A stretch of 64,000 bases of DNA from Candidatus Multivorans sp. (GTDB lineage: Bacteria > Acidobacteriota > Thermoanaerobaculia > Multivoradales > Multivoraceae), in assembly GCA_965224025.1 (NCBI GenBank), contig OZ245033.1:2688001-2752000 (forward strand). The letters are read 5' to 3'. The position numbers and the translations under genes were made by a program. Under the pieces are notes generated by a model, which had not been told where the DNA came from, did no database searches, and saw only the letters and a program-made list of their open reading frames with translations. Numbering within the stretch: position 1 is the first letter of the stretch; each line of letters starts with the position of its first letter. Positions 1 to 64,000 of the stretch are shown here, piece after piece.

Positions 1-236
1 ATGCCGTGGCCGAGGCGGATGTTCGTCGTGCGCTGCGACGCCGCGGCGAGAAACACCTCGGGCGCCGAGCTGTGCGAGTACTCCTCCAGGAAGTGGTGCT
101 CCACCTCCCAGGCGTAGTCGTAACCGAGCCGGTCCGCGAGTTCGATCTGCTCCAGGGAGTTCTGGAGCAGGCGGTGCTCCGAGTCCGGTCCCCAGGGCTT
201 GGGCAACTGGTGCTCGTAGAAGATGCCGAATTTCAT
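1..236 (-). CDS. LLM class flavin-dependent oxidoreductase (luciferase-like), N-terminal part; runs off window
   Basis: Manual translation from ATG at 236: MKFGIFYEHQLPKPW...IELADRLGYDYAWEVEHHFLEEYSHSSAPEVFLAAASQRTTNIRLGHG, a typical LLM N-terminus; not in ORF track. Confidence 0.9.
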   Translation of the reverse strand, partial: MKFGIFYEHQLPKPWGPDSEHRLLQNSLEQIELADRLGYDYAWEVEHHFLEEYSHSSAPEVFLAAASQRTTNIRLGHG

Positions 237-318
237 GGCAGCCGACAGTAGCACTGTGCACGTCACCCGCCCGCCCCGGCACTCCGGGAACACGGACTGC
301 TAGGGTCGCGCGGCGGAG

Positions 319-606
319 GTGATGGCGATGGCGATGACGGCAGACGAGATCCAGGCGGCTTGCGGGGAACTGAGTGGTTGGGAGGCGGATCTGGAGGCCC
401 CTTCGATCTCGCGGGCGTACCAGTTCCCGACCTTCCCCGCGGCGGTGCGTTTCGTGGACTTCGTGGCCGAGTTGGCCGAAGCGGCGGACCACCACCCGGA
501 TATCGACATCCGCTACAACCGGGTCCGGCTCACCTTGAGTACCCACTCTGCGGGCGGGGTAACCGAGAAGGACTTCGCTCTGGCGCGGGCGGTCGATCAC
601 TGTTGA
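319..606 (+). CDS. phhB: Pterin-4-alpha-carbinolamine dehydratase
   Basis: [34 protein letters not shown] motif; 95 aa. Confidence 0.92.
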
Positions 607-625
607 TGAGGCCGGTTCGCTGCCC

Positions 626-1474
626 GTGACTCAACCGTTGGAAGCGGCGCCGCGGCCCGCGCCCGAGGCGCCCTACTACCTGCCGGCCGCCAACGAGGTC
701 GAGATGTTTCTGGCCGCGTACCGGGCGCGCATGCCGATCCTGCTCAAGGGACCGACCGGCTGCGGAAAGACGCGGTTTCTGGAACACATGACGCACCGCC
801 TGTACCGCGGCGCCGAGTCGGGCACGCGGGCCGGCATCGAACAGCCCCTGGTCACCGTCGCCTGCCACGAGGATTTGACCGCCACGGACCTGGTCGGCCG
901 GTACCTGCTGGAGGGCGACGACACCGTCTGGATGGACGGTCCGCTGACCCGGGCGGTGCGCGACGGGTCGATCTGCTACCTCGACGAGATCGTCGAGGCG
1001 CGCAAGGACACGACGGTGCTGATCCACGCGCTGACCGACCACCGGCGCATCCTGCCGATCGAGAAGCGGGGCGAGATCCTGCCGGCCCACCCCGACTTCC
1101 TGCTCGTCTTGTCGTACAACCCGGGCTACCAGAGCGTCGCCAAGGACCTGAAGCCGAGTACCCGCCAGCGGTTCGTGGCGCTCGAGTTCGACTACCCGCC
1201 ACCGGAGCTCGAAGCCGAAATCATCGCGCACGAGGCGGACATCGACGAGACGCTGGCCCGCGACCTGGCCGAACTCGGCAAGCGCATTCGCAACCTGCAT
1301 CACCGCGGCTTCGACGAGGGGGTCAGCACCCGGCTGCTGATCTACACGGCTCAGTTGATCGTGGGCGGCATCAGTGTGCGCGAGGCGTGCGTGGCCGCGA
1401 TCTGCCGGGCGATCACCGACGACGACGAAGTCCAACGCGCGGTGACTGAGGTCGCATCGACTCTCCTGCCTTGA
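626..1474 (+). CDS. CbbQ/NirQ/NorQ family MoxR AAA+ ATPase
   Basis: GPTGCGKT Walker [10 protein letters not shown] Walker [26 protein letters not shown]. Confidence 0.93.
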
Positions 1475-1499
1475 CCCTTCCACGTCCCGAGTGCGCTTT

Positions 1500-1560
1500 G
1501 GGAACGCGGGCATCCTGCCCGCATCTGCCCCTGGGAACGCGGGCATCCTGCCCGCATCTG
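1500..1560 (+). repeat. Tandem doublet of REP-like palindrome GGGAACGCGGGCATCCTGCCCGCATC
   Basis: Two copies (about 1500 and 1533) with GCGGGC-N5-GCCCGC stem, flanked by direct repeat GACTCTCCTGCCTTG at 1459-1473 and 1572-1586. Confidence 0.85.
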
Positions 1561-1583
1561 GAACGGTTCGGGACTCTCCTGCC

Positions 1584-3791
1584 TTGCCCCTCGTAGAACT
1601 CGACGACATCGGACGCATCCTCGAGCTCTACGTCGAGGCGATGCTGGCGCGCCCGGCCGAGGTCCGGCCGCTGGCTGATCTGGAAACCGGCGACCGGTCG
1701 CGCGCCGGTCACCTCGACTTGGAGGGCGCGGCCGCAGCGGGCCGCCCGACGACCGACGGCGCCGCCTTCTACCTGCCGGAGCAGATCGACCGGTTTCCCG
1801 ACCGCTACGGGAACTTCATGGTCTACCGGATGGCGGTGCTGCACCAGTTGGGCGGCGTGCTGTTCGGCACCTACCGCCGGGGTCCGGTCCGGTTTGCCGA
1901 CTTCTTCGCCGGGTTCGACGAGCCCGGCCTCGCCCGTGCGCTGTTTGCGCGACTCGAAGGGGCGCGCATCGACGCTGCGCTGGCGCGCACGTTCCGGGGT
2001 GTCCGCCGGGACCTCCTGCGGCTGATCGACGATGCCCTGGAGTCCTCGGCAGCGCCTCCGTCGAGGGCGAGGCGGCGACATCGGTTCCGCGAAGCGGCTC
2101 TGTTCGATCTGGCGGCCGCGTTGCTGGTGGCCCAGCGATCATTGTTGACTTCGCCCGCATCCGGCTCTGAACTACGCCGCGGAAGCGACCTCCCCAACGA
2201 AGCCGCGTCCCTGCTCCAACCCGGCGCTACCGTCGAGGACACGCGACGCGCAGTGCGCTCCCTCTATCCGGTGTTCGCGGCCCTGCGCTCGCGCGGCCTC
2301 CCGGCCGACCCGGGCGTGCCGGCCGGCGATGCCTGCGCGGAAGATCGCGAGCCGGCGCCCGACGCCGACCCGGTCCCGCAGTCGCTCGAGATGCCGGCGC
2401 CGGCCCATCACGGCGACCCGGCGCCCGAGCGGGTCGAACTGCGAGGCGAGTGGGCCGAACTCGCCGCTGAGGTCGAACTGCGCGACGACGTGGAACCGGG
2501 TCCGGTGGCCTCGGGCCTGATGGACCAGTTGCAGGTCGACGAACTCGGCGTGCTCAGCCTCCAAGACGGCGATCTTTCGGGCACCGCCGGACTGCCGCTC
2601 ACCGACCTCGACGTCACCGGGGCGATCGAGGCCGAGGCCGGCGACGCGGACGCCGAGTCGATCGAACTCGATCCGGAAGAGCTGGCCGCCCGGCTGGAGG
2701 AACTGTCGAAACGGCTCGAGCGCGAGCTTGCGGAGGCGGGCCTCGACCGTGACCGCGAGCAGATCCACTACTACGACGAGTGGGACCACGAGCTTGCCGG
2801 CTACCGTCGCCGCTGGTGCCACCTCCGCGAGAAGGCGATCGAACCGCCACCCGCGAAAGGCGGCGTCGCGGCCGTTTCGGATCGCCGATTCGTCGATGAG
2901 ACGAGACACCACCATGCCGACCTGCTCCGGCGGGTGCGTCGCCAGTTCGAGTTGCTCAAGCCGGAGGAACTCCGGCGCGTGCGCCGTCTGATCGAAGGCG
3001 AGGAACTCGACCTCGACCGGGTGGTGGAGACGCACGTGGACCGCCGCGCCGGCCGGCCGCCGGACGGCGCCGTATACATGAGCCGCCGCCGACAGCATCG
3101 CGACGTGGCGGCGGCGTTCCTGCTCGACATGAGCGCATCGACCGACGCCGAGGCGCCTACCTGTGAGCCGGAACCCCTTCCCGGCAAGACCCCGGCGCCC
3201 GAGTACGTGGGCGTCTTCGACGACTTCGACTGGCCGGACAATCCCCAGCCCCTGCCGCCCGGCCGCCGGGTGATCGACATCGAGAAGGAGTCCCTGGTCC
3301 TGATGGCCGACGCGCTCGAGACCCTGGGCGACGACTACGCGATCTACGGCTTCTCCGGGTTCGGCCGCAAGGAGGTGGAGTTCTTCGTCGCCAAGGAGTT
3401 CGACGACGACCTCAGCCGGGAAGCGGAAGAGCGGATTGCCGCGATGGAACCGAAGCGCAGCACCCGCATGGGACCGGCGATCCGCCACGCGGCGGTGAAG
3501 CTCGCCGAACGCGAAGCGAAGGTCAAGGTGCTGCTCATCCTCTCCGACGGCTACCCCCAGGACTTCGACTACGGCAGCGACCGCGCCTCGCGCGTCTACG
3601 GCATACGCGACACGATGGTCGCCCTGCGCGAGACGGAACGCCAGGGCATCTCGACGTTCTGCATCACCGTCGACCCCGCCGGCCACGACTACCTGCGCGA
3701 GATGTGCCCCGAGCGCCGCTACCTCGTGATCGACGAGATTGCGGCCTTGCCGAGCCAGTTGCCGAAGGTGTACCGGGGCCTGACGGCGTAG
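1584..3791 (+). CDS. NorD/CbbO-like VWA domain protein
   Basis: YDEWD, GEELDLD, MIDAS-type LLDMSAST, STRMGPAIRHA, LSDGYPQD; start placed at TTG 1584 because the ORF extension to 1491 translates REP repeats. Confidence 0.88.
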   Translation: MPLVELDDIGRILELYVEAMLARPAEVRPLADLETGDRSRAGHLDLEGAAAAGRPTTDGAAFYLPEQIDRFPDRYGNFMVYRMAVLHQLGGVLFGTYRRGPVRFADFFAGFDEPGLARALFARLEGARIDAALARTFRGVRRDLLRLIDDALESSAAPPSRARRRHRFREAALFDLAAALLVAQRSLLTSPASGSELRRGSDLPNEAASLLQPGATVEDTRRAVRSLYPVFAALRSRGLPADPGVPAGDACAEDREPAPDADPVPQSLEMPAPAHHGDPAPERVELRGEWAELAAEVELRDDVEPGPVASGLMDQLQVDELGVLSLQDGDLSGTAGLPLTDLDVTGAIEAEAGDADAESIELDPEELAARLEELSKRLERELAEAGLDRDREQIHYYDEWDHELAGYRRRWCHLREKAIEPPPAKGGVAAVSDRRFVDETRHHHADLLRRVRRQFELLKPEELRRVRRLIEGEELDLDRVVETHVDRRAGRPPDGAVYMSRRRQHRDVAAAFLLDMSASTDAEAPTCEPEPLPGKTPAPEYVGVFDDFDWPDNPQPLPPGRRVIDIEKESLVLMADALETLGDDYAIYGFSGFGRKEVEFFVAKEFDDDLSREAEERIAAMEPKRSTRMGPAIRHAAVKLAEREAKVKVLLILSDGYPQDFDYGSDRASRVYGIRDTMVALRETERQGISTFCITVDPAGHDYLREMCPERRYLVIDEIAALPSQLPKVYRGLTA

Positions 3792-3905
3792 CGGCGCCGC
3801 CTTGGTCGGTCTCAGCCGTCCGCACAGGGGGTCTCACCCGCCCCTCTCGACCCACTGCGCAGGCTGGACGGTGTCGAGCCGGCAAGGCCGCGCTCCGTAG
3901 CTGGT

Positions 3906-5261
3906 CTATCTCGGCGCGAGCACTCCCAACGGGGGTGAGCCGTCGGGGCTCTCGAAGTCGACGTCGAGCAGCAAGGCTATGAGGTCTGCGATGTCGGTGA
4001 GCCCCATGCGGTGTACGGTGCGGCCCGGCTCGAAGCCGGCGCCCCAGCCGACGAAGCCGGTGAGGATCTCGGGGAAGTCGGTGGGGAAGAAGCCGTGGGC
4101 GCCGCCGGCGGTGGGGCGAAGGGCGTCGCCTGAGGCGTCGGAACCGAAGCTGACGCCGAGCGTGCCGGCGAGGGCGAAGGGGGCATTCGGGGCGGCGCCG
4201 ATGGCATCGAGTTCCTCCCGTTCGACGACGCGGAACAGGCGGTGGATGGAAGCGGGCAGAGTGGCGAGGAGCTTGCGCACCGCTGCTTCAGCGTCTCGGT
4301 CGTCGGCGTCCCGCAAGTGCATGAAGGCGCCGCCGCCCGTGGGGTGGAAGGTGGCGCGCCATGTGCCGCGGTCGGGCTCGGTGCCGTGGAGGCCGGCTTC
4401 GGTCAGCCAGACGTTGGGCATGACCTGGGTGTGGAGGTCGACGAAGCCGTGGTCGCCGGTGATCACGAAGGCGGTGCGGTCCAGGATCCCTGCGCGTTCG
4501 GCGGCGTCGCGGATCGCTCCGATCGCCCGGTCGGCGCCGGCGACAGCGCGCCGGGCGATGTCGGACTCCCGCCCCTGTTCGTGCTGGAAGCGGTCGGTGG
4601 AGATCAGGTGGAGGGCCATCAGGGCCGGCCGGTGGGTCTCCAGGACGTACGCCGCGATGGCGGCCGTCGTGTCGTCGCGGGTGATGTAGTTGGCGGAGTA
4701 GTTGCGCAGGTTGAGGCGCCCCGTGGCCTCCCGCTCCAATTCCTGCCACAGACCCGGCGTGCTGCCCTCGCGCATCGGCAGCAGGCGGTCGACGTTGGGG
4801 TCGAGGGAGTAGACCTCGGGGACGAGGAGGTCGATCGGCGCGCCGACGGTCACCGGCCAGGAGATCGCCGCGGCCTCCCTGCCGGCGGCTCGGACCGCGT
4901 CCCAGAGGGTGGGAACCTGGATTGCCGATTCGTGCCAGTACCACTGGCCGGTCTGGCCGGCGGGTTCAAAGGGCCGGTTGTAGTAGACGCCGTGGCGGGC
5001 GGGTAGTGCGCCGGTGACGATCGTCGTGTGCGAGGGATAGGTAACGGAGGGAAACACCCCGTGCACCCCCTCGGCGTGCGCGCCGTCGCGCGCCATCTGC
5101 TGCATGTTCGGTGCCGGCCAGGAGGAACCTGGAATGTAGAAGTCGGGACGGAAGCCGTCCACCGAAATGAGCACGACGTGGTCCGCCCGCGGCTGGGCGG
5201 CCAGGGGGACGGTGGCCAGGACCAGGGCGCCGATGGCTACCAGGAAGCTCCGCGGCATCAT
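3906..5261 (-). CDS. Secreted alkaline phosphatase superfamily / nucleotide pyrophosphatase-phosphodiesterase
   Basis: Signal peptide MMPRSFLVAIGALVLATVPLAA; ISVDGFR, PSVTYPSHTT, TGDHG, GAHG motifs. Confidence 0.88.
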   Translation of the reverse strand: MMPRSFLVAIGALVLATVPLAAQPRADHVVLISVDGFRPDFYIPGSSWPAPNMQQMARDGAHAEGVHGVFPSVTYPSHTTIVTGALPARHGVYYNRPFEPAGQTGQWYWHESAIQVPTLWDAVRAAGREAAAISWPVTVGAPIDLLVPEVYSLDPNVDRLLPMREGSTPGLWQELEREATGRLNLRNYSANYITRDDTTAAIAAYVLETHRPALMALHLISTDRFQHEQGRESDIARRAVAGADRAIGAIRDAAERAGILDRTAFVITGDHGFVDLHTQVMPNVWLTEAGLHGTEPDRGTWRATFHPTGGGAFMHLRDADDRDAEAAVRKLLATLPASIHRLFRVVEREELDAIGAAPNAPFALAGTLGVSFGSDASGDALRPTAGGAHGFFPTDFPEILTGFVGWGAGFEPGRTVHRMGLTDIADLIALLLDVDFESPDGSPPLGVLAPR

Positions 5262-5278
5262 GTGCCGTTCCGCCCCCT

Positions 5279-5320
5279 GGGAACGCGGGCATCTTGCCCG
5301 CATCCGGCGCGCAGCGCCGG
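5279..5320 (+). repeat. REP-like palindrome plus second hairpin
   Basis: GGGAACGCGGGCATCTTGCCCGCATCCGGCGCGCAGCGCCGG. Confidence 0.8.
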
Positions 5321-5370
5321 CCTGACACCGCTGACCCTCATTCTCAGGAGGCCGGGCTTCGTCACTTCCG

Positions 5371-6246
5371 CTAGACCGCCGCCGCCAACCGGCGGTCGTA
5401 GACGCTCTGCCGCATCTCTTCCAGCTTGTCGATATAGAGCTGCCGGTAGCCCTCGTAGTCGAGGCCGAAGGGCGCGTTGCCCGGCTCGAAGCCGGCGAAG
5501 GTCTGGTTCGGGTCGTTTTCGGCGAACGGACGCATGGCCTCGACCTGCTCCTCAAACAGGTCGACCAGGCCGGAGTGCTCGGCCAGCAGCCGCTGCAGGA
5601 CGTAGACGCCGAACGCGATGTGGCGGGCCTCGTCACGCTGGATCAACCGGATGCCGCGCTCGAGCGCCGGGAAACGTCCGCTGCGCTCGAAGATCGAGTA
5701 GTACAACGGGTAGCCGGCCTCGGCGCCCACGCCCTCGACGTAGAAGTGGTAGAGCATGATCGCGTTCAGCATCGCCTCGGGGCTGTCATCCGTGAACAGC
5801 GCGCGCATGGCGTGGGGCAGGCGCGTGGAGAACATGTCGCCGTGGAGATCGGGGTACGGAATGTCGACGCCGAAGCGGCCCGGCAGCGTCTCGATCAGCC
5901 AGGTCTCGAAGAACTGGACGTGGCGTGCCTCCTCGTACATCTGGGCGGTGACGAACATCTCCTCCTCGAGCCGGCCCTGCTGGCGGAGCCGGAACTGGAG
6001 CGGCGCGAGTTCGTGGGCCACGCCGCGCTCGCCGACCCGGAAGCCGGACACGAGCCGCAGCAGCAACTGACGTTCGTCGTCCTTGAGCGACAGCCAGTCG
6101 GAGTGCTCCTGGGAGAAGTCGATGTCGGCGGGGTTCCAGGAACGCTCGTGCGAAGCGGTGAACAGCCGCATCGGAAGCGAGGTGTCGTCGAACGGCATCA
6201 GGTAGACCTCCTGGTCGCCGATTCTAGTCCAGCGCCTCGCTGGCAT
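5371..6246 (-). CDS. R2-like ligand-binding oxidase (R2lox; ferritin-like Mn/Fe or diiron)
   Basis: WNPADIDFSQE, GERGV, EEARH, YHFYVEG, DEARHIAFG; Val and Tyr sit at the spacing of the R2lox ether cross-link residues; start could be 6246 or 6198. Confidence 0.85.
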   Translation of the reverse strand: MPARRWTRIGDQEVYLMPFDDTSLPMRLFTASHERSWNPADIDFSQEHSDWLSLKDDERQLLLRLVSGFRVGERGVAHELAPLQFRLRQQGRLEEEMFVTAQMYEEARHVQFFETWLIETLPGRFGVDIPYPDLHGDMFSTRLPHAMRALFTDDSPEAMLNAIMLYHFYVEGVGAEAGYPLYYSIFERSGRFPALERGIRLIQRDEARHIAFGVYVLQRLLAEHSGLVDLFEEQVEAMRPFAENDPNQTFAGFEPGNAPFGLDYEGYRQLYIDKLEEMRQSVYDRRLAAAV

Positions 6247-6269
6247 CGGGGGCGAAGCGGTCGATTCCT

Positions 6270-6319
6270 GGGAACGCGGGCGTCTCGCCCGCATCCGGCG
6301 CGGTCCTTCAGAGCGCCGG
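6270..6319 (+). repeat. REP-like palindrome plus second hairpin
   Basis: GGGAACGCGGGCGTCTCGCCCGCATCCGGCGC...GCGCCGG. Confidence 0.8.
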
Positions 6320-6356
6320 AAGAGTCCTTAGGTCGGGGAAGCGCTAGAGTTACACC

Positions 6357-6848
6357 GTGAATACCACGTCTGAGACGACACTGTGGGCTCGGGGACCGGT
6401 ACCGCCCCGCACCGCGGTGCGATCGCGGTTGGTCGCCTTCGGCGCGCTCGCACTGGCCGGAGCATTCCTGGCATGCGCCGAGTCGGTGCCCGAACCGGAC
6501 GAAGGCAGTCTGCGGGCTTCCTTCATTGCGCAGATCGAGGCCGACGAACATGTGAAGGACCTCAAGGTCTACGGCAACGAAATCCACTTCGCTCGCCGTG
6601 ACCGCTCGGGTGAGCACGTCGACTGGCGGGTTCGCATTGACTCGCTGTCGGTGGAGCCCTGGGCCGGTGACGAGGCTGAGTTGGCGGGTCACGTCGTGTC
6701 GGGCTGGAGTGTTGCCGGACGCCCGGTGTCGGTCGAAATCGGGCCGGAGGGTCTGGTCACCGACATGCCGATCTGGGTGCTCGACGCAGGCTTGGCGCCG
6801 GTGTGCTGGGCGCTCTGGGACGAGGACGCGAAAGCCTGGGGCTGGTGA
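6357..6848 (+). CDS. Hypothetical lipoprotein
   Basis: Hydrophobic stretch ending in lipobox-like AFLAC; TAGAGT 6 nt upstream of GTG. Confidence 0.6.
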   Translation: MNTTSETTLWARGPVPPRTAVRSRLVAFGALALAGAFLACAESVPEPDEGSLRASFIAQIEADEHVKDLKVYGNEIHFARRDRSGEHVDWRVRIDSLSVEPWAGDEAELAGHVVSGWSVAGRPVSVEIGPEGLVTDMPIWVLDAGLAPVCWALWDEDAKAWGW

Positions 6849-6887
6849 AACCGGGTGGCGCGATCGGCGCGACCCGCGAACTACTCG

Positions 6888-6909
6888 CCGCGCCCGTCAG
6901 CGGGCGCGG
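6888..6909 (+). terminator. GC-rich hairpin after lipoprotein gene
   Basis: CCGCGCCCG-TCAG-CGGGCGCGG perfect 9-bp stem; no U-tract. Confidence 0.4.
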
Positions 6910-6994
6910 GGATGCACCCGGGTGGGTCGGACGCTGCGGCGGGGCAGCTATGATCACGGTGCGCGAATGAACACGCTGGTTGGAGGGCAGGCAC

Positions 6995-8086
6995 ATGAGA
7001 ACGCATGAACGCTTGAACGTCGGATGGACTGTGGCTGTTGTCTCTGTACTGCTGGTTCTTGCCCTTTCCGGCGGCGCGACCGCTGCGGGCAACAACCCCA
7101 ACAACGCCGCCAAGGACGCCGACTGGACCATGCCCCGCACCGGTTCGGGCCACCCCGACCTCCAGGGAGTATGGGCGAACAACAACGCCACGCCGTTGCA
7201 GCGCCCCGCCGCCTGGGCCGGCAAGGAACGCCTGACGGACGCGGAGCTTCAGCAGTTGGTGGCCGCGGCGGCCGAGGCGACGAACCCGGGCGCCGACGCC
7301 CTGTTCGGCGACCAGCTCGTCCTGGCTGCCATCGCGCGCACCGAGGCCACCTCCTACGACCCGACGACCGGCAACTACAACCAGTTCTGGATCGCGGACC
7401 GGGATTGGACGAACCGCACGTCCCTGGTCATCAATCCGCCCGACGGCCTGATCCCGCCCTTCACCGAGCCGGCGAAGAAGCGTCTCTGCAAGCGGGTCAA
7501 GCACCTGATGGAGCACGCCGCCGACTCATGGCTGGACCGCCCGATTCCCGAGCGTTGCATCAGCTACGGCGCTCCCTTCATCTTCCCGGGCTACAACGGC
7601 TACCACCAGGTCTTCCAGAGCGAGGACCACGTCGTGATTCACCAGGAGATGATCCACGACGCGCGGGTCATCCCGCTCGACGGCCGGGCGCAACTGGACG
7701 AGGACGTGCGACTGTGGAACGGCGCCTCCCGCGGTCGCTGGGAGGGCGACACCCTGGTCGTCGAGACGACGAACTACTCGGAGAAGAACGACTTCATGGG
7801 CTCCTCCGAGCAGCTCGCGATCACCGAGCGCTTCACCCTCACCGGGCCGGAAACCCTGGAGTGGGAAATCACGGTCAGTGACCCGGGCACCTGGACCGAG
7901 CCCTGGACCGCGTCGATCCCGCTCAAGCGCACTGAGGACGCGATCTTCGAGTACGCCTGCCACGAGGGCAACTACGCCATGGAGGGCATGCTCGCCGGCG
8001 CCCGCGCGGAGGAGGCGTCGGACAAGCCGAAGCAGCTCGACCCCGGTGCCGCGTTCCGGTACCCCGGCCTGATCTGCGACTTCTGA
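6995..8086 (+). CDS. Secreted conserved hypothetical protein
   Basis: Signal peptide; PRTGSGHPDLQGVW, G-SRGRWEGDTLVVETTN, FEYACHEGN motifs; strong GC3 codon bias. Confidence 0.8.
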   Translation: MRTHERLNVGWTVAVVSVLLVLALSGGATAAGNNPNNAAKDADWTMPRTGSGHPDLQGVWANNNATPLQRPAAWAGKERLTDAELQQLVAAAAEATNPGADALFGDQLVLAAIARTEATSYDPTTGNYNQFWIADRDWTNRTSLVINPPDGLIPPFTEPAKKRLCKRVKHLMEHAADSWLDRPIPERCISYGAPFIFPGYNGYHQVFQSEDHVVIHQEMIHDARVIPLDGRAQLDEDVRLWNGASRGRWEGDTLVVETTNYSEKNDFMGSSEQLAITERFTLTGPETLEWEITVSDPGTWTEPWTASIPLKRTEDAIFEYACHEGNYAMEGMLAGARAEEASDKPKQLDPGAAFRYPGLICDF

Positions 8087-8099
8087 TCGGTCCGACCTT

Positions 8100-8275
8100 T
8101 CGTTGAGCTTTCGGCTCCAGGCTCGCGCCAGAGCAGGGCCAACAGTGCCGAGGCATCGAGGAGGGCCCGAGTCACCTCAGTCTCGTGCCGCCTCCCGGCG
8201 TCGCTCGGCGATGAAGGCGTCGACTTCGCTTCCCGATGAACCTGTGCCGTACTTCCGAGCAAGCGCCTGGGCTTG
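8100..8275 (-). pseudogene. Remnant of VapBC toxin-antitoxin pair
   Basis: Antitoxin-like C-terminus (...SEVDAFIAERRREAARD*, stop 8177-8179) followed by GTG at 8175 encoding a truncated PIN N-terminus MTRALLDASALLALLWREPGAE. Confidence 0.65.
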
Positions 8276-8349
8276 TCACGCGGAATGGTATGGCGCCCGG
8301 CTGTACCACGGGAGTGAGAGCAGCTGCCAGTCGCTTGGGCCAGCGGTCA

Positions 8350-8398
8350 GCACGGTGGAGGGACGGACGAGGGTGACCATACCGTCGCTCCACCGTGC
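8350..8398 (-). terminator. Stem-loop downstream of precursor peptide B
   Basis: GCACGGTGGAG...CTCCACCGTGC 11-bp inverted repeat plus inner GACGG/CCGTC pairing. Confidence 0.55.
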
Positions 8399-8430
8399 GT
8401 CGCCCGTTGTCGGCGGGTCGGTCGACCCGG

Positions 8431-8727
8431 CTACATACAGATGGTCATGCTCTGGAAGGTCAGGTACATCCCGATGGCGGTCAAGACGGGGGAGCCGACA
8501 ACCTGGCCAGCGGTAGTAAACACCGCTCCGGCAACCGAGTTGGTCCTGCAACTGTGGCGCCGCGCTCCTCCGACCACGCTCGTCAGGTCGGTGGCCGTGA
8601 AGCGGTCGAGGCCATCGTGGCCGATAGTCGATGGTCCGCCCGCTGTCACGGCGTCAGGCGGTATGGCGAAGGAAGCGCCAACGTTCAACACCAGGGCGAT
8701 CAGTGCAATAGCTGAGAATCTCGTCAT
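8431..8727 (-). CDS. Putative secreted precursor peptide B (Sec signal + GG-type pro-segment + Cys-bracketed core)
   Basis: 21-aa signal ending ASFA; GLDRFTATDLTSVVGG; core ARRHSC...GSP...TICM; RBS GAAAGGAACC shared with the paralog at 9918-10211. Confidence 0.8.
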   Translation of the reverse strand: MTRFSAIALIALVLNVGASFAIPPDAVTAGGPSTIGHDGLDRFTATDLTSVVGGARRHSCRTNSVAGAVFTTAGQVVGSPVLTAIGMYLTFQSMTICM

Positions 8728-8797
8728 GTCCAGGGTTCCTTTCGGTTGTAGAGGATTCGGCAGTCAAGCGGTGGAGGCGGCCGGTAGGCATCTCTCG

Positions 8798-8822
8798 GCC
8801 CACCTATGGACCAAGACGGAAT
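8798..8822 (-). promoter_or_regulatory. Conserved upstream motif of peptide B (candidate promoter)
   Basis: Minus strand ATTCCGTCTTGGTCCATAGGTGGGC, near-identical to 10365-10390. Confidence 0.55.
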
Positions 8823-8899
8823 GGGCGCGGCTGGATTCGTCTCGTGTCCTCGCGTTGCTCAAGGGAAGACGGGCTGCCCGGAAGGAGCGCTATGCATGT

Positions 8900-9592
8900 T
8901 CAGCCGCTGAGCATCTGCTCGCGGCGCTCCGCGCGGGCGAAGGTGAGCGCGATGATGGCGGTAATTATGAGCGCGTAGCCGATGCGGTTCCGGACGGCCA
9001 TCGCGAGCAACTGCTCAGCGTCGGCTCCTTCCACCGTGAGCGGGTTCCAGAACGGCGAAATGCGGAACAGGAACGGGAGTAGGGCAGGCACGCTGACGGC
9101 CAGGCCGAATAGCCCGATGGTTGCCAGGGCGCCGGAAGTCTCGCTGCGGAACAAGGCAGCGAAACCCATGGTCAGTGCCAGACAGAAGACGGCTCCTTGC
9201 GCGGCGCCGTAGAGGGTCTGGAAGACTGGAAAGGCGGTGAAGAATGCGAATGTGAGCACCGCCATCAGGCTCAGGCTGGCAAGCAGGATGAGGCCCGCGG
9301 CGGCGAGCTTCCCAAGCCAGACTCGATGGGCGCCGCCCGGTACGGTGTAGGCGATCTCCAGGGTGTGCTCGTCGAGTTCCCCGGCGATGATCCGGCCGCC
9401 CAGAAACACGGCAAGAGCCGACACCGGCATGCCGATCAGGATGTTCTGGGCTGCGGCGGGTTCAAACCCGGTCTGGCGGGCGGTAACCAGCAAGACCGCC
9501 TGCACGGCAAGCCACGGAAGCGGCAGCAGTGGCAGCAGCCAGTACCGCGGGCCCCCGAGCAGCACGGCGGAGAGACGGATGATGGTGATCAC
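8900..9592 (-). CDS. ABC-2-type small permease, copy B
   Basis: About 6 TM segments; GELDEHTLEIAYTVPGGAHRVWLGK coupling-helix motif; start GTG 9592 by alignment with paralog 10472-11161. Confidence 0.85.
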   Translation of the reverse strand: MITIIRLSAVLLGGPRYWLLPLLPLPWLAVQAVLLVTARQTGFEPAAAQNILIGMPVSALAVFLGGRIIAGELDEHTLEIAYTVPGGAHRVWLGKLAAAGLILLASLSLMAVLTFAFFTAFPVFQTLYGAAQGAVFCLALTMGFAALFRSETSGALATIGLFGLAVSVPALLPFLFRISPFWNPLTVEGADAEQLLAMAVRNRIGYALIITAIIALTFARAERREQMLSG

Positions 9593-9837
9593 GCCAGAGT
9601 TCCGAGGGTCGCCAGACCGGGGCGGACATGTTTGGGTTCGACGCCAAGGAGCGATTGCTGCGAAAGAAGAGTTGGGAGTGACGCGAGGGCGACGAATACC
9701 AGCGGTGTCCACGCGACGCAGCCGACCGCTGATCGGCGCGTCCGCGTCGTCAGAGGCCCGGCGGCCGGTCCGACGTGGCATCCCGGTTGGTTCACTGGAC
9801 GTCGCCCTCGCGCCCACGCGGGAGGAAGGATATTGGC

Positions 9838-9908
9838 CCACCGGCGCTCTCGGAAGAGAGAATCCTCATCAATACGATCGCGTGTAGACTCTCGGGTGGC
9901 GCCGGTGG
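9838..9908 (-). terminator. Stem-loop downstream of precursor peptide A
   Basis: CCACCGGCGC (9838-9847) / GCGCCGGTGG (9899-9908) inverted repeat. Confidence 0.4.
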
Positions 9909-9917
9909 AGAGATTGG

Positions 9918-10211
9918 TTACACGCAGATAGCACCGACAAGGCCGAGGCCGGCACCCTGCCCGATTGGATCCCCTGCGATGGTGGCGGCTACGAAGAGCA
10001 GGTAGCCGAGACCCTTGACGGCCAGAGTGCAAGCTCCCGACCGCCACCCTTCACCGGTCACGGCGACCATGTCGGCATCCGTGAGTTGTTCGAGCCCGGG
10101 ATTGTCCGCGCCCGATGTGTCGCCCGCCACGGCCGTGACAGGGGGTTCTGCGAAGGCGCCGCCGACGCTCAGCACAAGCGCTGCCACTGCGAGAGTTAGA
10201 ACTTTCTTCAT
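9918..10211 (-). CDS. Putative secreted precursor peptide A (Sec signal + GG-type pro-segment + Cys-bracketed core)
   Basis: MKKVLTLAVAALVLSVGGAFA signal; GLEQLTDADMVAVTGE; core GWRSGAC...GDP...AICV; RBS GGAAAGGAACCAGGA. Confidence 0.85.
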   Translation of the reverse strand: MKKVLTLAVAALVLSVGGAFAEPPVTAVAGDTSGADNPGLEQLTDADMVAVTGEGWRSGACTLAVKGLGYLLFVAATIAGDPIGQGAGLGLVGAICV

Positions 10212-10364
10212 GATTCCTGGTTCCTTTCCGTTTCATTGGTTTGTGTTGCCGTCGACCCCGTTCGGAGAGGCCGACGACGCTGGTAGGCGGTGAGGTCCGG
10301 CGGAAGCCGAGAAGGCTTCGCAGGTCCGGCGACCCGCAGCGCCTCGTGGCGCCGCAGGGACTGT

Positions 10365-10390
10365 GCCCGCCTATAGACCTAAGACGGAAT
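10365..10390 (-). promoter_or_regulatory. Conserved upstream motif of peptide A (candidate promoter)
   Basis: Minus strand ATTCCGTCTTAGGTCTATAGGCGGGC, near-identical to 8798-8822. Confidence 0.55.
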
Positions 10391-10471
10391 TCGGAGCGGT
10401 TCTTGTCGCGAGGAACCTGAGAGGGGGGCTGGGTGGCGGTGGATGCGTGTCAGTCGATGGCGGAACCCGGC

Positions 10472-11161
10472 TCAGCCACCGAGCATCTTCTCCCGCCGTT
10501 CCGCTCGGGCGAAGGTAAGTGCCACGATGGCGACGATCGCGAGTGCGATGCCAATACGGTTCTGGACGCTCATGGCGAGCATCCGCGCCGCGTCGGCGTC
10601 CTCGATCGCGAGCGGATTCCATAGCGGCGAAATGCGGAACTGGATAGCGCCGAAGCTGGTGATCAAGCCGTTTAGGCCGAGGAGGCCGATCGTGGCCAGG
10701 GTACCGGCGACCTCGCTGCGGAACAGGGTGGCGAACCCCATCGCGGCAACGAGGTAGAAGACGACTCCCTGGCCCGCGCCGTAGAGGCTCTGGAGGACGG
10801 GGAAAGAGGTGAAGAAGGCGAACGAGACGGCCGCCATGAGAATCATGCTGGAGAGCAGGATCAGGATCGCGGCCGCGAGCTTGCTTAGCCAGACGCGATG
10901 GGCGCCTCCCGGCACGGTGTAGGCAATCTCCAGGCTGTGCTCGTCGAGTTCGCCTGTGATCGTCCGCCCACCCAGGAAGATGGCAAGGACTGCTACCGGC
11001 ACGCCGATCAGGGTGTTCTGGGCCGCCGCGGGCTCGAGCGTGGGCCGTCCCGCAAGCAGTAGCGCTGCCTGGATCGTCAGCCAAACGAGGGGCAGAAAAG
11101 GCAGCAACCAGTAGCGCCGCCCGGCCAGCAGCACCGCGGAGAGACGCAGCACGCCGATCAC
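10472..11161 (-). CDS. ABC-2-type small permease, copy A
   Basis: About 6 TM segments; GELDEHSLEIAYTVPGG; start overlaps the stop of the RND-ABC fusion (GTGA). Confidence 0.88.
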   Translation of the reverse strand: MIGVLRLSAVLLAGRRYWLLPFLPLVWLTIQAALLLAGRPTLEPAAAQNTLIGVPVAVLAIFLGGRTITGELDEHSLEIAYTVPGGAHRVWLSKLAAAILILLSSMILMAAVSFAFFTSFPVLQSLYGAGQGVVFYLVAAMGFATLFRSEVAGTLATIGLLGLNGLITSFGAIQFRISPLWNPLAIEDADAARMLAMSVQNRIGIALAIVAIVALTFARAERREKMLGG

Positions 11162-14100
11162 GCCGGGGTTCCACCGCGCGCCGCCCGCGCCAGCCAGAGG
11201 TAGCCGTCCTCGAGCGTGGGTTCGACCGGTTCGGCGCGTTGATCGGGGCGATCCGCGGCCAGCACGCGCAGGCGGCTGCTGCCGTCGGGCTCGGGTTGGC
11301 GATCAGCGAGCACGGACGTCTGGGGCAGCTCCGGCTCTTCATCTCCGGGCGCCGTCCAGGACCAGACGCGGCCTTCTGCCTCCCGGGACAGCGCCGCCGG
11401 CTCGCCGTCGAACACCATGCGGCCGCCGGTGAGCACCAGCACGCGCTCGCAGGCCACGGCCACGTCCTCGACGACGTGGGTGGAGAAGAGGACGATGCGG
11501 TCCTTGGCCAGGCGCGAGAGCAGGTTGCGGAAGCGGACGCGCTCGCGGGGGTCGAGACCGACGGTCGGCTCGTCGACGACGATGATCGGCGGCAGGCGCA
11601 GCAGCGTGCGGGCCACCGCGACCCGCTGCCGCATGCCGCCGGAGTAGCCACCGATCGGTTCGTCCGCGCGCTCGTCGAGTCCGACCTCGCGCAGCAGGGA
11701 CGCAATGCGCTCGGCTCGCTCCGACGCCTCGATCTGGTAGAGCGCGGCGTAGTACTCGAGGTACTGGCGGGCCGTCAGGCGCGCCGGCAGGCCGGCGTCC
11801 TGCGGCAGGTAGCCGACGTAGCGGGCCAGCCGCTTCCGGACGCTGAGCAGCGGCACGCCGCCCAGCGTGATCCGGCCGCGGGTCGAATCGAGAATGCCGG
11901 TCACCTGGCGGAGCAGGGTCGTCTTGCCGGCACCGTTCGGACCCAGCACGCCGACCATGCCTCGCTCGACTTCGAAGCTCACCGCGGCCAGCGCCTTCAC
12001 CGTGTCGATCGGCAGGTCGAGGCCGAAGATCCGGCTTGCAACCGCGCGCCAGAGGCGGATCAACATGCCGCGCCAGCCCCGTGTGCGCCGCTGGCGCGCC
12101 TCTCGCTGCTCCCGGCGCACCGTCTCGAGGCGCGCCGTGCGACGTCCGAGTTGGATGAAGAGAGTGATGGTGGAGAGGATGGTCACGACGACGAACCCGC
12201 CCACCGCGGGTTCGCTCGCGAGAGCCGGACCGGCGAGGCCCGCGAGAAGCGCCCAGGGCAGCAGGGCGGACAGCACGCCCTCGATGCCGCCCGGCTCGAC
12301 TCGTCCGAGCGCGTCGGCCCGGCCACGGGCACGCCGGACCTCGGTCAGCAACCGGGAAGCGATCAGCAGTGCGGCGATCCAGGCGCCCAGTTGGATCAGG
12401 TCGGCACGAAACCTCAGAGCCATGGCGACCGCGCCGGCGAGCAACAGGAGCAACGGCGGGATGCATTCCCGCGCGTCGGCGGGGTGGAACGCTTCACCGC
12501 CGCGGTCGACCACCTGCCTGGCGAAATCGGTCGACGCCCGCAGCGCCCGGCGCACCGGTCCCGCGAGGCCGTATGTCTTGCGCAGGTGGCGGACCACGAG
12601 GCGGGGCGGTCCGGCGCCGGCCTCCGGCTCCGGCGTCGGCGGCTTCGGCACCAGCCACACGGCGAGCCCGAGCAGCGCGCCGGCGATGAGGACCGTCGTC
12701 GTGATCTGCCAAAGCATGGACTCGATCACGCCGAGCACGAACAACGGGGCGGTGGCCGCGATGACCGCGCCGAGCCAGGTCAGCACCATCCAGGGTCCGA
12801 CGCGGCTGAACAGGTCGTCCAGGCGGCGCAGAAAGACGTAGCCGACCGGGATGACGAGCAGCGTGAGCACGGTCGAGGTCAGAAGACCGCCGATCACGAG
12901 TGTCGCGAAGGGCGGCCAGATCTCGTTCTCGCGTCCGGTGGCGATGGCCAGCGGCGCCAGCGCCGCGATTGTTGTCGCGCTCGTCATCAGCACCGGACGC
13001 GCGCGCTCCCGAACCGCGGCCAGGGCGGCGGCGCCGGCGCTCCAGCCGGCGCCGAGTACACGCTGCTGCATCCGGTCGACGAGCAGGACGGCGGGATTCA
13101 CCGCCAACCCCAGCAGGACGAGCGCCCCGAGCAGCGCCATCGGATCGAGCCCGATGCCTGAGAACATGAGCACCCACAGCGAGCCGAGCAGGGCCAGCGG
13201 CAGGGCCAGCAGGACGAGGATCGGCAGGGTCATCGATTCGAACGCCACCGCCAGAACCAGGAACACGAGCATCACGACCGGGCCGAGGACGCGCCGGAAC
13301 CAGCTCGTGTTCTCGTCCGAGCGGTCGAGCTCGATTGTCGTTCCGGGCGGGCGGTGGACGCTGGCGAGGGCCTCGTCCAGGTTGCGGTCGAACTCCAGCC
13401 GGGCCGCTCCGCTGCTTGGTACGTCGGACGAGACGCTGTAGATGACCTCCCGCTCGCGGCGGCCGTTGTGGTGGGTGATCACCGGGGAAGCCGGCGCGCG
13501 GCGGACCTGCGCCAGCGCCGCCACCGGCAGCACGCCGGCGCCGGTGGAGACGCGCAGCCGGGACAGGCCACTGAGCGACACTTCGCGGTCAGGACTCATC
13601 CCGTCTTCGGGCGTCGCGTCGCTGGGCCGAGCTTCCAGGCGTTGGACGACGATCGGAAGCTCGCGGCCGCTCGGAAGCGGGAAGCCGCTGTTGATGCTCG
13701 TGCCCTCGCGGCCGGCGAGATTCAGCATCGGCAGCACATCGTCGAGCAGCACGCCGAAGGTGTCGAAAGCGCGCCGGTTCGGGCTGACGTGGATCTCCTC
13801 GGGGCCGGGTCGCGAGGAGGGGAAGGCGCCGCTGATCCCCTCGATCTCCTTCAGCCGCTCGGCAACCTCGGCAGCGAGACCGGTCAACTGATCGTTGTCG
13901 TTTCCGGACAGGATGACCTTTTGGGGGCCGCCGCCGAGCAACTCCTGGGCGCCGCCCCCGCCGCCGGGGCCGCCGCCGCGACCGCCCGGGCCTTCGCCTT
14001 CGCCGGGTCGCAGAATCTCGGTGCCGGCGCGCCGGTTCGCGGCCCTGCGTACGAGCTGACGGATTCGCCGCGCGGTCAGTTCCTCGGGACGGTCCTCGAG

Positions 14101-15975
14101 GGGCTCGAGGTGCACCGTCAACGAGCCCCCCTCCTCGCGGATCATGCTTTCGACGCGGTCCACACCGTCGACTTCATGAACCGCTTCCAGGGGCTGAAAG
14201 GCGCGCACCGCGGCATCGAGCGAACTGCGGCTCTCGTCGAGGCGCACCGAGAGCTGGACCTGGTCTGCGATTTCTGCGTCCGGCGACACCGTGTTTCCGA
14301 GCACAAAGGGCAGGGCCACGAGCGCGGTGACGACGACGGCGAGAGCCACCGACGTGACCCAGCTCGCGGGCCGCCTCAATGCCGAGGCGAGAACTCCCGC
14401 GAACAGGATGCGGGTCGGGTCGGGCGGCGCCTGTCCGGCGAAGCGTTCGCGTCGCCGGCGCAGTCGGTCCAGCCGGCGGATTGCCGCGGGCGCGGCCAGA
14501 TGGCGGGCCAGCAGCGGTACGAGACCGATCGCCACCAGCAGGGAACCGAACAGCGGCAGCAGGATCGAGAGGGCGGCGATCGCGATCAGGTTGCGGATGA
14601 ACGACGATCCCAGGTCGACGAGCAACGGCGGCACGAACACGACCGCGGTGGTCACCGACGCGGCGATGATCGCGCGGGCGGTGCGACGAATGCCCCCCGC
14701 CGCGGCGTCGTCGGGACTTCGTCCTCGTTCGAGGCGCCGCTGGACGGACTCGAAGACGACGACGCTGTTGTCGACCAGGAGGCCGACCCCGACCGCCAGG
14801 CCGAAGAGGCTGATCAGGTTCAGCGTCTGGCCCGCCAGATAGAGGAAAGCCAGGGCCGAGGCCAGACTGACCGGCACGGCGATGGCGACAACCGCCACTG
14901 CCCGCCACTGTCGGAGGAAAAGGAACAGGACGGCGAGAGCGATCAGGAAACCGGTCAGACCGAGTTTCTTGAGCCGGTCGATCTGGGTCTCGACGAGCTC
15001 CGCGGCGTCGAAGCTGCTCAGCAGGCGAATGCCCAGCGGCTGGAGATCTTCGTTGATCTCTTCGATTCGGCGGCGGAGGTCGCGGCCGAGGCGAACCAGG
15101 TTCGCACCCTCTTCCTGGAGCACCATGACTCCGACCGAGGGGTCGCCGTTGACCCGGAACAGCGTTTGCCGCCGGCCGGGGCCGACCTCGATTTCGGCGA
15201 CGTGGCGCACCAGGGCCGGCCGGTCCGGCACGATCCGGACTTCGCCCATGGACACCGGCCCGATCGGGCGGCCGTCGAGCATCACCGCCATCCTCCCGGC
15301 CTCGTCCTCCAGGCTGCCGAGGTAGCGCAGGCGGCCGGCCGCGGCGCGCACCGCCGCCGTCACCTGCTCCGTGGTGACGCCGAGCGCGGCACAGCGGTTC
15401 GGGTCGACCCAGACGGTCAACTGGCGCGCCGCGCCGCCGCCGACCATCGCCTGGCTGACGCCCGAAACCGCGGCCAGCCGCGGAGTGACGAGTTCGTCGA
15501 CCAAACCGCGCAGGGCGTTCTGATCGGCCGCGCCGGTGACCTGCAGAACCATGGCGAAACTGGAAAGAAAGCCGGTGTCCTGGGACTGGACATCGAGGAA
15601 GGCATTCCGCGGCTGGGTGCGGGCCAGGTCCGCGGCGATCCGGCGCACCTCCAGCTCGCGCACCTTCAGGTCGACGCCACGCTCGAAGAGGATCGTGAAG
15701 CTGCCGCCGGAGCCGATGACCTCGCCCCAGGTTTCGGCGACCCGCGGCAGGGTCCGTACCCGGGCCTCCAGAGGCATCAGGATCTCCCGCTCGATGGTCT
15801 CCGGTTCGCTGCCCGGGCGGAAGAAGTTGACGTAGAGCTGGTCGCCGGTCAGGGCGGGGAAGAGTTCCACCGGCAACCTTTGCCATGCGAACAGCCCCAT
15901 GATCACCAGCCCCAGGAAGAACATCGCCACGGCGACGGGGCGGCGAATGGCGAGGGTGTCGAGACCGGCTCTCAC
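11158..15975 (-). CDS. RND efflux permease fused to a C-terminal ABC ATPase domain
   Basis: AcrB-like RRPVAVAM, LPVELFP, GLLVDNSVVV, RARPVLMTS; C-terminal GPNGAGKTT, GYLPQD, YSGGMRQR, IIVVDEPT, STH; single 1605-aa ORF. Confidence 0.9.
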   Translation of the reverse strand: MRAGLDTLAIRRPVAVAMFFLGLVIMGLFAWQRLPVELFPALTGDQLYVNFFRPGSEPETIEREILMPLEARVRTLPRVAETWGEVIGSGGSFTILFERGVDLKVRELEVRRIAADLARTQPRNAFLDVQSQDTGFLSSFAMVLQVTGAADQNALRGLVDELVTPRLAAVSGVSQAMVGGGAARQLTVWVDPNRCAALGVTTEQVTAAVRAAAGRLRYLGSLEDEAGRMAVMLDGRPIGPVSMGEVRIVPDRPALVRHVAEIEVGPGRRQTLFRVNGDPSVGVMVLQEEGANLVRLGRDLRRRIEEINEDLQPLGIRLLSSFDAAELVETQIDRLKKLGLTGFLIALAVLFLFLRQWRAVAVVAIAVPVSLASALAFLYLAGQTLNLISLFGLAVGVGLLVDNSVVVFESVQRRLERGRSPDDAAAGGIRRTARAIIAASVTTAVVFVPPLLVDLGSSFIRNLIAIAALSILLPLFGSLLVAIGLVPLLARHLAAPAAIRRLDRLRRRRERFAGQAPPDPTRILFAGVLASALRRPASWVTSVALAVVVTALVALPFVLGNTVSPDAEIADQVQLSVRLDESRSSLDAAVRAFQPLEAVHEVDGVDRVESMIREEGGSLTVHLEPLEDRPEELTARRIRQLVRRAANRRAGTEILRPGEGEGPGGRGGGPGGGGGAQELLGGGPQKVILSGNDNDQLTGLAAEVAERLKEIEGISGAFPSSRPGPEEIHVSPNRRAFDTFGVLLDDVLPMLNLAGREGTSINSGFPLPSGRELPIVVQRLEARPSDATPEDGMSPDREVSLSGLSRLRVSTGAGVLPVAALAQVRRAPASPVITHHNGRREREVIYSVSSDVPSSGAARLEFDRNLDEALASVHRPPGTTIELDRSDENTSWFRRVLGPVVMLVFLVLAVAFESMTLPILVLLALPLALLGSLWVLMFSGIGLDPMALLGALVLLGLAVNPAVLLVDRMQQRVLGAGWSAGAAALAAVRERARPVLMTSATTIAALAPLAIATGRENEIWPPFATLVIGGLLTSTVLTLLVIPVGYVFLRRLDDLFSRVGPWMVLTWLGAVIAATAPLFVLGVIESMLWQITTTVLIAGALLGLAVWLVPKPPTPEPEAGAGPPRLVVRHLRKTYGLAGPVRRALRASTDFARQVVDRGGEAFHPADARECIPPLLLLLAGAVAMALRFRADLIQLGAWIAALLIASRLLTEVRRARGRADALGRVEPGGIEGVLSALLPWALLAGLAGPALASEPAVGGFVVVTILSTITLFIQLGRRTARLETVRREQREARQRRTRGWRGMLIRLWRAVASRIFGLDLPIDTVKALAAVSFEVERGMVGVLGPNGAGKTTLLRQVTGILDSTRGRITLGGVPLLSVRKRLARYVGYLPQDAGLPARLTARQYLEYYAALYQIEASERAERIASLLREVGLDERADEPIGGYSGGMRQRVAVARTLLRLPPIIVVDEPTVGLDPRERVRFRNLLSRLAKDRIVLFSTHVVEDVAVACERVLVLTGGRMVFDGEPAALSREAEGRVWSWTAPGDEEPELPQTSVLADRQPEPDGSSRLRVLAADRPDQRAEPVEPTLEDGYLWLARAARGGTPA

Positions 15976-15988
15976 GTCGCCTTCCGGT

Positions 15989-18900
15989 TCAGGCCCCGGC
16001 CGGGGCGCGGCGGCGCCGGGTCAGTCGCATCGAGTCGAGGATCAGGTAGAGGCAGGGCAGGACGAGGAGCGAGCCGACGGTGGAAGTCAGGATGCCTCCG
16101 ATGATCGTGTACGCCATCGGGCTCCGCAGTTCCGCGGCCTCGCCGGCGCCGAGAGCGAGCGGCGCCAGCACCAGGACGGTGGTCAGAGTCGTCATCAGGA
16201 TCGGCCGCAGCCGGATCGCCGCGGCCCGGGCCAGCGCGGCGTGCCGCTCCATGCCGGCGGCGAGCAGGCGCCGGGCGGTGGCGATCAGCAGGACCGCGTC
16301 GTTCACCGCCACGCCCGCGAGCACGATGAGGCCGAGCAGCGCCATGACCCCGACCGGCCGCCCGAGGAAGCCGAGGGTGCAGGCGACGCCGACCAGAGCC
16401 AGGGGGATCGAGAACAGCACCGTGAGCGGTTGGAGCAGGGACTCGAACGTTCCGGCCAGGACCATCAGCACGAGAACGAGTGCCAGCAGGCCCGCCCAGC
16501 GCAGTTCGCCGACGGCGCGCTCGCGTTCCTCCTCCTCGCCGGCCAGACGGACCCCCAGACCGGAGGGCAGGTCGGTTGCCGCGATCGCCTCGCCGGCTGC
16601 CGCGACAGCGCGCGGGTAGTCGCTGTCCTCGGCGACCCGGGCGGTCACCTGGGCGACGCGGCGCTGGTCGCGGCGGAAGACCTCGCGGGCGCCCTCGGCG
16701 GGGACGAAGCGGGCGACCTGGCCGAGGGCGAGATCCGCGCCGGCGTTGCTTGTGAAGCGCAGTTCGGCGAGTTCTTCGGGCCGCGGCTGGGGCAGAGAGA
16801 GGACGACATGGCGCTCCTCGTCTCCGGTCGAGAGCAGGGTGACCCTGCGGCCGTCGAGTGCGGACTGGAGCACTCGGGCGATCGTCTCCAGGCCGACGCC
16901 CAGACCGTCGGCCATCGCGCGGTCGAGTTCGATCCGCAGTTCCGGCGGCCCGCCCTCGAACGAGGAGCGGACGTTCCAGAGTTCGGATTGTGCGGCGAGG
17001 GCGTCGCGCAGTCTGGTGGCCGCCAGGCGCAGGTCGGGTAGCGACTGGCCGGCGATCTCGACCACGATCGGCGGCCCCGCGGAGCCAAGCGCGCGCGACA
17101 GGGCGGAGGCCCCGACCTCCCACTCGATCTCGGTACCCGGCAGGTCTTCGAAGTTGGGCTGCAGGGCGGCCACGATCTGGCCGCCGGTCGGCCCTTCGGC
17201 GGACATCCGGACGAGCAGGCGGGCCGTGTTCTCTTCGGTCAGCTCCGTGGTCACCAGCCGATCGTCCTCGGGCAGGCGGCCGACCTCGGCCTGGATCGCC
17301 TCCAGGTGCTCGCCGGCAGCCTGCCGGACCGCCTCTTCCAGCGTCGCAACGGCGCCGGCGGTGGCCTCGACGCGCTGGCCGGGCGGGCCCACCATGCGCA
17401 CCGAGAACTGCCGCGGGTCGGCGGGCGGCAGCAGCTCGCTGCCGAGTCCGAGCAGAACGTGGACGCCGCCGGCGGCGGCGAGCACCGCCGTCGCGACGAC
17501 CAGCCAGCGCAGCCGGAGCAGGGAGAGAACCAGGCGCTCGACGGCGCCGAAGGCCCAGCCCAGCGGGCGCGCCTCGTCTTCGTCGGGGTCCGCGGTTGTG
17601 CCGGTGGTTGCCGCCTCCGATGCCTCCTCAGTGGCCTCGGGCGCGGCGGTTTCCGGCTTCGCGCGCGGCAGGAGCCAGCGCGACAGGGCCGGAATCAGCA
17701 TGATCGCGACCGCCAGGGAGGCGCCGAGAGAGGCGGTGACGGTGAAGGCGATGCCCTCGATCAGACGCGCCGCCAGCCCCTGGACGAAGAGGACGGGTAG
17801 GAAGACCACGCAGGTGGTGAGCGTCGAGGCGGCGATTGCGCCCGCGACCTCGCCCGTGCCCCTGGCGGCCGTGTCGGCTGCCGAAGCGCCGGGGCGGTGG
17901 CGGCGGTGGATGCTCTCGACAACGACGATCGCGTTGTCCACCAGCATGCCGGCGCCGAGCGCCAGCCCGGCCAGGGTGATGATGTTCAGGGAGTGCTCCC
18001 ACAGCCGCATCGCGAACAGGGCGACGAACAGGGACACCGGCACTGCCGAGGCCACGACCACGGTCGGACCGAGGGAGCGCAGGAACAGCGCCAGGACGAC
18101 GACGGCGAGGGCGATGCCGATCAGGGCCGCGTTCAACAGATCGTCCATCGCGTCCTCGACCAGGGCGGCGTCGTCGTTGACCATCGAGACGCTGACCCGG
18201 GGCAGGTCGCGCTCCAGGTCGTCGAGCGCCGCGCGCACGGTGCGCGAGACCTCCACGGTGTTCGCGCCGGCCTCCTTGAACACCTGGAGACCGACGCCCT
18301 CCCGGCCGTTCACCCGCACCAGGTGGTCGATCTCGGCGTGGGCGAGTTCGACCTCGGCGACATCGGAGACCCGGATCGGCTGACGGACCTGCTGGCCTCC
18401 CCCCACCTGCTGAGTGCGGTAGCGCACGACGACCCGCTCGACATCGCGGGAGTTCCGGAACCGGGAGATGCCGCGAACGAGATAGACTTGACCGCCGTCC
18501 TCCAGGGTGCCGGCGTCGATGTCGACGTTCTCGGCTACGAGTCGCTGCTCGAGTTGATTCAACGTGACGCCGAACGCCTGCAGGCGGTAGCGGTCGACGC
18601 GTACACGGACCTCCAGGTCGCGTCCGCCGAGGACCCGGACCTCGGCGACGTCGGCAAGCTGCTCCATGGCCGGCGCCACTTGGCGGCGCGCCAGGCGGCG
18701 GAGCTCGGCGAGATCGGGTCCTTCGGGCTCGGCGGCCAGCCCCAGGGTGATCACCGGCGACTGCCGCGGATCGAGTTGACGGACCAGGACCTCGTCGACT
18801 TCGGGGTCGGCGGCGACCGGATTGACCGCCTTCTGCACCTCGATCAGCGCCAAGTCCATGTCGGCGTCCCAGTCGAAGCGGACGGTGGCGATCAGGCGGC

Positions 18901-19183
18901 CGGTGCGGGCCACCTGGTGAACCTCGCGGAGGCCGCGCACCGTGAACAGGCGCTGCTCGACCTGCTCGCCGTAGAGCCGCTCCATCTCGGTCGGCGGCCG
19001 GTCGCCGGAACGCACGGCGACGACGATGGTCGGCGAACGCAGGTCGGGCAGGAGGTCGATCGGCAGTTCGCGCCACGACATCCAGCCCACCAGGGCGAAG
19101 GCCAGGGCGGTGACGGTGACCGCTACGGGCCGGCGCGCAGCCAGGCGGGCGGGACCGAAGGTCTCACCGGATGTTCGAGTCAT
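15989..19183 (-). CDS. RND (AcrB/AcrD/AcrF family) efflux permease
   Basis: LPIDLLP, GMLVDNAIVVVE, GVAVNDAVLL, RLRPILMTTLTT; 1064 aa. Confidence 0.93.
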   Translation of the reverse strand: MTRTSGETFGPARLAARRPVAVTVTALAFALVGWMSWRELPIDLLPDLRSPTIVVAVRSGDRPPTEMERLYGEQVEQRLFTVRGLREVHQVARTGRLIATVRFDWDADMDLALIEVQKAVNPVAADPEVDEVLVRQLDPRQSPVITLGLAAEPEGPDLAELRRLARRQVAPAMEQLADVAEVRVLGGRDLEVRVRVDRYRLQAFGVTLNQLEQRLVAENVDIDAGTLEDGGQVYLVRGISRFRNSRDVERVVVRYRTQQVGGGQQVRQPIRVSDVAEVELAHAEIDHLVRVNGREGVGLQVFKEAGANTVEVSRTVRAALDDLERDLPRVSVSMVNDDAALVEDAMDDLLNAALIGIALAVVVLALFLRSLGPTVVVASAVPVSLFVALFAMRLWEHSLNIITLAGLALGAGMLVDNAIVVVESIHRRHRPGASAADTAARGTGEVAGAIAASTLTTCVVFLPVLFVQGLAARLIEGIAFTVTASLGASLAVAIMLIPALSRWLLPRAKPETAAPEATEEASEAATTGTTADPDEDEARPLGWAFGAVERLVLSLLRLRWLVVATAVLAAAGGVHVLLGLGSELLPPADPRQFSVRMVGPPGQRVEATAGAVATLEEAVRQAAGEHLEAIQAEVGRLPEDDRLVTTELTEENTARLLVRMSAEGPTGGQIVAALQPNFEDLPGTEIEWEVGASALSRALGSAGPPIVVEIAGQSLPDLRLAATRLRDALAAQSELWNVRSSFEGGPPELRIELDRAMADGLGVGLETIARVLQSALDGRRVTLLSTGDEERHVVLSLPQPRPEELAELRFTSNAGADLALGQVARFVPAEGAREVFRRDQRRVAQVTARVAEDSDYPRAVAAAGEAIAATDLPSGLGVRLAGEEEERERAVGELRWAGLLALVLVLMVLAGTFESLLQPLTVLFSIPLALVGVACTLGFLGRPVGVMALLGLIVLAGVAVNDAVLLIATARRLLAAGMERHAALARAAAIRLRPILMTTLTTVLVLAPLALGAGEAAELRSPMAYTIIGGILTSTVGSLLVLPCLYLILDSMRLTRRRRAPAGA

Positions 19184-19222
19184 CGTGCCGGGCTCCGGTG
19201 GTCAGAGCTGCCGAATCGGCTC

Positions 19223-20329
19223 CTATTGGGAGACCCGGACGCGTGTACCGTCGGTCAGGGTCTCGAGACCGCGTACGACGACCCGCTCGCCGAGCTCGAG
19301 CCCCTGGCGAATCTCGGTGATCTCGTCGTCGCCGAGGCCGAGAACGACTTCGCGCCGCACCGCGCGCTGGCCGTCGAGGACGAAGACGACGCGCCGGCCG
19401 CCGCGCTCGGTAACCGCCTCGCGCGGAATGACGGGGACGTCGTTTCGCTGCTCGACGACCAGGGTCACTTCGACGAACATGCCCGGCCGCAGCAGGCCGC
19501 CGGGATTGCGCACGGCGACCTCGGCGCGGAAGGTGTGGGCGACCGGGTCGACCTCGGGGGACAGGCGAACGACCGCGCCTGCGAACGTCTGGCCCTCCCA
19601 GGCGAAGTGCCTGAGCCGGCCCTGCTGCCTGGGGTGGACCCGCGCCAGTTCGGGGCCCACGAGGTCGATGTCGGCGACCAGGGAGTCGACCGGAGCGATC
19701 CGGGCCACCTGGAAGCCCTGGGAGACGAGCTGGCCGTCGGCGATCGGCATGCCGTTCGGGTCGCGCGCGAGTTCCATCAGCACACCGCCGATCGGAGTCA
19801 GCATCTTCGCGCGGTCCTCGGTCAGGAGGCTCTGCTCCCAGGTCGCCTTCGCGTCCTCGAGCGCGATCTCGGCGCGGCGCAGTTCCTCGGCACTGATCAG
19901 TTCCTGCTCGAACAGCTTGGCGCGGGCGTCTCGTTCGGCCTCGGCGCCCAGGTAGGCCTGGTGGGTTGCTTCGACCCGGGCCGCAAGGCGTGCGTCCTCG
20001 CCGGTGACCTCCGCGATCATCTGGTCGGGGACGACGCGGTCGCCCTCGGCCAGCCGGTCGCCGGAACCGTTGCGGCCGATCAGCAGTCTCCCGGGCGTTT
20101 CGACCTGCAGGACGATGCTCTCGGCCGCTCGCAGAGTGCCGGTGGCGACGATCAGATCCTCGACGCTGCCGGTTTCGACCTCGGCCGCGGTGACCGGCAC
20201 CAGGAAGTCGACGGGGTCCGTGCTGCCGCCGCCTTCGCAGGCGACGATCGCGGCGCAGGCCGCAATCGCAATTGCGAGGCCCGCGCGCCGGAAGTTGGCG
20301 GTCGGGCGGGATGGCTGCCGCGCGCTCAT
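19223..20329 (-). CDS. RND periplasmic adaptor (MFP), probable lipoprotein
   Basis: Start MSARQP (ATGA overlap with upstream gene); lipobox IVAC; LLRPGMFVEV, IPREAV, GLELGERVVVRG. Confidence 0.9.
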   Translation of the reverse strand: MSARQPSRPTANFRRAGLAIAIAACAAIVACEGGGSTDPVDFLVPVTAAEVETGSVEDLIVATGTLRAAESIVLQVETPGRLLIGRNGSGDRLAEGDRVVPDQMIAEVTGEDARLAARVEATHQAYLGAEAERDARAKLFEQELISAEELRRAEIALEDAKATWEQSLLTEDRAKMLTPIGGVLMELARDPNGMPIADGQLVSQGFQVARIAPVDSLVADIDLVGPELARVHPRQQGRLRHFAWEGQTFAGAVVRLSPEVDPVAHTFRAEVAVRNPGGLLRPGMFVEVTLVVEQRNDVPVIPREAVTERGGRRVVFVLDGQRAVRREVVLGLGDDEITEIRQGLELGERVVVRGLETLTDGTRVRVSQ

Positions 20330-23300
20330 GGCCCCGCGCCCCCGGTCTCGGCACGGCCGGCGGCGGCGCCGTTGTCGAGCCGCACGAAGCGCACGGCGTC
20401 CGCGGCGACCGCTCTGCCGGAGGTCTCGTCGCTCAGGACCAGTTCGGTCGGGCCGCCGGCCAGATCGAAGTCTCCGAGCACCGCCCATCCGGTTCCCGCG
20501 GCCGCGGCGTCGAAGTCGATCGGCCGGGAGACGCCGCCGTTCTGCAGTTCGAGGTCGTAGGTACCGAGATTCAGGCCCAGGTTCACCGAGATCCGCACGC
20601 CGTCGCCGTCGTTCCCTCTTCGCTGAGCGTTTCCTCCATCGTTGCCGACCCGCACTTCCCGACGCACGCCCGCGGCGCCGGCTGGCAGCGGCGAGAGCGA
20701 CGGTACGTGCAGTTCGACTCGCCAGCGGCCGTCTGCCGGCAACTCCGTCCGGTAGATCGCGCGGCTGGTCCCTTCGCCCGCTGGCGCCAGGGCGGTCGTG
20801 CGGCGGTAGCGCCCCCAACTCGTGGGCTGTTCGTAGCGCGACCATTCTGTCGGCGTTCCGCCGAAGCTCTGGTAAACGAGCAGGCCCTGATCCGTCTGGT
20901 TCGACGGTGCGAAGAAGCCGGCGAGACCGCCCTGCAGCCGGAAGCCGCCGGTATCCGCTTCATCCGTCTCGATCGAGAAGCCGGGGTCCAGGTCGTCGAC
21001 GACGACCATGTCGGTCGCTGATCGCAGGAAGGCGGGCAGCCAGTCGGCCGGTCGCGTGCCGCGTAGCGGTTCGGCCTCGACGATCGATTCGTCGTCGACA
21101 TCAGGCAGATCGATCGGGAACTCCCGGCGGTTCAGCGACAGATACGGGGAAGCGAGCATCCTGCCCGGCGCCCTGGACGTGACCAGGCCGAATTCGACGG
21201 AGGTGTTTCCCGGGATCAGAGTTGGCTCGCTGGTCTCCCAGCGCACCCCGCTCGGTGCGCGAACGGCGTAGCGGAGCCGGAAGAGGCCGGGCGCTTTCTC
21301 GCCGTTGTGGACGAAGAGACGGGTCTGGTACTGCGGCAGGCCCTGGTCGTCGTCCGCCAGCCGCACGAGTTCGGCTGCGGAGACGACGAAGCCGGGCAGG
21401 TCGGTCTGGTGGAGGAAGTCGCCGACCAGGCCGGCGAGGTCCACGCCGGCTTCCTGAGCGGCCCGTTCGAGGTCGGCGGCGGTGAAGGTCGAGCCCCGGT
21501 GGTCGCGCATGAGGTTGGCGATCATCGCGGCGGTCCGTTCCCGGCCGGCGCCGTCCAGGATTGCGGTGGCCAGGGCCGAGGTCTTCAGGTAGAGCGCGTT
21601 GAGCGCCTTCTTCGGCTCCTCTTCGACCTCCATTTTCGTCAGCGAGGCGCCGAGCACGGCGTCCCAGACTTCGGGGCGGTCCGTGAGGCTCCTCACGATC
21701 GAACTGGAGATGGGTGCGCCGCCTCCGCCGAGCTGGCCCAACACGGCGCCCTGTACCACGCTGCCGATCGTCCAGCCGAACTCGCGGTCGAACAGGTGGG
21801 CCGAGAAGTACGATTCGCCGCCGCTCACCAGCCGGTTCACCAGGTTGTTGCACAGTTCGTCGAGCGCCAGCGCCTCCGGACCGCGGGCGGCGGTCTGATA
21901 CAGGAACAGGTTGCGGATGCCGCCCACCTCCACGTTGCCGCCCGAGAAGTCGTTGCGGAAGAACTGCTGCAGTCTGAAGGCCTTTGCCCGCGCCAGACCG
22001 CCCTCCTGCTCCTCGAACTGCTCAGGGTTGCGGAACGGGAACTCGAAGCGAGCGGTCGGCAGGCTGCTCTCGCTGATCAGCACCATGCCCGGCGGTGCGC
22101 GCTCGGTGTCCATGCGCCAACCGCCGCCGTAGGAACGCAGCGTCCAGGGCACTTCGACCAGGGTGAGTTGGCGGTAGGGGTAGGGCAGACCGAGCTCGCG
22201 GGCAGTGGCGAAGCGCTCGGCGGCGACCGCTTCGATCTCTTCCCTGGCATCGGCGAAGAACTCCACGTTTCTGAGATGGCGGGGGTGGACGAGCAGTTCG
22301 ATCTCGACGCCCTCGATCTCCGTCGTCCGGCGATCGAACCGTCCGGCGATCAGGGCCGCTTCAGGCACGACCCCCACCGGTGCGAACCGTTGCCGGTCGC
22401 CTGCCGCCTCGCCTCTGCCTGGCCCGGCGACCGTCCAGCCCGAGGGGGCGCCGACCTCCAGGTCGAGTTCGAAGAAGTCTCTGGGACGCCTTCGCGGATC
22501 GGCGAGGCCAACTGAAGCGCCGGGGCGTGGCAGCCAGGCCAGCGCGGCGGGCAGCGCGACGTAGCGACGCTCCGCAAAGCCGTTCAGGGCGCCGAGAATG
22601 ATGATCTGCGCGTCCTGGAACTTGATCCGGTTGAAATCGATCGCGGAATCCAGGTGGGCGAAGCGAAGGTCAGGCCGTCCGTGGGCGCGCAGGCGAAGGT
22701 CGACGGCTTGGCCCGCGGCCTGCGAGCGCCCGAGGTCGACTTCGAGCAGGCCGGCGCCGTGGTTGAAGGCGAGCGGCGCGCCGGCAGAGTCCTCGACGGC
22801 ATCGACGTCAAGGCCGGGGTTCAGGCTGAAGAGGGCCCGCGAACCTCCGGCGGCGAGGAACCGGACGTTGACGTCGAGGGTCAGACGACCCCGCGGTTCG
22901 ATGTCGACGGAGCCGTGGATCCGCTCCAGGTCAAGGACCGGTTCCTCCTGACGTTCCGCGTGGGCGATCCGCCAGTCGTCGATCTCGTCGACCTGGTTGG
23001 TGGCGGTCACCGCGGCGGCCGCGATCGTGCCGATGGCCGCGACCAGAAGGCCGGCGCCGGCGGTGGCCCACAGGCGTCGCCGGGCGTCGTCGAGCCGGGG
23101 ATGGACGGCGACGGCGACCGCAAGCAGACCAACGGCCAGCGCCGCGACCGTGGCCCGGTTCATCAGGTTCAGGGCGGTCCATATCTGGGGCGCGACTTCG
23201 GACGGATTGCTGCCGAAGCCGCCCTGGAGCGACAGGATGGGCAGGATGTAGGTCGGTACGCGGAAGGAGAGAATCCATGGACCGATGGCCAGCCCGAGGC

Positions 23301-23874
23301 CAAGAAGCGCGGCCACCAGGCGGTTGCGGCTCAGGAGCGACGCCACCTGGACGAAGGCGATGGTCATGGCCAGCGCCGGCAGCGCCTCGGTCAGCAGGTA
23401 GGCCCAGACGGAACTCCAGATCGCCGGTTCGCCCACGTACCAACCGAGCGCCACTCCGAGATGGCCGAAGCCCTGGATGAGCATCATGCCGATGAAGGCG
23501 ACGCCCCAGATCAGGATCAGGGCGCCCAGGAACCTGCCCAGGACGAGTTCCGCGTTCGAATAGGGCCGGCTGTCCAGGACCTCGATCACGCGGTCGCGCC
23601 GGTCCCGTGCGCGCACGTCGAAGGCCAGAAAGACGACGCCGATCGCCAGGACCATCGTCTGGATCGAACCCATCTGGGCGAGCAGGAACTTCGGGCTGAA
23701 CGAGCCGACCGTCGCCGACCAGGACGAGAAGAGGCCGTGGATAGCCCAGTAGTAGCCGTACGACAGCAGGCCGATGAGGATTGCAAGGCCCGAGAACAAC
23801 CAGAAGCGGAACAGCCGGCGGATGGTGCGCATCTCGGCGCGGGCCAGGGACCAGACGGCGGCGAGTGAGATCAC
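20326..23874 (-). CDS. ABC-2 permease fused to an M1-aminopeptidase-like domain lacking HEXXH and a C-terminal golvesin-like beta-sandwich
   Basis: N-terminal TMs with RDRRDRVIEVLDSRPYSNAELVLGR; LPYPYRQLTLVEVP; YLKTSAL...DFLHQTDLP; tail GWAVLGDFDL...AADAVRFVR; start GTG 23874 after AGGAGG. Confidence 0.8.
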   Translation of the reverse strand: MISLAAVWSLARAEMRTIRRLFRFWLFSGLAILIGLLSYGYYWAIHGLFSSWSATVGSFSPKFLLAQMGSIQTMVLAIGVVFLAFDVRARDRRDRVIEVLDSRPYSNAELVLGRFLGALILIWGVAFIGMMLIQGFGHLGVALGWYVGEPAIWSSVWAYLLTEALPALAMTIAFVQVASLLSRNRLVAALLGLGLAIGPWILSFRVPTYILPILSLQGGFGSNPSEVAPQIWTALNLMNRATVAALAVGLLAVAVAVHPRLDDARRRLWATAGAGLLVAAIGTIAAAAVTATNQVDEIDDWRIAHAERQEEPVLDLERIHGSVDIEPRGRLTLDVNVRFLAAGGSRALFSLNPGLDVDAVEDSAGAPLAFNHGAGLLEVDLGRSQAAGQAVDLRLRAHGRPDLRFAHLDSAIDFNRIKFQDAQIIILGALNGFAERRYVALPAALAWLPRPGASVGLADPRRRPRDFFELDLEVGAPSGWTVAGPGRGEAAGDRQRFAPVGVVPEAALIAGRFDRRTTEIEGVEIELLVHPRHLRNVEFFADAREEIEAVAAERFATARELGLPYPYRQLTLVEVPWTLRSYGGGWRMDTERAPPGMVLISESSLPTARFEFPFRNPEQFEEQEGGLARAKAFRLQQFFRNDFSGGNVEVGGIRNLFLYQTAARGPEALALDELCNNLVNRLVSGGESYFSAHLFDREFGWTIGSVVQGAVLGQLGGGGAPISSSIVRSLTDRPEVWDAVLGASLTKMEVEEEPKKALNALYLKTSALATAILDGAGRERTAAMIANLMRDHRGSTFTAADLERAAQEAGVDLAGLVGDFLHQTDLPGFVVSAAELVRLADDDQGLPQYQTRLFVHNGEKAPGLFRLRYAVRAPSGVRWETSEPTLIPGNTSVEFGLVTSRAPGRMLASPYLSLNRREFPIDLPDVDDESIVEAEPLRGTRPADWLPAFLRSATDMVVVDDLDPGFSIETDEADTGGFRLQGGLAGFFAPSNQTDQGLLVYQSFGGTPTEWSRYEQPTSWGRYRRTTALAPAGEGTSRAIYRTELPADGRWRVELHVPSLSPLPAGAAGVRREVRVGNDGGNAQRRGNDGDGVRISVNLGLNLGTYDLELQNGGVSRPIDFDAAAAGTGWAVLGDFDLAGGPTELVLSDETSGRAVAADAVRFVRLDNGAAAGRAETGGAGP

Positions 23875-23888
23875 TGTCGGGCCCTCCT

Positions 23889-23917
23889 GGGAACGCGGGC
23901 GTCTCGCCCGCATCCGG
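23889..23917 (+). repeat. REP-like palindrome inside the transporter operon
   Basis: GGGAACGCGGGCGTCTCGCCCGCATCCGG. Confidence 0.8.
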
Positions 23918-23944
23918 CTCGGGGCCAGACCACGGCGAGCGGCA

Positions 23945-24964
23945 TCACGGTTGAGCCTCCTTGCCGGACACGCCTCCGTCGGGTGGCGCTGTTGCGCCGG
24001 GAGACCCTGGGCCCTCCAAGTCTTCGGCAAGTCCGGCGCCTTCGCTCTCGCCGAAGTGCTTCTCGGTCACGATGGCCTCGGCGCGGCCGCGCGCGACCAT
24101 GAAGGCGAGGTATCCCTCCTCGAGGGTCGGCGACGAGGCGATCCGGGCGTCCGCCGGCACGCCGCCGGGCGCCGCGACGCCGCGGTAGGTCGTTTCGTTC
24201 ATGCTGGCGGTGCGCGAGACGATCTCGAAGCCGCCCTCGGGTTGCGGCGCGGATGTCGGCAGGGTCAGCTCGAAGACTTGGCCCTGGGCGCGCTCGAGCA
24301 GGCCTGACGGAGAGCCGCGAAAGACGATCTTGCCCGCGTCGAGCAGGGCGAGGTCGCTGCAGCCGGTACCCAGGTCGGCGACGATGTGGGTAGAGAGGAT
24401 GATCGTCCGTTCGCGGCCGAGGTTCGCCATCAGTTGGCGGAAGCGCAGGCGCTCCTCGGGATCCAGGCCGACCGTGGGTTCGTCGACCACCAGCAGGCGG
24501 GGTTGGTGGATCAGCGCCTGGGCGATGCCGAGGCGGCGGGTCATGCCGCCGGACAGCTTCTTCACCTTGCGGTGGGCGACCTCGCCGAGGCCGACGCTGT
24601 CGAGGACGGAGTCGACCCGGGCCCGGCGGGCGCCGCGGCCGTCCAGGCCCGAGAGCTCGGCCAGGGTGTCGAGGACTTCCTCCACGCGGTGCAGGCGCCA
24701 GGCGCCGAACTCCTGCGGAAGGTAGCCCAGGTGTGCGCGGACGCCGCGTCGCTGAGAGACCACGTCGTGGCCGAAGACCGTTGCCGCCCCGCCGCTGGGC
24801 TTGAGCAGCGTGCAGACGATCCGCATCAGGGTGCTCTTGCCGGCGCCGTTGGGGCCCAGCAGACCGAAAAGGCCGGCGCCGATCTCCAGATCGACGCCGT
24901 TGAGGGCTACTGTGCCGCCGCGATAGACGTGGCGGAGGCCGCGGGCGGCCACTGTCGTCGTCAG
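23945..24964 (-). CDS. ABC transporter ATP-binding protein
   Basis: GPNGAGKS, GYLPQE, LSGGMTRR, LLVVDEPT, STH; start may be CTG 24964 (6 nt after GGAGGAG) or GTG 24952. Confidence 0.93.
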   Translation of the reverse strand: MTTTVAARGLRHVYRGGTVALNGVDLEIGAGLFGLLGPNGAGKSTLMRIVCTLLKPSGGAATVFGHDVVSQRRGVRAHLGYLPQEFGAWRLHRVEEVLDTLAELSGLDGRGARRARVDSVLDSVGLGEVAHRKVKKLSGGMTRRLGIAQALIHQPRLLVVDEPTVGLDPEERLRFRQLMANLGRERTIILSTHIVADLGTGCSDLALLDAGKIVFRGSPSGLLERAQGQVFELTLPTSAPQPEGGFEIVSRTASMNETTYRGVAAPGGVPADARIASSPTLEEGYLAFMVARGRAEAIVTEKHFGESEGAGLAEDLEGPGSPGATAPPDGGVSGKEAQP

Positions 24965-24988
24965 AGTTGTCTCCTCCCGAAAGGTCTA

Positions 24989-25016
24989 TACGGATGACAG
25001 CGGTGCATGGTTTACA
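24989..25016 (-). promoter_or_regulatory. Candidate ECF-sigma promoter of the transporter operon
   Basis: Minus strand TGTAAAC-N17-CGTA just upstream of the RBS; resembles the AAC/CGT ECF consensus. Confidence 0.5.
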
Positions 25017-25156
25017 AGGCTCTGAAGCCGAGATCTCGGTTCGCTTGCGATGAAACTCAGCCCTGTGGCTCGGCGTACGTCCTATAGTATGCGGGCGCCG
25101 GCCCGGACACTCTTTCCGACAACATCTCTGGACACCCCCCAACGGAGGCTTCAAGA

Positions 25157-26641
25157 ATGATCCGTTCCCAGTTCTCGCTCGTGAGTCGTGCGCTCGCACT
25201 CGGCGCCGTCTGTTCGCTGGCCTTCTCCGGCCTCGCCGCTGCCGCCGCGGTCGACCCCGAGCCGGTCACCTTCTACCGCGACGTGGCGCCCGTGCTGCAG
25301 CAGGAATGCCAGGTCTGCCATCGGCCCAACGGCGCCAACCTCGGCGGCATGGTGGCGCCGATGGCGCTCACGACGTACGAAGAGACGCGGCCCTGGGCGC
25401 GTTCGATCGCGCGCCAGATCGCTGCGCGCGCGATGCCTCCCTGGGATGCCTCCCCGGCACACAACGGTGTGTTCTCCAACGAGCGCACGCTGACCCAGGA
25501 AGAGATCGACCTGATCGTGCGCTGGGCGGAATCCGGCGCTCCGGCCGGCGACCCGGCGGACGCCCCGGCCGCCATCGAGTGGCCGAGCAGCGACGGCTGG
25601 CTGATCGGCGAGCCGGACCTCGTCCTGCAGTTCGACGAGCCCTTCTGGGTCGAGGACGACGTGGACGACCTCTACATCTACCGGAAGACGACGGTGACCG
25701 AGGACATGATCCCCGAGGACCGCTTCGTCAAGGCGATCGAGTTCCGGCCCGGCAGCTCGGCGGTTCACCACATCATCGTTCCGGGCCTGGGCGGCATCGC
25801 TCCCGGCAACGACCCGGTGATCCACGCGGACGGCATGGCGGACGTGCTCAAGGCCGGCCGCGACCTGACTTGGCAGATGCATTACCACAAGGAGCCGGGC
25901 GAGGGCACCGGATCCTGGGATCAGTCCTCGGTGGCGCTCAAGTTCTATGACAGCGAAGACGAGGTGAAGTACGAGGTCTTCAACGCGGACATGGGCAAGT
26001 ACGACTTCGCCGTTCCGCCCGGCGCCTCCGACTACACGATCCAGACCGAGTGGATCTTCCCGACGGACTCGGAGATCGTGGGTTACCTGCCGCACATGCA
26101 CCTGCGCGGCAAGGCGGCGAAGTACGAGGCCTACTACCCGGACGGCAGCCACGAAGTCCTGCTCGACGTGCCGAACTACGACTTCAACTGGCAGACCACC
26201 TACAAGTACCAGGAGCGGAAGAAGGTGCCGGCAGGCACTCGGGTGGTCCTGACCACGGTCTTCGACAACTCGGAAGACAACCCGGCCAACCCGGATCCGT
26301 CGATGACGGTGCGCTGGGGCGAGCCGACCACCGACGAGATGAGCTTCGGCTTCATGTCCTACATCAACGAAGAGAACAAGGGCCGCGGCGCTTTCCAGGG
26401 CCAGGACGGGAGCATTGACGTCACGGCCATCGTGGCCTTCTCGGACGAGAGCCGTGACGGCCTGATGCAGCTTGAGGAGGCGCCGGACATGGTCAAGCCC
26501 TACTTCGAGATGATGGACCAGAACAAGGACGGCGCCGTCGACATGGAGGAGGCGAAGGCAGCCAACGGCGTCCTCGAGCAGATGGCGGAAGGCGGGGCGG
26601 AGGCCGACACGCCCGCCGCCGGAGCGGCCGGCGGGCAGTAG
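25157..26641 (+). CDS. Secreted c-type heme + copper type II (PHM/DBH-like) monooxygenase domain protein with EF-hand-like tail
   Basis: Signal peptide; CQVCH; VHH, MHYH, PHMHLRGK, DEM Cu ligands; DESRDGLMQLEE and DQNKDGAVDMEE loops. Confidence 0.8.
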   Translation: MIRSQFSLVSRALALGAVCSLAFSGLAAAAAVDPEPVTFYRDVAPVLQQECQVCHRPNGANLGGMVAPMALTTYEETRPWARSIARQIAARAMPPWDASPAHNGVFSNERTLTQEEIDLIVRWAESGAPAGDPADAPAAIEWPSSDGWLIGEPDLVLQFDEPFWVEDDVDDLYIYRKTTVTEDMIPEDRFVKAIEFRPGSSAVHHIIVPGLGGIAPGNDPVIHADGMADVLKAGRDLTWQMHYHKEPGEGTGSWDQSSVALKFYDSEDEVKYEVFNADMGKYDFAVPPGASDYTIQTEWIFPTDSEIVGYLPHMHLRGKAAKYEAYYPDGSHEVLLDVPNYDFNWQTTYKYQERKKVPAGTRVVLTTVFDNSEDNPANPDPSMTVRWGEPTTDEMSFGFMSYINEENKGRGAFQGQDGSIDVTAIVAFSDESRDGLMQLEEAPDMVKPYFEMMDQNKDGAVDMEEAKAANGVLEQMAEGGAEADTPAAGAAGGQ

Positions 26642-26666
26642 CCCCCTTGGGCAGTCCGTTCAGTTC

Positions 26667-26701
26667 GAACCGCCGGCGCGCCGAAAGGCCGCCGGCGGTT
26701 C
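26667..26701. terminator. Hairpin between convergent genes
   Basis: GAACCGCCGGCG...GAAA...CGCCGGCGGTTC. Confidence 0.7.
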
Positions 26702-26712
26702 TGCGTGTCGGG

Positions 26713-27480
26713 TCAGATGTCGTAGGCGTGACGAATTGCCGCCGCGGCCAACAGGCGCGCAGGATCCAGCAACGGCCTCTCCGCAACCTCCGCCCCGTCA
26801 AGCGCCAGTGGAATCTCAGTACACCCCGCCACCAGGACATCAACGCCGCCCTCATCGACAAGCCGCTGGGCCGCCTCCTCGAGCAACGCACACGCCTCAG
26901 CCGACCCGCCATCCGTCTTGATCCCGCCTCCCTGATGCCGTTCGTCGATCCAGGGCCCGTAGATCGGCTCCATCACGCAACGGAGCTGCAACGCTTCGCC
27001 GTTCTCCAGGTCGAGCGGGCTCATAGCCGCTAGGCCTCGCTCCGCCAGCGGATCGTGGTACAGGCGCGAGCGCAGCGTGCCGGAGGTGGCGAGCAGCCCG
27101 ACGCACCTTTCCGGCGCGATGCGGGAGGCCTCGTCGGCGGTGGCCTCGATCAGGCTGAGAATCGGCAGCGGGCTCTCCTCGCGCAGTGGCGCCAGGAACA
27201 GGTGCGCCGTGTTGCAGGCGACCACGGCGAAGTCCGCTCCGGCCCGCCGCACCCGTTCCAGGCTTCGAAGCAGCACCGGGGTCGGGTCCTCGGCGTGGCC
27301 CAGGAAGGCTTCGGTCCGGTCCGGAGTCTGCGGGATGCTCGAAAGCACCCACTGCGGGAAGTCTTGATCGCGCCGGGCCCCGATCAGCTCGCTCGCAGCG
27401 TCCAGCAGCTTCCGCTCGAAGTCCAGATGCGCGAACGGCCCGAGTCCTCCGACGATCCCGATGAGCCGTCGTTGCTGCAT
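26713..27480 (-). CDS. Aspartate/glutamate racemase family protein
   Basis: IGIVGGLGP, IPQTPDRT, VACNTAH and AGCTEIP catalytic Cys motifs. Confidence 0.9.
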   Translation of the reverse strand: MQQRRLIGIVGGLGPFAHLDFERKLLDAASELIGARRDQDFPQWVLSSIPQTPDRTEAFLGHAEDPTPVLLRSLERVRRAGADFAVVACNTAHLFLAPLREESPLPILSLIEATADEASRIAPERCVGLLATSGTLRSRLYHDPLAERGLAAMSPLDLENGEALQLRCVMEPIYGPWIDERHQGGGIKTDGGSAEACALLEEAAQRLVDEGGVDVLVAGCTEIPLALDGAEVAERPLLDPARLLAAAAIRHAYDI

Positions 27481-27506
27481 GCGAGTTGTCAGCCCCGCCT
27501 GAAGGC

Positions 27507-29051
27507 TCAGGGTCGAGCGGCTCGCGGGCGGAGGGCTCCGGGACTGCGACGCGGAAGGCTCGGATGGCGTGGTGCGCCTCCCAAGTAGGGATAGTCGTCG
27601 AAGGCGTCGCCGTTGCCCGTGGCGCGGGGGTCGCCGGTCGATCGCAGTCGCTCCATCAGCCGCTCGCCCAGCTCGTCGCGGATCGCCTCATACTCCGGAT
27701 CGCCGCCGACATTCACCTGTTGGTCCGGATCGTTGCGGAGGTCGTAGAGCTCGACCGCCGGGCGCTTCGCGAACGCCAGGTCGTAGAGCCGTCGGTGGTC
27801 GGCGTCCCGATCGCGATGCTCGATCATGTAGGTCTTCGTCGGCCCGTTGTCCGTGTCCGCGTACCAGGCGCCGGGGTAGGCGGCCTGTTCGTAGTTCGGC
27901 GTACCGTTCGGCCAGCGGTCGGGCCGGAAGTTGCGGATGTAGAGGAAGTCGTGGGTGCGGATCGCGCGGCTCGGATAGCCGCCCATGTCTGGCGCTTCCT
28001 GCGCCGGCGTGTGACGCTCCTTGCCGGTCAGCACGTGATCGCGTCCGTTGGCCACGATGACTGCCTGTAGGAACTCGCTGGCATTGCCGGATCCGAGCAG
28101 GGGGATGAGGCTCTTGCCCGTCATCGCCTCCGGCGGCGGAAGGCCGGCGGCTTTCAGGAACGTCGGCGCGAAGTCCGTCAGGCTGATGAAAGCGGTGATC
28201 TCGAGGCCGGGCTCGACCCGGCCAGGCCAACGGATCGCCAGCGGCACCCGCGACCCGCAGTCGTAGACGTTGCTCTTGCAGCGCGGGAAGGGCATGCCAT
28301 GGTCGCTCGTCATCACCACAATCGTGTCGCTGGCGAGACCCTGTTCGTCGAGCAGCCGCAGCGCGTCTCCGACCAGGGCGTCGAACCGCTGGACCTCCCA
28401 GTAGTAGTCCGCCACGTCGCCCCGGGTGTCCGGGTGGTCTGGAAAGGCAGCCGGAAGCTGGATCGCTCCCAAGTCCATGCCGCTCTCCTCGCCCGATCCG
28501 AGGCGGAAGGGGCGGTGCGGATCGGAGGTGCCGAGCCAGAAGGCGAAGGGCTGGCTCTCGCCCTGCCCGGCCAGGAACTCTTCGAAGTTCCCAAAGCGTC
28601 GCCCGGCGAGTTGCCGCCCCTCGGTTTCGGTGCGCCCGGGCCCCCAGCCCTTCCCGGTGACCCCGGTGCGGTAGCCGGCGCCCTTCAGTAACTCCTGGTA
28701 GGTCTCGAAGCGATCGGGAAAGACGCTCCACAGGTTCGCTGCGCCCCCGAGCCGCCAGTGCCACTGCCCGGTGAGGATCGCGCCGCGCGACGGCGTACAC
28801 GAGGGCGAGGAGACATAGGCGTGATGTGCCAGGGCCCCCTCGCTCGCGATCCGGTCGAAGCTTGGCGTCTTCACCACCGGGTCGCCGTAGGCGGAGCCGT
28901 GCGGCCAGCCCCAGTCGTCGGCGATTGCGAACAGGATGTTGGGGGGTTCGTTCTGGGCCGCGACCGGGACGGAAGAAGACATGACTGCGGCGAGGCAGGC
29001 TCCGAGTATCGTGCGGGCGGTGAGTGAGGCTGTGTGTCGAGTGCTTGGCAT
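27507..29051 (-). CDS. Secreted Cys-type sulfatase
   Basis: PNILFAIADD, SCTPSRGAILTG (CxPxR), TSDHG, ELYDLRNDP. Confidence 0.93.
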   Translation of the reverse strand: MPSTRHTASLTARTILGACLAAVMSSSVPVAAQNEPPNILFAIADDWGWPHGSAYGDPVVKTPSFDRIASEGALAHHAYVSSPSCTPSRGAILTGQWHWRLGGAANLWSVFPDRFETYQELLKGAGYRTGVTGKGWGPGRTETEGRQLAGRRFGNFEEFLAGQGESQPFAFWLGTSDPHRPFRLGSGEESGMDLGAIQLPAAFPDHPDTRGDVADYYWEVQRFDALVGDALRLLDEQGLASDTIVVMTSDHGMPFPRCKSNVYDCGSRVPLAIRWPGRVEPGLEITAFISLTDFAPTFLKAAGLPPPEAMTGKSLIPLLGSGNASEFLQAVIVANGRDHVLTGKERHTPAQEAPDMGGYPSRAIRTHDFLYIRNFRPDRWPNGTPNYEQAAYPGAWYADTDNGPTKTYMIEHRDRDADHRRLYDLAFAKRPAVELYDLRNDPDQQVNVGGDPEYEAIRDELGERLMERLRSTGDPRATGNGDAFDDYPYLGGAPRHPSLPRRSPGALRPRAARP

Positions 29052-29270
29052 GCTCGGATGATCCTAGCTTCCAGGGTGCGTTCACCTGCCGGTGGCTTGA
29101 TGAGGCTTCATCGGCGGTGGCTAGTCTGGATGGCATAATGGACTTATGTCTGACGCATCACTCCCTTGTTGGTCCGACCTTATTGGGGGGCGACTGCAAT
29201 CAACTGAGCGCCCGGATGGGGGGCCACGATTCCAGTAGCGGCCACTTTGCGCCACCTCGCGGCCACTTGA

Positions 29271-30768
29271 GCCTCTTTCGAGTTGCGAGTGGGTAGGGCG
29301 CGGGCGAGTGCAGATGCTGAGGGGGTCTTGGGAGAGCGGCCTCCGCCGCCGTAGCCGCCGCCGTCGGGCTGTGGAATCTGCGGAAGACCGGTAGCGGCGA
29401 GGGCGCAAGCTGTCCGGTGGGGAGGGCGTTCGCGGCGATTTCGGGTGGCGGCTGTAGTCGCGGGCGATCGGAATGAGCAAGACTCGTCTCTCCTGTTCCG
29501 ACTGAAGGAGGACGAGAGATGCAGAGGGAATTGTTCGCGAGAGCGCTGGGCGTGTCGGCGCCGTGGTTCGTTGACGGCGTGGACTTCTGTGAGAGGGAGC
29601 GTCGGTTGACGATACGGATCGACTTCAGGAAGGGCAGCCGATTCGCCCACGAGGGGGACGGCGGTTCTCATCCGGTGCACGACACGCAGATCAAGCGCTA
29701 TCGGCACCTCAACTTCTTCCAGCACGAGTGCCTGCTCGAGGCGCGAGTGCCCCGTGTGCGACTCCCCGACCAGCGGGTGGCGTTGGTGACTCCGCCCTGG
29801 TCGGGCAGATTGTCCGGCTTCACGCTGCTGTTCGAAGCCTTGATTCTGGCCATGTGCCGAGACATGACCTTCGCTGCGGTGGCCCGGTTGACCGGGGTGT
29901 CGTGGCATCGGGTGCACGCGATCTGCAAGCGCTACGTCGAGCTGGCGGTCGACCGGGACGACCTCTCCGAACTGCGCCACGTGGCCATTGACGAGACTTC
30001 CCGCGCCAAGGGGCACGACTACGTGACCGCGGTCGCCGACAGCGAGCGCCGGCGCGTGGTGTTCCTCGCCGAGGGACGCAAGTCCGGCACGATCGAGGAG
30101 TTCGCCGACGATCTGCAAAGGCGCGGCGGCGATCCCGCCGCGATCAGCCGGGCGTCCATCGACATGTCGGCCGCCTTCCTCAAGGGCGTCGCCGAGAATC
30201 TCCCCAACGCCGAGGTGACCCTCGACAAGTTCCACGTCATGGCCCTGGCCTCGAAGGCGGTGGACGAGACCCGGCGCCTCGAACAGCGCCTCGATCCGTC
30301 GCTGAAGGGCCTGCGCTGGACGCTGCTCAAGAACCGCGACTCCCTGACGCCGGCCCAACGGGCCGACCTCGACCGCTTCGTCAAGAGGGTCGCCAGCCGA
30401 CGCACCGCACGCGCCTGGCTCTATCGGGAGCAACTCCGCGAAATTCTCAACCGCAAGCAGATCAACGTCGTGCTGCGAATGCTCCATCAGTGGTGCACCA
30501 ACGTGAACCGCTCCAAGGTCGAACCCATGAAGGCCGTCGCCCGCACCATCCGAAAGCACCTGCAAGCGATCGCTGCCTGGGCGCGAACCCGGCAGACCAA
30601 CGGCTTCCTCGAAGCCCTCAACGGACTCTTCCAGTCCGCCAAACGCAAGGCCAGAGGCTACAAGCGATTCGACACCATACGCATCGCCTTCTTCCTCATC
30701 GCCGGCAAACTCGACTTCCACACGCTCAACCCGCACACCGCTTGACCCACTCGTAATTCAAAAGAGCC
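29271..30768 (+). mobile_element. ISL3-family insertion sequence
   Basis: 24-bp imperfect IRs GCCTCTTTCGAGTTGCGAGTGGGT / ACCCACTCGTAATTCAAAAGAGCC (20/24); no clean target duplication. Confidence 0.88.
29519..30745 (+). CDS. ISL3 transposase
   Basis: RHLNFFQHEC, AIDETS, SIDMS, LDKFHV, TNGFLEALN...KRKARGY. Confidence 0.95.
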   Translation: MQRELFARALGVSAPWFVDGVDFCERERRLTIRIDFRKGSRFAHEGDGGSHPVHDTQIKRYRHLNFFQHECLLEARVPRVRLPDQRVALVTPPWSGRLSGFTLLFEALILAMCRDMTFAAVARLTGVSWHRVHAICKRYVELAVDRDDLSELRHVAIDETSRAKGHDYVTAVADSERRRVVFLAEGRKSGTIEEFADDLQRRGGDPAAISRASIDMSAAFLKGVAENLPNAEVTLDKFHVMALASKAVDETRRLEQRLDPSLKGLRWTLLKNRDSLTPAQRADLDRFVKRVASRRTARAWLYREQLREILNRKQINVVLRMLHQWCTNVNRSKVEPMKAVARTIRKHLQAIAAWARTRQTNGFLEALNGLFQSAKRKARGYKRFDTIRIAFFLIAGKLDFHTLNPHTA

Positions 30769-30804
30769 CTTTGAAGTCGTGTCGACGTATCTAACAACGG
30801 CCCG

Positions 30805-31045
30805 GATCGAGGACGAGGGCGGGCAGGCCGTGTACCGCTCCAGCAACGCATGGAACACCGCGACCGGTTTGCCTTCGCCGCCACGCTCCGGGAATTCGTG
30901 CGGCGCCGGCGGAGGTCGACGTCCGCGTGTTCGCCGACGCGGCGGCTAGGCCGCCACCGTCGACTTCGACCAGGTGCTGGCCGCCGGGTGGTACTGGAGC
31001 CGCCTGGAGTCGGCAGGGGTCGTCCAAGCCGGCGAGACTCGGCTT
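30805..31045 (+). pseudogene. Highly decayed partial copy of the 35361-36218 gene
   Basis: DNA matches such as TGGAACACC..GCCTTCGCCGC and GACTTCGACCAGGTGCTGGC with several indels. Confidence 0.7.
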
Positions 31046-31632
31046 CGTGCAAAGGCCTTGCACTAGGAAAGGAGCCACTTCATGGCTGAACGCCCAGTAG
31101 TCATGATCCACGGTTGGAGCGCCACGTCCGAAGGACTAGAGCGGTTGGCAACTTTCGTTCGGGCCCAACTCAACACACAGATCTCGGTTATTCGTCTCGC
31201 CGATTACGTCAGCATGGAAGACGAAGTACGCTTCGACGACGTCGTGTCGGCAATGAACAGGGCTTGGGACGCCGAAGGGCTCCCCCGGACGAAAGGTGGC
31301 GTGGATGCCCTCGTCCACAGCACCGGTGGTCCGGTCGTTCGGGATTGGTTGGATCGCAACTTCGGCCCGGACGAGTCGCCCATAATGCACTTGGTCATGC
31401 TCGCGCCTGCGAACTTCGGCTCGCCGCTGGCCCACAAGGGAGGTCCTTTATCGCGCGTGCGTTCAAGGGCTTCATCGCGAAGAAACCGGAGGGCGAGCCC
31501 TTTGAGACGGGCACAAAGATCCTGAAGGGGCTGGAACTGGCGAGTCCCTATACGTGGAACTTGGCGCATCGCGACAGGTTCGGCGAAGGCGGCACACGCT
31601 ACCAACCCGGGAACGTGCTATGTACCGTCCTA

Positions 31633-32769
31633 GTGTAGTGTCTCCGACATGGGTTGACAGTTTCGGTTAAGTTCGTCAGTATTCCGTTCATGTGGGAACC
31701 AGCGGAACGACTTGACATCGAAGAGAGCGATCGAGCGCTTCTCAAGAAATGGGTAGAGGCGCCGACGACGCCACAACGCACGGTCCGGCGTAGCCGGATC
31801 GTGCTCGCTGCGGCGGAGGGCACGGCCAATCGGGCGATCGCGGCGAAACTCGGAGTTTCGCGGCCCACGGTGCTGCTGTGGCGTCGTCGGTTCGCGGAGG
31901 ACGGGCCTTCGGGGCTGACCAGGGATCGTCCCCGCGGTTGCGGAAAGCCGCCGCTCTCGGAGTCGGTCGTGCGTAAAGTGATCGAAGCGACGCTGCACGA
32001 GAAGCCGCCCGGTCAGACCCACTGGAGCGTGCGTTCGATGGCTCGGGCCCAGGGCATCAGTCCGGCGGCGGTCCAGCGCATCTGGGCGGCGCACGGGCTG
32101 AAGCCCCATCTGGTCAGGACGTTCAAGCTGAGTAACGACCCCAGGTTCGTGGAAAAGCTGCGGGACGTTGTGGGCCTGTACCGGAATCCGCCCGAGAATG
32201 CGCTTGTGCCGTGCGTGGACGAGAAGAGCCAGATCCAGGCTCTGGACCGGACCCAGCCAGGTTTGCCGCTCAAGCGCGGCCGCGCGGGAACGATGACCCA
32301 CGACTACAAGCGCAACGGGACGACGACGTTGTTCGCTGCGCTGAACGTGTTGGAGGGCACGGTGATCGCGGAGTGCATGGGCCGGCAGCGCCACCAGGAG
32401 TTTCTCCGTTTCCTCAAGCGTCTCGACCGTGAGATCCCAAAGCACCTCGACCTGCACCTGATCCTGGACAACTACCAGACCCACAAACACGCCGCCGTGC
32501 GCGCATGGCTGGAGCGAAAGCCTCGCTTCCACTTCCATTTCATTCCCACTTCGTCGCCCTGGCTTAACCTGGTCGAACGCTGGCTGGGCGGTCTGACCAC
32601 GAAGGCGATCCGGCGCGGTGCATTCCAGAGCGTCAACGACCTCGTAAAGACCATCTACGACTATGTGGACCACAGCAACGAAAACTCCCGGCCGTTCGTC
32701 TGGACGGCCACCGCCGACAGCATCGTCGCAAAGGTTACACGTGGTAAAGCCATGTTGGAGACACTACAC
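31633..32769 (+). mobile_element. IS630-family insertion sequence with TA duplication
   Basis: IRs GTGTAGTGTCTCCGACATGG / CCATGTTGGAGACACTACAC (19/20); TA at 31631-32 and 32770-71. Confidence 0.95.
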
Positions 32770-32772
32770 TAG
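31690..32772 (+). CDS. IS630 transposase
   Basis: HTH N-terminus; CVDEKSQIQAL, LILDNY, WLNLVERW; stop TAG uses the target TA. Confidence 0.93.
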   Translation: MWEPAERLDIEESDRALLKKWVEAPTTPQRTVRRSRIVLAAAEGTANRAIAAKLGVSRPTVLLWRRRFAEDGPSGLTRDRPRGCGKPPLSESVVRKVIEATLHEKPPGQTHWSVRSMARAQGISPAAVQRIWAAHGLKPHLVRTFKLSNDPRFVEKLRDVVGLYRNPPENALVPCVDEKSQIQALDRTQPGLPLKRGRAGTMTHDYKRNGTTTLFAALNVLEGTVIAECMGRQRHQEFLRFLKRLDREIPKHLDLHLILDNYQTHKHAAVRAWLERKPRFHFHFIPTSSPWLNLVERWLGGLTTKAIRRGAFQSVNDLVKTIYDYVDHSNENSRPFVWTATADSIVAKVTRGKAMLETLH

Positions 32773-33696
32773 TCGGCAACACGGGCTATCGGGGCATCCG
32801 CGCGATCGCCAACGAGGAAGGCTCTGGCGGCACTGTACGGGTTTCAACCGCGAACATGAACTGTCTTCGCGTCACTGCCAGGTTTCCCGCGCACCCTGAA
32901 GAACCCGACGTGGGACACGATGTCACTTGGAGGGAGATGGATGAGTCCACCGGCTCAACCGCGTTCGGTGTGCTTGATGGTCACAATCACAGCACCGTCA
33001 AGCTTTCGCACCTCCGCAACCGGCCTCTGAGGTCCCAACGTGACCGCGGGGCGCTGAGCGACATCGTCAAGGGTCTGACCGTGCAGGAGGACGACTTCGA
33101 GAAGTGGCGAGAAGAGCTGGCAGCCCGCAACGAAGAACTCCTTCCCAATGCACCCCGTGGTAACGGGCAGAAACATGGTTTTCAGAACACCGTCGTGCAT
33201 GTAGAGGAGCAGTACGGAGTAGGAGTTGACGACTTCCTCTTGGAGTTCTATGAGAAAGACGACAATAGAGGTAGAACGACCGAACGGTTCCACCAGTCCG
33301 CGATCAATGGAGTTCACAAGTACTGCGATGACCACTCCTACCGCAGTGTCTACATAGACTGTACTCGCTTGGTAGCGGCGATTGACAAGATCAACGAGTA
33401 CTTGAGGATAAGTCTCACGGCATACCCTGAACTCAGTCCTCCGAAGATTCCAGTCGGATTCGAGACGATAGCCGACGAGCACATCGGGGGACTACGTATC
33501 GGCAGACAGGACGTCGGCAGGTTCTTTGTGCCACACCGCACAGCCCTGGTCTCGCTTCAACTGGAGCGGCAGCAATCTCCCGAAGTGTTCGCCTTAAGGC
33601 GATATCCGTAGGGCCAGTCTACTTGCGTACAGCCGCTCACGTTGGCAAAGCACGAACGCGACGGCAAGACGGGCCTTACGGTAGATTCGACCCGCT

Positions 33697-34540
33697 GTGC
33701 GTCTCGCCCTTCATGCCCAACTCGGCGTGCTCGTTCTCCCCGTCATCTGGGCCACGCCCGCAACCGCGTTGACCGAGGGCGAAGCCAAGCGTGCCGTCCA
33801 CCGTTTCATCGACGCTTGGAACACCCGCTCCCGAGCCGCCTTCGCCGCGACCCTCCAGTACCCGCACGTCCGGCCGACGGCGGACTTCGACGGCCGTGTG
33901 TTCGCCGACGCCAACGCGTACGCTGTGACGGTGGACTTCGACCAAGTGTTGGCGACCGGCTGGGACCGGAGCCGCCTGGATTCGGCAGCCGTCGTCCGTG
34001 CCGGCGAGAGTCAGGCCCACGTAGCGGGGAGGCACTGCCGGCTCCGGGAGGACGGTTCGGCCGCCTGGAGCAACCAGGACACGTACGTGGGCGTCGAGAA
34101 GGACGTTTCGGCCGGCATTCAAGCGCGCTTTGATGCGGGTTTCGACGACCTTTCCGAGGCGGAGCGCGATGCGAGTGCCGTAGCGGCGATGGCAGACATC
34201 AACCGCCATTTGTAGGTCTTCAGCGCCTGTGACGAGGAGGCGATAGTGGCACCTTCCACTTGCCTCACGTCCGTGTCGGGGCGGAAGCGTGCGCGTCTCA
34301 AAGTCCGGTGCGGAATCCATGGACGCGTTCGACTTCGACTCCAGCGCCGAACGGCTCGGCAGGGAGCGATCGGGAGCGGACACCATGGAGGCGATCCAGC
34401 TGGGCGCCAGGGGCGTGAACGTGGTGGTCGGGATGACCCGGTACAGCTCCGAAGATGCCGGAATTCCACAACTTCGACGCGACCTACCTTGTTTCACCGA
34501 GGACGACTGCCTTGGGCCGATTCGGGCGGGCTCTGAGTAT
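33697..34540 (+). pseudogene. Decayed full-length copy of the 35361-36218 gene
   Basis: AAFAATLQYPHVRPTADFDGRVFADA identical to the intact copy; premature TAG at 34215 and frameshifts downstream. Confidence 0.85.
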
Positions 34541-34587
34541 CGCTTCCTCCGCTTGGGGTTTGAGCGACGCCCGAGTTGAAGAGAACG

Positions 34588-34973
34588 TCAGGGCTCTCTC
34601 ACCTTGGGGGACGTTCCCCTGGCCTTGCGAATGAAGCTGCGGTCGAATGTGAGCATGGTCTGGCAGTGGGCGGCAGCGCCAAGATGCAGCGCGTCTGCGA
34701 AGTCCATGCCCTTCTCTGCTCGGTCGAGCGCCTCCCTGAGCAGGGACGGGCTCTCTACGGTGACCCCCGGCAGGCCCGAGAAGGCCTTCAGGGCCGCCGC
34801 GACATCCTTGCCGTAGAGCCCGTACACGCTGCGCAGGACCCACTCGCTCTCGAGGAGAACGGTCGTGCCGACGAAGACGCCCCCGCGTCGATCGCGCCTC
34901 TTGCCTTGGCGGCTTGTCCCGGATCGTCGTCGGTCAAGTATCGGACGACGACGTTGGTGTCAATCGCCTGCAT
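34588..34973 (-). pseudogene. vapC: VapC PIN-domain toxin, frameshifted in a G5 run near 34880 (possible sequencing error)
   Basis: MQAIDTNVVVRYL...; other frame continues TVLLESEWVL...MDFADALHL...LTFDR. Confidence 0.82.
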
Positions 34974-35235
34974 GCCGTCGCCTGGCTTCGGCCAGTACAC
35001 CGGCCTGCATCTCTTGAAGGGACTTCGGCGGGCCGCCGTAGGCCAGGCTGCCGAACACGTCCTCCGGCCGGGTTTCCGAGAACACGGGCGCCGGCTTGAG
35101 CAAGACGCCCTCGGACGTGCTCTCGACGACGAGGCGGGTTCCGGCTATCCAGCGCAGCGCCCGACGTATGGCCTTCGGCAGGATGACCTGCCCTTTCGTC
35201 GACACGGTGGTGGTAAGCGGTTCAGGCGTCAGCAT
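34960..35235 (-). CDS. AbrB/MazE/SpoVT-family antitoxin
   Basis: TTVSTKGQVILPKAIRRAL; overlaps the vapC start. Confidence 0.9.
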   Translation of the reverse strand: MLTPEPLTTTVSTKGQVILPKAIRRALRWIAGTRLVVESTSEGVLLKPAPVFSETRPEDVFGSLAYGGPPKSLQEMQAGVLAEARRRHAGD

Positions 35236-35360
35236 GGATGAGTTCCTCCTTCGCAGCCGGTAAGGCGAAAGTAAGATACACCGTCCGGTGCCGTGAGCCA
35301 AGCGCAAACAGAGAGCAAGCCGCGAATCGGTTCGGCCTGGCGGTGTAAATTGAACTCACT

Positions 35361-36218
35361 GTGCGTGCGGTCGTTCACTACCTGCTCGGACTTCTCGTTC
35401 TCCCCCTTGCCTCCGCCGGCCCCGCGGCCGCTTTGACGGAGGAGCAGGCCACCCAAGCCGTCCACCGCTTTATCGAAGCCTGGAACACCCGCGACCCCGC
35501 CGCCTTCGCCGCAACGCTTCAATACCCGCACGTCCGGCCCACGGCGGACTTCGACGGCCGGGTCTTCGCCGACGCCCCCGCCTACGCGGCGACAATCGAC
35601 TTCGACCAAGTGCTGGCGACGGGATGGGATCGGAGCAGGCTTGATTCCGCGACAGTCGTCCAGACCGGCGGAAGTCAGGCCCACGTAGCGGGGAGGTACA
35701 CCCGCGTTCGTGCCGACGGCTCTGCCGTCTGGAGCAACCAGGTCACCTACGTCGTCACCGAGACGGACGGCTCAGTCGGCATCCAGGCGAGGCTCGCGGC
35801 AGGATTCGACGATCTGTCGGAGGCCGACCGTGAGGCGACCGTCTCGGCCGGGGTTGCCGCCGTGGAGCGCTACCTCGCGGCCTTCAACGCCCGGGACGAG
35901 GAGGCGATGACGGCCGCGCTCCACTTCCCCCACGTTCGAGTGGGAGTCGGAAGGGCCAGGGTGTGGGAGTCCGCCGCTGAGTACCTGGAGGGGTTTGACT
36001 TCGACGCCTTCGCGGAGCGGCTCGGCTGGGAGCGCTCGGAAGCGGACACCATGGAGGCGATCCAGGTCGGCGACCGGGGCGTCAACGTTGCGGTCAGGAT
36101 CACCCGCTTCGGTGCCGGCGATGCGAGAATCCACAGCTTCGACACGGTCTACCTGGTCACCGAGGAGGACGGTCGGTGGGCGATCAGGGCGGGTTCCAGC
36201 ATCGCTCCTTCTCCCTGA
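35361..36218 (+). CDS. Secreted protein with two tandem SnoaL/NTF2-like domains
   Basis: Signal peptide; internal repeat RFIEAWNTRD..LQYPHVR / RYLAAFNARD..LHFPHVR; EDGRWAI end. Confidence 0.75.
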   Translation: MRAVVHYLLGLLVLPLASAGPAAALTEEQATQAVHRFIEAWNTRDPAAFAATLQYPHVRPTADFDGRVFADAPAYAATIDFDQVLATGWDRSRLDSATVVQTGGSQAHVAGRYTRVRADGSAVWSNQVTYVVTETDGSVGIQARLAAGFDDLSEADREATVSAGVAAVERYLAAFNARDEEAMTAALHFPHVRVGVGRARVWESAAEYLEGFDFDAFAERLGWERSEADTMEAIQVGDRGVNVAVRITRFGAGDARIHSFDTVYLVTEEDGRWAIRAGSSIAPSP

Positions 36219-36230
36219 GGCTCCTCGACG

Positions 36231-36368
36231 ATGGTCGCGATCCTCATCGGCATCGGGGTTCTGATTTTCGCGATCTTCCTTGACATCGCGGTCGGTGCGG
36301 GCCTGGTGCTCAAGCTGTTCTCGAAGAGCCCGGATGGTCCGGAGCCGCCCCGCTACCGCAATCGCTGA
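36231..36368 (+). CDS. Small single-pass membrane protein (45 aa)
   Basis: MVAILIGIGVLIFAIFLDIAVGAGLVLKLFSKSPDGPEPPRYRNR*; below the ORF-track cutoff. Confidence 0.5.
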   Translation: MVAILIGIGVLIFAIFLDIAVGAGLVLKLFSKSPDGPEPPRYRNR

Positions 36369-36590
36369 GAGGGGACTCAGGCTCGGTTGAGGGCGGTCAG
36401 AAACGCTGCCCGACATCAGCTTCCAGCCAGTTCCCCCGGCTCCGAGTGACCTCCGAAGGCCACTGAGGCCCCAGTGTGCGGTCACTGGACGGCAAGTAGC
36501 GGCCACCAGAGCGCTCCGTGTTGAAAGTTTGAGAAGAAATGACCTACGTTCAGCCGGTAACAAACAGGCCCCGACGTAGGGAAACCCGTC

Positions 36591-37277
36591 ATGACCAGCG
36601 AATCCGAGCGCCACTCCTCAACACCGTCTCATGCTCCGCGAGCCCAAGTGTCCGGGCGATCCAACGGGGCAACGGACAACATCGCGGTAACCCTCTCCAG
36701 CTTGGCGATCCACGACCGTGGGGCTGGAGTGGCGCGGCGCGGTCATCCATACGTCGTGAGCCTGGCGATCGATGCCCACAAGGCGGCGACGCCGGCGTTC
36801 GACCTCAACTTCATTCCGTTCCCGGAAATGCGCCCGGGGCAGAGAGTCGGAATGCTCGGCGATGGGCATGTGCTGTACGGACCGAAGGACCCCGGAGGTT
36901 TCGTTTCCGTCCTCGTCCTCGTCATGAATTCGAGTCTGGACATGACCTACGCCGGCGATAGCGTGAGGGGCGCACTGGAAGACAGCGCGGCGAGCCTGGC
37001 TGCTGAGTTGATGCTGGCGGGGAACCCCGTGGCCTCCTTGGGAGCGGCGTTCCTTGGGGAGCTCGCCGAGTGCTTGGCGGGGGCATCGGGCAACGTCAGG
37101 GATAGCGAAGTCTGCCGTTTCTCGGGTTCGTTCCTGCAGGACGGACCGAGCCCGTACGACGTGGGCCGGGAGTACGGGATCAACAACTACGTGGGCTCGT
37201 TGGGCCTGCGTGTAGTTTCCCTCGCGGAGCCCAATGGCGTGGGACCCCTGCCGGAGGAGATTGATCTGGGAGGGTGA
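36591..37277 (+). CDS. Hypothetical protein
   Basis: 228-aa ORF with globular composition and RBS-like AGGGA; no recognised motif. Confidence 0.55.
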   Translation: MTSESERHSSTPSHAPRAQVSGRSNGATDNIAVTLSSLAIHDRGAGVARRGHPYVVSLAIDAHKAATPAFDLNFIPFPEMRPGQRVGMLGDGHVLYGPKDPGGFVSVLVLVMNSSLDMTYAGDSVRGALEDSAASLAAELMLAGNPVASLGAAFLGELAECLAGASGNVRDSEVCRFSGSFLQDGPSPYDVGREYGINNYVGSLGLRVVSLAEPNGVGPLPEEIDLGG

Positions 37278-37354
37278 GCAGTGGCAGGACGGAACGATGT
37301 GCCGGCTGACCGGTGTCACGCCGCCCGCGGCGTGCGCGCTGTAGAGTCAGCCTC

Positions 37355-37738
37355 GTGACTCGCGTTCCGCCCCCAACGACCCGCGACGCCGTCGTCCGCC
37401 GCGCCGACGACGCGCCGGTGAACCAAGTCGAACTCGGCACCGCGACCACGACTCAGGTGCTGCTCGGCGCTGACGACGACACGCCGCACTTCGCGATGCG
37501 GCGGTTCCGCATGGGCGACGGCGGCGGCATGCCGCTGCACACGAATCAGGTCGAGCACGAGCAATACGTGCTGCGGGGACGGGCGCGGATCGTCCTGGGG
37601 GAGGAGACGGTCGAGGTCGGAGCCGACGATGCGCTGCTGATTCCGGCTGGCCTGCCGCACTCGTACGAGGTGATCGAGGCGCCGTTCGAGTTCCTCTGCC
37701 TGGTGCCGAACCGGCCGGACCGGATCGATCTGGTCTAG
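37355..37738 (+). CDS. Cupin domain protein
   Basis: FAMRRF, PLHTNQVEHEQYVLRG, IPAGLPHSY. Confidence 0.88.
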   Translation: MTRVPPPTTRDAVVRRADDAPVNQVELGTATTTQVLLGADDDTPHFAMRRFRMGDGGGMPLHTNQVEHEQYVLRGRARIVLGEETVEVGADDALLIPAGLPHSYEVIEAPFEFLCLVPNRPDRIDLV

Positions 37739-37745
37739 AAGGCGG

Positions 37746-39149
37746 GTGGCTCTCCGCACGTGCCTGGTACTGGTGGCGGCGCTTGCGGCCGCGACCGTCG
37801 CGGCCGCTGGTGATGGCGAAGCCCTGCCGCCGGACCTCCGCACCCGCACGGACGGCATCGACTGGCCGGGCTTCCTCGGACCGAACCGCGATTCGAAGTC
37901 GCCTGAGACGGGTATCCGCATCGATTGGACGAGCGGCCTGCCCCTGCTGTGGCATCTTGAACTGGGAGAGGGCTACGCGGCGCCCTCGGTAGCGAGGGGG
38001 CGGCTGTTCTTCTTCACCCGCGTTCGCGACCGGGCACGGCTGATCGCGGTCCGTTCCGAGACCGGCGAGGAACTCTGGCGCTCCGAGTACCGGACGGAGT
38101 ACGAGGACTCTTACGGCTACGACGGCGGGCCGCGCACTGCCCCCCTGATCGACGGTCCGCGGATCTACTCGGTGGGAGCGGACGGGTTCCTGCGCTGCCA
38201 CCGGGTTGCCGACGGCACCGTGCTCTGGGAGCGCGACGTGCACTCGGACTACGGCGTCCAGCAGAACTTCTTCGGTGTCGCCAGTTCGCCCTGGATCGAG
38301 GGCGATCTCCTGATCGTGGCGGTCGGCGGCAGCCCGTCCGGCGCGCCGAACATTCACAGCGGGCGTGTGAGGCCGAACGGCACCGCCCTCGTCGCCTTCG
38401 ACAAGCGGACGGGCGAGGAGCGCTACCGTCTCGGCGACGACCTGGTCAGCTACGCGAGCCCGGTGGTCAGAGTCATCGACGGCAAGCGCCGCGGCTTCCA
38501 CTTCGCTCGTTCCGGCCTGATCGTCTTCGACTCGAAGGACGGCCGGGAACTCGACGGCTTCCCTTGGCGGGCGCGCCGGCTGACCAGCGTGAATGCCGCG
38601 AACCCGCTGGTCGTCGGCGCCCAGGTGCTGCTCACCGAGTCGTACGAGAAGGGGGCGGTCCTGCTCACGTACAATGACGATCCAGAAGGCGACGACGCCC
38701 CGGAGGCGGACGCCAGCGGCCTCCGACCCGTGTGGCAGGACGGCCCGCGCAACCAGGCGATCGCGGCCCACTGGAACACGCCGGTCCACCACGAAGGCGT
38801 GATCTACGTCTCGAGCGGCGAGAAGTCGCCGAACGCGGAACTGCGGGCGGTGGACTTGGCCACGGGCGAGGTCCACTGGAGTCAGCCTCGCCTGGCGCGC
38901 ACCCAGTTGCTCCATGTCGACGGCCATCTGGTGGTGCAGAGCGAGGTCGGCGATCTGCTGCTGGTCCGCGCGACCGCGGAGAGTTACCAGCAGGTCGCTC
39001 ACCTGCGCCTCAAGGCTGAAGTCGACGGTCGGAGCGTCGATCTGTTGCGTTATCCGGCCTGGGCGGCGCCGGTTCTGGCGCACGGCGTGCTGTACGTGCG
39101 CGGCAGGGACCGTCTGGCCGCCCTCGAACTCATCCCGCCGCCGGAGTAG
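37746..39149 (+). CDS. PQQ-binding-like (BamB-like) beta-propeller repeat protein, secreted
   Basis: DWPGFLGPNRD, repeated TGEELW/DGTVLW/TGEVHW blades, WAAPVLAHGVLYVRG. Confidence 0.85.
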   Translation: MALRTCLVLVAALAAATVAAAGDGEALPPDLRTRTDGIDWPGFLGPNRDSKSPETGIRIDWTSGLPLLWHLELGEGYAAPSVARGRLFFFTRVRDRARLIAVRSETGEELWRSEYRTEYEDSYGYDGGPRTAPLIDGPRIYSVGADGFLRCHRVADGTVLWERDVHSDYGVQQNFFGVASSPWIEGDLLIVAVGGSPSGAPNIHSGRVRPNGTALVAFDKRTGEERYRLGDDLVSYASPVVRVIDGKRRGFHFARSGLIVFDSKDGRELDGFPWRARRLTSVNAANPLVVGAQVLLTESYEKGAVLLTYNDDPEGDDAPEADASGLRPVWQDGPRNQAIAAHWNTPVHHEGVIYVSSGEKSPNAELRAVDLATGEVHWSQPRLARTQLLHVDGHLVVQSEVGDLLLVRATAESYQQVAHLRLKAEVDGRSVDLLRYPAWAAPVLAHGVLYVRGRDRLAALELIPPPE

Positions 39150-39154
39150 ACGCC

Positions 39155-42100
39155 CTGGCTCGCGGCTCGATCCTCGTTTCCTGTTCGTCGGCCCGGAGGC
39201 TGGCTGCGGCGGCCGAGTGGCTGCGGAAGCGCCGGCACGGCGAGGAGGAGACGCTGCTGCTTGCGGCGTCGCGCGGTGCCGCCGACGACCTGGTTCGGGC
39301 GTTGTCGGAGACGGGTCGGGGGATGCTGGGCGTTCATCGCGCGTCGCTCGACCAGTGGGCGCTGCAGACCGCGGCGCTCGAGTTGGCCGCCCGTGGACTG
39401 CGGCCGGTCACCCCGCTCGGAACCGAGGCCATGGCGGCCCGGGTCGCCCGCTTGGCCGCGGCGCAAGGGGAGCTGGAGCGCCTGTCGCCGGTTGCCGACC
39501 TTCCCGGCTTCGCCCGCTCCCTGGCGGCCACGATCGGTGAGTTGCGCGCGGCAGGCGTTTCGCCCGGCGACCTGCTGGCTGTCGACGGAACGCACGATCT
39601 GGGCCGGATGCTCCACGGGTTCGACGACGAGATGACCCGTTTCGGGTTGGCGGATACGGCGACCGTGCTTCGCTCCGCCGTGGCGGTGGTGGACCGGGAG
39701 CAGGTCGCGGTTCCTCCGGGATCGCTGTGGCTCGACCTGCCGCTTCGAAACGCCAGCCAGGTCGCGCTCTTGCGGGCGCTCGCCGCGCGCTGCCGGGACG
39801 TGCTCGCGACCGTGGCCGCGGGCGATGACGAGACGCTGGAGTGGCTGGGGTCGCTGCTCAGTGATGGGGCGGTCGTCAGTCTGGACGAGGAGCGCTGGGA
39901 CGACGGCGGACTTCCCAGCGGGCAACGGTTGGACCGTGTCCAGCGCTTCGTCTTTGAGACCGGTGTGGACTCCTTGCCGCTTGACGGCACGCCGGATGCG
40001 GGCGAGACGCCCGCGTTCCATCCGCGCGCCCGCGGACGGACGCGCGGAGTGGTTCGCGGGTGGCGCGGGACCGGGCCACCCGGGTTTCCAGGCAGCGCCG
40101 CAGACGTGCCGGCCCGCTCTTCGGTCGACCTGTTCTCGGCGGCCGGCGAGGGCCAGGAGTGCGTCGAGATCGCCCGGCGCATTCACCGCGCCGCCGCCGG
40201 GGGGCTCGCCTTCGATCGCATGGCGATCCTGCTTCGCCAGCCAGCCGCCTACCTGCCCCTGGTGGAGGACGCACTCGGCCGCGCCCGCATCCCCGCCTAC
40301 GCCACCCGGGGCACGTTGCGCCCGAATCCGGCCGGCCGCGCCTTCCTGGCTCTGCTGGCGTGCGCGGGGGAGAGACTTTCGGCGAGCCGCTTCGCCGAGT
40401 ACCTGTCGCTCGGTCAGACCCCCGAGCCGGCGAAGGGCGGCGGACCGCCGCGGCGCGACGTGCCCTGGGTCGAGCCGGCGGGCGATCAAATCGTCCTGAA
40501 GTCGCCGGAGGCTGCGGGTGCGGCCTCGTCCGGCGCCCTCTCCGAGCAGGAAGGTCCAGCGGGCGCGGGTTCCCTGGTCGACCGGACCGGCGGCGGCGAA
40601 ACGCAGGAAGAAGCCGCGCCCGCCGGCGCGCTGCGCGTCCCCTCCCAGTGGGAGCGTCTGCTCGTCGATGCCGCCGTGGTCGGCGGCGCCGAACGCTGGA
40701 AGAAGCGGCTTGCCGGTCTCGGGGCGGAGTTCCGGCTGCAACTGCGTCAGGTCGACGACGAGGACCAAGGCCACAGGAGCTACCTGGAGCGACAGATCGG
40801 GCGCCTGGAGACTCTCCAGACGTTTGCGCTGCCCCTGATCGAGTTTCTCGACGCCCTGCCCAAGCGCGCGGACTGGGGATGGTGGCTCGAGCGTCTGCAG
40901 GAGCTGGCGACGATGGCGCTGCGCCGGCCGGAGACCGTGCTCGAGGTGCTTGCCGAGCTCCGACCGCTGGCGCAGGTAGACGAGGTGGGCTTGGCCGAGG
41001 TGGAGCGGATCCTGGGCGAGCGTCTGCGATTCAGCCTCAGCCGGCCGCCAAAGCGTCGGTTCGGCCGGGTCTTCGTCGGTGCTGTCGAGGAGGCGGCGGG
41101 ACGGAGCTTCGATCTGGTGTTCGTGCCGGGTTTGGCCGAGGGCGTGTTTCCGCGGCGGGCGAAAGAGGATCCGCTGCTGCTCGACGAACGCCGCCGGAGG
41201 CTGCGGCATGCGGGCTACCGGCTCGCCGAGGATCTGGGACGCACCCGGCGGGAGCAACTGCTGCTTCGCCTCGCCATCGGCGCCGCGAATCGTTGGCTGG
41301 TCGTGTCGTATCCCCGGGTCGACCTGGTGCGGGGGCGTGCCCGCGTGCCGTCGCTGTACGCGCTCGACGTGCTGCGCGGCGCCGAGGGGCGCCTGCCGGA
41401 CCTCGACGCGCTCGGCCGGCGCGCCGCGGCCGCCGGCGCCGCGGTGGTCGGCTGGCCGGCGCCCGCCGACCCCGACGACGCGGTCGACGAGGCCGAGTTC
41501 GATCTCGCCCTGCTGCAGCCGCTCCTGGGCCCCGGCGCCCCGGTTGCGGAACGCAGAGGACGGGCGCGTTTTCTCCTTGAGTCCAACCCGCACCTCAAGC
41601 GCGCCCTGCAGGCGCGCGGCCGGCGCTGGCGGCGACCCTGGTTCCCGGTCGACGGTCTGGTGGACGCGAGTGCCGAGGCGAGGGAAACGCTGGCCGCCCA
41701 GCGCATCGGCGCGCGCTCCTACTCGCCGACCGCCCTCCAGAACTACGCCGCCTGCCCCTACCGGTTCTTCCTGCAGGCGGTGCTCTACCTCAGGCCCCGG
41801 AAGGAGCTGGTTCAGCTCGAGCAGATGGACCCGATGACCCGGGGCGGCATCTTCCACGAGATCCAGTTCCGCCTGTTCGGCGCCCTGGAGGCGGTGGACC
41901 TGTTGCCGGTGGCGCCGAGCCGCCTGGAGACGGTCTTCGAGCTGCTGGACGAGGTGCTCGCCCAGAGCGAGGGCGACTACAGGGAGGAGCTCGCGCCGCC
42001 GATCGAGCGCGTATGGAGGGCGGAGTTCGAGGGCCTGCGGGCCGACCTGCGCGGCTGGTTGCGGCAGGTGGCGGACGAGGGCGGCCAGTGGAAGCCGATC

Positions 42101-42634
42101 CACGCCGAACTCTCCTTCGGCCTCAGGCGGTCCGGGGACCGGGATCCGCGCAGCAAGCGGGCGCCGGCGGAGGTGCTGGACGGGGCGCTGCTGCGCGGCT
42201 CGATCGACCTCGTCGAGGAGGATGCGGGCGGTCGGCTGCGGGTGACCGACCACAAGACGGGGCGCGCCGTTCACGCCGGCGGGGCTCTGGTGATCGGCGG
42301 CGGCAAGGTGCTGCAGCCGGTGCTCTACAGTCTGGCCGCCGAGCACGTGCTCGAGCGGGACGTGGTCTCGGGGCGGCTCTTCTACTGCACTCAGCGGGGC
42401 GGCTACAGCACGGTCGAGGTGCCGTTCGACGGGCGGAGCAGAGGCGCCGCCGACCGCCTGCTGAAGGCCGTGGACGGGGCGCTGGACGATGGCTTCCTGC
42501 CCGCGGCGCCGGGCAAGGACGAGTGCCGGTACTGCGACTACCGCCGGGTGTGCGGCCCGTACGAAGAGCTGCGGGTCGGGCGCAAGGACGGGACGCGGCT
42601 GCATGACCTGCAGGCGATTCGGAGGGAGCGGTGA
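39155..42634 (+). CDS. addB: AddB/RexB-like inactive helicase + PD-(D/E)XK nuclease with Fe-S cysteines
   Basis: PGLAEGVFP, SPTALQNYAACPYRFF, GSIDLVE, VTDHKTG, QPVLY, CRYCDYRRVC; frame is open upstream of TTG 39302 to CTG 39155 after GGAG. Confidence 0.85.
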   Translation: MARGSILVSCSSARRLAAAAEWLRKRRHGEEETLLLAASRGAADDLVRALSETGRGMLGVHRASLDQWALQTAALELAARGLRPVTPLGTEAMAARVARLAAAQGELERLSPVADLPGFARSLAATIGELRAAGVSPGDLLAVDGTHDLGRMLHGFDDEMTRFGLADTATVLRSAVAVVDREQVAVPPGSLWLDLPLRNASQVALLRALAARCRDVLATVAAGDDETLEWLGSLLSDGAVVSLDEERWDDGGLPSGQRLDRVQRFVFETGVDSLPLDGTPDAGETPAFHPRARGRTRGVVRGWRGTGPPGFPGSAADVPARSSVDLFSAAGEGQECVEIARRIHRAAAGGLAFDRMAILLRQPAAYLPLVEDALGRARIPAYATRGTLRPNPAGRAFLALLACAGERLSASRFAEYLSLGQTPEPAKGGGPPRRDVPWVEPAGDQIVLKSPEAAGAASSGALSEQEGPAGAGSLVDRTGGGETQEEAAPAGALRVPSQWERLLVDAAVVGGAERWKKRLAGLGAEFRLQLRQVDDEDQGHRSYLERQIGRLETLQTFALPLIEFLDALPKRADWGWWLERLQELATMALRRPETVLEVLAELRPLAQVDEVGLAEVERILGERLRFSLSRPPKRRFGRVFVGAVEEAAGRSFDLVFVPGLAEGVFPRRAKEDPLLLDERRRRLRHAGYRLAEDLGRTRREQLLLRLAIGAANRWLVVSYPRVDLVRGRARVPSLYALDVLRGAEGRLPDLDALGRRAAAAGAAVVGWPAPADPDDAVDEAEFDLALLQPLLGPGAPVAERRGRARFLLESNPHLKRALQARGRRWRRPWFPVDGLVDASAEARETLAAQRIGARSYSPTALQNYAACPYRFFLQAVLYLRPRKELVQLEQMDPMTRGGIFHEIQFRLFGALEAVDLLPVAPSRLETVFELLDEVLAQSEGDYREELAPPIERVWRAEFEGLRADLRGWLRQVADEGGQWKPIHAELSFGLRRSGDRDPRSKRAPAEVLDGALLRGSIDLVEEDAGGRLRVTDHKTGRAVHAGGALVIGGGKVLQPVLYSLAAEHVLERDVVSGRLFYCTQRGGYSTVEVPFDGRSRGAADRLLKAVDGALDDGFLPAAPGKDECRYCDYRRVCGPYEELRVGRKDGTRLHDLQAIRRER
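39992..40019 (-). repeat. REP-like palindrome inserted in frame within addB
   Basis: CCGGATGCGGGCGAGACGCCCGCGTTCC is the reverse complement of the copies at 6270 and 23889. Confidence 0.85.
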
Positions 42635-45600
42635 TGGCTTCCAGTCCGCGCGCCGGGGCCCCGCCGCCGGCCGACGAAGCGGCCCGTCGCCGCATCCGCG
42701 AGGCGCTGGACGAGAGCCAGTTGGTCGAGGCGGCTGCAGGTACCGGCAAGACGACCGTGTTGGTGGAGCGTCTGGTGGCGATCCTGGAGGAGGGCCGCGG
42801 CTCGGTCGACGCCTTGGCGGCAGTGACCTTCACCCGCAAGGCGGCCGGCGAACTCAAGCTGCGCCTGCGCCAGGCGCTCGACGCCCGTCTGATCGAGTTG
42901 CGTGCACGCGGTGCGGCCGGCGAGCGGACGGTGAACCTCGAAACCGCGATCTCCCGACTCGAACAGGCGGCCATCGGCACGATCCACTCCCTCTGCGCCG
43001 ACATCCTGCGCGAGCGCCCCGTCGAGGCCGGGGTCGATCCGGGGTTCGGTGAGCTGGCGGAAGACGAGGCGCCGCGCCTGTTCGCCCGCACGTTCGGACG
43101 CTGGATCGAAGAGCAGCTCGAGGCGATGCCGCTTGGCCTGAGGCGGGAACTGGCCCGCCTGACGGTGAGGCCGTGGTCGCCGCGGCAGTCGGCGCTCGAC
43201 CGGCTGCGCGAAGCGGCGTGGAGATTGGTCGACTGGCGCGACTTCGCGGCGCCCTGGCGGCGCCCCGACTTCGATCGGGAGACGGAGTTGGAGGAGCTCT
43301 CGGCCGGGGTCGAGCGGCTGGGAGAACTGGTCCTCCACGGCCGGCAGGGCGACGTGCTGCGCCGGAATCTTACGCCCGTCGTCGATCTGTCGAGCTGGAT
43401 CGTCCGCACCCGGCAACTGGACGTGGCGGGTCCCGGGCCGAATGGAGGTGATCGGGCAGACGGCCGGGAGGCGTTCCAGGACCAGTTGGAAGCCAGGCTC
43501 GTCAAGCTGTTGCGAGACCTGAGTGGGTTCAGGAGTCCGCGCAAGGGCCGGGGCGGTTTCGCGGAGGGCGTAGCCCGGGAACAGGTCTTCGAACTCTGGC
43601 GCCGGCTCCTGGAGCGACTGCGCCGCTTCGAGCAAACCGCGAATGGCGACCTGGCCGCATTGCTGAAGGATGAGCTATCGGGCGCCGTGCAGCGCTACGA
43701 GCACGCCAAGCGACTGCTCGGCAAGCTCGACTTCCACGATCTGCTGATCAAGGCCCGCGACCTGCTTCGCCGCGACCGGGAGGTGCGGCGCCACCTGCAG
43801 GCGCGCTACCGGCACCTGTTCATCGACGAGTTCCAGGATACGGATCCGCTCCAGGCCGAGATCCTGCTGCTGCTTTCGGCCGACGATCCGGACGAGGACG
43901 ACTGGCGGCAAGTGCAACCGGCGCCGGGCAAGCTCTTCGTGGTCGGCGATCCGAAACAGTCGATCTACCGGTTTCGCCGAGCGGACGTGGTCCTCTACCA
44001 GGACGTCAAGGAGATGCTCGCCGAGCGCGGCGTCGAGGTGCTGCAACTCACGACGAGCTTCCGGTCCGTGGCGCCGATCCAGCGGCTGGTGAATGCTGCC
44101 TTCGCGCCGTGCATGACCGGCGACCGGACCGCCGGCAGCGCCGACTACATCCCCCTCGGTGAGCACCGGCAGGCGATCCCCGGCCAACCCCAGGTCGTCG
44201 TGCTGCCGCCGCCGAAGCCCTACGGTTACCGCAACGTGACCCAGCGGGACATCGAGGCGTGCCAGCCCTACGCGACCGTCGAGTTCGTGCGCTGGTTGAT
44301 CCAGAACAGCGGCTGGAAAGTCGAGGTCCCCGATCCGGACAATCCGGGTCACTTCATTCGAACGCCGGTGCAGCCGCGGCACATCTGCCTGCTTTTCCGG
44401 CGCTTCCTGAGCTGGAACCAGGACACGGCCCGGGACTACGTCCGCGGCCTGGAGGCGCTCGGCATTCCGCACCTGCTGATCGGCGCCCGCTCCTTCCACG
44501 ACCGGGAGGAGGTGGAGGCGCTGCGATCGGCGTTGACGGCGGTGGAGTGGCCCGACGATCGTCTCTCCGTCTACGCGACGCTCCGCGGGTCCCTGTTCGC
44601 CTTCGACGACGATCTGCTGCTGCGCTTCAAGACGCGCTACGGGAACTGGCATCCCCTCTTCTCGCCGCGCCGGGCGCGGGAGCGCGGCGAGCCGCCGGAG
44701 GAGTTCGCCTCCCTGGTCGATGTCCTCGACTTCCTCGGCACGCTCCACCGCCGGCGGAACTACGTTCCCGTCGTGCAGACGGTGCAGGAGATTCTGGCCA
44801 AGCCACGCGCCCAGGCGGCGATGGCGCTGCGGCCGGCCGGCAACCAGGTGCTGGGCAACGCCCAGCGCGTGTGCGATCTCGCGCGGCGTTACGAGGTGGC
44901 CGGCGGCCGTTCGTTCCGTGGCTTCGTCGAACAATTGGATGAGGAGGCGGAACGGATCGGGGGCGCCCAGGCCCCGGTGGTCGAGGAGGACGCGGAGGGA
45001 GTCCGCGTGATGACCGTCCACACCGCGAAGGGGCTCGAGTTCCCGGTCGTCATCCTGGCGGATATGACGGCGAAGCTGTCGCGCGGCGCCGAGCGGACCG
45101 TACGCAGCCAGGACGAGCTCTGTGCAATGAAGCTGCTCGGACTCTCGCCCCAGGAACTGCTCGACGCCTCGGAAGTCGAGGACAAGAGAGAGGAAGCGGA
45201 AGGCATCCGCGTCGCGTACGTGGCCGCCACGCGGGCCCGGGACCTGCTCGTGGCGCCCGCGGTCGGCGACTTGAAGCGGCCGGGCTGGATCGAGTGCCTC
45301 AACGACGCCGTGTACCCGGGACCGGACTGTTGGCGTGGCTCGGCGCCGGCCGAGGGCTGTCCCGAGTTCGGCGACAGGTCCGTGGCGGTGCGTCCGTCGG
45401 ACTACGACCGCATGCCGGAGCGGTCCGTGAAGCCGGGCCGTTACCGGTTCCCGAAGGCGGCTGGAACGGACGGCGCGGCCGGCGATGGCCCCGAATACGA
45501 CGTCGTCTGGTGGGATGCGGACCTTCTGAACCAGGAGCCTCCGGCTACCTACGGCCTGCTGGGAGAGGATCTCCTGGTCGAGGGCGGCGGCGCCGCCGCC

Positions 45601-46278
45601 GATGCGAGTCGCGAGCGGTTCGAGAGGTGGCAAAGTCGCAACCGGGCACTGCTCGCGTCCGGCGGTCGTCCTTCCGTCCGGCCTGAAGCCGTTACCGACC
45701 TGGACTTCGAGCCGCCGGGGGTTGCCGCCGAGGTCGTGGTCGAGGAACTGGATCGTTCCCGCAAGCGCCCTGGGGGCGTCCGCTTCGGCAGCCTGGTGCA
45801 TACCGTGCTCCGGGATGCGCCTCTGGCCGGCGACCCGGCCCGGATCCGGGAGTTGGCCGGTCTGCACGGTTCGCTGCTCGCGGCGACCGAGGCGGAGATC
45901 GAGGCCGCGGTCACGGCAGTGGCGACCGCCCTCGCCAGTCCGGCGGCGAGCGCGGCGCGGGATTCACGGGTGCTGCGCGAGACCCCGTTTGTGCTGCCTT
46001 TGCCCGCTGCGGAAGCAGGCAGCGAAGACGGTGAGGATGGCTGCGGAATCGTCGAAGGGACGGTTGACCTCGCCTACCTGGACGAGGACGGCTGCTGGAT
46101 CGTCGTCGACTGGAAGACCGCTTGGGGCGATCTCGACGCGCCGGTTGGTGGTGGTGACGACGCCGGCGCCGAGGGTGTTCCGCGGGGCGACGCGTACCGC
46201 CGCCAGGTGCGGTGGTACTGCTATGCGTTGGAGCAACTGACCGGCGCCTCGGCGTCCGGTCGGCTGGTGCTCTTGTAG
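42631..46278 (+). CDS. addA: AddA-like UvrD helicase-nuclease
   Basis: AAAGTGKT, TFTRKAA, IDEFQDT, VGDPKQSIYRFR, MTVHTAKGLEF, YVAATRARD, GTVDL/VDWKT. Confidence 0.92.
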   Translation: MMASSPRAGAPPPADEAARRRIREALDESQLVEAAAGTGKTTVLVERLVAILEEGRGSVDALAAVTFTRKAAGELKLRLRQALDARLIELRARGAAGERTVNLETAISRLEQAAIGTIHSLCADILRERPVEAGVDPGFGELAEDEAPRLFARTFGRWIEEQLEAMPLGLRRELARLTVRPWSPRQSALDRLREAAWRLVDWRDFAAPWRRPDFDRETELEELSAGVERLGELVLHGRQGDVLRRNLTPVVDLSSWIVRTRQLDVAGPGPNGGDRADGREAFQDQLEARLVKLLRDLSGFRSPRKGRGGFAEGVAREQVFELWRRLLERLRRFEQTANGDLAALLKDELSGAVQRYEHAKRLLGKLDFHDLLIKARDLLRRDREVRRHLQARYRHLFIDEFQDTDPLQAEILLLLSADDPDEDDWRQVQPAPGKLFVVGDPKQSIYRFRRADVVLYQDVKEMLAERGVEVLQLTTSFRSVAPIQRLVNAAFAPCMTGDRTAGSADYIPLGEHRQAIPGQPQVVVLPPPKPYGYRNVTQRDIEACQPYATVEFVRWLIQNSGWKVEVPDPDNPGHFIRTPVQPRHICLLFRRFLSWNQDTARDYVRGLEALGIPHLLIGARSFHDREEVEALRSALTAVEWPDDRLSVYATLRGSLFAFDDDLLLRFKTRYGNWHPLFSPRRARERGEPPEEFASLVDVLDFLGTLHRRRNYVPVVQTVQEILAKPRAQAAMALRPAGNQVLGNAQRVCDLARRYEVAGGRSFRGFVEQLDEEAERIGGAQAPVVEEDAEGVRVMTVHTAKGLEFPVVILADMTAKLSRGAERTVRSQDELCAMKLLGLSPQELLDASEVEDKREEAEGIRVAYVAATRARDLLVAPAVGDLKRPGWIECLNDAVYPGPDCWRGSAPAEGCPEFGDRSVAVRPSDYDRMPERSVKPGRYRFPKAAGTDGAAGDGPEYDVVWWDADLLNQEPPATYGLLGEDLLVEGGGAAADASRERFERWQSRNRALLASGGRPSVRPEAVTDLDFEPPGVAAEVVVEELDRSRKRPGGVRFGSLVHTVLRDAPLAGDPARIRELAGLHGSLLAATEAEIEAAVTAVATALASPAASAARDSRVLRETPFVLPLPAAEAGSEDGEDGCGIVEGTVDLAYLDEDGCWIVVDWKTAWGDLDAPVGGGDDAGAEGVPRGDAYRRQVRWYCYALEQLTGASASGRLVLL

Positions 46279-46299
46279 CTGCGTGTTCCGCGCGAGGGC

Positions 46300-47670
46300 C
46301 TATAGCCAGCCTGTCGGAGCCGGTTCCGCCAGACGGGGTGAACCGCCAAGGAACCACTCGTAGGCGGGCTGAGCCTCGATCCTGCCCGGCGTTTCTGAAG
46401 GGAGGCCCGACCGCGTGAGTGTCAACAGCCGTTTGCGGGCGTTCGGAAACCGTCTCTCGGCGTCGGTCAGCGCCCGAAGCTCTCTGGACGCTGTGTCCCG
46501 GTCCGAGGCATCGGCGCAGACTTGGATGAGTGCCGTGTCGCCGCCCGGCGATCGAGCCAGGAAGTCCACTTCGTAGCCTTCTGGCGTTCGTACGTAGGTC
46601 ACCTCGCACCCTCGGCGCTCCAGTTCAATGAGGACGGCAGTCTCCAACGCATGCCCCAGATTGACTCGGCCACTGCGGTCGAACGCGGGAATCAGACCGG
46701 CATCAACTGGATATGCCTTGCGCGGGTTCACCATGCGTTGGCGTTCCGAGTCGGCCTCGATCCACACCGTTCGCACCAGGAAGCAGTCCTCCAGGTAGGC
46801 GAGGTACTCATGGACCGTGTCTCGGCTGATCGCAATTGCCTGCGCCTTGAGCCTGGCGTGGAACTTCTCGACGCTGAACAGAGACGCGGCGCTTGCCAGC
46901 ACGTGGCGGGCCAGCCAGCGCAATCCCGTCACGTTGCGGACGGCATACCGATCGATCACGTCGCGCAGGATGGCTACGTCGACGTAGTCCTGGAGGAGCT
47001 GTAGCCGGGACGCCGCCGGCAGTCCTTGAGCTTCCGGAAACCCTCCGGTGCCGAGCCACTTGCGGAAGATCGACTCCAGCCGGGTTGCCTCCGCTTCCGT
47101 GGCGGCGGACGGATCACGAGGTGGGACCATGCCCTGGTGCCGAAGAGCCTCCTCGAAGCTGAACGGGTAGATCGCGACCTTCCATCCGCGACCGCGCAAC
47201 TCCGTGGCGATCTCGCGGGAGAGCAGGGCGGCCGAGGATCCTGAGATGTAAAACTCGCTGCCCCGGGAGTCCAGCAGGCGCCTCAGCAGGCGCTCCCAGC
47301 CGGGCACCACCTGGATCTCGTCGAGCAGCCAGGCCTCGGCCGCGGCGTCCGCACTCTCCAGATAGCGGCTTGAGTACTCGTCGATCAGCGCGCCCAGGGA
47401 GAGGGCGTCCAGTCCGGCGAACCGCTCATCCTCGAGCCTCAGGAACGGTAGCCGCCATGGTGCGGTGCCTCCGGCCATCTTCTCGGCTCTCAACTGATGC
47501 AGGAACGTCGTCTTTCCCGCGCGTCGCATTCCGATGACGGAAGTGACTTTTCCCGGCAGCCGGACCTGGCCGAAAACGCGGCGTCTCGTGAAAGACGGAT
47601 CCGCGTCTTCCAGTCCGTCGGCGAGCTGGGCGTCGAAAGCGAGTCGGAGTCGGTCCAGATCCGGCGACAT
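46300..47670 (-). CDS. AAA_14 ATPase + DUF4143 protein
   Basis: GMRRAGKT, LLDEIQ, SGSS, GGFPE, KAYPVDAGL, YEVDF, LIQV; start MSPDLD after GGAG. Confidence 0.88.
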   Translation of the reverse strand: MSPDLDRLRLAFDAQLADGLEDADPSFTRRRVFGQVRLPGKVTSVIGMRRAGKTTFLHQLRAEKMAGGTAPWRLPFLRLEDERFAGLDALSLGALIDEYSSRYLESADAAAEAWLLDEIQVVPGWERLLRRLLDSRGSEFYISGSSAALLSREIATELRGRGWKVAIYPFSFEEALRHQGMVPPRDPSAATEAEATRLESIFRKWLGTGGFPEAQGLPAASRLQLLQDYVDVAILRDVIDRYAVRNVTGLRWLARHVLASAASLFSVEKFHARLKAQAIAISRDTVHEYLAYLEDCFLVRTVWIEADSERQRMVNPRKAYPVDAGLIPAFDRSGRVNLGHALETAVLIELERRGCEVTYVRTPEGYEVDFLARSPGGDTALIQVCADASDRDTASRELRALTDAERRFPNARKRLLTLTRSGLPSETPGRIEAQPAYEWFLGGSPRLAEPAPTGWL

Positions 47671-47674
47671 GGGG

Positions 47675-48445
47675 CTACGGTTTCTCCTTCTCAGGAGGAG
47701 AAACCGGATTCGGGCCGGGCGCACTGAGCGGGAGGCGCGGCCGCCACTTGACCGCCCCTCTGCCGTCGACGAAGACCTCGCCCCGGAAGCACTTCTCCCT
47801 GACGTAGGTCGCGAAACCTCTGTCCGCGATCGTTCCCACGACCTCGCCGTCCACCACGAGGTCGTACACCTCTCGCTGCTGGAGCGCGGCGGTCTCGCGG
47901 GGAAGGATGAGCCGGAAACCTGCGGGAGCTTCGGCCGGCATCTGGCCGACGCTGGCCAGCTCCGCCGCTGTGCGCTGCCAGGCGCCATGGGCCGATCTCG
48001 GATCGGTCGTCAGGCCCGCTTCGGGTGCGGCGTCCTGAGCTCTAGGTGCGGATCCGGCGGGTCCGGCCTGGGTTGTTGAAACGAGGCTCTCCGAGATAGG
48101 GCCGGGGCCTGCCAGATCGTCGACGGCAGAACGAGAGGCGTCCGGGTCAGAGCCACTTTGGCTTTCGCCGGAAAGCCTGTCCGGCCCTTCGTCCATCTTG
48201 TAGACCGTCTGGCCTTCGGGAACCCCGGCCCTCATTTCGTCCTTGAGGCGGTTCACGAGTGCCGGGGGCCACCCGTAGTAGCGCGCGGCTTCCTGCAGAT
48301 CCACGAACCGGACCGCCGTGCGCTCGGCCTGTGCGAGCGTCACGGCCTTCAGGCGGCCACGGCGAATCGCCGCCCGTACCCCAGCCACCGTCACCTCGGC
48401 CAGCCGCGCGGTGAGCTTGATCGATAGAAGAACCGTCCCGGCCAT
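47675..48445 (-). CDS. Hypothetical protein with N-terminal excisionase/HTH_17-like domain
   Basis: TARLAEVTVAGVRAAIRRGRLKAV; RBS GGAGG; low-complexity linker. Confidence 0.55.
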   Translation of the reverse strand: MAGTVLLSIKLTARLAEVTVAGVRAAIRRGRLKAVTLAQAERTAVRFVDLQEAARYYGWPPALVNRLKDEMRAGVPEGQTVYKMDEGPDRLSGESQSGSDPDASRSAVDDLAGPGPISESLVSTTQAGPAGSAPRAQDAAPEAGLTTDPRSAHGAWQRTAAELASVGQMPAEAPAGFRLILPRETAALQQREVYDLVVDGEVVGTIADRGFATYVREKCFRGEVFVDGRGAVKWRPRLPLSAPGPNPVSPPEKEKP

Positions 48446-48588
48446 CGTCTCTGTTGCCCTCCGTCAATGTGTGACGAAACGTTACGTTGTTGCGTAGGGT
48501 AACACGGCCACGCGGCGGTGTCCTCCGGGTGCCGGCGGCCTCGCAGGCTGTCGCCGAAGGTGGCTAGACTGGGTGCAGCCAGAGCTCG

Positions 48589-49020
48589 CTACCGAGTAGC
48601 TCGCTTGTTCCGATGGTACGTGAGCGCAGCAGCGATGCAGAAGCGAAGCGGGTCTTCCGGCAGTGAGTCCGTCTTGTCGAAGACGATCGCCCGATTGCCC
48701 TCGAATCGCAATTCGTCTGGAAAGAGAGCCCGGAACGTCTCGATCAGGTTGGTTCGGCAGTGGAAGTACATCGCGTACTGGGACGGTTGCGATCTCTTCC
48801 AACCGATCCGCACGGTGCTTCCACTCTTGCTCTGCGAAGTGACGTAGGCCGGCTCGCCCCACTTCAGCGTTTCTTCGAGTGGCCCTACACCGTCTGTGTT
48901 GTCGGCTGTCTCGAGTATGAGAGAACGCAGAACCAGGAGCCTGCTGCGGATTGCGGGCGGGTAGGCCTCAAACTTCTCGGCAACGTCTCCGTCTTTCGGC
49001 TTCATTCGCTCGAAGCTCAT
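48589..49020 (-). CDS. DUF1801 (YdhG-like) protein
   Basis: LEETLKWGEPAY, GSTVRI, YFHCRTNL, FEGNRAI, ALTYH. Confidence 0.88.
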   Translation of the reverse strand: MSFERMKPKDGDVAEKFEAYPPAIRSRLLVLRSLILETADNTDGVGPLEETLKWGEPAYVTSQSKSGSTVRIGWKRSQPSQYAMYFHCRTNLIETFRALFPDELRFEGNRAIVFDKTDSLPEDPLRFCIAAALTYHRNKRATR

Positions 49021-50147
49021 AGCACCTCGCCGATGTAGCGTTCCCGCGCCAACCGCCAGAACACGACCAGGAACGCCGTCAACGGGATCGCCAGGATCAT
49101 GCCGGCGATGCCGTTGAGGGCCGAGCCCCAGAAGAAGACGGCGACGATGATGGCCATCGGGTGCAGCCCGGTGCGGTCGCCCATGATCCGCGGCGTCAGT
49201 ACATAGGCCTCGATGAGTTGGACGAGCACGAAGACGACCAGCACCCAGATGACGAGGTTGAGTCCGCCATCCTGCTGCCAGTAGCCGATCGGCAGGGCCA
49301 CGGCCAGACCGACAATGCTGCCCAGATACGGGATGATGTTGAGGAAGCCGAGCATGAGTCCGAGGACCAGGCCGTAGCGCAGGCCGGCGATGGAGAAGCC
49401 GATGGCGAACAGCGCTCCCTGGAGGAAGGCGATGACGAGCTGGCCGCGGAAGAAGGCGACCAGGATGTCGATGAACTCCTGGATCAGGTAGATCACGTCG
49501 CCGCGCGTCTTGGCCTTGAGGAACGGAAACAGGTGATCGAGCTTTCGGAACCGGTCCGGCTCGACGATGAGGAAGAAGCACAGGTAGACCGGCAGCACCG
49601 CCCAGGCGAAGAGCGAGGCGAGGCCGGCGCCGATGCTCTGGAGTACGTCCAGAGCGGTGTCGCCGACTATGCCGAGGCTCGAGAGCAGGTTCGACTCTCC
49701 GCCCTCGAACGCCTCCCGCACCTGGATTGCGACCGAATTCGTTTCCAGGAACTCGGTCACGACGGGCGAAATCTCGGCCGTCCAGTCGACGACGCGGTCC
49801 CACGCGCCGGGGAGCGCATCGAAGAGTTCGTCGATCTGTGACGCCGCCATGGCGCCGAAGAACCAGGCGAAGCCGGCGACGGGAACGAGCAGCGACAGCA
49901 GCACGGCGGCCACCGCGAGGATCTTCGGGAACCGCAGCCGCTCGTTGAGCAGCTCGTAGTACGGCCGGAGCACGAACGCCAGCACGGCCGCGACCGCCAG
50001 CGGCAGGAAGACGCTCGAGAAGGCGGCGAAGAACGTGCCGACGGCCCAGAACAGCGCCGCCACCGCGGCGAGGATGACGGCGGCCGCGGCGATCGTCGCG
50101 GCGGCTGCGACCGTGGCGCGCTGGCGTTCCGAGAGTTCGATCTGCAC
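49017..50147 (-). CDS. AI-2E family transporter
   Basis: FFRGQL, LNIIPYLG, LTPRIMGDRTGLHP, GMILAIP. Confidence 0.92.
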   Translation of the reverse strand: MQIELSERQRATVAAAATIAAAAVILAAVAALFWAVGTFFAAFSSVFLPLAVAAVLAFVLRPYYELLNERLRFPKILAVAAVLLSLLVPVAGFAWFFGAMAASQIDELFDALPGAWDRVVDWTAEISPVVTEFLETNSVAIQVREAFEGGESNLLSSLGIVGDTALDVLQSIGAGLASLFAWAVLPVYLCFFLIVEPDRFRKLDHLFPFLKAKTRGDVIYLIQEFIDILVAFFRGQLVIAFLQGALFAIGFSIAGLRYGLVLGLMLGFLNIIPYLGSIVGLAVALPIGYWQQDGGLNLVIWVLVVFVLVQLIEAYVLTPRIMGDRTGLHPMAIIVAVFFWGSALNGIAGMILAIPLTAFLVVFWRLARERYIGEVL

Positions 50148-50321
50148 CGGCGGTCCGTCCTCGACGGGACGCTACCACCGATGTCCTGGCGCGCCGCCGG
50201 GGTGTCGCCGTCCCGAGGACGGGCCCGTTCCCGGCTTCCAGCATGCCTGTACGTCAACGCTCCTTGTCTTTTACATGGCCCGTTAGATGTTCGGCGACGC
50301 GGCATCCGTATACTGATTCGC

Positions 50322-50918
50322 ATGACCGTAATGCTGCTTGACAGGCCGCCGCGGACCTTGCCGCGCAGTTTGGGGCCGTACCGCCGCCGCGACTACATGG
50401 CCCTCCCCGATGAACCCCGCTGCGAGTTGATCCGTGGGAGGTTCTACCTGAGTCCCAGCCCGATCGTCCTCCACCAGTTCATCGTCGGTTACCTGAACAG
50501 GTTGTTCTTCGACGTGGCCGATCGCACCGGCGGCACGGCGATTGTGGCGCCGATGGATGTGCACCTGGCGGACCACTCGGTGGTGCAGCCCGATGTGATC
50601 TACGTCTCCCCGGAGCATGACGAGATCGTGCAGGACTGGATGGAAGGCGCTCCGGACCTCGTGGTCGAAGTGCTGTCGCCCTCGACCGCGTCGCGGGACC
50701 GGATCCACAAGCTCGACCTCTACGCTGCCGCTGGCGTGCGTGAGTACTGGATCGTCGATCCGCGGCAGCGCCGGATCACGTTCCTCGTTCACGACGGCGA
50801 GGGCTTCGCCGAGCGCGCGCCGGAGGGCGCCAGCTATCGGACGCCGGCGGTTCCGGAGATCACGCTGGACATCGACGAACTCTGGGCCGCGGTCGACCGG
50901 AAGTTCTCGGACAACTGA
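50322..50918 (+). CDS. Uma2-family endonuclease
   Basis: ELIRG, VVQPDV, APDLVVEVLSPST, GVREYWIVDP. Confidence 0.92.
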   Translation: MTVMLLDRPPRTLPRSLGPYRRRDYMALPDEPRCELIRGRFYLSPSPIVLHQFIVGYLNRLFFDVADRTGGTAIVAPMDVHLADHSVVQPDVIYVSPEHDEIVQDWMEGAPDLVVEVLSPSTASRDRIHKLDLYAAAGVREYWIVDPRQRRITFLVHDGEGFAERAPEGASYRTPAVPEITLDIDELWAAVDRKFSDN

Positions 50919-50955
50919 GGGCCTGCGCCGCGGACTGAGCTGTCGCACCGATCCT

Positions 50956-50984
50956 GAGAACGCGGGCATCCTGTCCGCATCCGG
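50956..50984 (+). repeat. REP-like palindrome (degenerate)
   Basis: GAGAACGCGGGCATCCTGTCCGCATCCGG. Confidence 0.7.
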
Positions 50985-51065
50985 TCCGAAGCGCTGACTT
51001 GTTTCGCGCTTGAAGCTCGCTACGAGCACCCCCTATGCAGCGGGGGTAGATACGATCACTCCCCC

Positions 51066-52358
51066 ATGGCTGCGAAACACCGATTCCAGACCGTCAAGGG
51101 CATGCGGGACTTGGTGCCACCGCATGCGGACTACTTTGCCGCGGTGGAACAAGCCGCTCGGTCGGTGTTCAAGCTGTATGGCTACAACGAGTTGCGTACG
51201 CCCATCGTGGAGGACACCGAACTGTTTGTGCGCGGAGTCGGCGAGGGCAGCGAGATCGTCGGCAAGCAGATGTACACCTTCAGCGACAAGAAGGGCCGCA
51301 GCTTGACGCTTCGCCCGGAGAGCACGGCGGCCGTGGCGCGCGCCTACCTGCAGCACAACATGGGGTCCTGGCCGCAGCCGGTCAAGGTCTTTTACATGGG
51401 GCCCCACTTCCGCTACGAGCGGCCTCAGGCAGGGCGCTACCGCCAGTTCAGCCAGATTGGCGCCGAGTTGATCGGCGATCTGGGACCCTACAGCGATGTG
51501 GAGCTGCTCATCATGCTCCTCCGTTTCTTGTCGGAACTCGGCTTCGCGAACTTGGAAGTGAGGCTCAACTCGGTCGGCGATCCTGAATGCCGGGAGCGAT
51601 ACTCGCGGCGTCTGAGCGAGTACCTCGAACCCCACCGTGACGACCTAGGCGCGGACAGCAAGCGTCGCTTGGAGACGAATCCGCTTCGCATCCTGGACAC
51701 GAAGGTGCCGGACGAACGTCGCCTGCTGGAGGGTGCGCCGCCCCTAGTCGATGTACTCGGAGATCCGGCACGCCGACACTTCGATGTGCTGTGCGAGGAG
51801 CTTGGACGGTTGGGAGTAGAGTTTCAACCGGACGATCAGCTGGTTCGGGGTCTCGACTACTACACGCGGACTGTGTTCGAGATCACTTCGGCGGATCTGG
51901 GTGCCCAGAACGCGATCGTGGGCGGTGGCCGATACGACGGCCTCATTGCCGATCTGGGAGGAGCGAGCGTGCCGGGGATTGGCTTCGCGATCGGTGAAGA
52001 CCGACTGGTCTCGCTGCTTCTCGATACCCTTTGGGGCGGCAGTATCGGTAACGAGGTCCTTCAACAGCCAAGGGTATGTGTGGTTCCGGTAGGCGCTTCG
52101 TACCGTCGGCATGGACTTCAGTTGGCGCAGGAATTGCGCGACGCCGGCATCCCTGCGATCTGTGAGTTCGATGCCCTCAGGCCACTCAAGGTCGGTTTGA
52201 GGCAAGCCGGCCGCCGCGGTTGCCGGTGGATCGTGCTGATAGGCGAGGACGAGTTAGCCGCCGGCACCGTCGTCCTCCGGGACTTCAAGAACAGTACCCA
52301 GGAAACCATCCGACGCGACGAGTTCGTCGCCACCGTGAAGGCGAGAATTTCCGCCTGA
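51066..52358 (+). CDS. hisS: Histidine--tRNA ligase
   Basis: LRPESTA, FRYERPQAGRYRQF, LVRGLDYYT, GGGRYDGL. Confidence 0.97.
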   Translation: MAAKHRFQTVKGMRDLVPPHADYFAAVEQAARSVFKLYGYNELRTPIVEDTELFVRGVGEGSEIVGKQMYTFSDKKGRSLTLRPESTAAVARAYLQHNMGSWPQPVKVFYMGPHFRYERPQAGRYRQFSQIGAELIGDLGPYSDVELLIMLLRFLSELGFANLEVRLNSVGDPECRERYSRRLSEYLEPHRDDLGADSKRRLETNPLRILDTKVPDERRLLEGAPPLVDVLGDPARRHFDVLCEELGRLGVEFQPDDQLVRGLDYYTRTVFEITSADLGAQNAIVGGGRYDGLIADLGGASVPGIGFAIGEDRLVSLLLDTLWGGSIGNEVLQQPRVCVVPVGASYRRHGLQLAQELRDAGIPAICEFDALRPLKVGLRQAGRRGCRWIVLIGEDELAAGTVVLRDFKNSTQETIRRDEFVATVKARISA

Positions 52359-52414
52359 GTTGTGCGAGGATCCGCGGTTCGAGCCCGTAGGTGTTCCGAA
52401 CCAAGGAAGAACAC

Positions 52415-54177
<1,763 letters not shown>

Positions 54178-54178
<1 letters not shown>

Positions 54179-54337
54179 CAGCCCGTGGCGAAAGTCACGC
54201 TGCATTCGAACGGCGATGCATCACGCCTGACATCGTTGCTCCTCAGTCGAAGATGGCCCGATCTGCTCGTTCGTCGCGCCTTGTCAGCCGTGCGCCTCGC
54301 CGCTCTCGGTGCGACGCGAACTTCCGCCACGGGCTGC
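54178..54337. mobile_element. MITE-like element (160 bp) with 18-bp TIRs and TA flanks
   Basis: TA-GCAGCCCGTGGCGAAAGT...ACTTCCGCCACGGGCTGC-TA (17/18); no transposase. Confidence 0.75.
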
Positions 54338-54348
54338 TAGAGGTTGCC

Positions 54349-55524
54349 TTGGCCGAGCCCGCCGCGGATGGCCCGTATCGTCTGACTCTCACCCACTCCC
54401 GGGGCGTCAGCGAGATCCTCGTCGGCCCGGGTCTGCTGGCCGCGGGCGCCGAGGGCGCGCTTGGTGGCGTCGCGGACTGGTGCCGGGGCCGGGTCGCGTT
54501 CCTGGTGACGAGCGAGGCGCCGGATCGCCACTGCGGCGCCTCGGCACGCCGGTTGCTGGAGTCCGCGGGCGCGGCACGGGTCGAGACGATCGAAGTGCCC
54601 GACGGCGAGGCGGCGAAGACGGTCGAGTGCGCCGCTTCCGTCTGGCGGCAGATGCTTGAGCGCGGCGGCAAGCGCGACAGTCGCCTGGTGACCCTCGGCG
54701 GCGGCGCCGTGGGCGATCTCGGAGGTTTCGCCGCCGGCTGCTTCCTGCGCGGCATCGACTACAGCCAGATCCCGACCACGCTGCTGGCCCAGGTCGACGC
54801 CTCCGTCGGCGGCAAGACCGGCGTCGACCTGCCCGGCGGCAAGAACACGGTCGGCGCCTTCCACCATCCCCGTTTCGTCCTCGCCGACATCGACTGCCTA
54901 CGTACGCTGCCGCCCGGTGAGTTGCGGGCCGGGCTGTTCGAGGTCGTCAAGATGGCGGCGCTGCTCGATCTCAGTCTGCTGACGGTCGTGGAGGAGTCGC
55001 TGGAGGCGTTGCTGGCCGGAGATGCCGAGTGGCTGACGCCGGTGGTCGCTTCGTCGGTCCGGGCCAAGCTGCGCGTCGTCGCGGCGGACCTGGAGGAGGG
55101 GGACAGCCGGCGCCTGCTCAACTTCGGCCACACCTTGGGGCACGCAATCGAATCGGAGTGCGGCTACCGGGGCCTGCGTCACGGCGATGCGGTGGCTCAC
55201 GGCATGAGGTTCGCCCTGCGGCTTGCGGGTCGGCGCGGCATCGATCCGCGGTTCGCGGCGAGGCTCCTGGGCTTGATCGATCGGATGGGACCGCCCGCGC
55301 TCGCCGATGTGGAGCGTGATCTTGGCATTCGCCTCGACGTAGACCGCTTGATCGCCGCCATGGGGCGCGACAAAAAGGCGCGCGAGAGCGGTCTGGTCTG
55401 GATCCTGCCGGCCGAACCGGGTCGTGGCGAGATCGTCGCCGATCTCGATCCGGCGCTGGTGCGGAGTGAACTCCGGGCCTTCCTCGACGACTCCCGCGCC
55501 TCGTCGTCCGGGGGCGTGCCGTGA
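54349..55524 (+). CDS. aroB: 3-dehydroquinate synthase
   Basis: GGGAVGDLGGF, PTTLLAQVDASVGGKT, LNFGHTLGHAIE, HGDAV, DKK. Confidence 0.95.
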   Translation: MAEPAADGPYRLTLTHSRGVSEILVGPGLLAAGAEGALGGVADWCRGRVAFLVTSEAPDRHCGASARRLLESAGAARVETIEVPDGEAAKTVECAASVWRQMLERGGKRDSRLVTLGGGAVGDLGGFAAGCFLRGIDYSQIPTTLLAQVDASVGGKTGVDLPGGKNTVGAFHHPRFVLADIDCLRTLPPGELRAGLFEVVKMAALLDLSLLTVVEESLEALLAGDAEWLTPVVASSVRAKLRVVAADLEEGDSRRLLNFGHTLGHAIESECGYRGLRHGDAVAHGMRFALRLAGRRGIDPRFAARLLGLIDRMGPPALADVERDLGIRLDVDRLIAAMGRDKKARESGLVWILPAEPGRGEIVADLDPALVRSELRAFLDDSRASSSGGVP

Positions 55525-56516
55525 GCGTGGAAATCGGCGGTAGCGGTGCGGCCGCGCCGGCGGTCGAGGACGAGGCGCGCGAATCGCGGGAATCCGGAAG
55601 GGGTGGCCTGTGGAACCGGCTGCGGCGGGGCTTGGGCCGCACCCGGAAGGGACTCGTCGGCCGCATCGGCACCGCGCTTGGAGGCGCCGCGCGGATTGAC
55701 GAGGACGTGCTGGAGCGGCTCGAGGAGACGCTGATCGAGTCGGACCTCGGGGTCGAGACCTCGCTCGAACTCGTCGAGCGGTTGCGTCAGGCGGGAGACT
55801 CGGGGCCGATCGCCGCCGGCGACGAGTTCGCGCTCCGGCAGTTGCTGGTCGACGAAGTGGCGGTTCTGCTGCTCGACGCGCCGCCCGCGGCGCTGCCGGC
55901 GACCCCGCGCATCACGCTGATGGTGGGCGTCAACGGTTCGGGCAAGACGACCTCCGCCGCCAAGCTGGCGCAGGCGTCCCTGGCTCGCGGCGAGAAGGTC
56001 CTCTTCGCGGCCGGCGACACGTTTCGTGCCGCGGCCGCGGAGCAACTCGGGGTCTGGGGCGAGCGGCTGGGCATCGAGGTCGTCCGTCGCCCGTCGGGCG
56101 GCGACCCGGCGGCGCTCGTCTTCGACGCCGTCCAGGCGGCCACAGCACGCGGCATCGATCATCTGATCGTCGACACGGCGGGCCGCCTCCACACCCGCGG
56201 TCAACTGATGGAGGAACTGTCGAAGGTCCACCGCGTTGCGCGGCGCGCGGCCGGCGACACGTGGAACATCTTCACCCTCCTGGTTGTGGACGCCGGCAAC
56301 GGTCACAACGCGCTGGTGCAGGCGCGCGAGTTCGGGGCGACGGTTCCGATCGACGCCGTGTTCCTGGCCAAGCTCGACGGCACGGCCAAGGGCGGCATGG
56401 CAGTGGCGATCGCCCGCGATCTGCGCCTGCCGGTCGCCTACCTCGGTGTGGGCGAGGGGGTTGAGGACATCGTCGACTACAAGCCGCGGCCGTTTGCGGC
56501 CGCCCTGTTCGGGTGA
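55521..56516 (+). CDS. ftsY: Signal recognition particle receptor
   Basis: GVNGSGKTT, DTFRAAA, DTAGRL, KLDGTAKGG, GVGE. Confidence 0.95.
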   Translation: MSVEIGGSGAAAPAVEDEARESRESGRGGLWNRLRRGLGRTRKGLVGRIGTALGGAARIDEDVLERLEETLIESDLGVETSLELVERLRQAGDSGPIAAGDEFALRQLLVDEVAVLLLDAPPAALPATPRITLMVGVNGSGKTTSAAKLAQASLARGEKVLFAAGDTFRAAAAEQLGVWGERLGIEVVRRPSGGDPAALVFDAVQAATARGIDHLIVDTAGRLHTRGQLMEELSKVHRVARRAAGDTWNIFTLLVVDAGNGHNALVQAREFGATVPIDAVFLAKLDGTAKGGMAVAIARDLRLPVAYLGVGEGVEDIVDYKPRPFAAALFG

Positions 56517-57706
56517 GCGCGATGGTCGCTGGAGCAGTTGGGGCCAACGGAGAGGGCGATCGTTTCGACGACGCGGATCGAGTGGCGATGGCCCGCGCGC
56601 TGACCCTGGCGCGCCGCGGCCGGTTCACCACGGCGCCGAACCCGATGGTCGGCGCGGTGGTCCTGCGGGACGGCGAGATCGTCGGCGCCGGCTGGCACCG
56701 CCGGGCCGGCGGGGAGCACGCCGAGGCGATGGCGCTGTCCGCGGCGGGCGACCTGGCCGTCGGTGCAACCGTCTACGTGACCTTGGAGCCCTGCAACCAC
56801 CAGGGTCGCACGCCGCCCTGCGCCCGCGGCATCCTGGAGGCTGGTGTGGACCGCGTGGTCTACGCGCACCGCGACCCGAACCCGGAGGTGACCGGCGGCG
56901 GTGCCGACCGGCTGCGGGCCGCCGGCCTCCGCGTCGAGAGCGGGCTGCTGGCGGAGGAGGCGGTCGAGTTGAACGTGCCCTTTTTGACCGGTCTCCTGCA
57001 TCGACGGCCCGCCGTGACGCTGAAGTGGGCGATGAGCCTGGACGGCCGGATCGCGACGGCGAGCGGCGACAGCCAGTGGATCTCGTCGCCGCGCGGCCGG
57101 CTGTGGGCGCTCGAACTGCGCGAGGAACACCAGGCGATCGTGGTGGGCAGCGGCACCGCGCTGGCCGACGATCCGCGTCTCAACCGGCGGCTGGGTCGGG
57201 CCGAGGGGCCGATCGTGCGGGTGGTGCTCGATCGGCGGTTGCGGCTGTCCCCCGGGGCGCAGATGTTCGAGGTCGAGGGGCCGGTCGTCGTTTACACGGC
57301 GCAACCGGAAGGTGCTGAGGGCGAGGGTGCAACGGAATGGGCCAAGCGGCGCGACCGTCTGCGCGACGCGGGCGCCGATGTCGTCGTGCTCGAGGCCGTG
57401 GAGCCGGCTGCGGTGCTGGCAGACCTGCGCGGGCGCGGCGTGTCGCACGTGCTCGTCGAGGGCGGCGCCGGGGTCCTGGCGGCGTTCGCGTCCTCGGATG
57501 TCTGGGATCGCGCTGCGGTGTGCTGCGCGCCGCTTCTGATCGGTGGCACAGAAGCCCCGGGTCCGCTCGGCGGTGCCGGTGTGGAGCGGCTGACGGAAGC
57601 GTGGCGCCTGGGCCGCTTGAGAGTGCGGCAGCGCGGCCCGGATGTGATTCTCGTAGGCTACAGGCAGGGATGTTTACCGGAATTATCCAAGAGCGTGGCC
57701 GGGTAG
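56513..57706 (+). CDS. ribD: Bifunctional riboflavin deaminase/reductase
   Basis: PNPMVG, HAE, TLEPCNH..TPPC, SLDGRIA, VEGG. Confidence 0.95.
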   Translation: MSAMVAGAVGANGEGDRFDDADRVAMARALTLARRGRFTTAPNPMVGAVVLRDGEIVGAGWHRRAGGEHAEAMALSAAGDLAVGATVYVTLEPCNHQGRTPPCARGILEAGVDRVVYAHRDPNPEVTGGGADRLRAAGLRVESGLLAEEAVELNVPFLTGLLHRRPAVTLKWAMSLDGRIATASGDSQWISSPRGRLWALELREEHQAIVVGSGTALADDPRLNRRLGRAEGPIVRVVLDRRLRLSPGAQMFEVEGPVVVYTAQPEGAEGEGATEWAKRRDRLRDAGADVVVLEAVEPAAVLADLRGRGVSHVLVEGGAGVLAAFASSDVWDRAAVCCAPLLIGGTEAPGPLGGAGVERLTEAWRLGRLRVRQRGPDVILVGYRQGCLPELSKSVAG

Positions 57707-58344
57707 TCGAGGGCCCCGGAGCTTCGCGGAGCCACGGTGCTCGCGTGGTGGTCGGGCACTCCCAGGAGCTCGCATCGCAGCTGGGTTCGGGGGCCAGTCT
57801 CTCGGTTTCCGGCGTGTGCCTGACCGTGGTGGAGCAGGGCGGTGCGAACGACGTTCCGGGTACCGGCGCGGTGAGCGGTGAGCTCGCGGCCTGGTCCGCC
57901 TTCGACCTGTCTCCGGAAACCCTGAGCCGGACCACCCTGGGAGCGCTTGAGGACGGCGACGAGGTGAACCTGGAAGCGCCGCTTGCCGCCGGTGACCCTC
58001 TTGGCGGACACCTGGTCCAGGGACACGTCGACACGACGACCCGCGTGGTGAAGGTCGAGGAACTGGGGGACAACCGGGTCATTACGTTCGAGGTGCCTCA
58101 AGAGCTGGCGTCGGGAATGGTGGAGAAAGGCAGCGTGACGATCGACGGCGTCAGCCTGACGATCGCTGCGCTGGACGAAGAGACCTTCGACGTGGCCCTG
58201 ATTCCGCACACGCTCGAGGTCACGACTCTGGGGAACCTGGAGCCCGGCGACCAAGTCAACGTCGAGGGCGACATCCTCGCCAGGTACGTTCAGAAGTCGG
58301 TCGAAGCCGCGGTCGCTGCGGCGCTTGGTTCGAACAAGCGTTGA
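57670..58344 (+). CDS. ribE: Riboflavin synthase (alpha chain)
   Basis: MFTGII start, GVCLTV, GGHLVQGHVD, KGSVTIDGVSLT. Confidence 0.95.
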   Translation: MFTGIIQERGRVVEGPGASRSHGARVVVGHSQELASQLGSGASLSVSGVCLTVVEQGGANDVPGTGAVSGELAAWSAFDLSPETLSRTTLGALEDGDEVNLEAPLAAGDPLGGHLVQGHVDTTTRVVKVEELGDNRVITFEVPQELASGMVEKGSVTIDGVSLTIAALDEETFDVALIPHTLEVTTLGNLEPGDQVNVEGDILARYVQKSVEAAVAAALGSNKR

Positions 58345-58531
58345 GCGCCCTCTCCAAGCCGTTGTTTACAGCAGAGCCGCACATCGCTGCCGACGCCGTA
58401 TCTCTGGGTGCGCGGGCCTGTAGCCGCGGGTCTTCTGACCCGCGGAGAATGCGCGCGATGCTGCGAAGCGGCGAGCCCGAGTTGTTTCGGGAGTCCGTGC
58501 GTCCGCCCGAGATTCGAACTGGAACCGCGCC

Positions 58532-59539
58532 GTGACCCCACTCACACTCCGGGAGCACGTTGCCGAACCGGCGAACCTCTGGATCCGCCACAGCTTCTCC
58601 CGTTGGCCCGCGGAGGGCGGCGACGACCTCTGGTGCGACCTAGCCACTGGCGGCTTGCCGCCGTCGACCGCCGGCCCGTTGCCGGCCGCCGCCAAGGCCG
58701 CCGAAGGGGTGCGTTCGGTGACCGATGTCGTCTACGTTCCGCCGCTCCCGGCGGACCACGAGTACCTCCGCACGCGCGTCGTCGAGGCCGCGGCCGAGGC
58801 TGGAGTGCCTCTCCTGATTCAGGTTGTGGGAACCATCCCTGCCGGCGGATCGAGCCTGCGCGAGCTGGCTGCGCCGGGACTCGCCGATCTTCCCGCCAAC
58901 GCCGTCGTCGCGGTCGATCTCCTCGACGTCCTGGTCCGCCACGCCGCCGCCCTGCGTGAAGAGCTCAGGGAGCGCCGGCAGCCGAGCCTGCCCTTCGAGC
59001 CCGCGCCGCTTCAGGACGTGACCGTGGTCTGGCCGCTCGTCACCGACTGGACCGACCAGCCGGCTCTTCTCGGGCCGGCGATGGCCCGGCTCGCGGCCGC
59101 CAGCGCCCGCCGCGTCGTGCCGCGCGGCATGCAGCTTGGGGCCCGCGAACGTCGCCTGCTCTCCGAACGTCTGCAGTCGACCTGGCCCGAGGCTTTCGAC
59201 GCTCTGTTTCACGGCGACGATTCCCACCCGGACCAGTCGGCCTTCCGTACCGCTGCAGAGGCAGCAGGCCTCGAGCCCCGCTTGCCAAGGCCCCTGCCCT
59301 CGCCACCTCTACCGGCCAGGCTCCGCCGCGCTCGCGAACTCGCCGGCCACCTAATCGAACTCGGCGACTCCGCCGGCTCCGCTGGAGACGCCTACTACCG
59401 CGCCGCCCGTTTCGTCGACCGCAACGAAGTCGACATCGAGGCCGCCGCCCGGGAAGACAACCTCGGCGTCTTGCCCTGGCTCGAGGAACCGGTGAAGCGG
59501 TCGGTGGAGCAGTGGCTGACCGCGCCGCGCGGCGGCTGA
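58532..59539 (+). CDS. Hypothetical protein; possible degenerate SPL-type radical-SAM C-terminal region plus PolX-like helix-hairpin (HHH_8) tail
   Basis: WPLVTDWTD..., AYYRAARFVD...LGVLPWLEEPVKRSVEQWL; no CxxxCxxC. Confidence 0.55.
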   Translation: MTPLTLREHVAEPANLWIRHSFSRWPAEGGDDLWCDLATGGLPPSTAGPLPAAAKAAEGVRSVTDVVYVPPLPADHEYLRTRVVEAAAEAGVPLLIQVVGTIPAGGSSLRELAAPGLADLPANAVVAVDLLDVLVRHAAALREELRERRQPSLPFEPAPLQDVTVVWPLVTDWTDQPALLGPAMARLAAASARRVVPRGMQLGARERRLLSERLQSTWPEAFDALFHGDDSHPDQSAFRTAAEAAGLEPRLPRPLPSPPLPARLRRARELAGHLIELGDSAGSAGDAYYRAARFVDRNEVDIEAAAREDNLGVLPWLEEPVKRSVEQWLTAPRGG

Positions 59540-59545
59540 CCCGTC

Positions 59546-60205
59546 ATGCACCTGGTCGTCTTCGATGTGGACGGAACCCTGGTCGAGTCCGAGGACTTCG
59601 ACGGGACTCTCTACGCCCGGGCGATTCGGAACGTGCTGAAGATCGACGTCGACGAGGACTGGTCCGGGTATCGCCATGTGACGGACAGCGGCATCCTGAA
59701 CGAGGTCCTGGAACGCAGCGGAATCGGTCTCGATCGCGCCCTCGCGCACGCCTCCGTCAAGAGCGACTTCGTCGGCCTCATGGACAGATACCTCGCCGAC
59801 CGCGGCAATCAGCTACCGGAAGTCCCTGGCGCCCGCGCCTTCGTTGACCGGCTAAGCGCCCATCAAGGCTTCCATGTCGCCGTCGCCACCGGCGGCTGGA
59901 AGGAGACAGCCGCAAAGAAGCTCCGGGCTATCGGCCTCGATCCCGAAACGTTCGCCCTGTCCTCCGGTTCCGACGCCATCAGCCGCGTCGAGATCATGCA
60001 GATCGCCGCCCACCGCGCCCTGACCGGCAGGCTGGCCGACCGAAAGACCTACTTCGGCAACCGCCCGTGGGACAGGGACGCGAGTCGTCGGTTGGGCTGG
60101 GACTTCATCGGCATCGGCAGGGATGTCGAGCACAGTACCCGGCTCGACGACTTCCGGGATGAGGAGTCGCTAGCGAAGGCATTGGGTTGGTCCACGACCT
60201 GGTAG
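59546..60205 (+). CDS. HAD-family hydrolase
   Basis: VVFDVDGTL, VATGG, YFGNRPWD. Confidence 0.88.
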   Translation: MHLVVFDVDGTLVESEDFDGTLYARAIRNVLKIDVDEDWSGYRHVTDSGILNEVLERSGIGLDRALAHASVKSDFVGLMDRYLADRGNQLPEVPGARAFVDRLSAHQGFHVAVATGGWKETAAKKLRAIGLDPETFALSSGSDAISRVEIMQIAAHRALTGRLADRKTYFGNRPWDRDASRRLGWDFIGIGRDVEHSTRLDDFRDEESLAKALGWSTTW

Positions 60206-62150
60206 CTGGTCTTAGGAACACGGTAGACAACCGTCATCGGTCGAAGCGCCCGAGTGCATCTCGGACCTCAAAGACCCCATCGATACAGAGACGGTCGATG
60301 AGGTCCAGCAAGCGGGGCCCCCACTCGTCGGTCTGGTGCTGCTGGTACGTTCGGAAGATGAGCTTGGTCACGGTTCCTCTTGAGCGGGCGACTTCACCCC
60401 GGAATGTGTCCAGGAAGCGCTTGCAGACCATGCACGTGAGGCCAGGCAGGCGTCTGCGCGACTCCTCGAGGACCAGGAGGAGAGGTCCCGGGAGACTCTT
60501 GAAGGCTGCGCTCTTGGAGAAGTCGTCGATGAGTTTCTCGTACTCCTCGAGGGGCGCTCCTTCGAGGTGACGGAAGCAAGAAGCGGCTTGGCGCTGCACG
60601 TCCTCGTCCTCATCTCCGAAGAAACGGAGGAGTCGGTCCTCGCACCAGTCGCGGCACTCACGGTTTCCGATGTTGGCCGCAGCGACCTTGGCGAGGCCGA
60701 GTCGATGCCGGGAGGTCAGACTGATCGCCTCATTGGCCAGGTCCTTATCGCCCGGCTGCAGCAGAGCCGCGATTCCAGCATGTGTGCTACCGGCCTCGCA
60801 GACTTCGGGTTCGGAAGATTGGAGCATGCGTTCAACTACAGGTCGGATCTCGGCCAAGTCCTCCCTTAGGGCGAGACGGATAAGGGGACGCGCGTGTTGG
60901 GTTGCCAGGACTCGGTCGTCGGACAAGGTTGCCCCCAGAAAGAGTCGCAGTCCCATCTTCGGTTTGTGATGAGCAACTGCTGTGAGGGTAGCGAGGACAC
61001 AGGACATGACGGCGGTACTACGGTCCTTGATCATCTGGTCCAGAGTGGCGCGGAAGGCGTTGATGCAAGTCGCGTCTTCGGAAATCACCTTCGCCATCGC
61101 GTACGCTGCATTCCCCCGCGTCGAGTTGAGCCCGCATGTGAGAATGTCGCCGCCCCAGTTGTGGCCGCCCTGGGGTGCTTTCTTCTGCCAACTCTCTTCG
61201 GCGGGGTCCTCGTGTTCGGTCGCAAGGTAGTGCAGCATGCGGATGGCATCCTCTGACGACGGAGACTCGAGGTTTCCGAGGACGTCGGCTACGGCCCTGC
61301 CGCAAAGTCCTGGCGATGCCTTGAGCGCCTTCTGACACACCTCGACCTTGAGTCCGCTCTCGACGGAGGATTCCCGCAAGCCGCGTAGCACGCCCTCAAA
61401 GTAGGTGGGGGGGGCGTGTTCGAGGGGAATAGCAGGGCCAGACGGGCAAACCGCTCTGGTTCTTCTTTGGCGCGGCCTCGAAGAACGTCCGCTAGCTCGG
61501 ACGAGCCGCTGAGGAAGTCGGCCCCAGAAGAGTGGGCGTGGCCTTCGGACGAGTGTTTGCTGATGGCACGGAGCCAGTGCTCGTCGGTCATTTTCTTTGC
61601 CGAAGTCTCGTCGATCGGAGATCGGACATGGGCGACCGTTGGTTGCTGAGGTGCGGTCGGTGGGTCGCGGAACTTCCGCGACAGTTCTCGCAGGCGTTTG
61701 TGTACTCGGGAGCTGCGAAGTTCCTCGGGGATCGCCGAAAGAAGGGCAAACTGGGACCGACCGAACTGCTTGTAGCCTCCGGTGGTGCCTTCAAAGGCAT
61801 TCACATACGAGAGGAAGGTGTCCTCGAGTCTTCGGCGATTCTCCTCTTCGCAGTACGGGAACGCCACGCGAACGAGTTCCATCGCGTACCAATACTGCTG
61901 GCTGCGGTACCAGCAACTGAGACGCCAGGGTTCTTCGCATAGCAAGGAGGCGGCCTCATTCGCGTATCGCTCAGGGCGGGCGGCGTACAGAACGAGGAGC
62001 AGTCGGTTGGACGTGTTCGTTTCTCGCTGCCGAAGTTGCCGAACGACTTCGGTCAGGTCGGTTTCGTCTTGAGCAAGGGCTACGAGCGCTCGCTCTAGTC
62101 CGCTGAGGCACGGAACCTGTCAACGACATTGACACAGCGGGGTTCAGGAT

Positions 62151-63149
62151 TTACTGAGTGGTCTCTGCAGTCTCGTTGTCGGGCTTGTTGATCCAGACGG
62201 CCCGGGGCAGTGGCGTGTGCATCGGTTGGCCGCCGACGAATCGTTCGGGTGAGCTCTCCCAGGCGGCGCTCAGCGTGCGTTGGCGCTGCTCGATGACGGC
62301 TTGCGCCCGGCCGTAGTGGACGGTCTGGGGAGTCAGCATGGCGATGCCGGCATGGCGGTGTTCGGTGTTGTACCAGGGGAAGAAGGACCTGCAGTAGTCG
62401 GTCGCGGCGTCCTGGCAGTTGAAGCGGCTGGGGAAGTCGGGGTGGTACTTGAGGGTCTTGAACTGTGCTTCGGAGTAGGGGTTGTCGTCGCTGACCCGCG
62501 GTCGGCCCAGGGAGCGGTTCACGCCGAGGCGGGCGAGCAGTTGGGCGGTGCCCTGGCTGGTCATGGGGGCGCCTCGATCGGAATGCAGGGTCAGGACATG
62601 GGGCTTGACGCCGTGCTTGAGGCAGGTCTCCTCGATGAGCCTTTGGGCGAGCGCGGAGTTCTCGCGGTCGGCGACCATCCAGCCGACCGCGTAGCGGCTG
62701 AAGAGGTCAAGCAGGACGTAGAGGTAGTAGTAGGTCCAGGTCTGCGGTCCGAGCAGCCTGGTGATGTCCCACGACCAGACCTGGTTGGGCGCGACAGCGA
62801 CCAACTCCGGCTTGGCGTACGACGGATGGACGCGCTGATTGCGGCGGTCCCTCACGGGGTGGTTCGCTTCGAGGATGCGGTACATCGTGCGCTCCGAGCA
62901 CAGGTAGCGGCCCTCGTCGAGCAGGGTGGCCACCACTTCTCCCGGCGAACGATCGACGAAACGCGGCGACGCAAGCGTGGCCTCGACCCGTTTCCGCTCG
63001 ATCTGGCTCAGTGCCCGGGCAGGCGTGGGGCGGGGCTGCCGTCGCCCGGGAGCGGGCCTCGCACGACGATAGAAGGTCGATCGCGACACGCCCAGCGCCC
63101 GGCACGCCGGCGCGATGCCGACCTGCCGGGCCAGGGACCTTGCCGCCAT
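62151..63149 (-). CDS. IS3 OrfB DDE transposase (rve)
   Basis: PNQVWSWDIT, LHSDRG, DNPYSEAQFKTLKY, WYNTEHRH. Confidence 0.93.
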   Translation of the reverse strand: MAARSLARQVGIAPACRALGVSRSTFYRRARPAPGRRQPRPTPARALSQIERKRVEATLASPRFVDRSPGEVVATLLDEGRYLCSERTMYRILEANHPVRDRRNQRVHPSYAKPELVAVAPNQVWSWDITRLLGPQTWTYYYLYVLLDLFSRYAVGWMVADRENSALAQRLIEETCLKHGVKPHVLTLHSDRGAPMTSQGTAQLLARLGVNRSLGRPRVSDDNPYSEAQFKTLKYHPDFPSRFNCQDAATDYCRSFFPWYNTEHRHAGIAMLTPQTVHYGRAQAVIEQRQRTLSAAWESSPERFVGGQPMHTPLPRAVWINKPDNETAETTQ

Positions 63150-63634
63150 CAGCAGTCCTTCCCGTCTTCGAGGCTGAATCCCAGCAGCCCTGCAACTTTT
63201 CCCTGGACGTCCAGGATCGTGTGCGCGGCGGCGACTTCCCTCTCGAGCCGCTTGACCTTCGCTTCCAGCCGCTTCACCTTCGGCATCAGAGGGTTGGCCT
63301 CGACAGGCTTGCGGCCCCGCTTCTTCGGCCTCAGACCGGAAAGCGCGCCCTCGCGCCGCGCCTTGCGCCAGTTGGCCAGATGGGAGCTGTACAGACCCTC
63401 TCGCCGCAACAGCCGACCCACCTCGCCGCGGTGGGTGCATCGATCCGCTTCCTCCAGAATCCGCAGCCGGTACTCCGCCGTGAACTGCCGTCGGGTCGGC
63501 TTCGCTACGACCTCCGGGTCGGGAACGCCCCCCGCGGACGCCGCGCCGGCCGCGGGGGCCTCGTCGCTACGCTCCTCAACCCCCGCGGCCGGGAGCTCCG
63601 AGCCGCCGCCAAACCTCTGCTCTCGTCTTGACAT
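63149..63634 (-). CDS. IS3 OrfA (HTH)
   Basis: RRQFTAEYRLRILEEAD...LLRREGLYSSHLANWR; TGATG overlap with OrfB; G-GGA-AAA slippery heptamer at 63197-63203. Confidence 0.9.
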   Translation of the reverse strand: MSRREQRFGGGSELPAAGVEERSDEAPAAGAASAGGVPDPEVVAKPTRRQFTAEYRLRILEEADRCTHRGEVGRLLRREGLYSSHLANWRKARREGALSGLRPKKRGRKPVEANPLMPKVKRLEAKVKRLEREVAAAHTILDVQGKVAGLLGFSLEDGKDC

Positions 63635-64000
63635 TGATCCTCCTTGCCAACGCGTGCCCTCCACTATTCAACGGGATGCCCGCTGTGTCACGTACGTTGG
63701 CAGAGAGGGGCAGGCTTCTTCAAGACTCGAAGTGTTGTAGCCACCGTAGAAGGACCAGACGCTGTCTTGCTTCGGTAGCGTGTCGCCAGTCGAAGTTGCG
63801 TCCGAGACTTCGAGAACGGCGGGTAGCACGAAGTCTGCGAAGGCACCGGCAGCGTGTTCCGCCGAGTGTTGGAACGTCCTCTCCGCAGCGGGGTCGTAGC
63901 CCAGTAGGCCCCGGTGGCCAGGTGTCTTGCCGTCGGCGGGGAAAAGCACGAGTCGGCGCGGGAGCTGGTGGGCCAGAAGCTCAGCCACCCACTGTGGATG

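What the first reader, a model, noticed from the sequence alone, without database searches (positions are those of the whole stretch)
8431..25016. Candidate undescribed peptide system: hybrid ABC-RND machine with tandem permease + secreted-peptide modules
Seen: one co-oriented, tightly coupled run of ABC ATPase > ABC-2 permease/M1-like fusion > lipoprotein MFP > RND > RND-ABC ATPase fusion > small ABC-2 permease A > peptide A > permease B > peptide B. Established: RND pumps are proton-driven and ABC exporters ATP-driven; they are normally separate machines, and double-glycine peptides normally use C39-peptidase ABC exporters. No C39 peptidase, TolC or RiPP-modifying enzyme is in the locus. Inference: the parts list (two NBDs, two kinds of ABC-2 TMD, a heteromeric RND pair, an MFP) suggests one complex in which the ABC module is tethered to the RND. 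It may export, display or confer immunity to Sec-delivered hydrophobic peptides.
Basis: partly seen in the sequence, partly recalled or inferred. Interest (0 to 1): 0.92.

Follow-up and report, generated by a model that had tools for sequence, protein, structure and literature searches.

The report
Fused RND-ABC pump with peptide cassettes
An uncultured acidobacterium carries a widespread but undescribed envelope pump in which a proton-type (RND) transporter is fused to an ATP-type (ABC) motor, and in this genus the pump operon has picked up cassettes of small secreted, bacteriocin-like peptides, each paired with its own spare membrane subunit.

Summary
Nine co-oriented minus-strand genes lie at 8431-24952: ABC ATPase, an ABC-2 permease with a roughly 890-aa ectodomain, a lipoprotein adaptor, an RND, an RND-ABC fusion of 1605 aa, a small permease, then peptide, permease, peptide.

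The fusion is real and conserved. At least 564 genome loci across Acidobacteriota, Gammaproteobacteria and Desulfobacterota encode it. The six-gene core is syntenic in 49 of 60 testable loci. A TolC-like gene follows directly in 3 loci.

The "M1-like" ectodomain has an M1 aminopeptidase fold but lacks HExxH and GxMEN, so it is probably a pseudo-peptidase.

The peptides form a tiny family, with 35 hits among 1.84 billion representative proteins, confined to one genus (35 of 41 genomes). Each has a Sec-type signal, a double-glycine-type leader and a roughly 45-aa hydrophobic core with two invariant Cys.

- The genus encodes standalone exported C39 peptidases (41 of 41 genomes). They sit next to family peptides, and in three relatives inside the fusion's gene string.
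- Accessory permeases track the type of the upstream peptide, the usual bacteriocin-then-immunity gene order.

Best reading: a hybrid RND/ABC tripartite exporter onto which microcin-like peptides and cognate exchangeable permeases were grafted. Function remains untested.

The parts
23945..24952 (-). ABC ATPase (335 aa), DrrA/GldA-like; closest paralogue in the genome of the ATPase domain (NBD) fused to the RND
   Evidence: ABC_tran E 3e-29; TIGR01188 and TIGR03522 are the best NCBIfam hits, both below cut-off; second-best genome match to the fusion's C-terminal profile, 228.8 bits against 162.7 or less for all other matches
20326..23904 (-). ABC-2 (NosY-type) permease with about 7 predicted TM helices, fused to a roughly 890-aa extracytoplasmic M1-aminopeptidase-fold domain without catalytic motifs and a C-terminal Golvesin_C beta domain (start codon uncertain; the frame is open up to 24030)
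   Evidence: Pfam; TM prediction and absence of HExxH/GxMEN; AF2 model pLDDT 82.6, pTM 0.81; Foldseek top hits IRAP, ERAP1, EryP, PepN at E 1e-17 to 1e-14, about 10% identity over about 640 columns
19223..20347 (-). Periplasmic adaptor (membrane fusion protein), probable lipoprotein
   Evidence: TIGR01730 E 1e-45, above cut-off; HlyD_D23; lipobox-like I-V-A-C read from the translation
15989..19183 (-). RND permease 1 (1064 aa), HAE-1-like; TM4 motif V-D-N, TM10 motif V-N-D
   Evidence: ACR_tran E 3.5e-198; 32% identical to the RND part of the fusion, E 9e-53; motif counts across loci
12826..15975 (-). Fusion protein, RND part (residues 1-1050); TM4 motif V-D-N, TM10 motif V-N-P
   Evidence: ACR_tran at residues 8-1049, E 1.2e-141; PDB sequence hits to AdeB/AcrB/MexB/MdtB-type pumps, E 1e-57 to 1e-69; motif counts
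12016..12825 (-). Fusion protein, linker (residues 1051-1320): 2 TM helices, a cytoplasmic beta-strand that looks like the first strand of the ATPase domain, one helix, then 4 more TM helices
   Evidence: Hydropathy; AF2 secondary structure, pLDDT 84.8; residues conserved in 55 homologues
11158..12015 (-). Fusion protein, ABC ATPase domain (residues 1321-1605) with intact Walker A, Q-loop, signature, Walker B-Glu and H-loop, plus a C-terminal regulatory-type domain
   Evidence: ABC_tran E 6.7e-27; motif residues invariant in 55 of 55 sequences; Foldseek 4yer_A E 8.7e-20, NosF 7osf_B E 1.5e-16
10472..11161 (-). Core small ABC-2-type permease (229 aa, 6 predicted TM); start overlaps the fusion's stop
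   Evidence: Sequence; weak ABC2_membrane_2; follows the NBD in 69 of 75 loci; atlas look-alikes are ABC-2 permease clusters, score 0.98; co-fold with the fusion C-terminus scored 0.57 against a best control of 0.00, 'weak support'
10366..10390 (-). Conserved roughly 24-nt box upstream of peptide A (imperfect inverted repeat); candidate promoter or operator
   Evidence: 11 invariant columns in 19 of 19 aligned upstream regions; no sigma-70 consensus; no Rfam match
9918..10211 (-). Peptide A precursor (97 aa, core type T2): Sec-type signal, double-glycine-type leader, roughly 44-aa hydrophobic core with 2 Cys
   Evidence: invariant G53, C61, C96; family HMM
8900..9592 (-). Accessory permease B (230 aa), paralogue of the core permease; proposed cognate partner of peptide A
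   Evidence: 69% identity to permease A; keeps 15 of 15 family-invariant residues; accessory clade and upstream-peptide tracking
8799..8822 (-). Second copy of the conserved box, upstream of peptide B
8431..8727 (-). Peptide B precursor (98 aa, core type T4, always the terminal gene in relatives)

Best explanation
There are two layers.

(1) Core, genes 24952 to 10472. This is a conserved envelope-spanning exporter built from:
- a lipoprotein adaptor;
- two old paralogous RND permeases, probably a heterotrimer of the MdtBC type;
- an unlinked TolC-like channel.
One RND paralogue is covalently fused, through six extra TM helices, to a catalytically intact ABC ATPase domain. That domain most likely drives the small ABC-2 permease encoded next to it. 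A second ABC-2 module accompanies it: the first ATPase plus the permease carrying an M1-fold pseudo-peptidase ectodomain. I infer that the ABC modules capture or extract substrates at the periplasmic face of the inner membrane and hand them to the RND-adaptor-channel conduit.

(2) Add-on, genes 10390 to 8431, found only in this genus. These are microcin-like peptides. The proposed route is:
- export by Sec;
- trimming after the invariant Gly of a double-glycine-type leader by exported standalone C39 peptidases encoded elsewhere;
- closing of the core by one disulfide.
Each peptide gene is followed by a paralogue of the core permease. I propose this paralogue swaps into the fused ABC module and expels its cognate peptide from the producer's membrane and periplasm. 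That would give self-immunity and secretion by the same act.

Shown: gene content, conservation, fusion, peptide family features, C39 linkage, peptide-permease co-variation. Inferred: physical complex, energy coupling, processing, antimicrobial activity, immunity.
For: Fusion and core:
- The 120 best database proteins listed all carry ACR_tran plus ABC_tran.
- 564 of 592 candidate genome stretches encode a relative.
- 49 of 60 loci with enough flank have all four upstream genes in order, and 69 of 75 have the permease right after the NBD.
- Start and stop codons of the fusion and permease A overlap.
- ATPase motifs are invariant in 55 of 55 sequences.
- In genomes where the fusion stands apart from the other genes, it still keeps the permease (L065).
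- A TolC-like gene directly follows the permease in L035, L041 and L052.
- Co-fold of the fusion C-terminus with permease A scored 0.57 (runs 0.54, 0.57, 0.57) against a best control of 0.00. The tool's verdict is 'weak support'. The mark was reached by 58 of 80 solved complexes and 2 of 110 mismatched pairs, but scores of 0.60 or under came from only 7 of those 80 and from both mismatches that passed. The runs agree in at least 93% of contacts and the partner's pLDDT is at least 71. An NBD-permease pair may also pass simply through likeness to solved ABC transporters.

Peptides:
- 35 aligned family members share an invariant Gly and two invariant Cys.
- The leader part of the family profile also hits multi-repeat proteins with canonical double-glycine leaders.

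C39 peptidases:
- Standalone C39 genes with an N-terminal TM or signal sequence lie next to family peptides at two other places in this genome.
- C39 genes lie inside the fusion's gene string in L030, and in L019/L018.
- The C39 orthologue is present in 41 of 41 genomes of the genus.
- There is precedent for an active periplasmic C39 peptidase, FapD (PMC5557850, passages read).

Cassette logic:
- 18 of 80 loci have two or more full-length permeases, and all 18 have peptides. No locus has an extra full-length permease without a peptide.
- The accessory-permease tree tracks the UPSTREAM peptide type: 5 changes against 10.1 in shuffles, with 1 of 2000 shuffles as low. It does not track the downstream type: 10 against 9.8.
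- Core permeases are near-identical whatever peptide follows them.
- 20 of 24 accessory permeases keep all 15 family-invariant residues. No cassette carries an ATPase gene of its own.

Precedents:
- MacAB-TolC exports Sec-delivered, disulfide-bonded enterotoxin STII from the periplasm (PMC8277102, passages read).
- Class II microcin immunity genes are adjacent small inner-membrane proteins, and microcins act from the periplasm (PMC12219008, passages read).
Against: - No expression, processing or activity data exist.
- The residue after the invariant Gly is G, A, E, K or R. This is looser than the canonical GG/GA/GS site, so the cleavage point is uncertain.
- The C39 orthologue is also present in the 6 genomes of the genus without peptide hits, so it has other substrates.
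- Type-T4 peptides, including peptide B here, are always terminal with no following permease.
- The L018/L019 fusion paralogue has a C39 and a peptide but no permease within 600 nt of the NBD.
- Peptide cassettes have their own upstream box and 170-330-nt spacers, so they may be transcribed independently of the pump.
- The co-variation test rests on 19-20 rows from one genus, and related genomes share labels.
- The co-fold gave only weak support.
- Nothing tests whether the RND and ABC halves act on the same substrate.
Confidence: 0.5

Rival explanations
1. Export only. The accessory permeases are substrate-specific loading adaptors for secreting each peptide through the pump. Immunity, if it is needed at all, comes from elsewhere. 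The peptides could be toxins, signals or surface factors.
For: The same linkage data apply. MacAB-TolC secretes STII from the periplasm (PMC8277102). A TolC-like gene lies in the operon in three relatives. The fusion paralogue in L018/L019 is joined only to a C39 and a peptide.
Against: The one-peptide-one-permease order, with fast-evolving permeases, is the classic immunity pattern. Type-T4 peptides have no permease of their own. In this design export and immunity are mechanistically the same act, so the two readings are hard to separate by sequence.
Confidence: 0.2
2. Hitch-hikers. The core is an ordinary efflux or envelope-lipid pump. The peptide-permease cassettes merely landed at its 3' end, are expressed from their own promoters, and use some other ATPase.
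For: Cassettes are absent from all distant homologues. There is a conserved box and long spacers upstream of each peptide. Some genomes of the genus lack cassettes (L012, L015, L026). IS and integrase remnants lie in the cassette region of L030, and there are IS21 neighbours in L019.
Against: The accessory permeases are paralogues of the pump's own permease and keep its 15 invariant residues. No cassette encodes an ATPase. Outside the C39 clusters, cassettes are found only at this operon in the own genome. In L030 and L019 the C39 and peptide again sit next to a fusion gene.
Confidence: 0.13
3. Not antimicrobial. The peptides are small disulfide-stapled membrane or periplasmic proteins that serve as regulatory or structural subunits of the pump (AcrZ-like), or as pheromone precursors sensed by the permeases.
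For: The cores are hydrophobic and Gly-rich, with one predicted TM-length segment in peptide A. No toxin family was matched. Double-glycine leaders also occur on pheromones (recalled, not tested).
Against: At least five divergent core types are shuffled among close relatives while the signal and leader stay conserved. Copy number varies and cassettes are present or absent within one genus. Pairing is with a fast-evolving partner. This pattern is typical of conflict genes rather than of a stoichiometric subunit.
Confidence: 0.1

Closest known systems
Tripartite RND efflux pumps with heteromeric permeases (MdtABC-TolC type)
   Same: Adaptor gene followed by two paralogous HAE-1-like RND genes (32% identity). 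Full-length ACR_tran domains. A TolC-like gene lies in the operon in three relatives. Heterotrimeric MdtBC is a known precedent (PMC8277102).
   Different: One paralogue carries six extra TM helices and an ABC ATPase domain. Two ABC-2 permeases and a second ATPase are part of the conserved operon. At the TM10 position where I recall AcrB having Lys940, the motif is V-N-D in RND1 and V/I-N-P in the fusion (the mapping to AcrB is recalled, not aligned here).
ABC-2 (type V) exporters of the NosFY / DrrAB / GldAF kind
   Same: The ATPases resemble DrrA, GldA and NosF. The permeases fall in or near ABC2_membrane_2.
   Different: One ATPase is fused behind an RND. Its first beta-strand appears separated from the rest by a roughly 190-residue insert holding one helix and four TM helices. 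One permease carries an M1-fold ectodomain.
MacAB-TolC export of Sec-delivered enterotoxin STII
   Same: A small peptide enters the periplasm by Sec, gains a disulfide, and is then expelled by a tripartite pump with an ABC component (PMC8277102, passages read). This is the closest functional analogue of the proposed route.
   Different: MacB is a type VII ABC transporter with no RND partner. There are no cognate permease paralogues and no double-glycine leader.
Class II microcins / double-glycine-leader bacteriocins with PCAT exporters
   Same: Leader ending in an invariant Gly with an L-x-x-x-(D/E)-(L/M)-x-x-(V/I)-x-G pattern. Unmodified core of about 45 aa with one Cys pair. An adjacent inner-membrane protein gene (PMC12219008).
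   Different: The leader is preceded by a Sec-type signal. There is no PCAT; the C39 peptidases are standalone and exported. The adjacent membrane protein is a six-TM ABC-2 permease paralogue of a pump subunit. The residue at position -1 is relaxed.
FapD, periplasmic C39 peptidase of the Pseudomonas Fap amyloid system
   Same: A standalone C39 with an export signal, active in the periplasm (PMC5557850).
   Different: FapD's substrate is unknown and it has no link to leader peptides. Here, candidate substrates with double-glycine-type leaders are encoded next to the peptidase.
M1 aminopeptidases (IRAP, ERAP1, PepN; EryP lanthipeptide leader peptidase)
   Same: The multi-domain fold of the ectodomain.
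   Different: About 10% identity. No HExxH or GxMEN. No Peptidase_M1 Pfam hit. It is fused to an ABC-2 membrane domain.

Membership tests
RND superfamily, HAE-1-like permease (both RND1 and the fusion's N-terminal 1050 residues) | Full-length ACR_tran domain with 12 TM helices and two large periplasmic loops | tested here: met
   ACR_tran profile covered 3-1020 of 1021 (RND1) and 4-1020 of 1021 (fusion). PDB hits to AdeB/AcrB/MexB/MdtB-type pumps.
RND superfamily, HAE-1-like permease | Canonical proton relay: TM4 Asp-Asp, TM10 Lys, TM11 Arg (AcrB numbering recalled) | tested here: inconclusive
   TM4 is V-D-N in both: matched in 60 RND1 ORFs (67 loci searched) and 68 fusion ORFs (80 loci). TM10 is V-N-D in RND1 (66) and V/I-N-P in the fusion (72). 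The R-x-R-x-R-P-x-x-M-T motif is kept in the fusion (66). No alignment to AcrB was run, so the mapping is from recall.
ABC ATPase (both copies) | Walker A, Q-loop, signature motif, Walker B with catalytic Glu, H-loop | tested here: met
   The residues are invariant in 55 of 55 fusion C-termini. The motifs are readable in both window proteins. ABC_tran is above cut-off.
RND periplasmic adaptor (MFP) | TIGR01730 above its curated cut-off | tested here: met
   156.2 bits against a cut-off of 94.9.
M1 zinc aminopeptidase | HExxH-(18)-E zinc site and GxMEN exopeptidase motif | tested here: not met
   No HExxH-like or GxMEN string in the 1192-aa protein. Only three His are invariant in 25 homologues, and none lies in such a motif.
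M1 zinc aminopeptidase | M1 multi-domain fold | tested here: met
   Foldseek hits to IRAP, ERAP1, EryP and PepN, E 1e-17 to 1e-14, TM-score 0.36-0.48 normalised by target. By sequence there is only 6iff at E 0.11.
Class II microcin / double-glycine bacteriocin | Double-glycine-type leader with conserved Gly at -2 | tested here: met
   Gly is invariant in 35 of 35 sequences. The leader part of the profile matches repeated canonical leaders in P0150 and P0154.
Class II microcin / double-glycine bacteriocin | Leader lies at the extreme N-terminus, and a PCAT (C39-ABC) exporter with an MFP processes and exports from the cytoplasm | tested here: not met
   A Sec-type signal precedes the leader. The locus has no C39. 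The genome's C39 genes are standalone ORFs of 200-214 aa with an N-terminal TM or signal.
Class II microcin / double-glycine bacteriocin | Antibacterial activity and cognate immunity | not testable with these tools
   Only the gene order and the co-variation of each peptide with its downstream permease are available.
C-terminal sorting signals (GlyGly-CTERM, PEP-CTERM and the like) | Match to the curated NCBIfam sorting-signal models | tested here: not met
   0 NCBIfam families at E up to 0.1 for either peptide.

The most novel reading that the evidence does not exclude
The core is a previously unrecognised class of dual-energised (ATP plus proton-motive force) trans-envelope machine. An RND protomer is hard-wired to an ABC motor, and exchangeable ABC-2 permease 'cartridges' set what is pulled out of the inner membrane or periplasm and fed into the RND-adaptor-TolC conduit.

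In this genus the cartridges co-evolve with Sec-delivered, C39-matured microcin-like peptides. That would be a Sec-plus-periplasmic-C39 maturation route distinct from type I secretion. In some Gammaproteobacteria the large M1-fold cartridges have multiplied to dozens of matches per genome.
Probability: 0.25. Interest if true: 0.92.

Novelty: new variant of a known kind. Interest (0 to 1): 0.8.

Why it matters
RND pumps are taken to be proton-driven and ABC pumps ATP-driven, and to be separate machines. A covalent RND-ABC fusion conserved in hundreds of species across at least three phyla would give efflux biologists a new architecture. It also poses a testable question: does ATP hydrolysis gate, load or drive an RND protomer?

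The genus-specific cassettes suggest a second point of interest. They imply a route for microcin-like peptides that uses Sec and exported standalone C39 peptidases instead of a PCAT, and immunity or secretion specified by swapping a transporter subunit. It would also supply candidate substrates for a periplasmic C39 peptidase, a class whose targets are unknown for FapD.

All of this rests on uncultured genomes and remains a hypothesis until it is tested at the bench.

Tried and rejected
- Rfam scan of 8000-11200, both strands, E up to 1: no match.
- Sigma-70 promoter scan of 8000-11300: 0 sites. Two terminator-like sites against 1.3 expected, both inside permease genes.
- Consensus fold of 14 type-1 upstream regions: three hairpins but a covariation term of +0.62, so no support for a structured RNA.
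- Search for signal-peptide-like small ORFs within 2.5 kb downstream of the permease in distant loci: nothing recurrent.
- The peptide HMM found no hit outside the close clade.
- PDB sequence-profile search with the big permease: only E 0.11 to an M1 peptidase.
- Protein-atlas look-alikes of peptide A: best score 0.86, unnamed clusters, a lead only.
- Sequencing runs: no RNA holder listed.
- Literature searches: 'ACR_tran' with 'ABC_tran' gave 3 papers, 2 listed, neither relevant. 'Candidatus Multivorans' gave 0. 'RND-ABC', 'ABC-RND', 'RND ABC fusion' and 'hybrid ABC RND' gave 0. These cover only the held library. Supplements were closed and not seen.
- Considered and rejected: spurious peptide ORFs (conserved in 35 of 41 genomes of the genus with invariant residues).
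- Considered and rejected: the fusion as an assembly or frameshift artefact.
- Considered and rejected: GlyGly-CTERM or PEP-CTERM sorting tags.
- Considered and rejected: an active M1 peptidase as the leader peptidase.

Full report
**What is in the window**

The window is about 69% G+C, so raw ORF lists are noisy. One minus-strand string of long ORFs stands out between 24952 and 8431. Pfam and NCBIfam give, in transcription order:

| Gene | Coordinates | Evidence |
|---|---|---|
| ABC ATPase | 23945-24952 | ABC_tran |
| ABC-2 permease, 1192 aa | 20326-23904 | ABC2_membrane_2 N-terminus, about 7 predicted TM helices, roughly 890-aa extracytoplasmic part ending in a Golvesin_C domain |
| Adaptor | 19223-20347 | TIGR01730 above cut-off, lipobox-like N-terminus |
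| RND permease | 15989-19183 | ACR_tran |
| RND-ABC fusion, 1605 aa | 11158-15975 | full ACR_tran domain followed by an ABC_tran domain |
| Small permease A, 229 aa, six TM | 10472-11161 | GTG start overlaps the fusion's TGA |
| Peptide A, 97 aa | 9918-10211 | no family match |
| Permease B | 8900-9592 | 69% identical to permease A |
| Peptide B, 98 aa | 8431-8727 | 33% identical to peptide A |

The six core genes overlap or lie less than 45 nt apart. The peptide genes follow spacers of 172-328 nt. The flanking genes are divergent (25157-26641, plus strand) and convergent (6980-8086, plus strand).

**The fusion is a conserved protein family**

- A search with residues 1040-1605 returned 1341 proteins at E up to 0.001 among 8000 scored candidates. 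The 120 best listed all carry both ACR_tran and ABC_tran, and most are 1570-1640 aa long.
- The 80 loci kept come from records titled Candidatus Multivorans, Thermoanaerobaculia, Vicinamibacterales, Gammaproteobacteria/Pseudomonadales, Desulfatiglans-type Deltaproteobacteria and others, including the isolate record 'Acidobacteria bacterium Mor1'.

A local phmmer tabulation shows the following:

- All four upstream genes are present in the same order and strand in 49 of 60 loci with at least 9 kb of upstream flank.
- A small permease starts within 600 nt of the ATPase domain in 69 of 75 loci with at least 800 nt downstream.
- The exceptions are informative. In L065 the fusion plus permease form a two-gene unit among unrelated genes. 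This makes them the minimal conserved pair.
- In L035, L041 and L052 a TolC-like gene starts 7-121 nt after the permease. That fits an outer-membrane-spanning pump. The own genome has several OEP genes elsewhere and none in the window.

**Anatomy of the fusion**

- RND1 and the fusion's RND part are old paralogues, 32% identical. An adaptor followed by two RND genes recalls heterotrimeric MdtBC (PMC8277102, passage read).
- Behind TM12 the fusion has two more TM helices.
- Next comes a cytoplasmic strand that reads like the first beta-strand of an ABC ATPase domain (compare the N-terminus of the separate ATPase).
- After that come a helix, four further TM helices, and then the rest of the ATPase domain.
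- This layout rests on hydropathy and on an AlphaFold2 model built on 55 homologues: pLDDT 84.8, pTM 0.73.
- The best structural matches of the ATPase part are ABC-2-type ATPases: TM_1403 (4yer) and NosF.
- All catalytic motifs are invariant in 55 of 55 sequences.
- In the own genome, the separate ATPase of this operon is by far the closest relative of the fused one: 228.8 bits against 162.7 or less for the others.
- The two RND paralogues differ systematically in a TM10 motif. RND1 has V-N-D in 66 matches. The fusion has V/I-N-P in 72 of 80 loci. Both have V-D-N in TM4. Mapping these motifs onto AcrB's relay residues is from memory and was not aligned here.
- Co-folding the fusion C-terminus with permease A scored 0.57 against 0.00 for the best of three controls. 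The tool calls this weak support. Such NBD-permease pairs may also pass through likeness to solved transporters.

**The large permease**

- Its ectodomain model (pLDDT 82.6, pTM 0.81) matches M1 aminopeptidases: IRAP, ERAP1, PepN and the lanthipeptide leader peptidase EryP. E-values run from 1e-17 to 1e-14 at about 10% identity. 'M1-like' is therefore right at fold level.
- There is no HExxH or GxMEN and no Peptidase_M1 Pfam hit. I read it as a non-catalytic binding module.
- Database relatives bear only generic names.
- It is single-copy in the own genome.
- In five gammaproteobacterial genomes where the fusion and permease stand alone, the search gave 7 to 37 matches per genome. Many have full-length open frames, including a tandem run on one contig with no room for ATPase genes between the copies.

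**The peptides**

- An HMM built from the first hits found members only in the close clade, where the fusion is at least 70% identical.
- A genome-wide search of the taxonomic family found them in 35 of 41 other genomes of the own genus and in 0 of 15 genomes of 12 sister genera.
- Against 1.84 billion representative proteins, the 35-sequence profile found only 35 proteins at E up to 0.001, nearly all about 100 aa long.
- All members share a positively charged N-terminus, a hydrophobic stretch and an A-x-A-like site. Then comes about 30 residues ending in an L-(S/T)-(D/E)-x-(D/E)-(L/M)-x-x-(V/I)-x-G pattern. The core follows, at 42-48 residues.
- The only invariant residues are that Gly and two Cys, one near each end of the core.
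- The leader part of the profile also hits proteins made of repeated canonical double-glycine leaders (P0150, P0154).
- The cores fall into at least five types that are shuffled among close relatives.

A weak self-hit of peptide A led to a third family member, which lies next to a 214-aa standalone C39 peptidase. A second standalone C39 of 200 aa sits in a larger cluster containing:
- a TlpA-like redoxin;
- three signal-plus-leader Cys peptides;
- a 540-aa membrane protein.

Both C39 proteins begin with a basic stretch and a hydrophobic helix, and both keep the catalytic Cys and His regions. I infer that they face the periplasm.

- The C39 orthologue is present in 41 of 41 genomes of the genus. 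Sister genera show only weak hits inside long PCAT-like frames.
- In L030 a C39 gene lies between an accessory permease and a peptide downstream of the fusion.
- In L019 and L018 a fusion paralogue is followed directly by a C39 and a peptide.
- An active periplasmic C39 has precedent in FapD, whose substrate is unknown (PMC5557850, passages read).

**Cassette logic**

- Among the 80 loci, 18 have two or more full-length permeases and all 18 have peptides. Another 58 have neither. Four have a peptide but no extra permease. None has an extra full-length permease without a peptide.
- In a maximum-likelihood tree of 44 permeases, those directly after the ATPase domain form a tight clade whatever peptide follows. 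Two are identical yet are followed by different peptide types. The accessory permeases form a second, longer-branched clade.
- On the accessory tree the type of the UPSTREAM peptide needs 5 changes against 10.1 in label shuffles, and 1 of 2000 shuffles was as low. The downstream type needs 10 against 9.8.
- Rows whose neighbour was an unclassified peptide or another permease were excluded from both counts. Rows at the end of the gene string, with no downstream peptide, were kept in the 20-row downstream count and dropped only from a separate 14-row count. This leaves 19 and 20 rows of 24. The rows come from one genus, so this is suggestive, not proof.
- The unit is thus peptide plus following permease, the classic bacteriocin-immunity order.
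- In the window, peptide A pairs with permease B. Peptide B (type T4) is always terminal in relatives and has no permease of its own.
- Of 24 accessory permeases, 20 keep all 15 residues that are invariant in the core family. No cassette has its own ATPase.

**Mechanism proposed**

Shown: the gene set, the fusion, its conservation, the peptide features, the C39 linkage and the co-variation.

Inferred:
- The RND pair, adaptor and an unlinked TolC-like channel form the conduit.
- The fused ATPase drives the small permease.
- The peptides go through Sec, are cut by exported C39 peptidases and are disulfide-closed.
- The cognate accessory permease replaces the core permease at the fused ATPase and removes the peptide from the producer's membrane or periplasm into the conduit. 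This is analogous to MacAB-TolC exporting STII (PMC8277102) and to membrane immunity proteins of class II microcins (PMC12219008).

Against this reading:
- No expression data exist. No RNA run was listed.
- The residue after the invariant Gly is relaxed.
- The C39 is also present in genomes without these peptides.
- T4 peptides lack a permease of their own.
- Cassettes have their own conserved upstream box.
- The co-fold gave only weak support.

**Comparison and novelty**

Every part belongs to a known superfamily, but the covalent RND-ABC architecture with the embedded TM insert has no description in the searched library. The peptide route, a Sec signal plus a double-glycine-type leader plus a standalone exported C39, differs from PCAT-based class II microcin secretion. 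I file it as a new variant of known kinds. The bolder reading is a dual-energised pump with exchangeable permease cartridges, to which I give about 0.25.

**Limits**

- Only 80 of at least 564 loci were examined.
- All genomes of the genus are related.
- The organism name comes only from the record titles of near-identical loci.

Noticed in passing
L089:6061-10144 (= G000:C1:1803061-1807144): A second peptide cluster in the same genome. In order: a TlpA-like redoxin (CxxC), a standalone exported C39 peptidase (PF03412, E 2.4e-31), three small signal-peptide ORFs and a 540-aa multi-TM protein with no Pfam match. Two of the small ORFs carry double-glycine-type leaders and Cys pairs; the third is Cys/Pro-rich. 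An ABC ATPase match lies about 1.7 kb further on.
   Followed up: partly
L007:1387-2415 (= G000:C1:~3369475-3370503): A standalone C39 peptidase with a lipobox-like N-terminus, followed by a 100-aa member of the peptide family. The neighbouring ORFs look transposase-like to me, which is recall and was not tested.
   Followed up: partly
G001, G002, G005 (genomes of L065, L069, L088); e.g. G005:C15:30365-63349: The large ABC-2/M1-fold permease family is massively expanded in some gammaproteobacterial genomes: 27-37 matches per 2.6-3.7 Mb genome, many of them full-length frames. One contig holds a tandem run with no room for ATPase genes between the copies. The window's own genome has one copy.
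   Followed up: partly
window 10366-10390 and 8799-8822 (minus strand): A conserved box of about 24 nt, an imperfect inverted repeat containing C-G-T-C and A-T-A-G, lies upstream of every peptide gene examined (19 of 19). It is followed, in type-1 leaders, by conserved hairpins without covariation support. It may be a promoter or operator of unknown type.
   Followed up: partly
L019:3760-15519 and L018: A fusion paralogue (78% identity) lacks the upstream four genes and the small permease but is followed by a C39 and a peptide. It lies beside IS21 IstB, AbiU2 (HEPN) and ApeA-like genes, which looks like a mobile or defence-island setting.
   Followed up: partly
P0063, P0068, P0070 (database proteins): Some fusion homologues are 1840-1876 aa long and also carry sigma-70 region 4 Pfam domains (PF04545, PF08281). 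This is either a further fusion or merged gene calls with an adjacent ECF-type sigma factor gene.
   Followed up: no
window 15989-19183 and 12826-15975: There is a systematic difference between the two RND paralogues in a TM10 motif: V-N-D in RND1 and V/I-N-P in the fusion, conserved across phyla. This suggests divided labour within a heteromer.
   Followed up: partly
window 6980-8086 (+): A 368-aa signal-peptide protein converges on the end of the operon. The same gene follows the cassette region in relatives L013, L021, L030, L050, L054 and L073, which marks a fixed operon end at which cassettes are gained and lost.
   Followed up: no
L030:15518-16159: An integrase-core (rve_3) remnant lies between the fusion gene and the first permease, beside an inverted peptide gene. 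This is evidence of rearrangement in the cassette region.
   Followed up: no

Follow-up and report, generated by a model that had tools for sequence, protein, structure and literature searches.

Precursor peptides with predicted Sec signals and double-glycine-type leaders, interleaved with ABC-2 permeases in a pump operon of Candidatus Multivorans

Organisation of the locus

The window analysed here comprises 64,000 nucleotides of contig OZ245033.1 from Candidatus Multivorans sp. (Acidobacteriota). It contains two short precursor genes, pepA (9918..10211, 97 aa plus stop) and pepB (8431..8727, 98 aa plus stop); these and all genes described below lie on the minus strand. The list of open reading frames places both at the limits given in an earlier note on this DNA. 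Residues 1-21 of each precursor (10149-10211 in pepA, 8665-8727 in pepB) have the n/h/c pattern of a signal peptide and end in AFA or SFA, followed by x-P-P; this candidate signal was assigned from the sequence pattern and simple hydropathy rules. Residues 22-54 (10050-10148 and 8566-8664, respectively) form an acidic pro-segment with a double-glycine-type motif at its end. The remainder is a hydrophobic core of 43 aa in pepA (residues 55-97, 9921-10049) and 44 aa in pepB (residues 55-98, 8434-8565), with an early cysteine at core position 7 or 6, respectively, and a second cysteine in the penultimate position. This three-part parse, proposed in the earlier note, holds in both frames and is conserved across the homologues.

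With a cut after residue 54, the motif has glycine at position -2 and hydrophobic residues at -4, -7, -12 and -15, which is the register of double-glycine leaders. Position -1 is glycine in pepB and glutamate in pepA, and G, A, E, R or K in other members of the A type. Sites of C39 peptidases usually have G, A or S at this position, and E, R or K are unusual. Judged by their alignment (33% identity over 91 columns, E 4e-12), pepA and pepB are homologous.

The intergenic region 5' of pepA (10212..10471) is conserved, with a mean column identity of 85% in nine sequences. It carries a Shine-Dalgarno-like site, AAGGAA, 8-12 nt ahead of the pepA ATG, and predicted stem-loops; the predicted fold has 61 pairs, with compensatory change in 6. 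Nothing was matched in an Rfam scan of positions 8000-11500. The promoter scan of 8200-11300 returned 0 promoter-like sites and no sigma-70-like promoter. Two terminator-like sites were found in the same interval, both within coding sequence, with 1.6 expected by chance. The sequencing runs on record are four DNA-type entries from two studies, with no RNA among them.

The peptide genes follow a candidate pump operon. Its first recognisable gene encodes an ABC ATPase (23945..24952; ABC_tran, E 3e-29). Then come a large ABC-2 permease of up to 1234 aa with a Golvesin_C-like C-terminal domain (20326..24030; ABC2_membrane_2, E 2.5e-7; Golvesin_C, E 7.3e-9) and a HlyD-type membrane-fusion protein, MFP (19223..20845; HlyD_D23, E 3e-15, residues 267-458). 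The true start of the latter is probably downstream of 20845, since the open reading frame overlaps the next gene. They are followed by an RND permease of 1064 aa (15989..19183; ACR_tran, E 3.5e-198) and by a second protein of this family, 1605 aa in length (11158..15975), with an ABC ATPase domain at its C-terminus (ACR_tran, E 1.2e-141, residues 8-1049; ABC_tran, E 6.7e-27, residues 1331-1471). This RND::ABC fusion is widespread, also outside the genus: 1176 proteins among 8000 scored candidates matched at E<=1e-10. The operon open reading frames scanned include no recognisable TolC-like outer-membrane factor.

Two small ABC-2-type permeases are interleaved with the peptide genes. The permease conserved in the first slot, perm1 (10472..11161, 229 aa), starts with a GTG that overlaps the preceding RND::ABC stop codon (GTGA), and perm2 (8900..9592, 230 aa) lies directly downstream of pepA; its GTG start at 9592 was set by homology, the longest open reading frame reaching 9841. 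The last gene of the array, pepB, has no permease downstream. The two permeases are 68% identical, and the fused ATPase domain is presumed to serve both perm1 and the extra permeases. Their matches to ABC2_membrane_2 are weak: the two scores are 23.0 and 18.9 bits, against a curated cut-off of 27.2, and the E-value for perm2 is 5.7e-5. Permeases of this group have six hydrophobic segments. Their variability peaks at residues ~31-40 (entropy 1.27 bits) and ~161-177 (1.4-1.7 bits), the other ten-residue blocks having 0.1-0.9 bits. By hydropathy and the positive-inside rule, the variable patches may be assigned to the periplasmic ends of TM1 and TM5. A complex prediction for two copies of perm2 with the pepA core (residues 55-97), run without controls, scored 0.00 against a mark of 0.32 and speaks neither for nor against binding. 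The pump operon, the paired ABC-2 permeases and the mosaic cassettes described below were absent from the earlier note.

The precursor family

A search of 5.77 billion proteins with pepA yielded 25 matches, all 95-101 aa long and all from Candidatus Multivorans. Intact open reading frames of this length are present in 29 of the 36 other genomes of the genus. The alignment of pepA homologues (A1) shows strong conservation of the signal and pro-segment and a hypervariable core, within which C96 is invariant and C61 is kept in at least 90% of sequences; G53, in the pro-segment, is also invariant. Since there are 25 homologues of matching size that share a conserved leader and the invariant G53 and C96, the similarity is beyond chance, and pepA and pepB are real genes. 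To judge by these alignments, they belong to a small family restricted to the genus, whose members combine a predicted Sec signal and a double-glycine-type leader with a core of ~40-45 aa delimited by a cysteine pair.

The same positions are kept at larger distances. In a wider alignment of 21 sequences from four subfamilies (A2), M1, G53, C61 and C96 are invariant. Among 41 representative clusters found in 1.84 billion proteins, G53 and C61 are each present in 39. A cysteine pair, scored by direct counting of cysteines and hmmalign columns, is present in 37 of the 41, with the first cysteine early, the second 1-5 residues from the C-terminus and a spacing of 33-44 residues. Homologues thus retain the pro-segment motif and the cysteine pair, on whose conservation the earlier note had staked its reading (glycine and both cysteines invariant, n=21). 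On the other hand, the central G-[DS]-P-[IV] turn that it also described is a feature of some core types only: a proline within three residues of the Cys-Cys midpoint occurs in 15 of the 37 representatives with the pair.

AlphaFold2 (AF2) models of both precursors suggest a helix-break-helix fold of the core, with the break near the Cys-Cys midpoint, in line with the helical hairpin proposed earlier. In pepA the predicted helices span residues 45-79 and 82-92 and are separated by G80-D81, with C61 19 residues before the break and C96 15 residues after it. In pepB they span 40-77 and 80-97, separated by G78-S79, with cysteines 18 residues to either side. The confidence of these models is moderate (core pLDDT 68-84, mean pLDDT 62 and 61). 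A Foldseek search of the PDB with the pepA model, itself of moderate confidence, gave 0 matches at E<=0.001, pilins and fibres included.

The cores of the two types evolve differently. Orthologues of pepB, 55-77% identical to it, occupy the terminal slot at five loci (L014, L015, L017, L018, L019); their core is not hypervariable, dS being about the same in leader and core, and omega is 0.5-1.5. In general, omega of the leader is 0.13-0.8, and that of cores of the same type is near 1.

No significant similarity to any named bacteriocin family was observed, and Pfam and NCBIfam scans of pepA, pepB and 21 family members gave no match above curated cut-offs. Sub-threshold matches, each of one member out of 21, are to BlpC (E 0.0022), bacteriocin_sig (0.074), Bacteriocin_IIc (0.088) and bactofencin_A (0.11), all of them families with GG leaders. 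The look-alikes in the ESM Atlas (top score 0.86) all fall into clusters annotated as 'hypothetical protein'. Among the openly accessible listings and abstracts covered by the literature search, no paper was found under 'Candidatus Multivorans', and no family of Sec-plus-GG precursors is described.

Mosaic cassettes

Between genomes with different pepA core types, dS is 0.08-0.37 in the leader and from 0.6 to saturation in the core. At the DNA level, colinear homology takes in the pump, perm1, the intergenic region and the leader, and ends at q1973-1975. This point lies 21-23 nt inside the core, just past a conserved Cys-Thr. This break is seen in all four comparisons with other core types (L015, L017, L018, L019). 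When the core type is the same (L013), homology runs on to the end of perm2. The clade of the downstream permease follows the type of the upstream core: cores of type 1 are followed by clade alpha, to which perm2 belongs, in three of three cases, and cores of type 3 by clade beta in two of two. The variable pepA core and the ABC-2 permease downstream of it are thus co-inherited. These counts are small and the genomes are close kin, and the co-inheritance could reflect linkage within one recombination block and not functional pairing. Pairing of a peptide with the permease upstream of it was rejected, because first-slot permeases form one clade regardless of the peptide that follows and peptides of the B type follow permeases of three clades.

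All five genomes of the genus that lack the peptides and were searched contain exactly one permease match. At the two peptide-less loci inspected, the pump and perm1 are succeeded by the flanking gene with nothing between. The minimal arrangement perm1-peptide-permease, with one peptide and one permease added, was observed in G003, G010 and G022. At four loci, extra permeases are preceded by truncated remnants of the leader. By analogy, such permeases resemble orphan immunity genes.

Standalone C39 peptidases

No Peptidase_C39 match was found among the operon proteins scanned. The whole genome contains two such matches only (Peptidase_C39, E 2.4e-31), both short standalone genes, at 0.67 and 0.89 Mb from the pepA/pepB locus. 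The nearest solved structure is the double-glycine protease LahT150 (E 8.9e-14), with which the catalytic Cys and His motifs align. Both genes encode a basic N-terminus followed by a hydrophobic stretch that could be a membrane or signal segment, which suggests that the peptidases are exported, either membrane-tethered or secreted.

Both genes are flanked by peptides with a signal, a GG motif and two cysteines, and one of the loci also encodes a CGNC-containing thioredoxin-like protein as well as an ABC ATPase. The A1 profile, built from peptides of the RND locus only, matches open reading frames directly adjoining a standalone C39 paralogue in five genomes (G000, G020, G031, G032, G036). The leader family is thus linked genomically to the standalone C39 peptidases. 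Of the ten C39-locus peptides in A2, nine have G or A at position -1. Since standalone C39 peptidases of putatively exported type adjoin peptides of the same architecture, a second, periplasmic cleavage step is plausible. Short C39 genes are present in 36 of 36 genomes of the genus, including those without peptides at the RND locus, and the peptidases therefore have other substrates as well. Selenocysteine was considered for C39 matches with a TGA inside in three genomes and dropped: in L027 and L033 translation in the chosen frame, which is that of the upstream thioredoxin-like gene and not of C39, meets a stop at the end of this gene.

Proposed mechanism

Taken together, these data suggest the following scheme. 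The precursors would be exported by the Sec system, with signal peptidase cutting after AFA or SFA. The second cut, after G53-x54, would take place in the periplasm and be made by a standalone C39 peptidase, membrane-tethered or secreted, whose gene lies outside this locus; it would yield products with N-termini GWRSGAC for pepA and ARRHSC for pepB. The two cysteines, at the open end of the predicted helix-turn-helix, could then be joined by a disulfide and so staple the hairpin, which is hydrophobic and slightly cationic. The hairpin may act on membranes as a bacteriocin-like antagonist, leaving the cell with the aid of the MFP-RND-RND::ABC machinery encoded upstream. Finally, the ABC-2 permease directly downstream of each variable core, a paralogue of perm1, may be the cognate immunity subunit, export subunit or both, and may borrow the ATPase domain of the RND::ABC fusion. 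Such a coupling of core and transporter subunit has the appearance of a novel peptide weapon carried with its antidote. The scheme of a toxin followed by its immunity gene leaves out pepB, because the latter lacks a downstream permease and its core is not hypervariable.

We consider it about an even chance that pepA and pepB are, as a whole, Sec-exported, C39-processed and disulfide-stapled bacteriocin-like peptides with cognate permease modules for immunity or export, placed on an MFP-RND-RND::ABC pump operon; the activity, the cleavage and the disulfide are all inferred. Counting against this reading are the residue at -1 in pepA and some other members, the distance of the C39 genes from the locus and their presence in genomes without the RND-locus peptides, the sub-threshold matches to permease and bacteriocin families, and the failure to recognise a TolC-like factor among the operon frames scanned.

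Alternative readings

Another possibility, rather unlikely in our view, is that the peptides are exported and non-toxic. They could be surface-active, or serve signalling or kin recognition as pherotypes, with the downstream permease acting as a subunit dedicated to their export and not as an immunity protein. Indeed, pheromones also use double-glycine leaders, and the best sub-threshold family, BlpC, is consistent with such a role. Polymorphic cores behind a conserved leader are likewise typical of pherotype systems, and cores of the pepB type are conserved and have no partner permease. However, the module contains no gene for a sensor kinase or receptor, and the cores, very hydrophobic and ~43 aa long, are large for a pheromone. 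The permeases kept behind peptide remnants fit immunity; an exporter would there have no cargo.

Improbable to a slightly greater degree is a structural role, in which the peptides lose the signal, stay uncleaved at the motif and become inner-membrane subunits anchored by the hairpin; bound to the neighbouring ABC-2 permease, they would modulate the ABC/RND pump. The peptides are always found within the pump operon, interleaved with paralogous permeases, the length of the C-terminal hairpin can accommodate two short membrane helices, and the locus has no C39 gene, all of which agree with this role. However, the pump does not need the peptides, as it occurs together with perm1 but without them in at least five genomes of the genus, and the RND::ABC fusion is widespread beyond it. 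Moreover, homologues of the leader adjoin standalone C39 peptidases away from any pump, and replacement of unrelated cores behind a fixed leader would be unexpected for a structural subunit.

Filament or amyloid subunits matured by a FapD-like periplasmic peptidase, an alternative raised in the earlier note, are very improbable. A periplasmic C39 protein is indeed needed for secretion of the Fap fibre in Pseudomonas (PMC5557850). On the other hand, the cores are short, predicted to be helical and hypervariable; a hypervariable hydrophobic hairpin of 43 aa fits a fibre poorly. Neither amyloid-type repeats nor a FapF-like barrel were recognised among the locus proteins scanned, and the structure search recovered neither pilins nor fibres at its threshold. 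The earlier note also placed similar motifs behind Sec signals in filament proteins of the Fap/Fil type, which the Fap paper does not bear out, describing Fap proteins as having no canonical C39 motifs (PMC5557850). That pepA and pepB are spurious or decaying and have no function is hardly credible, for although some copies in related genomes are clear truncated remnants and omega is near 1 among cores of one type, the frames are intact and of constant length in most genomes, the leader has the low omega values given above, the start, Shine-Dalgarno-like site and upstream region are conserved, and the Gly and Cys positions do not vary between subfamilies.

Comparison with known systems

Textbooks present double-glycine leaders as signals for processing in the cytoplasm, carried out by peptidase-containing ABC exporters, and as taking the place of a Sec signal. 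In class II bacteriocins such a leader usually forms the extreme N-terminus and replaces the Sec signal, and some class II bacteriocins and microcins have a disulfide near the C-terminus. The peptides of Candidatus Multivorans share with this class, exemplified by microcin V and Bacteriocin_IIc (TIGR01847), glycine at -2 and hydrophobic residues at the four further leader positions, a small unmodified core that is hydrophobic and rich in Gly and Ala, a conserved leader with a variable core, and an export partner of MFP type nearby. However, they have no significant sequence match to it, and several features differ. A full Sec-type signal of 21 aa precedes the leader in both proteins and their homologues. 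The locus contains no peptidase-containing ABC transporter (C39-TMD-NBD), the candidate peptidases being standalone and encoded elsewhere. Some members have E, R or K at -1, and the putative immunity gene encodes a paralogue of an ABC-2 permease and not a small immunity protein.

ABC-2 permeases that adjoin genes of membrane-active peptides are also known from the LanFEG, As-48EFGH and McbEF systems, where they are proposed to expel the peptide from the membrane of the producer. The arrangement here is similar, an ABC-2 permease adjoining the gene of a putative membrane-active peptide. However, the modules consist of a permease only and share an ATPase domain that forms part of an RND protein. 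These permeases are paralogous to the one belonging to the pump itself and vary in two short patches.

The candidate peptidases resemble FapD of the Pseudomonas Fap amyloid system in the N-terminal export-type segment and the aligned catalytic Cys and His. No Fap genes were recognised among the neighbours scanned. According to the Fap paper, FapD, a periplasmic C39 protein, has a Sec signal itself and works on substrates that have likewise left the cytoplasm through Sec (PMC5557850). The substrates there are proteins of the amyloid system without a canonical motif, and the Fap paper leaves the target open (PMC5557850); here they would be small peptides with two cysteines and a clear GG-type motif.

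Enterotoxin STII offers a precedent for the proposed path from Sec through disulfide formation to a tripartite pump: it is exported by Sec, loses its signal, acquires a disulfide in the periplasm and is secreted by MacAB-TolC (PMC8277102). Unlike STII, the peptides described here have a second, GG-type pro-segment and belong to polymorphic cassettes, and instead of MacB the locus encodes an MFP, an RND permease and an RND::ABC fusion together with ABC-2 permeases.

The cassettes are reminiscent of polymorphic toxins, which have a genus-specific constant N-terminus after the signal, recombined C-termini, a protective gene directly downstream and orphan cassettes (PMC3482391). Here, too, a constant N-terminus is combined with a recombining C-terminus, a partner gene downstream and remnants, with toxicity and immunity both putative. 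However, polymorphic toxins are large proteins of several domains, with toxin domains that are enzymatic, and their immunity partners are soluble (PMC3482391), whereas the candidates here are a hairpin of 43 aa and a membrane permease.

Implications

A stronger claim, in our view less likely than not, is that the locus represents a new class of diderm bacteriocins. Such peptides would be matured by the Sec signal peptidase, a standalone periplasmic C39 peptidase and disulfide stapling. Interchangeable ABC-2 subunits would plug into a shared RND-fused ATPase, so that weapon and antidote could be swapped as one core-plus-permease cassette behind a fixed leader.

If the proposed processing is correct, a Sec-plus-GG family served by exported standalone C39 peptidases would mean that the chemistry of double-glycine leaders also works in the periplasm, and peptidases of the FapD type would gain a clear class of substrates. 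Programs that identify bacteriocins by an N-terminal leader or a nearby peptidase-containing ABC transporter would miss this peptide family. The hairpins can be made by synthesis and are directly testable, being ~43 aa long, unmodified save for one predicted disulfide and naturally diverse. To our knowledge, the competitive biology of Acidobacteriota is almost unknown. The cassette structure suggests a compact route by which Candidatus Multivorans may generate new variants of a membrane-active peptide and, along with it, of the transporter subunit that matches it.

Results

Precursor peptides and their family

The ORFs pepA (9918-10211, minus strand, 97 aa) and pepB (8431-8727, minus strand, 98 aa) encode homologous small peptides (33% identity, E 4e-12). 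The three-part parse of the earlier note holds for both of them: a signal-like segment of 21 residues ending in AFA or SFA is followed by a 33-residue acidic segment, which terminates in a double-glycine-type motif, and a hydrophobic core of 43 or 44 residues with one cysteine 6-7 residues in and another one residue from the end. This precursor architecture is almost certain. No Pfam or NCBIfam model matched pepA or pepB above threshold.

A search of 5.77 billion proteins retrieved 25 relatives of pepA, all of 95-101 aa. Their signal and pro-segment are near-constant and the core is hypervariable. As the earlier note had expected, the motif glycine and the cysteine pair are conserved: G53 (position -2) and C96 are invariant, and C61 is retained at 90% or more (pepA numbering). 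When a profile was run against 1.84 billion cluster representatives, only 41 matched at E<=0.001. The motif glycine is kept in 39 of these, as is the first cysteine (39/41), and 37 combine an early cysteine with one located 1-5 residues from the C-terminus, at a spacing of 33-44 residues. Four representatives deviate: a protein of 276 aa carrying five leader-like repeats, two peptides of CxxC type, and a single peptide devoid of cysteines. The central G-[DS]-P turn noted earlier is not general; proline lies within three residues of the Cys-Cys midpoint in 15 of the 37 Cys-pair representatives. The 276-aa protein, P0054, has no signal peptide; its leader-like units (...VELSDADLEAIAGAG...) are in tandem, with a short variable stretch after each. 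P0054 may be a precursor of several cores, with cleavage at the repeated GG-type sites.

Seven related genome loci are named as Candidatus Multivorans, Thermoanaerobaculia or Acidobacteria MAGs. A profile of the RND-locus peptides matched 29 of the 36 other genomes of the genus; in the order outside the genus, 24 genomes representing 21 genera gave no match. A broader profile matched four of five genus genomes and none of 295 other Acidobacteriota genomes, the sensitivity of this survey being limited because only 16 candidates were scored per genome.

In line with the helical hairpin suggested earlier, AlphaFold2 run with the family alignments predicted for both peptides a disordered acidic segment, a long helix, a two-residue break and a second helix. 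The helices span residues 45-79 and 82-92 in pepA (core pLDDT 72-84) and 40-77 and 80-97 in pepB (core pLDDT 68-75), the first of them passing through the motif into the core in both. In pepA, 19 and 15 residues separate the break from the cysteines; in pepB both distances are 18. With this spacing the cysteines would be expected to lie opposite one another in an antiparallel hairpin. A structure search found nothing similar.

The operon

The genes pepA, perm2 and pepB close a long minus-strand operon, pepB being terminal. It begins with an ABC ATPase (23945-24952), a large ABC-2 permease (20326-24030), an HlyD-type membrane-fusion protein, and an RND permease (15989-19183). The fifth gene (11158-15975) encodes a 1605-aa RND permease fused to a C-terminal ABC ATPase domain. 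Next come the ABC-2-like permease perm1 (229 aa), with a GTG start that overlaps the preceding stop, then pepA, the second such permease perm2 (8900-9592, 68% identical to perm1) and pepB. Within the fusion, a linking part of about 250 residues, which contains additional hydrophobic segments, joins the AcrB-type RND part to the ATPase. We know of no characterised RND-ABC ATPase fusion. Among 8000 scored candidates, 1176 proteins matched it at E<=1e-10, many of them about 1600 aa long with both domains; beyond the genus they occur in Holophagales, Thermoanaerobaculia and one Pseudomonadales MAG, under generic names. Neither an outer-membrane factor nor a C39 domain was recognised among the operon proteins scanned.

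The peptide and permease modules (8001-11000) have a G+C content of 0.650-0.657, while the remaining 1-kb windows of 1-24 kb range from 0.67 to 0.74; such a difference fits an accessory segment that is exchanged. Two conserved plus-strand genes, 6980-8086 (368 aa, signal-like N-terminus) and 6357-6848 (163 aa), converge on the array. They are syntenic in all related loci examined and have no match in Pfam.

The 260 nt between perm1 and pepA (10212-10471, minus strand) are as conserved as coding sequence, with a mean column identity of 85% in nine sequences including the most distant loci. They contain a near-palindromic block, TAGGTC.ATAG, that does not vary, and several predicted stem-loops, in which six of 61 pairs show compensatory change. 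No Rfam match or sigma-70-like promoter was found in this region, which could be a regulatory leader or operator.

Cassette structure

We compared eight loci, the one in the window and L013-L019. The pump and flanks have 78-97% protein identity, and each locus has 2-4 permeases and 2-3 intact peptides; four truncated leader remnants occur, in four loci. These start-less remnants lie between two permeases (L014 8892-9050, L015 11310-11582, L017 11438-11596, L018 11162-11560). L015 additionally carries a permease copy truncated at its 5' end (11799-12308), and in the genome G033 a permease is split across two frames (L046 1993-2681).

In the first slot, an almost identical leader precedes peptide cores of at least five unrelated types. 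Comparisons across types give a dS of 0.08-0.37 in the leader versus 0.6 to saturated in the core; the cores are thus old alleles recombined onto the leader rather than fast-evolving copies. Colinear DNA homology between the window and L015, L017, L018 and L019 spans the pump, perm1, the intergenic region and the leader, and ends 21-23 nt into the core, immediately behind the conserved Cys-Thr. L013 shares the pepA core type, and with this locus the homology extends to the last codon of perm2 and then breaks.

In a maximum-likelihood tree of 22 permeases, the eight first-slot permeases form one clade irrespective of the peptide after them, and the clade of the downstream permease tracks the upstream core type (type 1 with alpha, 3/3; type 3 with beta, 2/2). 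Permease variability is concentrated in residues ~31-40 and ~161-177, predicted from hydropathy and charge distribution to be the periplasmic ends of TM1 and TM5; both patches are conserved in first-slot permeases. Five genus genomes without a peptide match have exactly one permease match each, and in two of these five, inspected directly, the flanking gene immediately follows the pump and perm1. Exactly perm1-peptide-permease is present in G003, G010 and G022. This pattern of presence and absence fits the pairing of cores and permeases, and the unit gained and lost is thus the variable core together with the permease after it. Peptides of the pepB type occupy the terminal position, with no permease behind them, and show no hypervariability. 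The association of cores with permeases could be plain linkage among close relatives.

Standalone C39 peptidases

The genome holds two short standalone C39 genes. Both proteins start with a basic stretch and then a hydrophobic segment, unlike the cytoplasmic N-terminal C39 of peptidase-ABC exporters. One matches Peptidase_C39 at E 2.4e-31; its nearest solved structure is the double-glycine protease LahT150 (E 8.9e-14), and the catalytic Cys/His motifs align. Every one of the 36 genus genomes has a short C39; the matches from other genera were exclusively long peptidase-ABC forms. Each standalone C39 is flanked by small ORFs with a three-part architecture like that of pepA and pepB. Although built solely from RND-locus peptides, the profile matches ORFs immediately adjoining a standalone C39 paralogue in this genome (G000) and in G020, G031, G032 and G036 (E 2.8e-10 to 3.7e-4), and M1, G53, C61 and C96 stay invariant when the C39-adjacent peptides are added to the alignment.

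A second peptide locus of the same genome lies at 1.80 Mb (L022, G000:C1:1794000-1813000, 9061-16324). Listed in gene order, it encodes a membrane-anchored thioredoxin-like protein (CGNC), a standalone C39 and three small peptides with signals, of which two are of GG/two-to-four-Cys type and one is Pro/Cys-rich; next come two large membrane proteins that have no Pfam match, an ABC ATPase and a Yip1-domain protein. A third locus (L021/L023, G000:C1 about 3.369-3.371 Mb) contains the C39 paralogue, 53% identical to the first and with a lipoprotein-like N-terminus, and one 100-aa GG/two-Cys peptide; an ORF fragment beside it (L021 2-229) by eye resembles an IS-family transposase.

The export-type N-termini, the adjoining peptides of the same architecture and the genus-wide presence make a standalone C39 a reasonably probable candidate for periplasmic removal of the pro-segment from pepA and pepB. 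FapD of Pseudomonas provides a functional precedent for periplasmic C39 processing (PMC5557850). On the other hand, the C39 genes are 0.67-0.89 Mb away from pepA and pepB and occur also in genus genomes without RND-locus peptides, and the -1 residue of pepA is Glu.

Discussion

A bacteriocin-like reading is favoured by the constant leader with a swappable core, the protective-type membrane gene directly downstream and the permeases behind decayed peptides; lower G+C and restriction to the genus also match such loci. Bacteriocin/immunity and polymorphic-toxin loci show this kind of pattern (PMC3482391). The peptide system would work like that of class II microcins and bacteriocins. However, here the leader is not N-terminal, the cluster has no peptidase-ABC exporter and no curated model matches. 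The cassette logic is shared with polymorphic toxins, the proposed two-step route with STII, the idea of an exported C39 with Fap, and that of ABC-2 immunity with LanFEG-type systems. Searches of the open literature listed no description of a precursor family that combines a Sec signal with a double-glycine leader.

One alternative, in which non-toxic signal peptides are exported and have exporter subunits dedicated to them, is unlikely, and uncleaved, hairpin-anchored accessory subunits of the pump are slightly less likely again. Filament subunits are very improbable, and non-functional ORFs scarcely credible.

We give roughly even chances to the whole bacteriocin-like chain, that is, Sec-exported, C39-processed, disulfide-stapled hairpins with a cognate permease and passage through the pump. 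The permease-free pepB type, the possible linkage between cores and permeases, and an operon in which no outer-membrane factor was recognised weaken this chain. Sec would export the precursor, a standalone C39 would process the pro-segment, and a disulfide would staple the hairpin, which would act as a bacteriocin-like antagonist. The downstream ABC-2 permease would be a cognate subunit serving immunity, export or both and would draw on the RND-fused ATPase, and the MFP and RND parts would help the peptide outward. MacAB-TolC carries the Sec-exported, disulfide-bonded enterotoxin II outward (PMC8277102). For toxicity of the hairpins and immunity by the permease the odds are lower; for the architecture and the C39 processing they are higher. 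As the RND-ABC fusion is widespread well outside the genus, the pump predates the peptide modules, and these are an addition at genus level.

What the first reader, a model, noticed from the sequence alone, without database searches (positions are those of the whole stretch)
11989..12600. About 189-aa four-helix membrane insert inside the ABC ATPase domain of the RND fusion
Seen: the NBD start LVVRHLRKTYG (12568-12600) is separated from VKALAAVSFEVERGMVGVLGPNGAGKT (from 12000) by 567 nt encoding four hydrophobic segments and Arg-rich linkers. The free ATPase in the same operon has these elements adjacent (ARGLRHVYRGGTVALNGVDL). Walker A/B, Q-loop, signature and H-loop are intact. Inference: an NBD anchored to the membrane from within its A-loop region, which is an unusual architecture and may couple ATP hydrolysis to the RND or ABC-2 subunits.
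Basis: partly seen in the sequence, partly recalled or inferred. Interest (0 to 1): 0.75.

Follow-up and report, generated by a model that had tools for sequence, protein, structure and literature searches.

The report
ABC ATPase split by membrane helices
A large efflux-pump protein carries an ATP-burning domain whose first strand is separated from the rest by four membrane-spanning helices, a conserved and apparently undescribed way of stapling an ABC motor to the membrane next to an RND pump.

Summary
The gene at 11158-15975 (minus strand, 1605 aa) is an RND pump followed by two extra membrane helices. Next comes a textbook ABC beta1/A-loop motif (LVVRHLRKTYG, residues 1126-1136), then a 189-aa insert with four hydrophobic helices, then the rest of a catalytically intact ABC ATPase.

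Four results say the upstream strand is this ATPase's own beta1.
- Its Lys is invariant, and its Leu and Tyr are at least 90% conserved, in 72 homologues down to 26% identity.
- A profile of free ABC ATPases aligns to 14 of 14 fusion proteins only from profile position 14-17.
- A beta1 weight matrix picks the same aligned column in 71 of 72 rows.
- AlphaFold2 (pLDDT 92.0, pTM 0.84; a 28%-identical Bacteroidales homologue gives 94.6, 0.85) makes it a 10-residue strand, and the only possible partner strands lie in the ATPase.

The four hydrophobic peaks are conserved and obey the positive-inside rule. A complex model supports docking of the ATPase onto the co-translated 229-aa ABC-2 permease (0.61 against 0.00 for controls).

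I read it as an ABC-2 export module tethered to an RND tripartite pump. The fold is a prediction, I never saw coordinates, and function is inferred. My literature searches found no description of it. I rate it a new variant of a known kind.

The parts
11158..15975 (-). Whole gene: RND pump fused to a membrane-tethered ABC ATPase (1605 aa, GTG start)
   Evidence: ORF list and translation. Pfam gives ACR_tran at residues 8-1049 (E 1.2e-141) and ABC_tran at 1331-1471 (E 6.7e-27).
12829..15954 (-). RND (AcrB-like) domain, residues 8-1049
   Evidence: Pfam PF00873 and NCBIfam RND_permease_2. Against solved pumps, TM4 reads D-N where they have D-D, and TM10 has Asn where they have Lys.
12652..12810 (-). 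Two extra membrane helices after the RND domain (TM13 about residues 1056-1080, TM14 about 1087-1108)
   Evidence: Hydropathy. AF2 helices H2-26 and H33-54. Conserved family-mean hydropathy peaks at 9-27 and 37-55.
12568..12600 (-). Displaced beta1 strand with the A-loop tyrosine (LVVRHLRKTYG, residues 1126-1136; Y1135)
   Evidence: K1133 is invariant; L1131 and Y1135 are at least 90% conserved in 72 sequences. AF2 strand E72-81, block pLDDT 98. Best beta1 matrix hit in 71 of 72 rows. Y1135 and G1136 lie in the modelled interface with the permease.
12001..12567 (-). 189-aa insert between beta1 and beta2 (residues 1137-1325)
   Evidence: Coordinates. A canonical ATPase profile does not align across it. 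Mean top-residue frequency is 0.37, against 0.62 for the ATPase.
12505..12558 (-). Cytoplasmic amphipathic helix directly after beta1 (about residues 1140-1157)
   Evidence: AF2 H86-103. Conserved G-x-P-G-P...R-x-W-R stretch.
12328..12483 (-). First helical hairpin of the insert (TM15 about 1165-1188, TM16 about 1192-1216)
   Evidence: AF2 H111-134 and H138-162. Conserved hydropathy peaks at 117-136 and 138-156; 3-residue outer loop.
12106..12288 (-). Second helical hairpin of the insert (TM17 about 1230-1254, TM18 about 1258-1290, which extends into the cytoplasm)
   Evidence: AF2 H176-200 and H204-236. Conserved hydropathy peaks at 180-198 and 205-223.
12028..12075 (-). Arg-rich cytoplasmic helix leading back into the ATPase (about residues 1301-1316)
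   Evidence: AF2 H247-262. The stretch after TM18 holds 12 K+R.
11383..12000 (-). ABC ATPase core from beta2 onward (residues 1326 to about 1531), with Walker A at 11920-11943
   Evidence: Motif coordinates and invariant motif residues. Nearest solved chains by fold are TM_1403 (4yer) and TM0544 (1vpl); by sequence the ABCA4/ABCA7/ABCA1 ATPase domains rank first, then 4yer and 1vpl.
11179..11367 (-). C-terminal beta-rich domain after the ATPase (about residues 1537-1599)
   Evidence: AF2 strands E483-488, E501-507, E513-518 and helix H534-545. Y538 (Y1592) is invariant.
10472..11161 (-). 229-aa six-helix ABC-2-type permease. Its GTG start overlaps the fusion's TGA stop (GTGA).
   Evidence: Sequence read. 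Homologue downstream of the Bacteroidales fusion in L007 (21% identity, E 2e-6). Some relatives carry PF12679. Complex model 0.61 against 0.00 for controls.
15989..19183 (-). Unfused RND paralogue immediately upstream (1064 aa)
   Evidence: Pfam ACR_tran E 3.5e-198. The same gene order occurs in L007.
19223..20845 (-). Periplasmic adaptor (membrane-fusion protein) of the pump
   Evidence: Pfam HlyD_D23. NCBIfam RND_mfp E 3.1e-45.

Best explanation
This is a real, conserved protein architecture. An ABC ATPase of the ABC-2/DrrA/GldA/ABCA type has had its first beta strand, which carries the ATP-stacking A-loop tyrosine Y1135, cut off from the rest of the domain. The cut is a 189-aa insert in the beta1-beta2 hairpin.

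The insert consists of a cytoplasmic helix, two transmembrane helical hairpins and an Arg-rich return helix. With two further helices that link it to the C-terminus of an RND pump, the ATPase hangs under a six-helix membrane bundle. It is stapled to the membrane on both sides of beta1.

Shown by prediction and conservation: the strand still completes the ATPase fold, and all catalytic motifs are intact.

Inferred with support from a complex model: the ATPase docks by its Q-loop groove onto the coupling loop (ELDEHSLEIAYTVP) of the separately encoded, translationally coupled 229-aa ABC-2 permease. Together they form a type-V-like ABC export module.

Inferred only: the module is physically tied to a tripartite RND pump (adaptor plus two RND paralogues, with an outer-membrane factor gene alongside in the related loci L007 and L001). 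ATP-driven extraction from the cytoplasm or inner leaflet would feed the RND stage directly. The membrane insert would fix the motor's orientation and position.
For: Anatomy and coordinates.

Family:
- 120 listed homologues at 52-100% identity all carry both RND and ABC Pfam domains.
- 116 of these 120 have the L-x-V-x-x-L-x-K-x-Y motif at -215 to -226 from Walker A.
- 1 of the 120 lacks the motif, and 3 had no regex Walker A.

Alignment of 72 sequences, down to 26% identity:
- K1133 is the only invariant residue outside the ATPase core and its C-terminal domain.
- L1131 and Y1135 are at least 90% conserved.
- The local alternative 'SRIFG', 26 residues before Walker A, has a variable aromatic position.

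Profile and matrix tests:
- A profile of 19 canonical ATPases aligns from position 14-17 only, in 14 of 14 fusion C-termini.
- A beta1 weight matrix built from those canonical ATPases finds its best hit on the invariant-K column in 71 of 72 rows.
- Among 150 representatives of 50%-identity clusters, 50 have the aromatic residue 181-247 residues upstream of Walker A. One of these, P0246, is probably false. A further 14 sit at 33-90 residues, 55 are canonical, 28 are unconvincing and 3 have no Walker A.

AlphaFold2:
- Window protein: pLDDT 92.0, pTM 0.84, strand E72-81 with block pLDDT 98, six long helices.
- Apart from two isolated one-residue bridges (165 and 171), all other strands are in the ATPase or its C-terminal domain.
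- The Bacteroidales homologue gives the same picture: 94.6 and 0.85, strand E76-85.

Membrane character:
- Six hydropathy peaks are conserved, also in the 35 rows below 40% identity.
- K+R counts are 10 and 12 in the two long cytoplasmic stretches, and 0-1 in the predicted outer loops.

Partner:
- The stop and start overlap as GTGA.
- The gene order adaptor - RND - RND::ABC - small permease recurs in a Bacteroidales MAG.
- Complex model ipSAE 0.61 (runs 0.64, 0.59, 0.61) against a best control of 0.00.
- That mark was reached by 116 of 157 solved complexes and 2 of 215 mismatched pairs.
- The runs agree in at least 90% of their contacts, and the partner's pLDDT is at least 75.
- The interface is Y1135-G1136 plus Q-loop-region residues, against permease residues 3-15, 74-93 and 223-228.
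Against: - No coordinates were available. Pairing of beta1 with beta2 is inferred from DSSP strand assignment and from the contact list, not seen directly.
- AlphaFold2 may complete a familiar ATPase fold by habit.
- The two models share most of their alignment rows, so they are not independent.
- Transmembrane status rests on Kyte-Doolittle hydropathy and helix length only. TM15 and TM17 are only moderately hydrophobic in the family mean (0.82 and 0.87).
- The complex pass may reflect likeness to solved ABC-2 ATPase/permease complexes such as NosFY. My own alignments were used, so the calibration counts hold only roughly.
- No confident contact was listed between the insert helices and the permease.
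- RND pumps are trimers and ABC motors are dimers. How the two symmetries are reconciled is unresolved.
- Context conservation for the long-insert class rests on the window plus one other locus (L007).
- Substrate and direction are unknown.
Confidence: 0.7

Rival explanations
1. The six extra helices (two before beta1, four inside the insert) are themselves the transmembrane domain of the ABC module. Beta1 would sit in the cytoplasmic loop between the second and third helices, where type V exporters place their coupling helix (recalled). The 229-aa protein would be a second, heteromeric membrane subunit or an accessory.
For: There are six conserved helices, in a 2+4 arrangement with beta1 plus a cytoplasmic helix between them. 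Foldseek gives long (560-585 column) alignments to ABCA4, ABCA7 and ABCA3, which span a transmembrane domain plus an ATPase. The module almost never occurs without the RND: only 5 hits of 303-965 aa, and 3 of them still contain RND sequence.
Against: Those ABCA alignments have rmsd above 22 Å and a query-normalised TM-score near 0.4, which the ATPase alone explains. The Q-loop groove is occupied in the complex model by the coupling loop of the 229-aa permease. That permease has the ABC-2 loop motif and is conserved downstream. No Pfam or NCBIfam membrane-domain family matches residues 1055-1325, and the Atlas gave no hit.
Confidence: 0.12
2. The ATPase mainly drives or gates the RND pump. Nucleotide-dependent movement of beta1 and the ATPase would be passed through TM13-TM18 to the RND transmembrane domain, supplementing or replacing proton coupling.
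For: Beta1 is tethered on both sides to helices that continue directly from RND TM12. Against solved pumps, the fused RND has D-N in TM4 where they have D-D, and Asn in TM10 where they have Lys. By a crude regex, 'DN' was found in 125 and 'NP' in 111 of 159 stored fusion-sized proteins.
Against: One TM4 Asp and the TM11 Arg are retained, and other RND families use different relay residues (recalled), so proton coupling may persist. The unfused paralogue also reads D-N in TM4. A dedicated ABC-2 permease is encoded and modelled onto the ATPase, which an RND-only motor would not need. Nothing was tested about RND-ATPase contacts.
Confidence: 0.1
3. The upstream motif is not part of this ATPase. 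It would be a relic of a lost domain, or an unrelated conserved cytoplasmic element, and the ATPase would work without a beta1 or with the local segment before beta2.
For: The local segment ...RAVASRIFG... puts an aromatic residue 26 residues before Walker A, which is about the canonical spacing. Beta1-like patterns are short. In 18 of 72 rows at least one of 200 shuffles reached the observed matrix score.
Against: The local aromatic position is not conserved: F, G, A, W, V and I all occur. The upstream K is invariant, and L and Y are at least 90% conserved. The matrix hit falls on the same column in 71 of 72 rows. AF2 makes it a 10-residue strand at pLDDT 98 in two homologues. A second predictor places Y1135 and G1136 at the ATPase-permease interface.
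Confidence: 0.05
4. The architecture is an artefact: a misassembly, a frameshift or a gene-calling fusion.
For: None found. Some database relatives are truncated fragments.
Against: The frame is continuous and open. The same 1570-1610 aa architecture occurs in over a hundred 90%-identity clusters from several sources, including contigs of 4-5 Mb, and in another phylum.
Confidence: 0.01

Closest known systems
CFTR NBD1 regulatory insertion
   Same: The insertion is at the same site, between strands beta1 and beta2 of the ABC-specific beta subdomain. In CFTR this is residues 403-438 (passage read in PMC5873040). It shows that this hairpin tolerates extra sequence.
   Different: The CFTR insertion is about 36 residues and loop-like, not membrane-embedded (same passage). 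Here the insert is 189 aa with four predicted transmembrane helices. No homology was tested or expected.
Short-insert RND::ABC fusion proteins (uncharacterised; e.g. P0241, P0249, P0192, L001 6521-10834)
   Same: They have an RND domain fused to the same ATPase subfamily, and beta1 is again displaced from beta2.
   Different: The aromatic residue sits only 46-75 residues before Walker A. The extra 22-45 residues are polar and contain no hydrophobic segment, and there are no extra helices after the RND. Whether they are ancestral to the long class was not tested.
ABC-2 / type V exporter modules with separate ATPase and six-helix permease (NosFY, DrrAB, GldAF; solved relatives TM_1403 4yer, TM0544 1vpl, NosF 7osf)
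   Same: The ATPase subfamily is the same by NCBIfam (GldA 6.2e-49, DrrA 1.6e-47), by fold and by sequence. The permease has an E-x-x-x-L-E...P cytoplasmic loop, and the modelled interface uses it.
   Different: In those systems the ATPase is a free soluble subunit with a contiguous beta1-beta2 hairpin. Here it is covalently tied to an RND pump and split by membrane helices.
Tripartite ABC pumps with a periplasmic adaptor (MacAB-TolC; YbhGFSR)
   Same: They combine an ABC motor, a membrane-fusion adaptor and an outer-membrane channel. MacB topology comes from the passage read in PMC8277102. YbhFSR comes from search listings only.
   Different: MacB has its ATPase fused N-terminally to its own four-helix permease and contains no RND. 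Here the ABC module is appended to an RND pump, and the adaptor is of the RND type.
Heteromeric RND pumps encoded by two adjacent RND genes (MdtBC; recalled, not checked here)
   Same: Two adjacent RND paralogues sit behind one adaptor gene.
   Different: Only one of the two paralogues carries the ABC module. Subunit stoichiometry is unknown.

Membership tests
ABC ATPase (PF00005), ABC-2/DrrA/GldA/ABCA-like subfamily | Walker A, Q-loop, ABC signature, Walker B with catalytic Glu, and H-loop | tested here: met
   GPNGAGKT 1345-1352, LPQD 1390-1393, YSGGM 1444-1448, IIVVDEPT 1464-1471, STH 1498-1500. The key residues are invariant in 72 sequences. Pfam E 6.7e-27; NCBIfam GldA/DrrA.
ABC ATPase (PF00005), ABC-2/DrrA/GldA/ABCA-like subfamily | Beta1 strand with the A-loop aromatic residue, contiguous with beta2 (aromatic about 20-32 residues before Walker A) | tested here: not met
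   The aromatic Y1135 is 210 residues before Walker A. A canonical profile aligns only from position 14-17. 55 of 150 representatives are canonical and 50 are displaced like this one.
ABC ATPase (PF00005), ABC-2/DrrA/GldA/ABCA-like subfamily | Beta1 and the A-loop present in the folded domain, regardless of sequence contiguity | tested here: inconclusive
   Predicted as a strand at pLDDT 98 in two models, and placed at the ATPase surface in the complex model. Coordinates were not inspected and no experiment was done.
RND permease (PF00873, AcrB-like) | Twelve-helix RND fold with two large periplasmic loops | tested here: met
   ACR_tran covers 8-1049 of the protein and 4-1020 of the 1021-position profile, E 1.2e-141.
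RND permease, HAE-1 type (AcrB/MexB) | TM4 Asp-Asp pair and TM10 Lys of the proton relay (residue roles recalled) | tested here: not met
   The alignment to solved pumps gives v-d-n against v-d-d in TM4, and Asn against Lys in TM10. The TM11 Arg is kept. NCBIfam scores are far below the equivalog cut-offs.
ABC-2 (type V) exporter: ATPase plus separate six-helix permease | Adjacent, co-transcribed six-helix permease whose cytoplasmic loop docks in the ATPase groove | tested here: inconclusive
   GTGA overlap. Weak PF12679 hits in the paralogue and in relatives. The permease is conserved downstream in L007. Complex model 0.61 against 0.00, with the coupling loop in the interface. This is a model, not a measurement, and it may draw on solved look-alikes.
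CFTR-type regulatory insertion | Soluble, disordered, phosphoregulated loop between beta1 and beta2 | tested here: not met
   The site is the same, but this insert is 189 aa, helical and hydrophobic.
MacB (type VII) tripartite ABC transporter | N-terminal ATPase fused to a four-helix permease with a large periplasmic domain | tested here: not met
   Here the ATPase is C-terminal to an RND domain and six helices, and no MacB-family hit was listed for the fusion. MacA appears only as a weak hit of the adaptor.

The most novel reading that the evidence does not exclude
The fusion builds a pump with two energy sources and a fixed asymmetry. An RND heterotrimer would contain one unfused subunit and two fused subunits, so that exactly two ATPases can dimerise beneath it.

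Because beta1, which bears the adenine-stacking tyrosine, is held between membrane helices continuous with RND TM12, ATP binding and release would pull directly on the RND transmembrane domain. That domain has lost two of the three classical relay residues. ATP would then drive or gate an RND conformational cycle, which is something no known RND pump does.
Probability: 0.12. Interest if true: 0.92.

Novelty: new variant of a known kind. Interest (0 to 1): 0.68.

Why it matters
ABC ATPase domains are among the most studied protein folds, and they are treated as compact soluble cassettes. A large, phylum-spanning family in which the cassette is split after its A-loop by four membrane helices would show two things: the beta1-beta2 hairpin can host an entire membrane domain, and nucleotide sensing can be wired straight into the bilayer.

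The same proteins also join the two main bacterial efflux superfamilies, RND and ABC, in one polypeptide. That offers a natural test of the long-discussed idea that inner-membrane exporters hand substrates to periplasm-capturing RND pumps. It also raises the question of how a dimeric motor fits a trimeric pump.

About 49 clusters at 50% identity among the 150 best representatives share the layout, so suitable targets for structure determination should be easy to find.

Tried and rejected
1. Local A-loop hypothesis. 'SRIFG' at 1316-1320 has canonical spacing to Walker A, but I rejected it because the aromatic position varies across the family.

2. Genome-collection scan with the family alignment. 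Of the 14 loci I examined out of 80, only L007 (long class) and L001 (short class) were RND::ABC fusions. Conservation of gene context is therefore thinly sampled.

3. Foldseek against the PDB. It returns no aligned ranges, so it could not show whether beta1 superposes on the beta1 of solved ATPases. The long ABCA alignments have rmsd above 22 Å and are uninformative about the helices.

4. Loose regular-expression classification of beta1 offsets. It mislabelled hydrophobic helices as beta1. I discarded it and replaced it with the weight-matrix classification.

5. ESM Atlas search with residues 1060-1325 gave no usable hit.

6. The listing of cluster members, used to judge whether the 501-539 aa forms (P0124, P0223, P0170) are whole genes, could not be run.
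   - A word-index search with residues 1-275 of the C-terminal piece then found only 5 proteins of 303-965 aa.
   - Three of these still contain RND sequence.
   - One RND-free form (594 aa) is on a 2.1-kb contig.
   - The other (P0124, 539 aa) is on a 14.9-kb contig.
   - Only the 8000 candidates sharing most words were scored. Stand-alone forms look rare, but they are not excluded.

7. Literature.
   - The search for 'RND-ABC', 'ABC-RND', 'RND-ABC fusion' and 'AcrB-ABC' found 0 papers.
   - Broader term searches listed nothing describing an RND::ABC fusion or a membrane insert in an ABC ATPase.
   - A search for 'fused to', 'fused with', 'chimeric' and 'hybrid transporter' in the held first 300,000 characters of the review PMC8277102 gave only MacB and chimeric-pump passages.
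   - Subscription journals are not covered.

8. In the rerun only the first BLAST segment (TM4 region) of the fusion-versus-RND1 comparison was printed, so the TM10 comparison with the unfused paralogue was not confirmed by alignment.

Full report
**What is there**

The finding lies inside one long gene on the minus strand, 11158-15975, encoding 1605 aa.
- Pfam finds an AcrB-type RND domain over residues 8-1049 (E 1.2e-141).
- It finds an ABC ATPase domain over 1331-1471 (E 6.7e-27), and nothing between them.

- LVVRHLRKTYG is residues 1126-1136 (nt 12568-12600).
- VKALAAVSFEVERG...GPNGAGKT starts at residue 1326 (nt 12000).
- The gap is 189 aa, or 567 nt, in a continuous open frame.

Kyte-Doolittle windows of at least 1.6 mark four hydrophobic segments inside the gap. 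Two more lie between the RND domain and the motif, at 1062-1113. The free ATPase of the neighbouring ABC system (23945-24952, minus strand) has the same two elements side by side. All catalytic motifs of the fused ATPase are present.

**Is the upstream motif really this ATPase's beta1?**

I treated this as the central question and tested it five ways.

1. *Conservation.*
   - A word-index search with residues 1055-1605 returned 1262 proteins at E <= 0.001 among the 8000 candidates scored.
   - The 120 listed are 52-100% identical, and all carry both RND and ABC Pfam domains. Source names include Holophagales, Acidobacteriota and Thermoanaerobaculia.
   - In 116 of these 120 a pattern L/V-x-V-x-x-L-x-K-x-Y lies 215-226 residues before Walker A.
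   - One partial protein lacks the pattern. Three had no Walker A by my regular expression and could not be placed.
   - In a 72-sequence alignment reaching down to 26% identity, K1133 is the only invariant residue outside the ATPase core and its C-terminal domain. L1131 and Y1135 are at least 90% conserved.

2. *The local alternative.* The segment just before beta2 reads ...SRIFG..., with an aromatic residue 26 residues before Walker A, which is about the canonical spacing. That position varies (F, G, A, W, V, I) across the family, so it is not a conserved A-loop.

3. *Profile alignment.* A profile built from 19 free-standing ATPases aligns to 14 of 14 fusion C-termini only from profile position 14-17 onward. 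The part corresponding to beta1 and the A-loop has no local counterpart.

4. *Weight matrix.*
   - I built an 11-column matrix of the canonical beta1/A-loop and scanned it over up to 330 residues upstream of beta2.
   - Its best hit falls on the invariant-K column in 71 of 72 rows.
   - In the window protein the score is 20.9 against -1.9 +/- 2.9 for shuffles, and 0 of 200 shuffles reach it.
   - The matrix is small: in 18 of 72 rows at least one shuffle reached the observed score. The consistency of position carries the argument, not the score.

5. *Structure prediction.*
   - AlphaFold2 on residues 1055-1605 with the 72-row alignment gave mean pLDDT 92.0 and pTM 0.84.
   - Residues 1126-1135 form a 10-residue strand, with block pLDDT 98.
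   - The model has helices at 2-26, 33-54, 86-103, 111-134, 138-162, 176-200, 204-236 and 247-262 (model numbering; add 1054). Beta2 is at 272-282.
   - DSSP assigns a strand only to residues in a hydrogen-bonded ladder. Apart from two isolated one-residue bridges (165 and 171), every other strand in the model lies in the ATPase or its C-terminal domain. The motif must therefore be paired with the ATPase sheet. This is an inference: I could not see coordinates.
   - A second model, of a Bacteroidales homologue 28% identical to the window protein, gives the same layout: pLDDT 94.6, pTM 0.85, strand 76-85. The two alignments overlap heavily, so this is a robustness check and not independent proof.
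   - A different predictor, used for the complex job, lists Y1135 and G1136 among the residues at the ATPase-permease interface, together with Q-loop-region residues. That again places the end of beta1 on the body of the ATPase.

**Is the insert in the membrane?**

- Family-mean hydropathy shows six peaks, at 9-27, 37-55, 117-136, 138-156, 180-198 and 205-223 in model numbering. The same peaks appear in the 35 rows below 40% identity.
- The AlphaFold2 helices over these peaks are 22-33 residues long.
- Charge distribution fits the positive-inside rule and an even number of crossings.
  - The beta1 loop has 10 K+R and the stretch after the last helix has 12.
  - The three predicted outer loops have 0, 1 and 0.
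  - The middle inner loop has 3.
- With the RND C-terminus cytoplasmic (established for AcrB; recalled), two plus four crossings keep both beta1 and the ATPase in the cytoplasm.
- The weak points: TM15 and TM17 are only moderately hydrophobic in the family mean (0.82 and 0.87), and no dedicated topology predictor was available.

**How widespread is it, and are there intermediates?**

An exhaustive HMMER search of 1.84 billion cluster representatives listed the best 150. I classified them with the weight matrix.
- 50 have the aromatic residue 181-247 residues before Walker A. One of these, P0246, is a multi-ATPase protein with no hydrophobic segment and is probably a false assignment.
- 14 have it at 33-90 residues.
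- 55 are canonical, 28 gave no convincing beta1, and 3 had no Walker A.

Nine of the 14 'short' proteins are RND::ABC fusions of 1226-1487 aa, and three more are fragments of such fusions. Their extra 22-45 residues are polar, and they have no extra helices after the RND. The beta1-beta2 hairpin is therefore enlarged throughout the RND-fused ATPases, and the four-helix version is one large branch.

Forms without the RND look rare. Only 5 proteins of 303-965 aa matched the helix region. Three of them still contain RND sequence, and one of the other two sits on a 2.1-kb contig. The look-up that would have settled this could not be run.

**Partners and context**

- The fusion's TGA stop overlaps the GTG start of a 229-aa protein (10472-11161) in the sequence GTGA.
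- That protein has about six hydrophobic helices (my reading of the translation, not computed) and a conserved cytoplasmic loop, ELDEHSLEIAYTVP. Its window paralogue and several relatives score weakly for the ABC-2 family PF12679.
- Upstream on the same strand lie an unfused RND paralogue (15989-19183) and an RND-type periplasmic adaptor (19223-20845).
- A Bacteroidales MAG contig (L007) has the same order: outer-membrane factor, adaptor, RND, RND::ABC with beta1 at -212, and a 239-aa membrane protein homologous to the 229-aa one (21% identity, E 2e-6).

A complex job with the 551-aa C-terminal piece and the 229-aa protein supports binding but does not show it.
- The ipSAE was 0.61 (runs 0.64, 0.59, 0.61), against a best control of 0.00.
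- That mark was reached by 116 of 157 solved complexes and 2 of 215 mismatched pairs.
- The runs agree in at least 90% of contacts, and the partner's pLDDT is at least 75.
- I used my own alignments, so the calibration counts hold only roughly.
- Solved ABC-2 ATPase/permease complexes exist, so the pass may partly be memory of look-alikes.

The interface is the expected one. On the ATPase side it comprises residues 302-309, 327-346 (including the Q-loop), 350-360, 402 and 406, plus Y1135 and G1136. On the permease side it comprises the N-terminus (3-15), the conserved loop (74-93) and the C-terminus (223-228). No confident contact between the insert helices and the permease was listed. That is uninformative either way.

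**How it most likely works**

*Shown by sequence.* This is an intact ATPase of the ABC-2/DrrA/GldA/ABCA kind. Its A-loop strand is encoded 189 residues away from the rest.

*Predicted with high confidence.* The strand completes the fold, and the intervening sequence forms two membrane hairpins flanked by cytoplasmic helices.

*Inferred.* The ATPase is fixed under a six-helix bundle continuous with RND TM12. It powers the adjacent ABC-2 permease, and the whole ABC module rides on a tripartite RND pump. The simplest function is substrate hand-over, from ATP-driven extraction (cytoplasm or inner leaflet) to RND-driven expulsion.

I put about 0.85 on the structural statement, about 0.5 on the functional one, and 0.7 on the explanation as a whole.

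*Unresolved.* It is unclear how a dimeric motor fits a trimeric pump. The conserved pairing of a fused and an unfused RND gene invites a 2:1 heterotrimer, but nothing here tests that.

**Comparison with what is known**

- The closest precedent for the site is the regulatory insertion of CFTR NBD1, located between beta1 and beta2 at residues 403-438 (passage read in PMC5873040). It is short and loop-like, not membrane-embedded.
- The closest functional relatives are ABC-2 modules with free ATPases, and tripartite ABC pumps such as MacAB-TolC (passage in PMC8277102).
- My searches for RND-ABC fusions found 0 papers. Broader searches found nothing relevant. Subscription literature is not covered.
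- Automatic annotations already name these proteins as AcrB plus an ABC ATPase, so the fusion as such is visible in databases. The split beta1 with a membrane insert appears undescribed.

**Verdict**

I rate it a new variant of a known kind, with interest 0.68.

Noticed in passing
window 8431-11161 (-): A tandem duplicated cassette lies downstream of the fusion. Permease A (10472-11161) is followed by a 97-aa peptide (9918-10211). Permease B (within 8900-9841; 68% identical to A, and its true start is probably internal) is followed by a 98-aa peptide (8431-8727; 33% identical to the first, E 4e-12). By eye, both peptides have a signal-peptide-like N-terminus, a double-glycine-leader-like stretch and a Gly/Ala-rich hydrophobic tail. 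They have no NCBIfam hit and were not scanned against Pfam. They could be exported peptides, or substrates or immunity partners of the pump.
   Followed up: partly
window 14476-14988 and 12796-13338 (-): The fused RND domain reads D-N in TM4 where solved AcrB/MexB-type pumps have D-D, and has Asn where they have the TM10 Lys. The TM11 Arg is kept. By a crude regular expression, 'DN' was found in 125 and 'NP' in 111 of 159 stored fusion-sized proteins. The unfused paralogue also has D-N in TM4. Its TM10 was not aligned.
   Followed up: partly
L001 6521-10834; proteins P0176, P0179, P0192, P0206, P0211, P0241, P0242, P0249, P0270: A second class of RND::ABC fusions (1226-1487 aa) has only a 22-45 residue polar extension between beta1 and beta2 and no extra membrane helices. 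It may be an evolutionary intermediate or a sister form.
   Followed up: partly
proteins P0064, P0067, P0071: Some relatives are 1840-1876 aa long and additionally carry sigma-70 region 4 domains (PF04545, PF08281) in the precomputed Pfam column. This is either a further fusion or a merged gene call with a neighbouring sigma factor.
   Followed up: no
window 20326-24952 (-): A separate ABC-2 system sits directly upstream of the adaptor gene. It comprises a free ATPase (23945-24952) and a 1234-aa permease (20326-24030) with an ABC2_membrane_2 region and a C-terminal Golvesin_C domain. The L007 locus has no such pair.
   Followed up: no
window about 13920-14010 (-), residues about 655-685 of the fusion: A glycine-rich, low-complexity stretch (GEGEGPGGRGGGPGGGGGAQELLGGGP) sits inside the periplasmic part of the RND domain, which is unusual for a porter domain. 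The family consensus also shows a GGG run there.
   Followed up: no
window 11158-11161 (-): The fusion's stop codon and the permease's start codon overlap as GTGA, which suggests translational coupling.
   Followed up: yes
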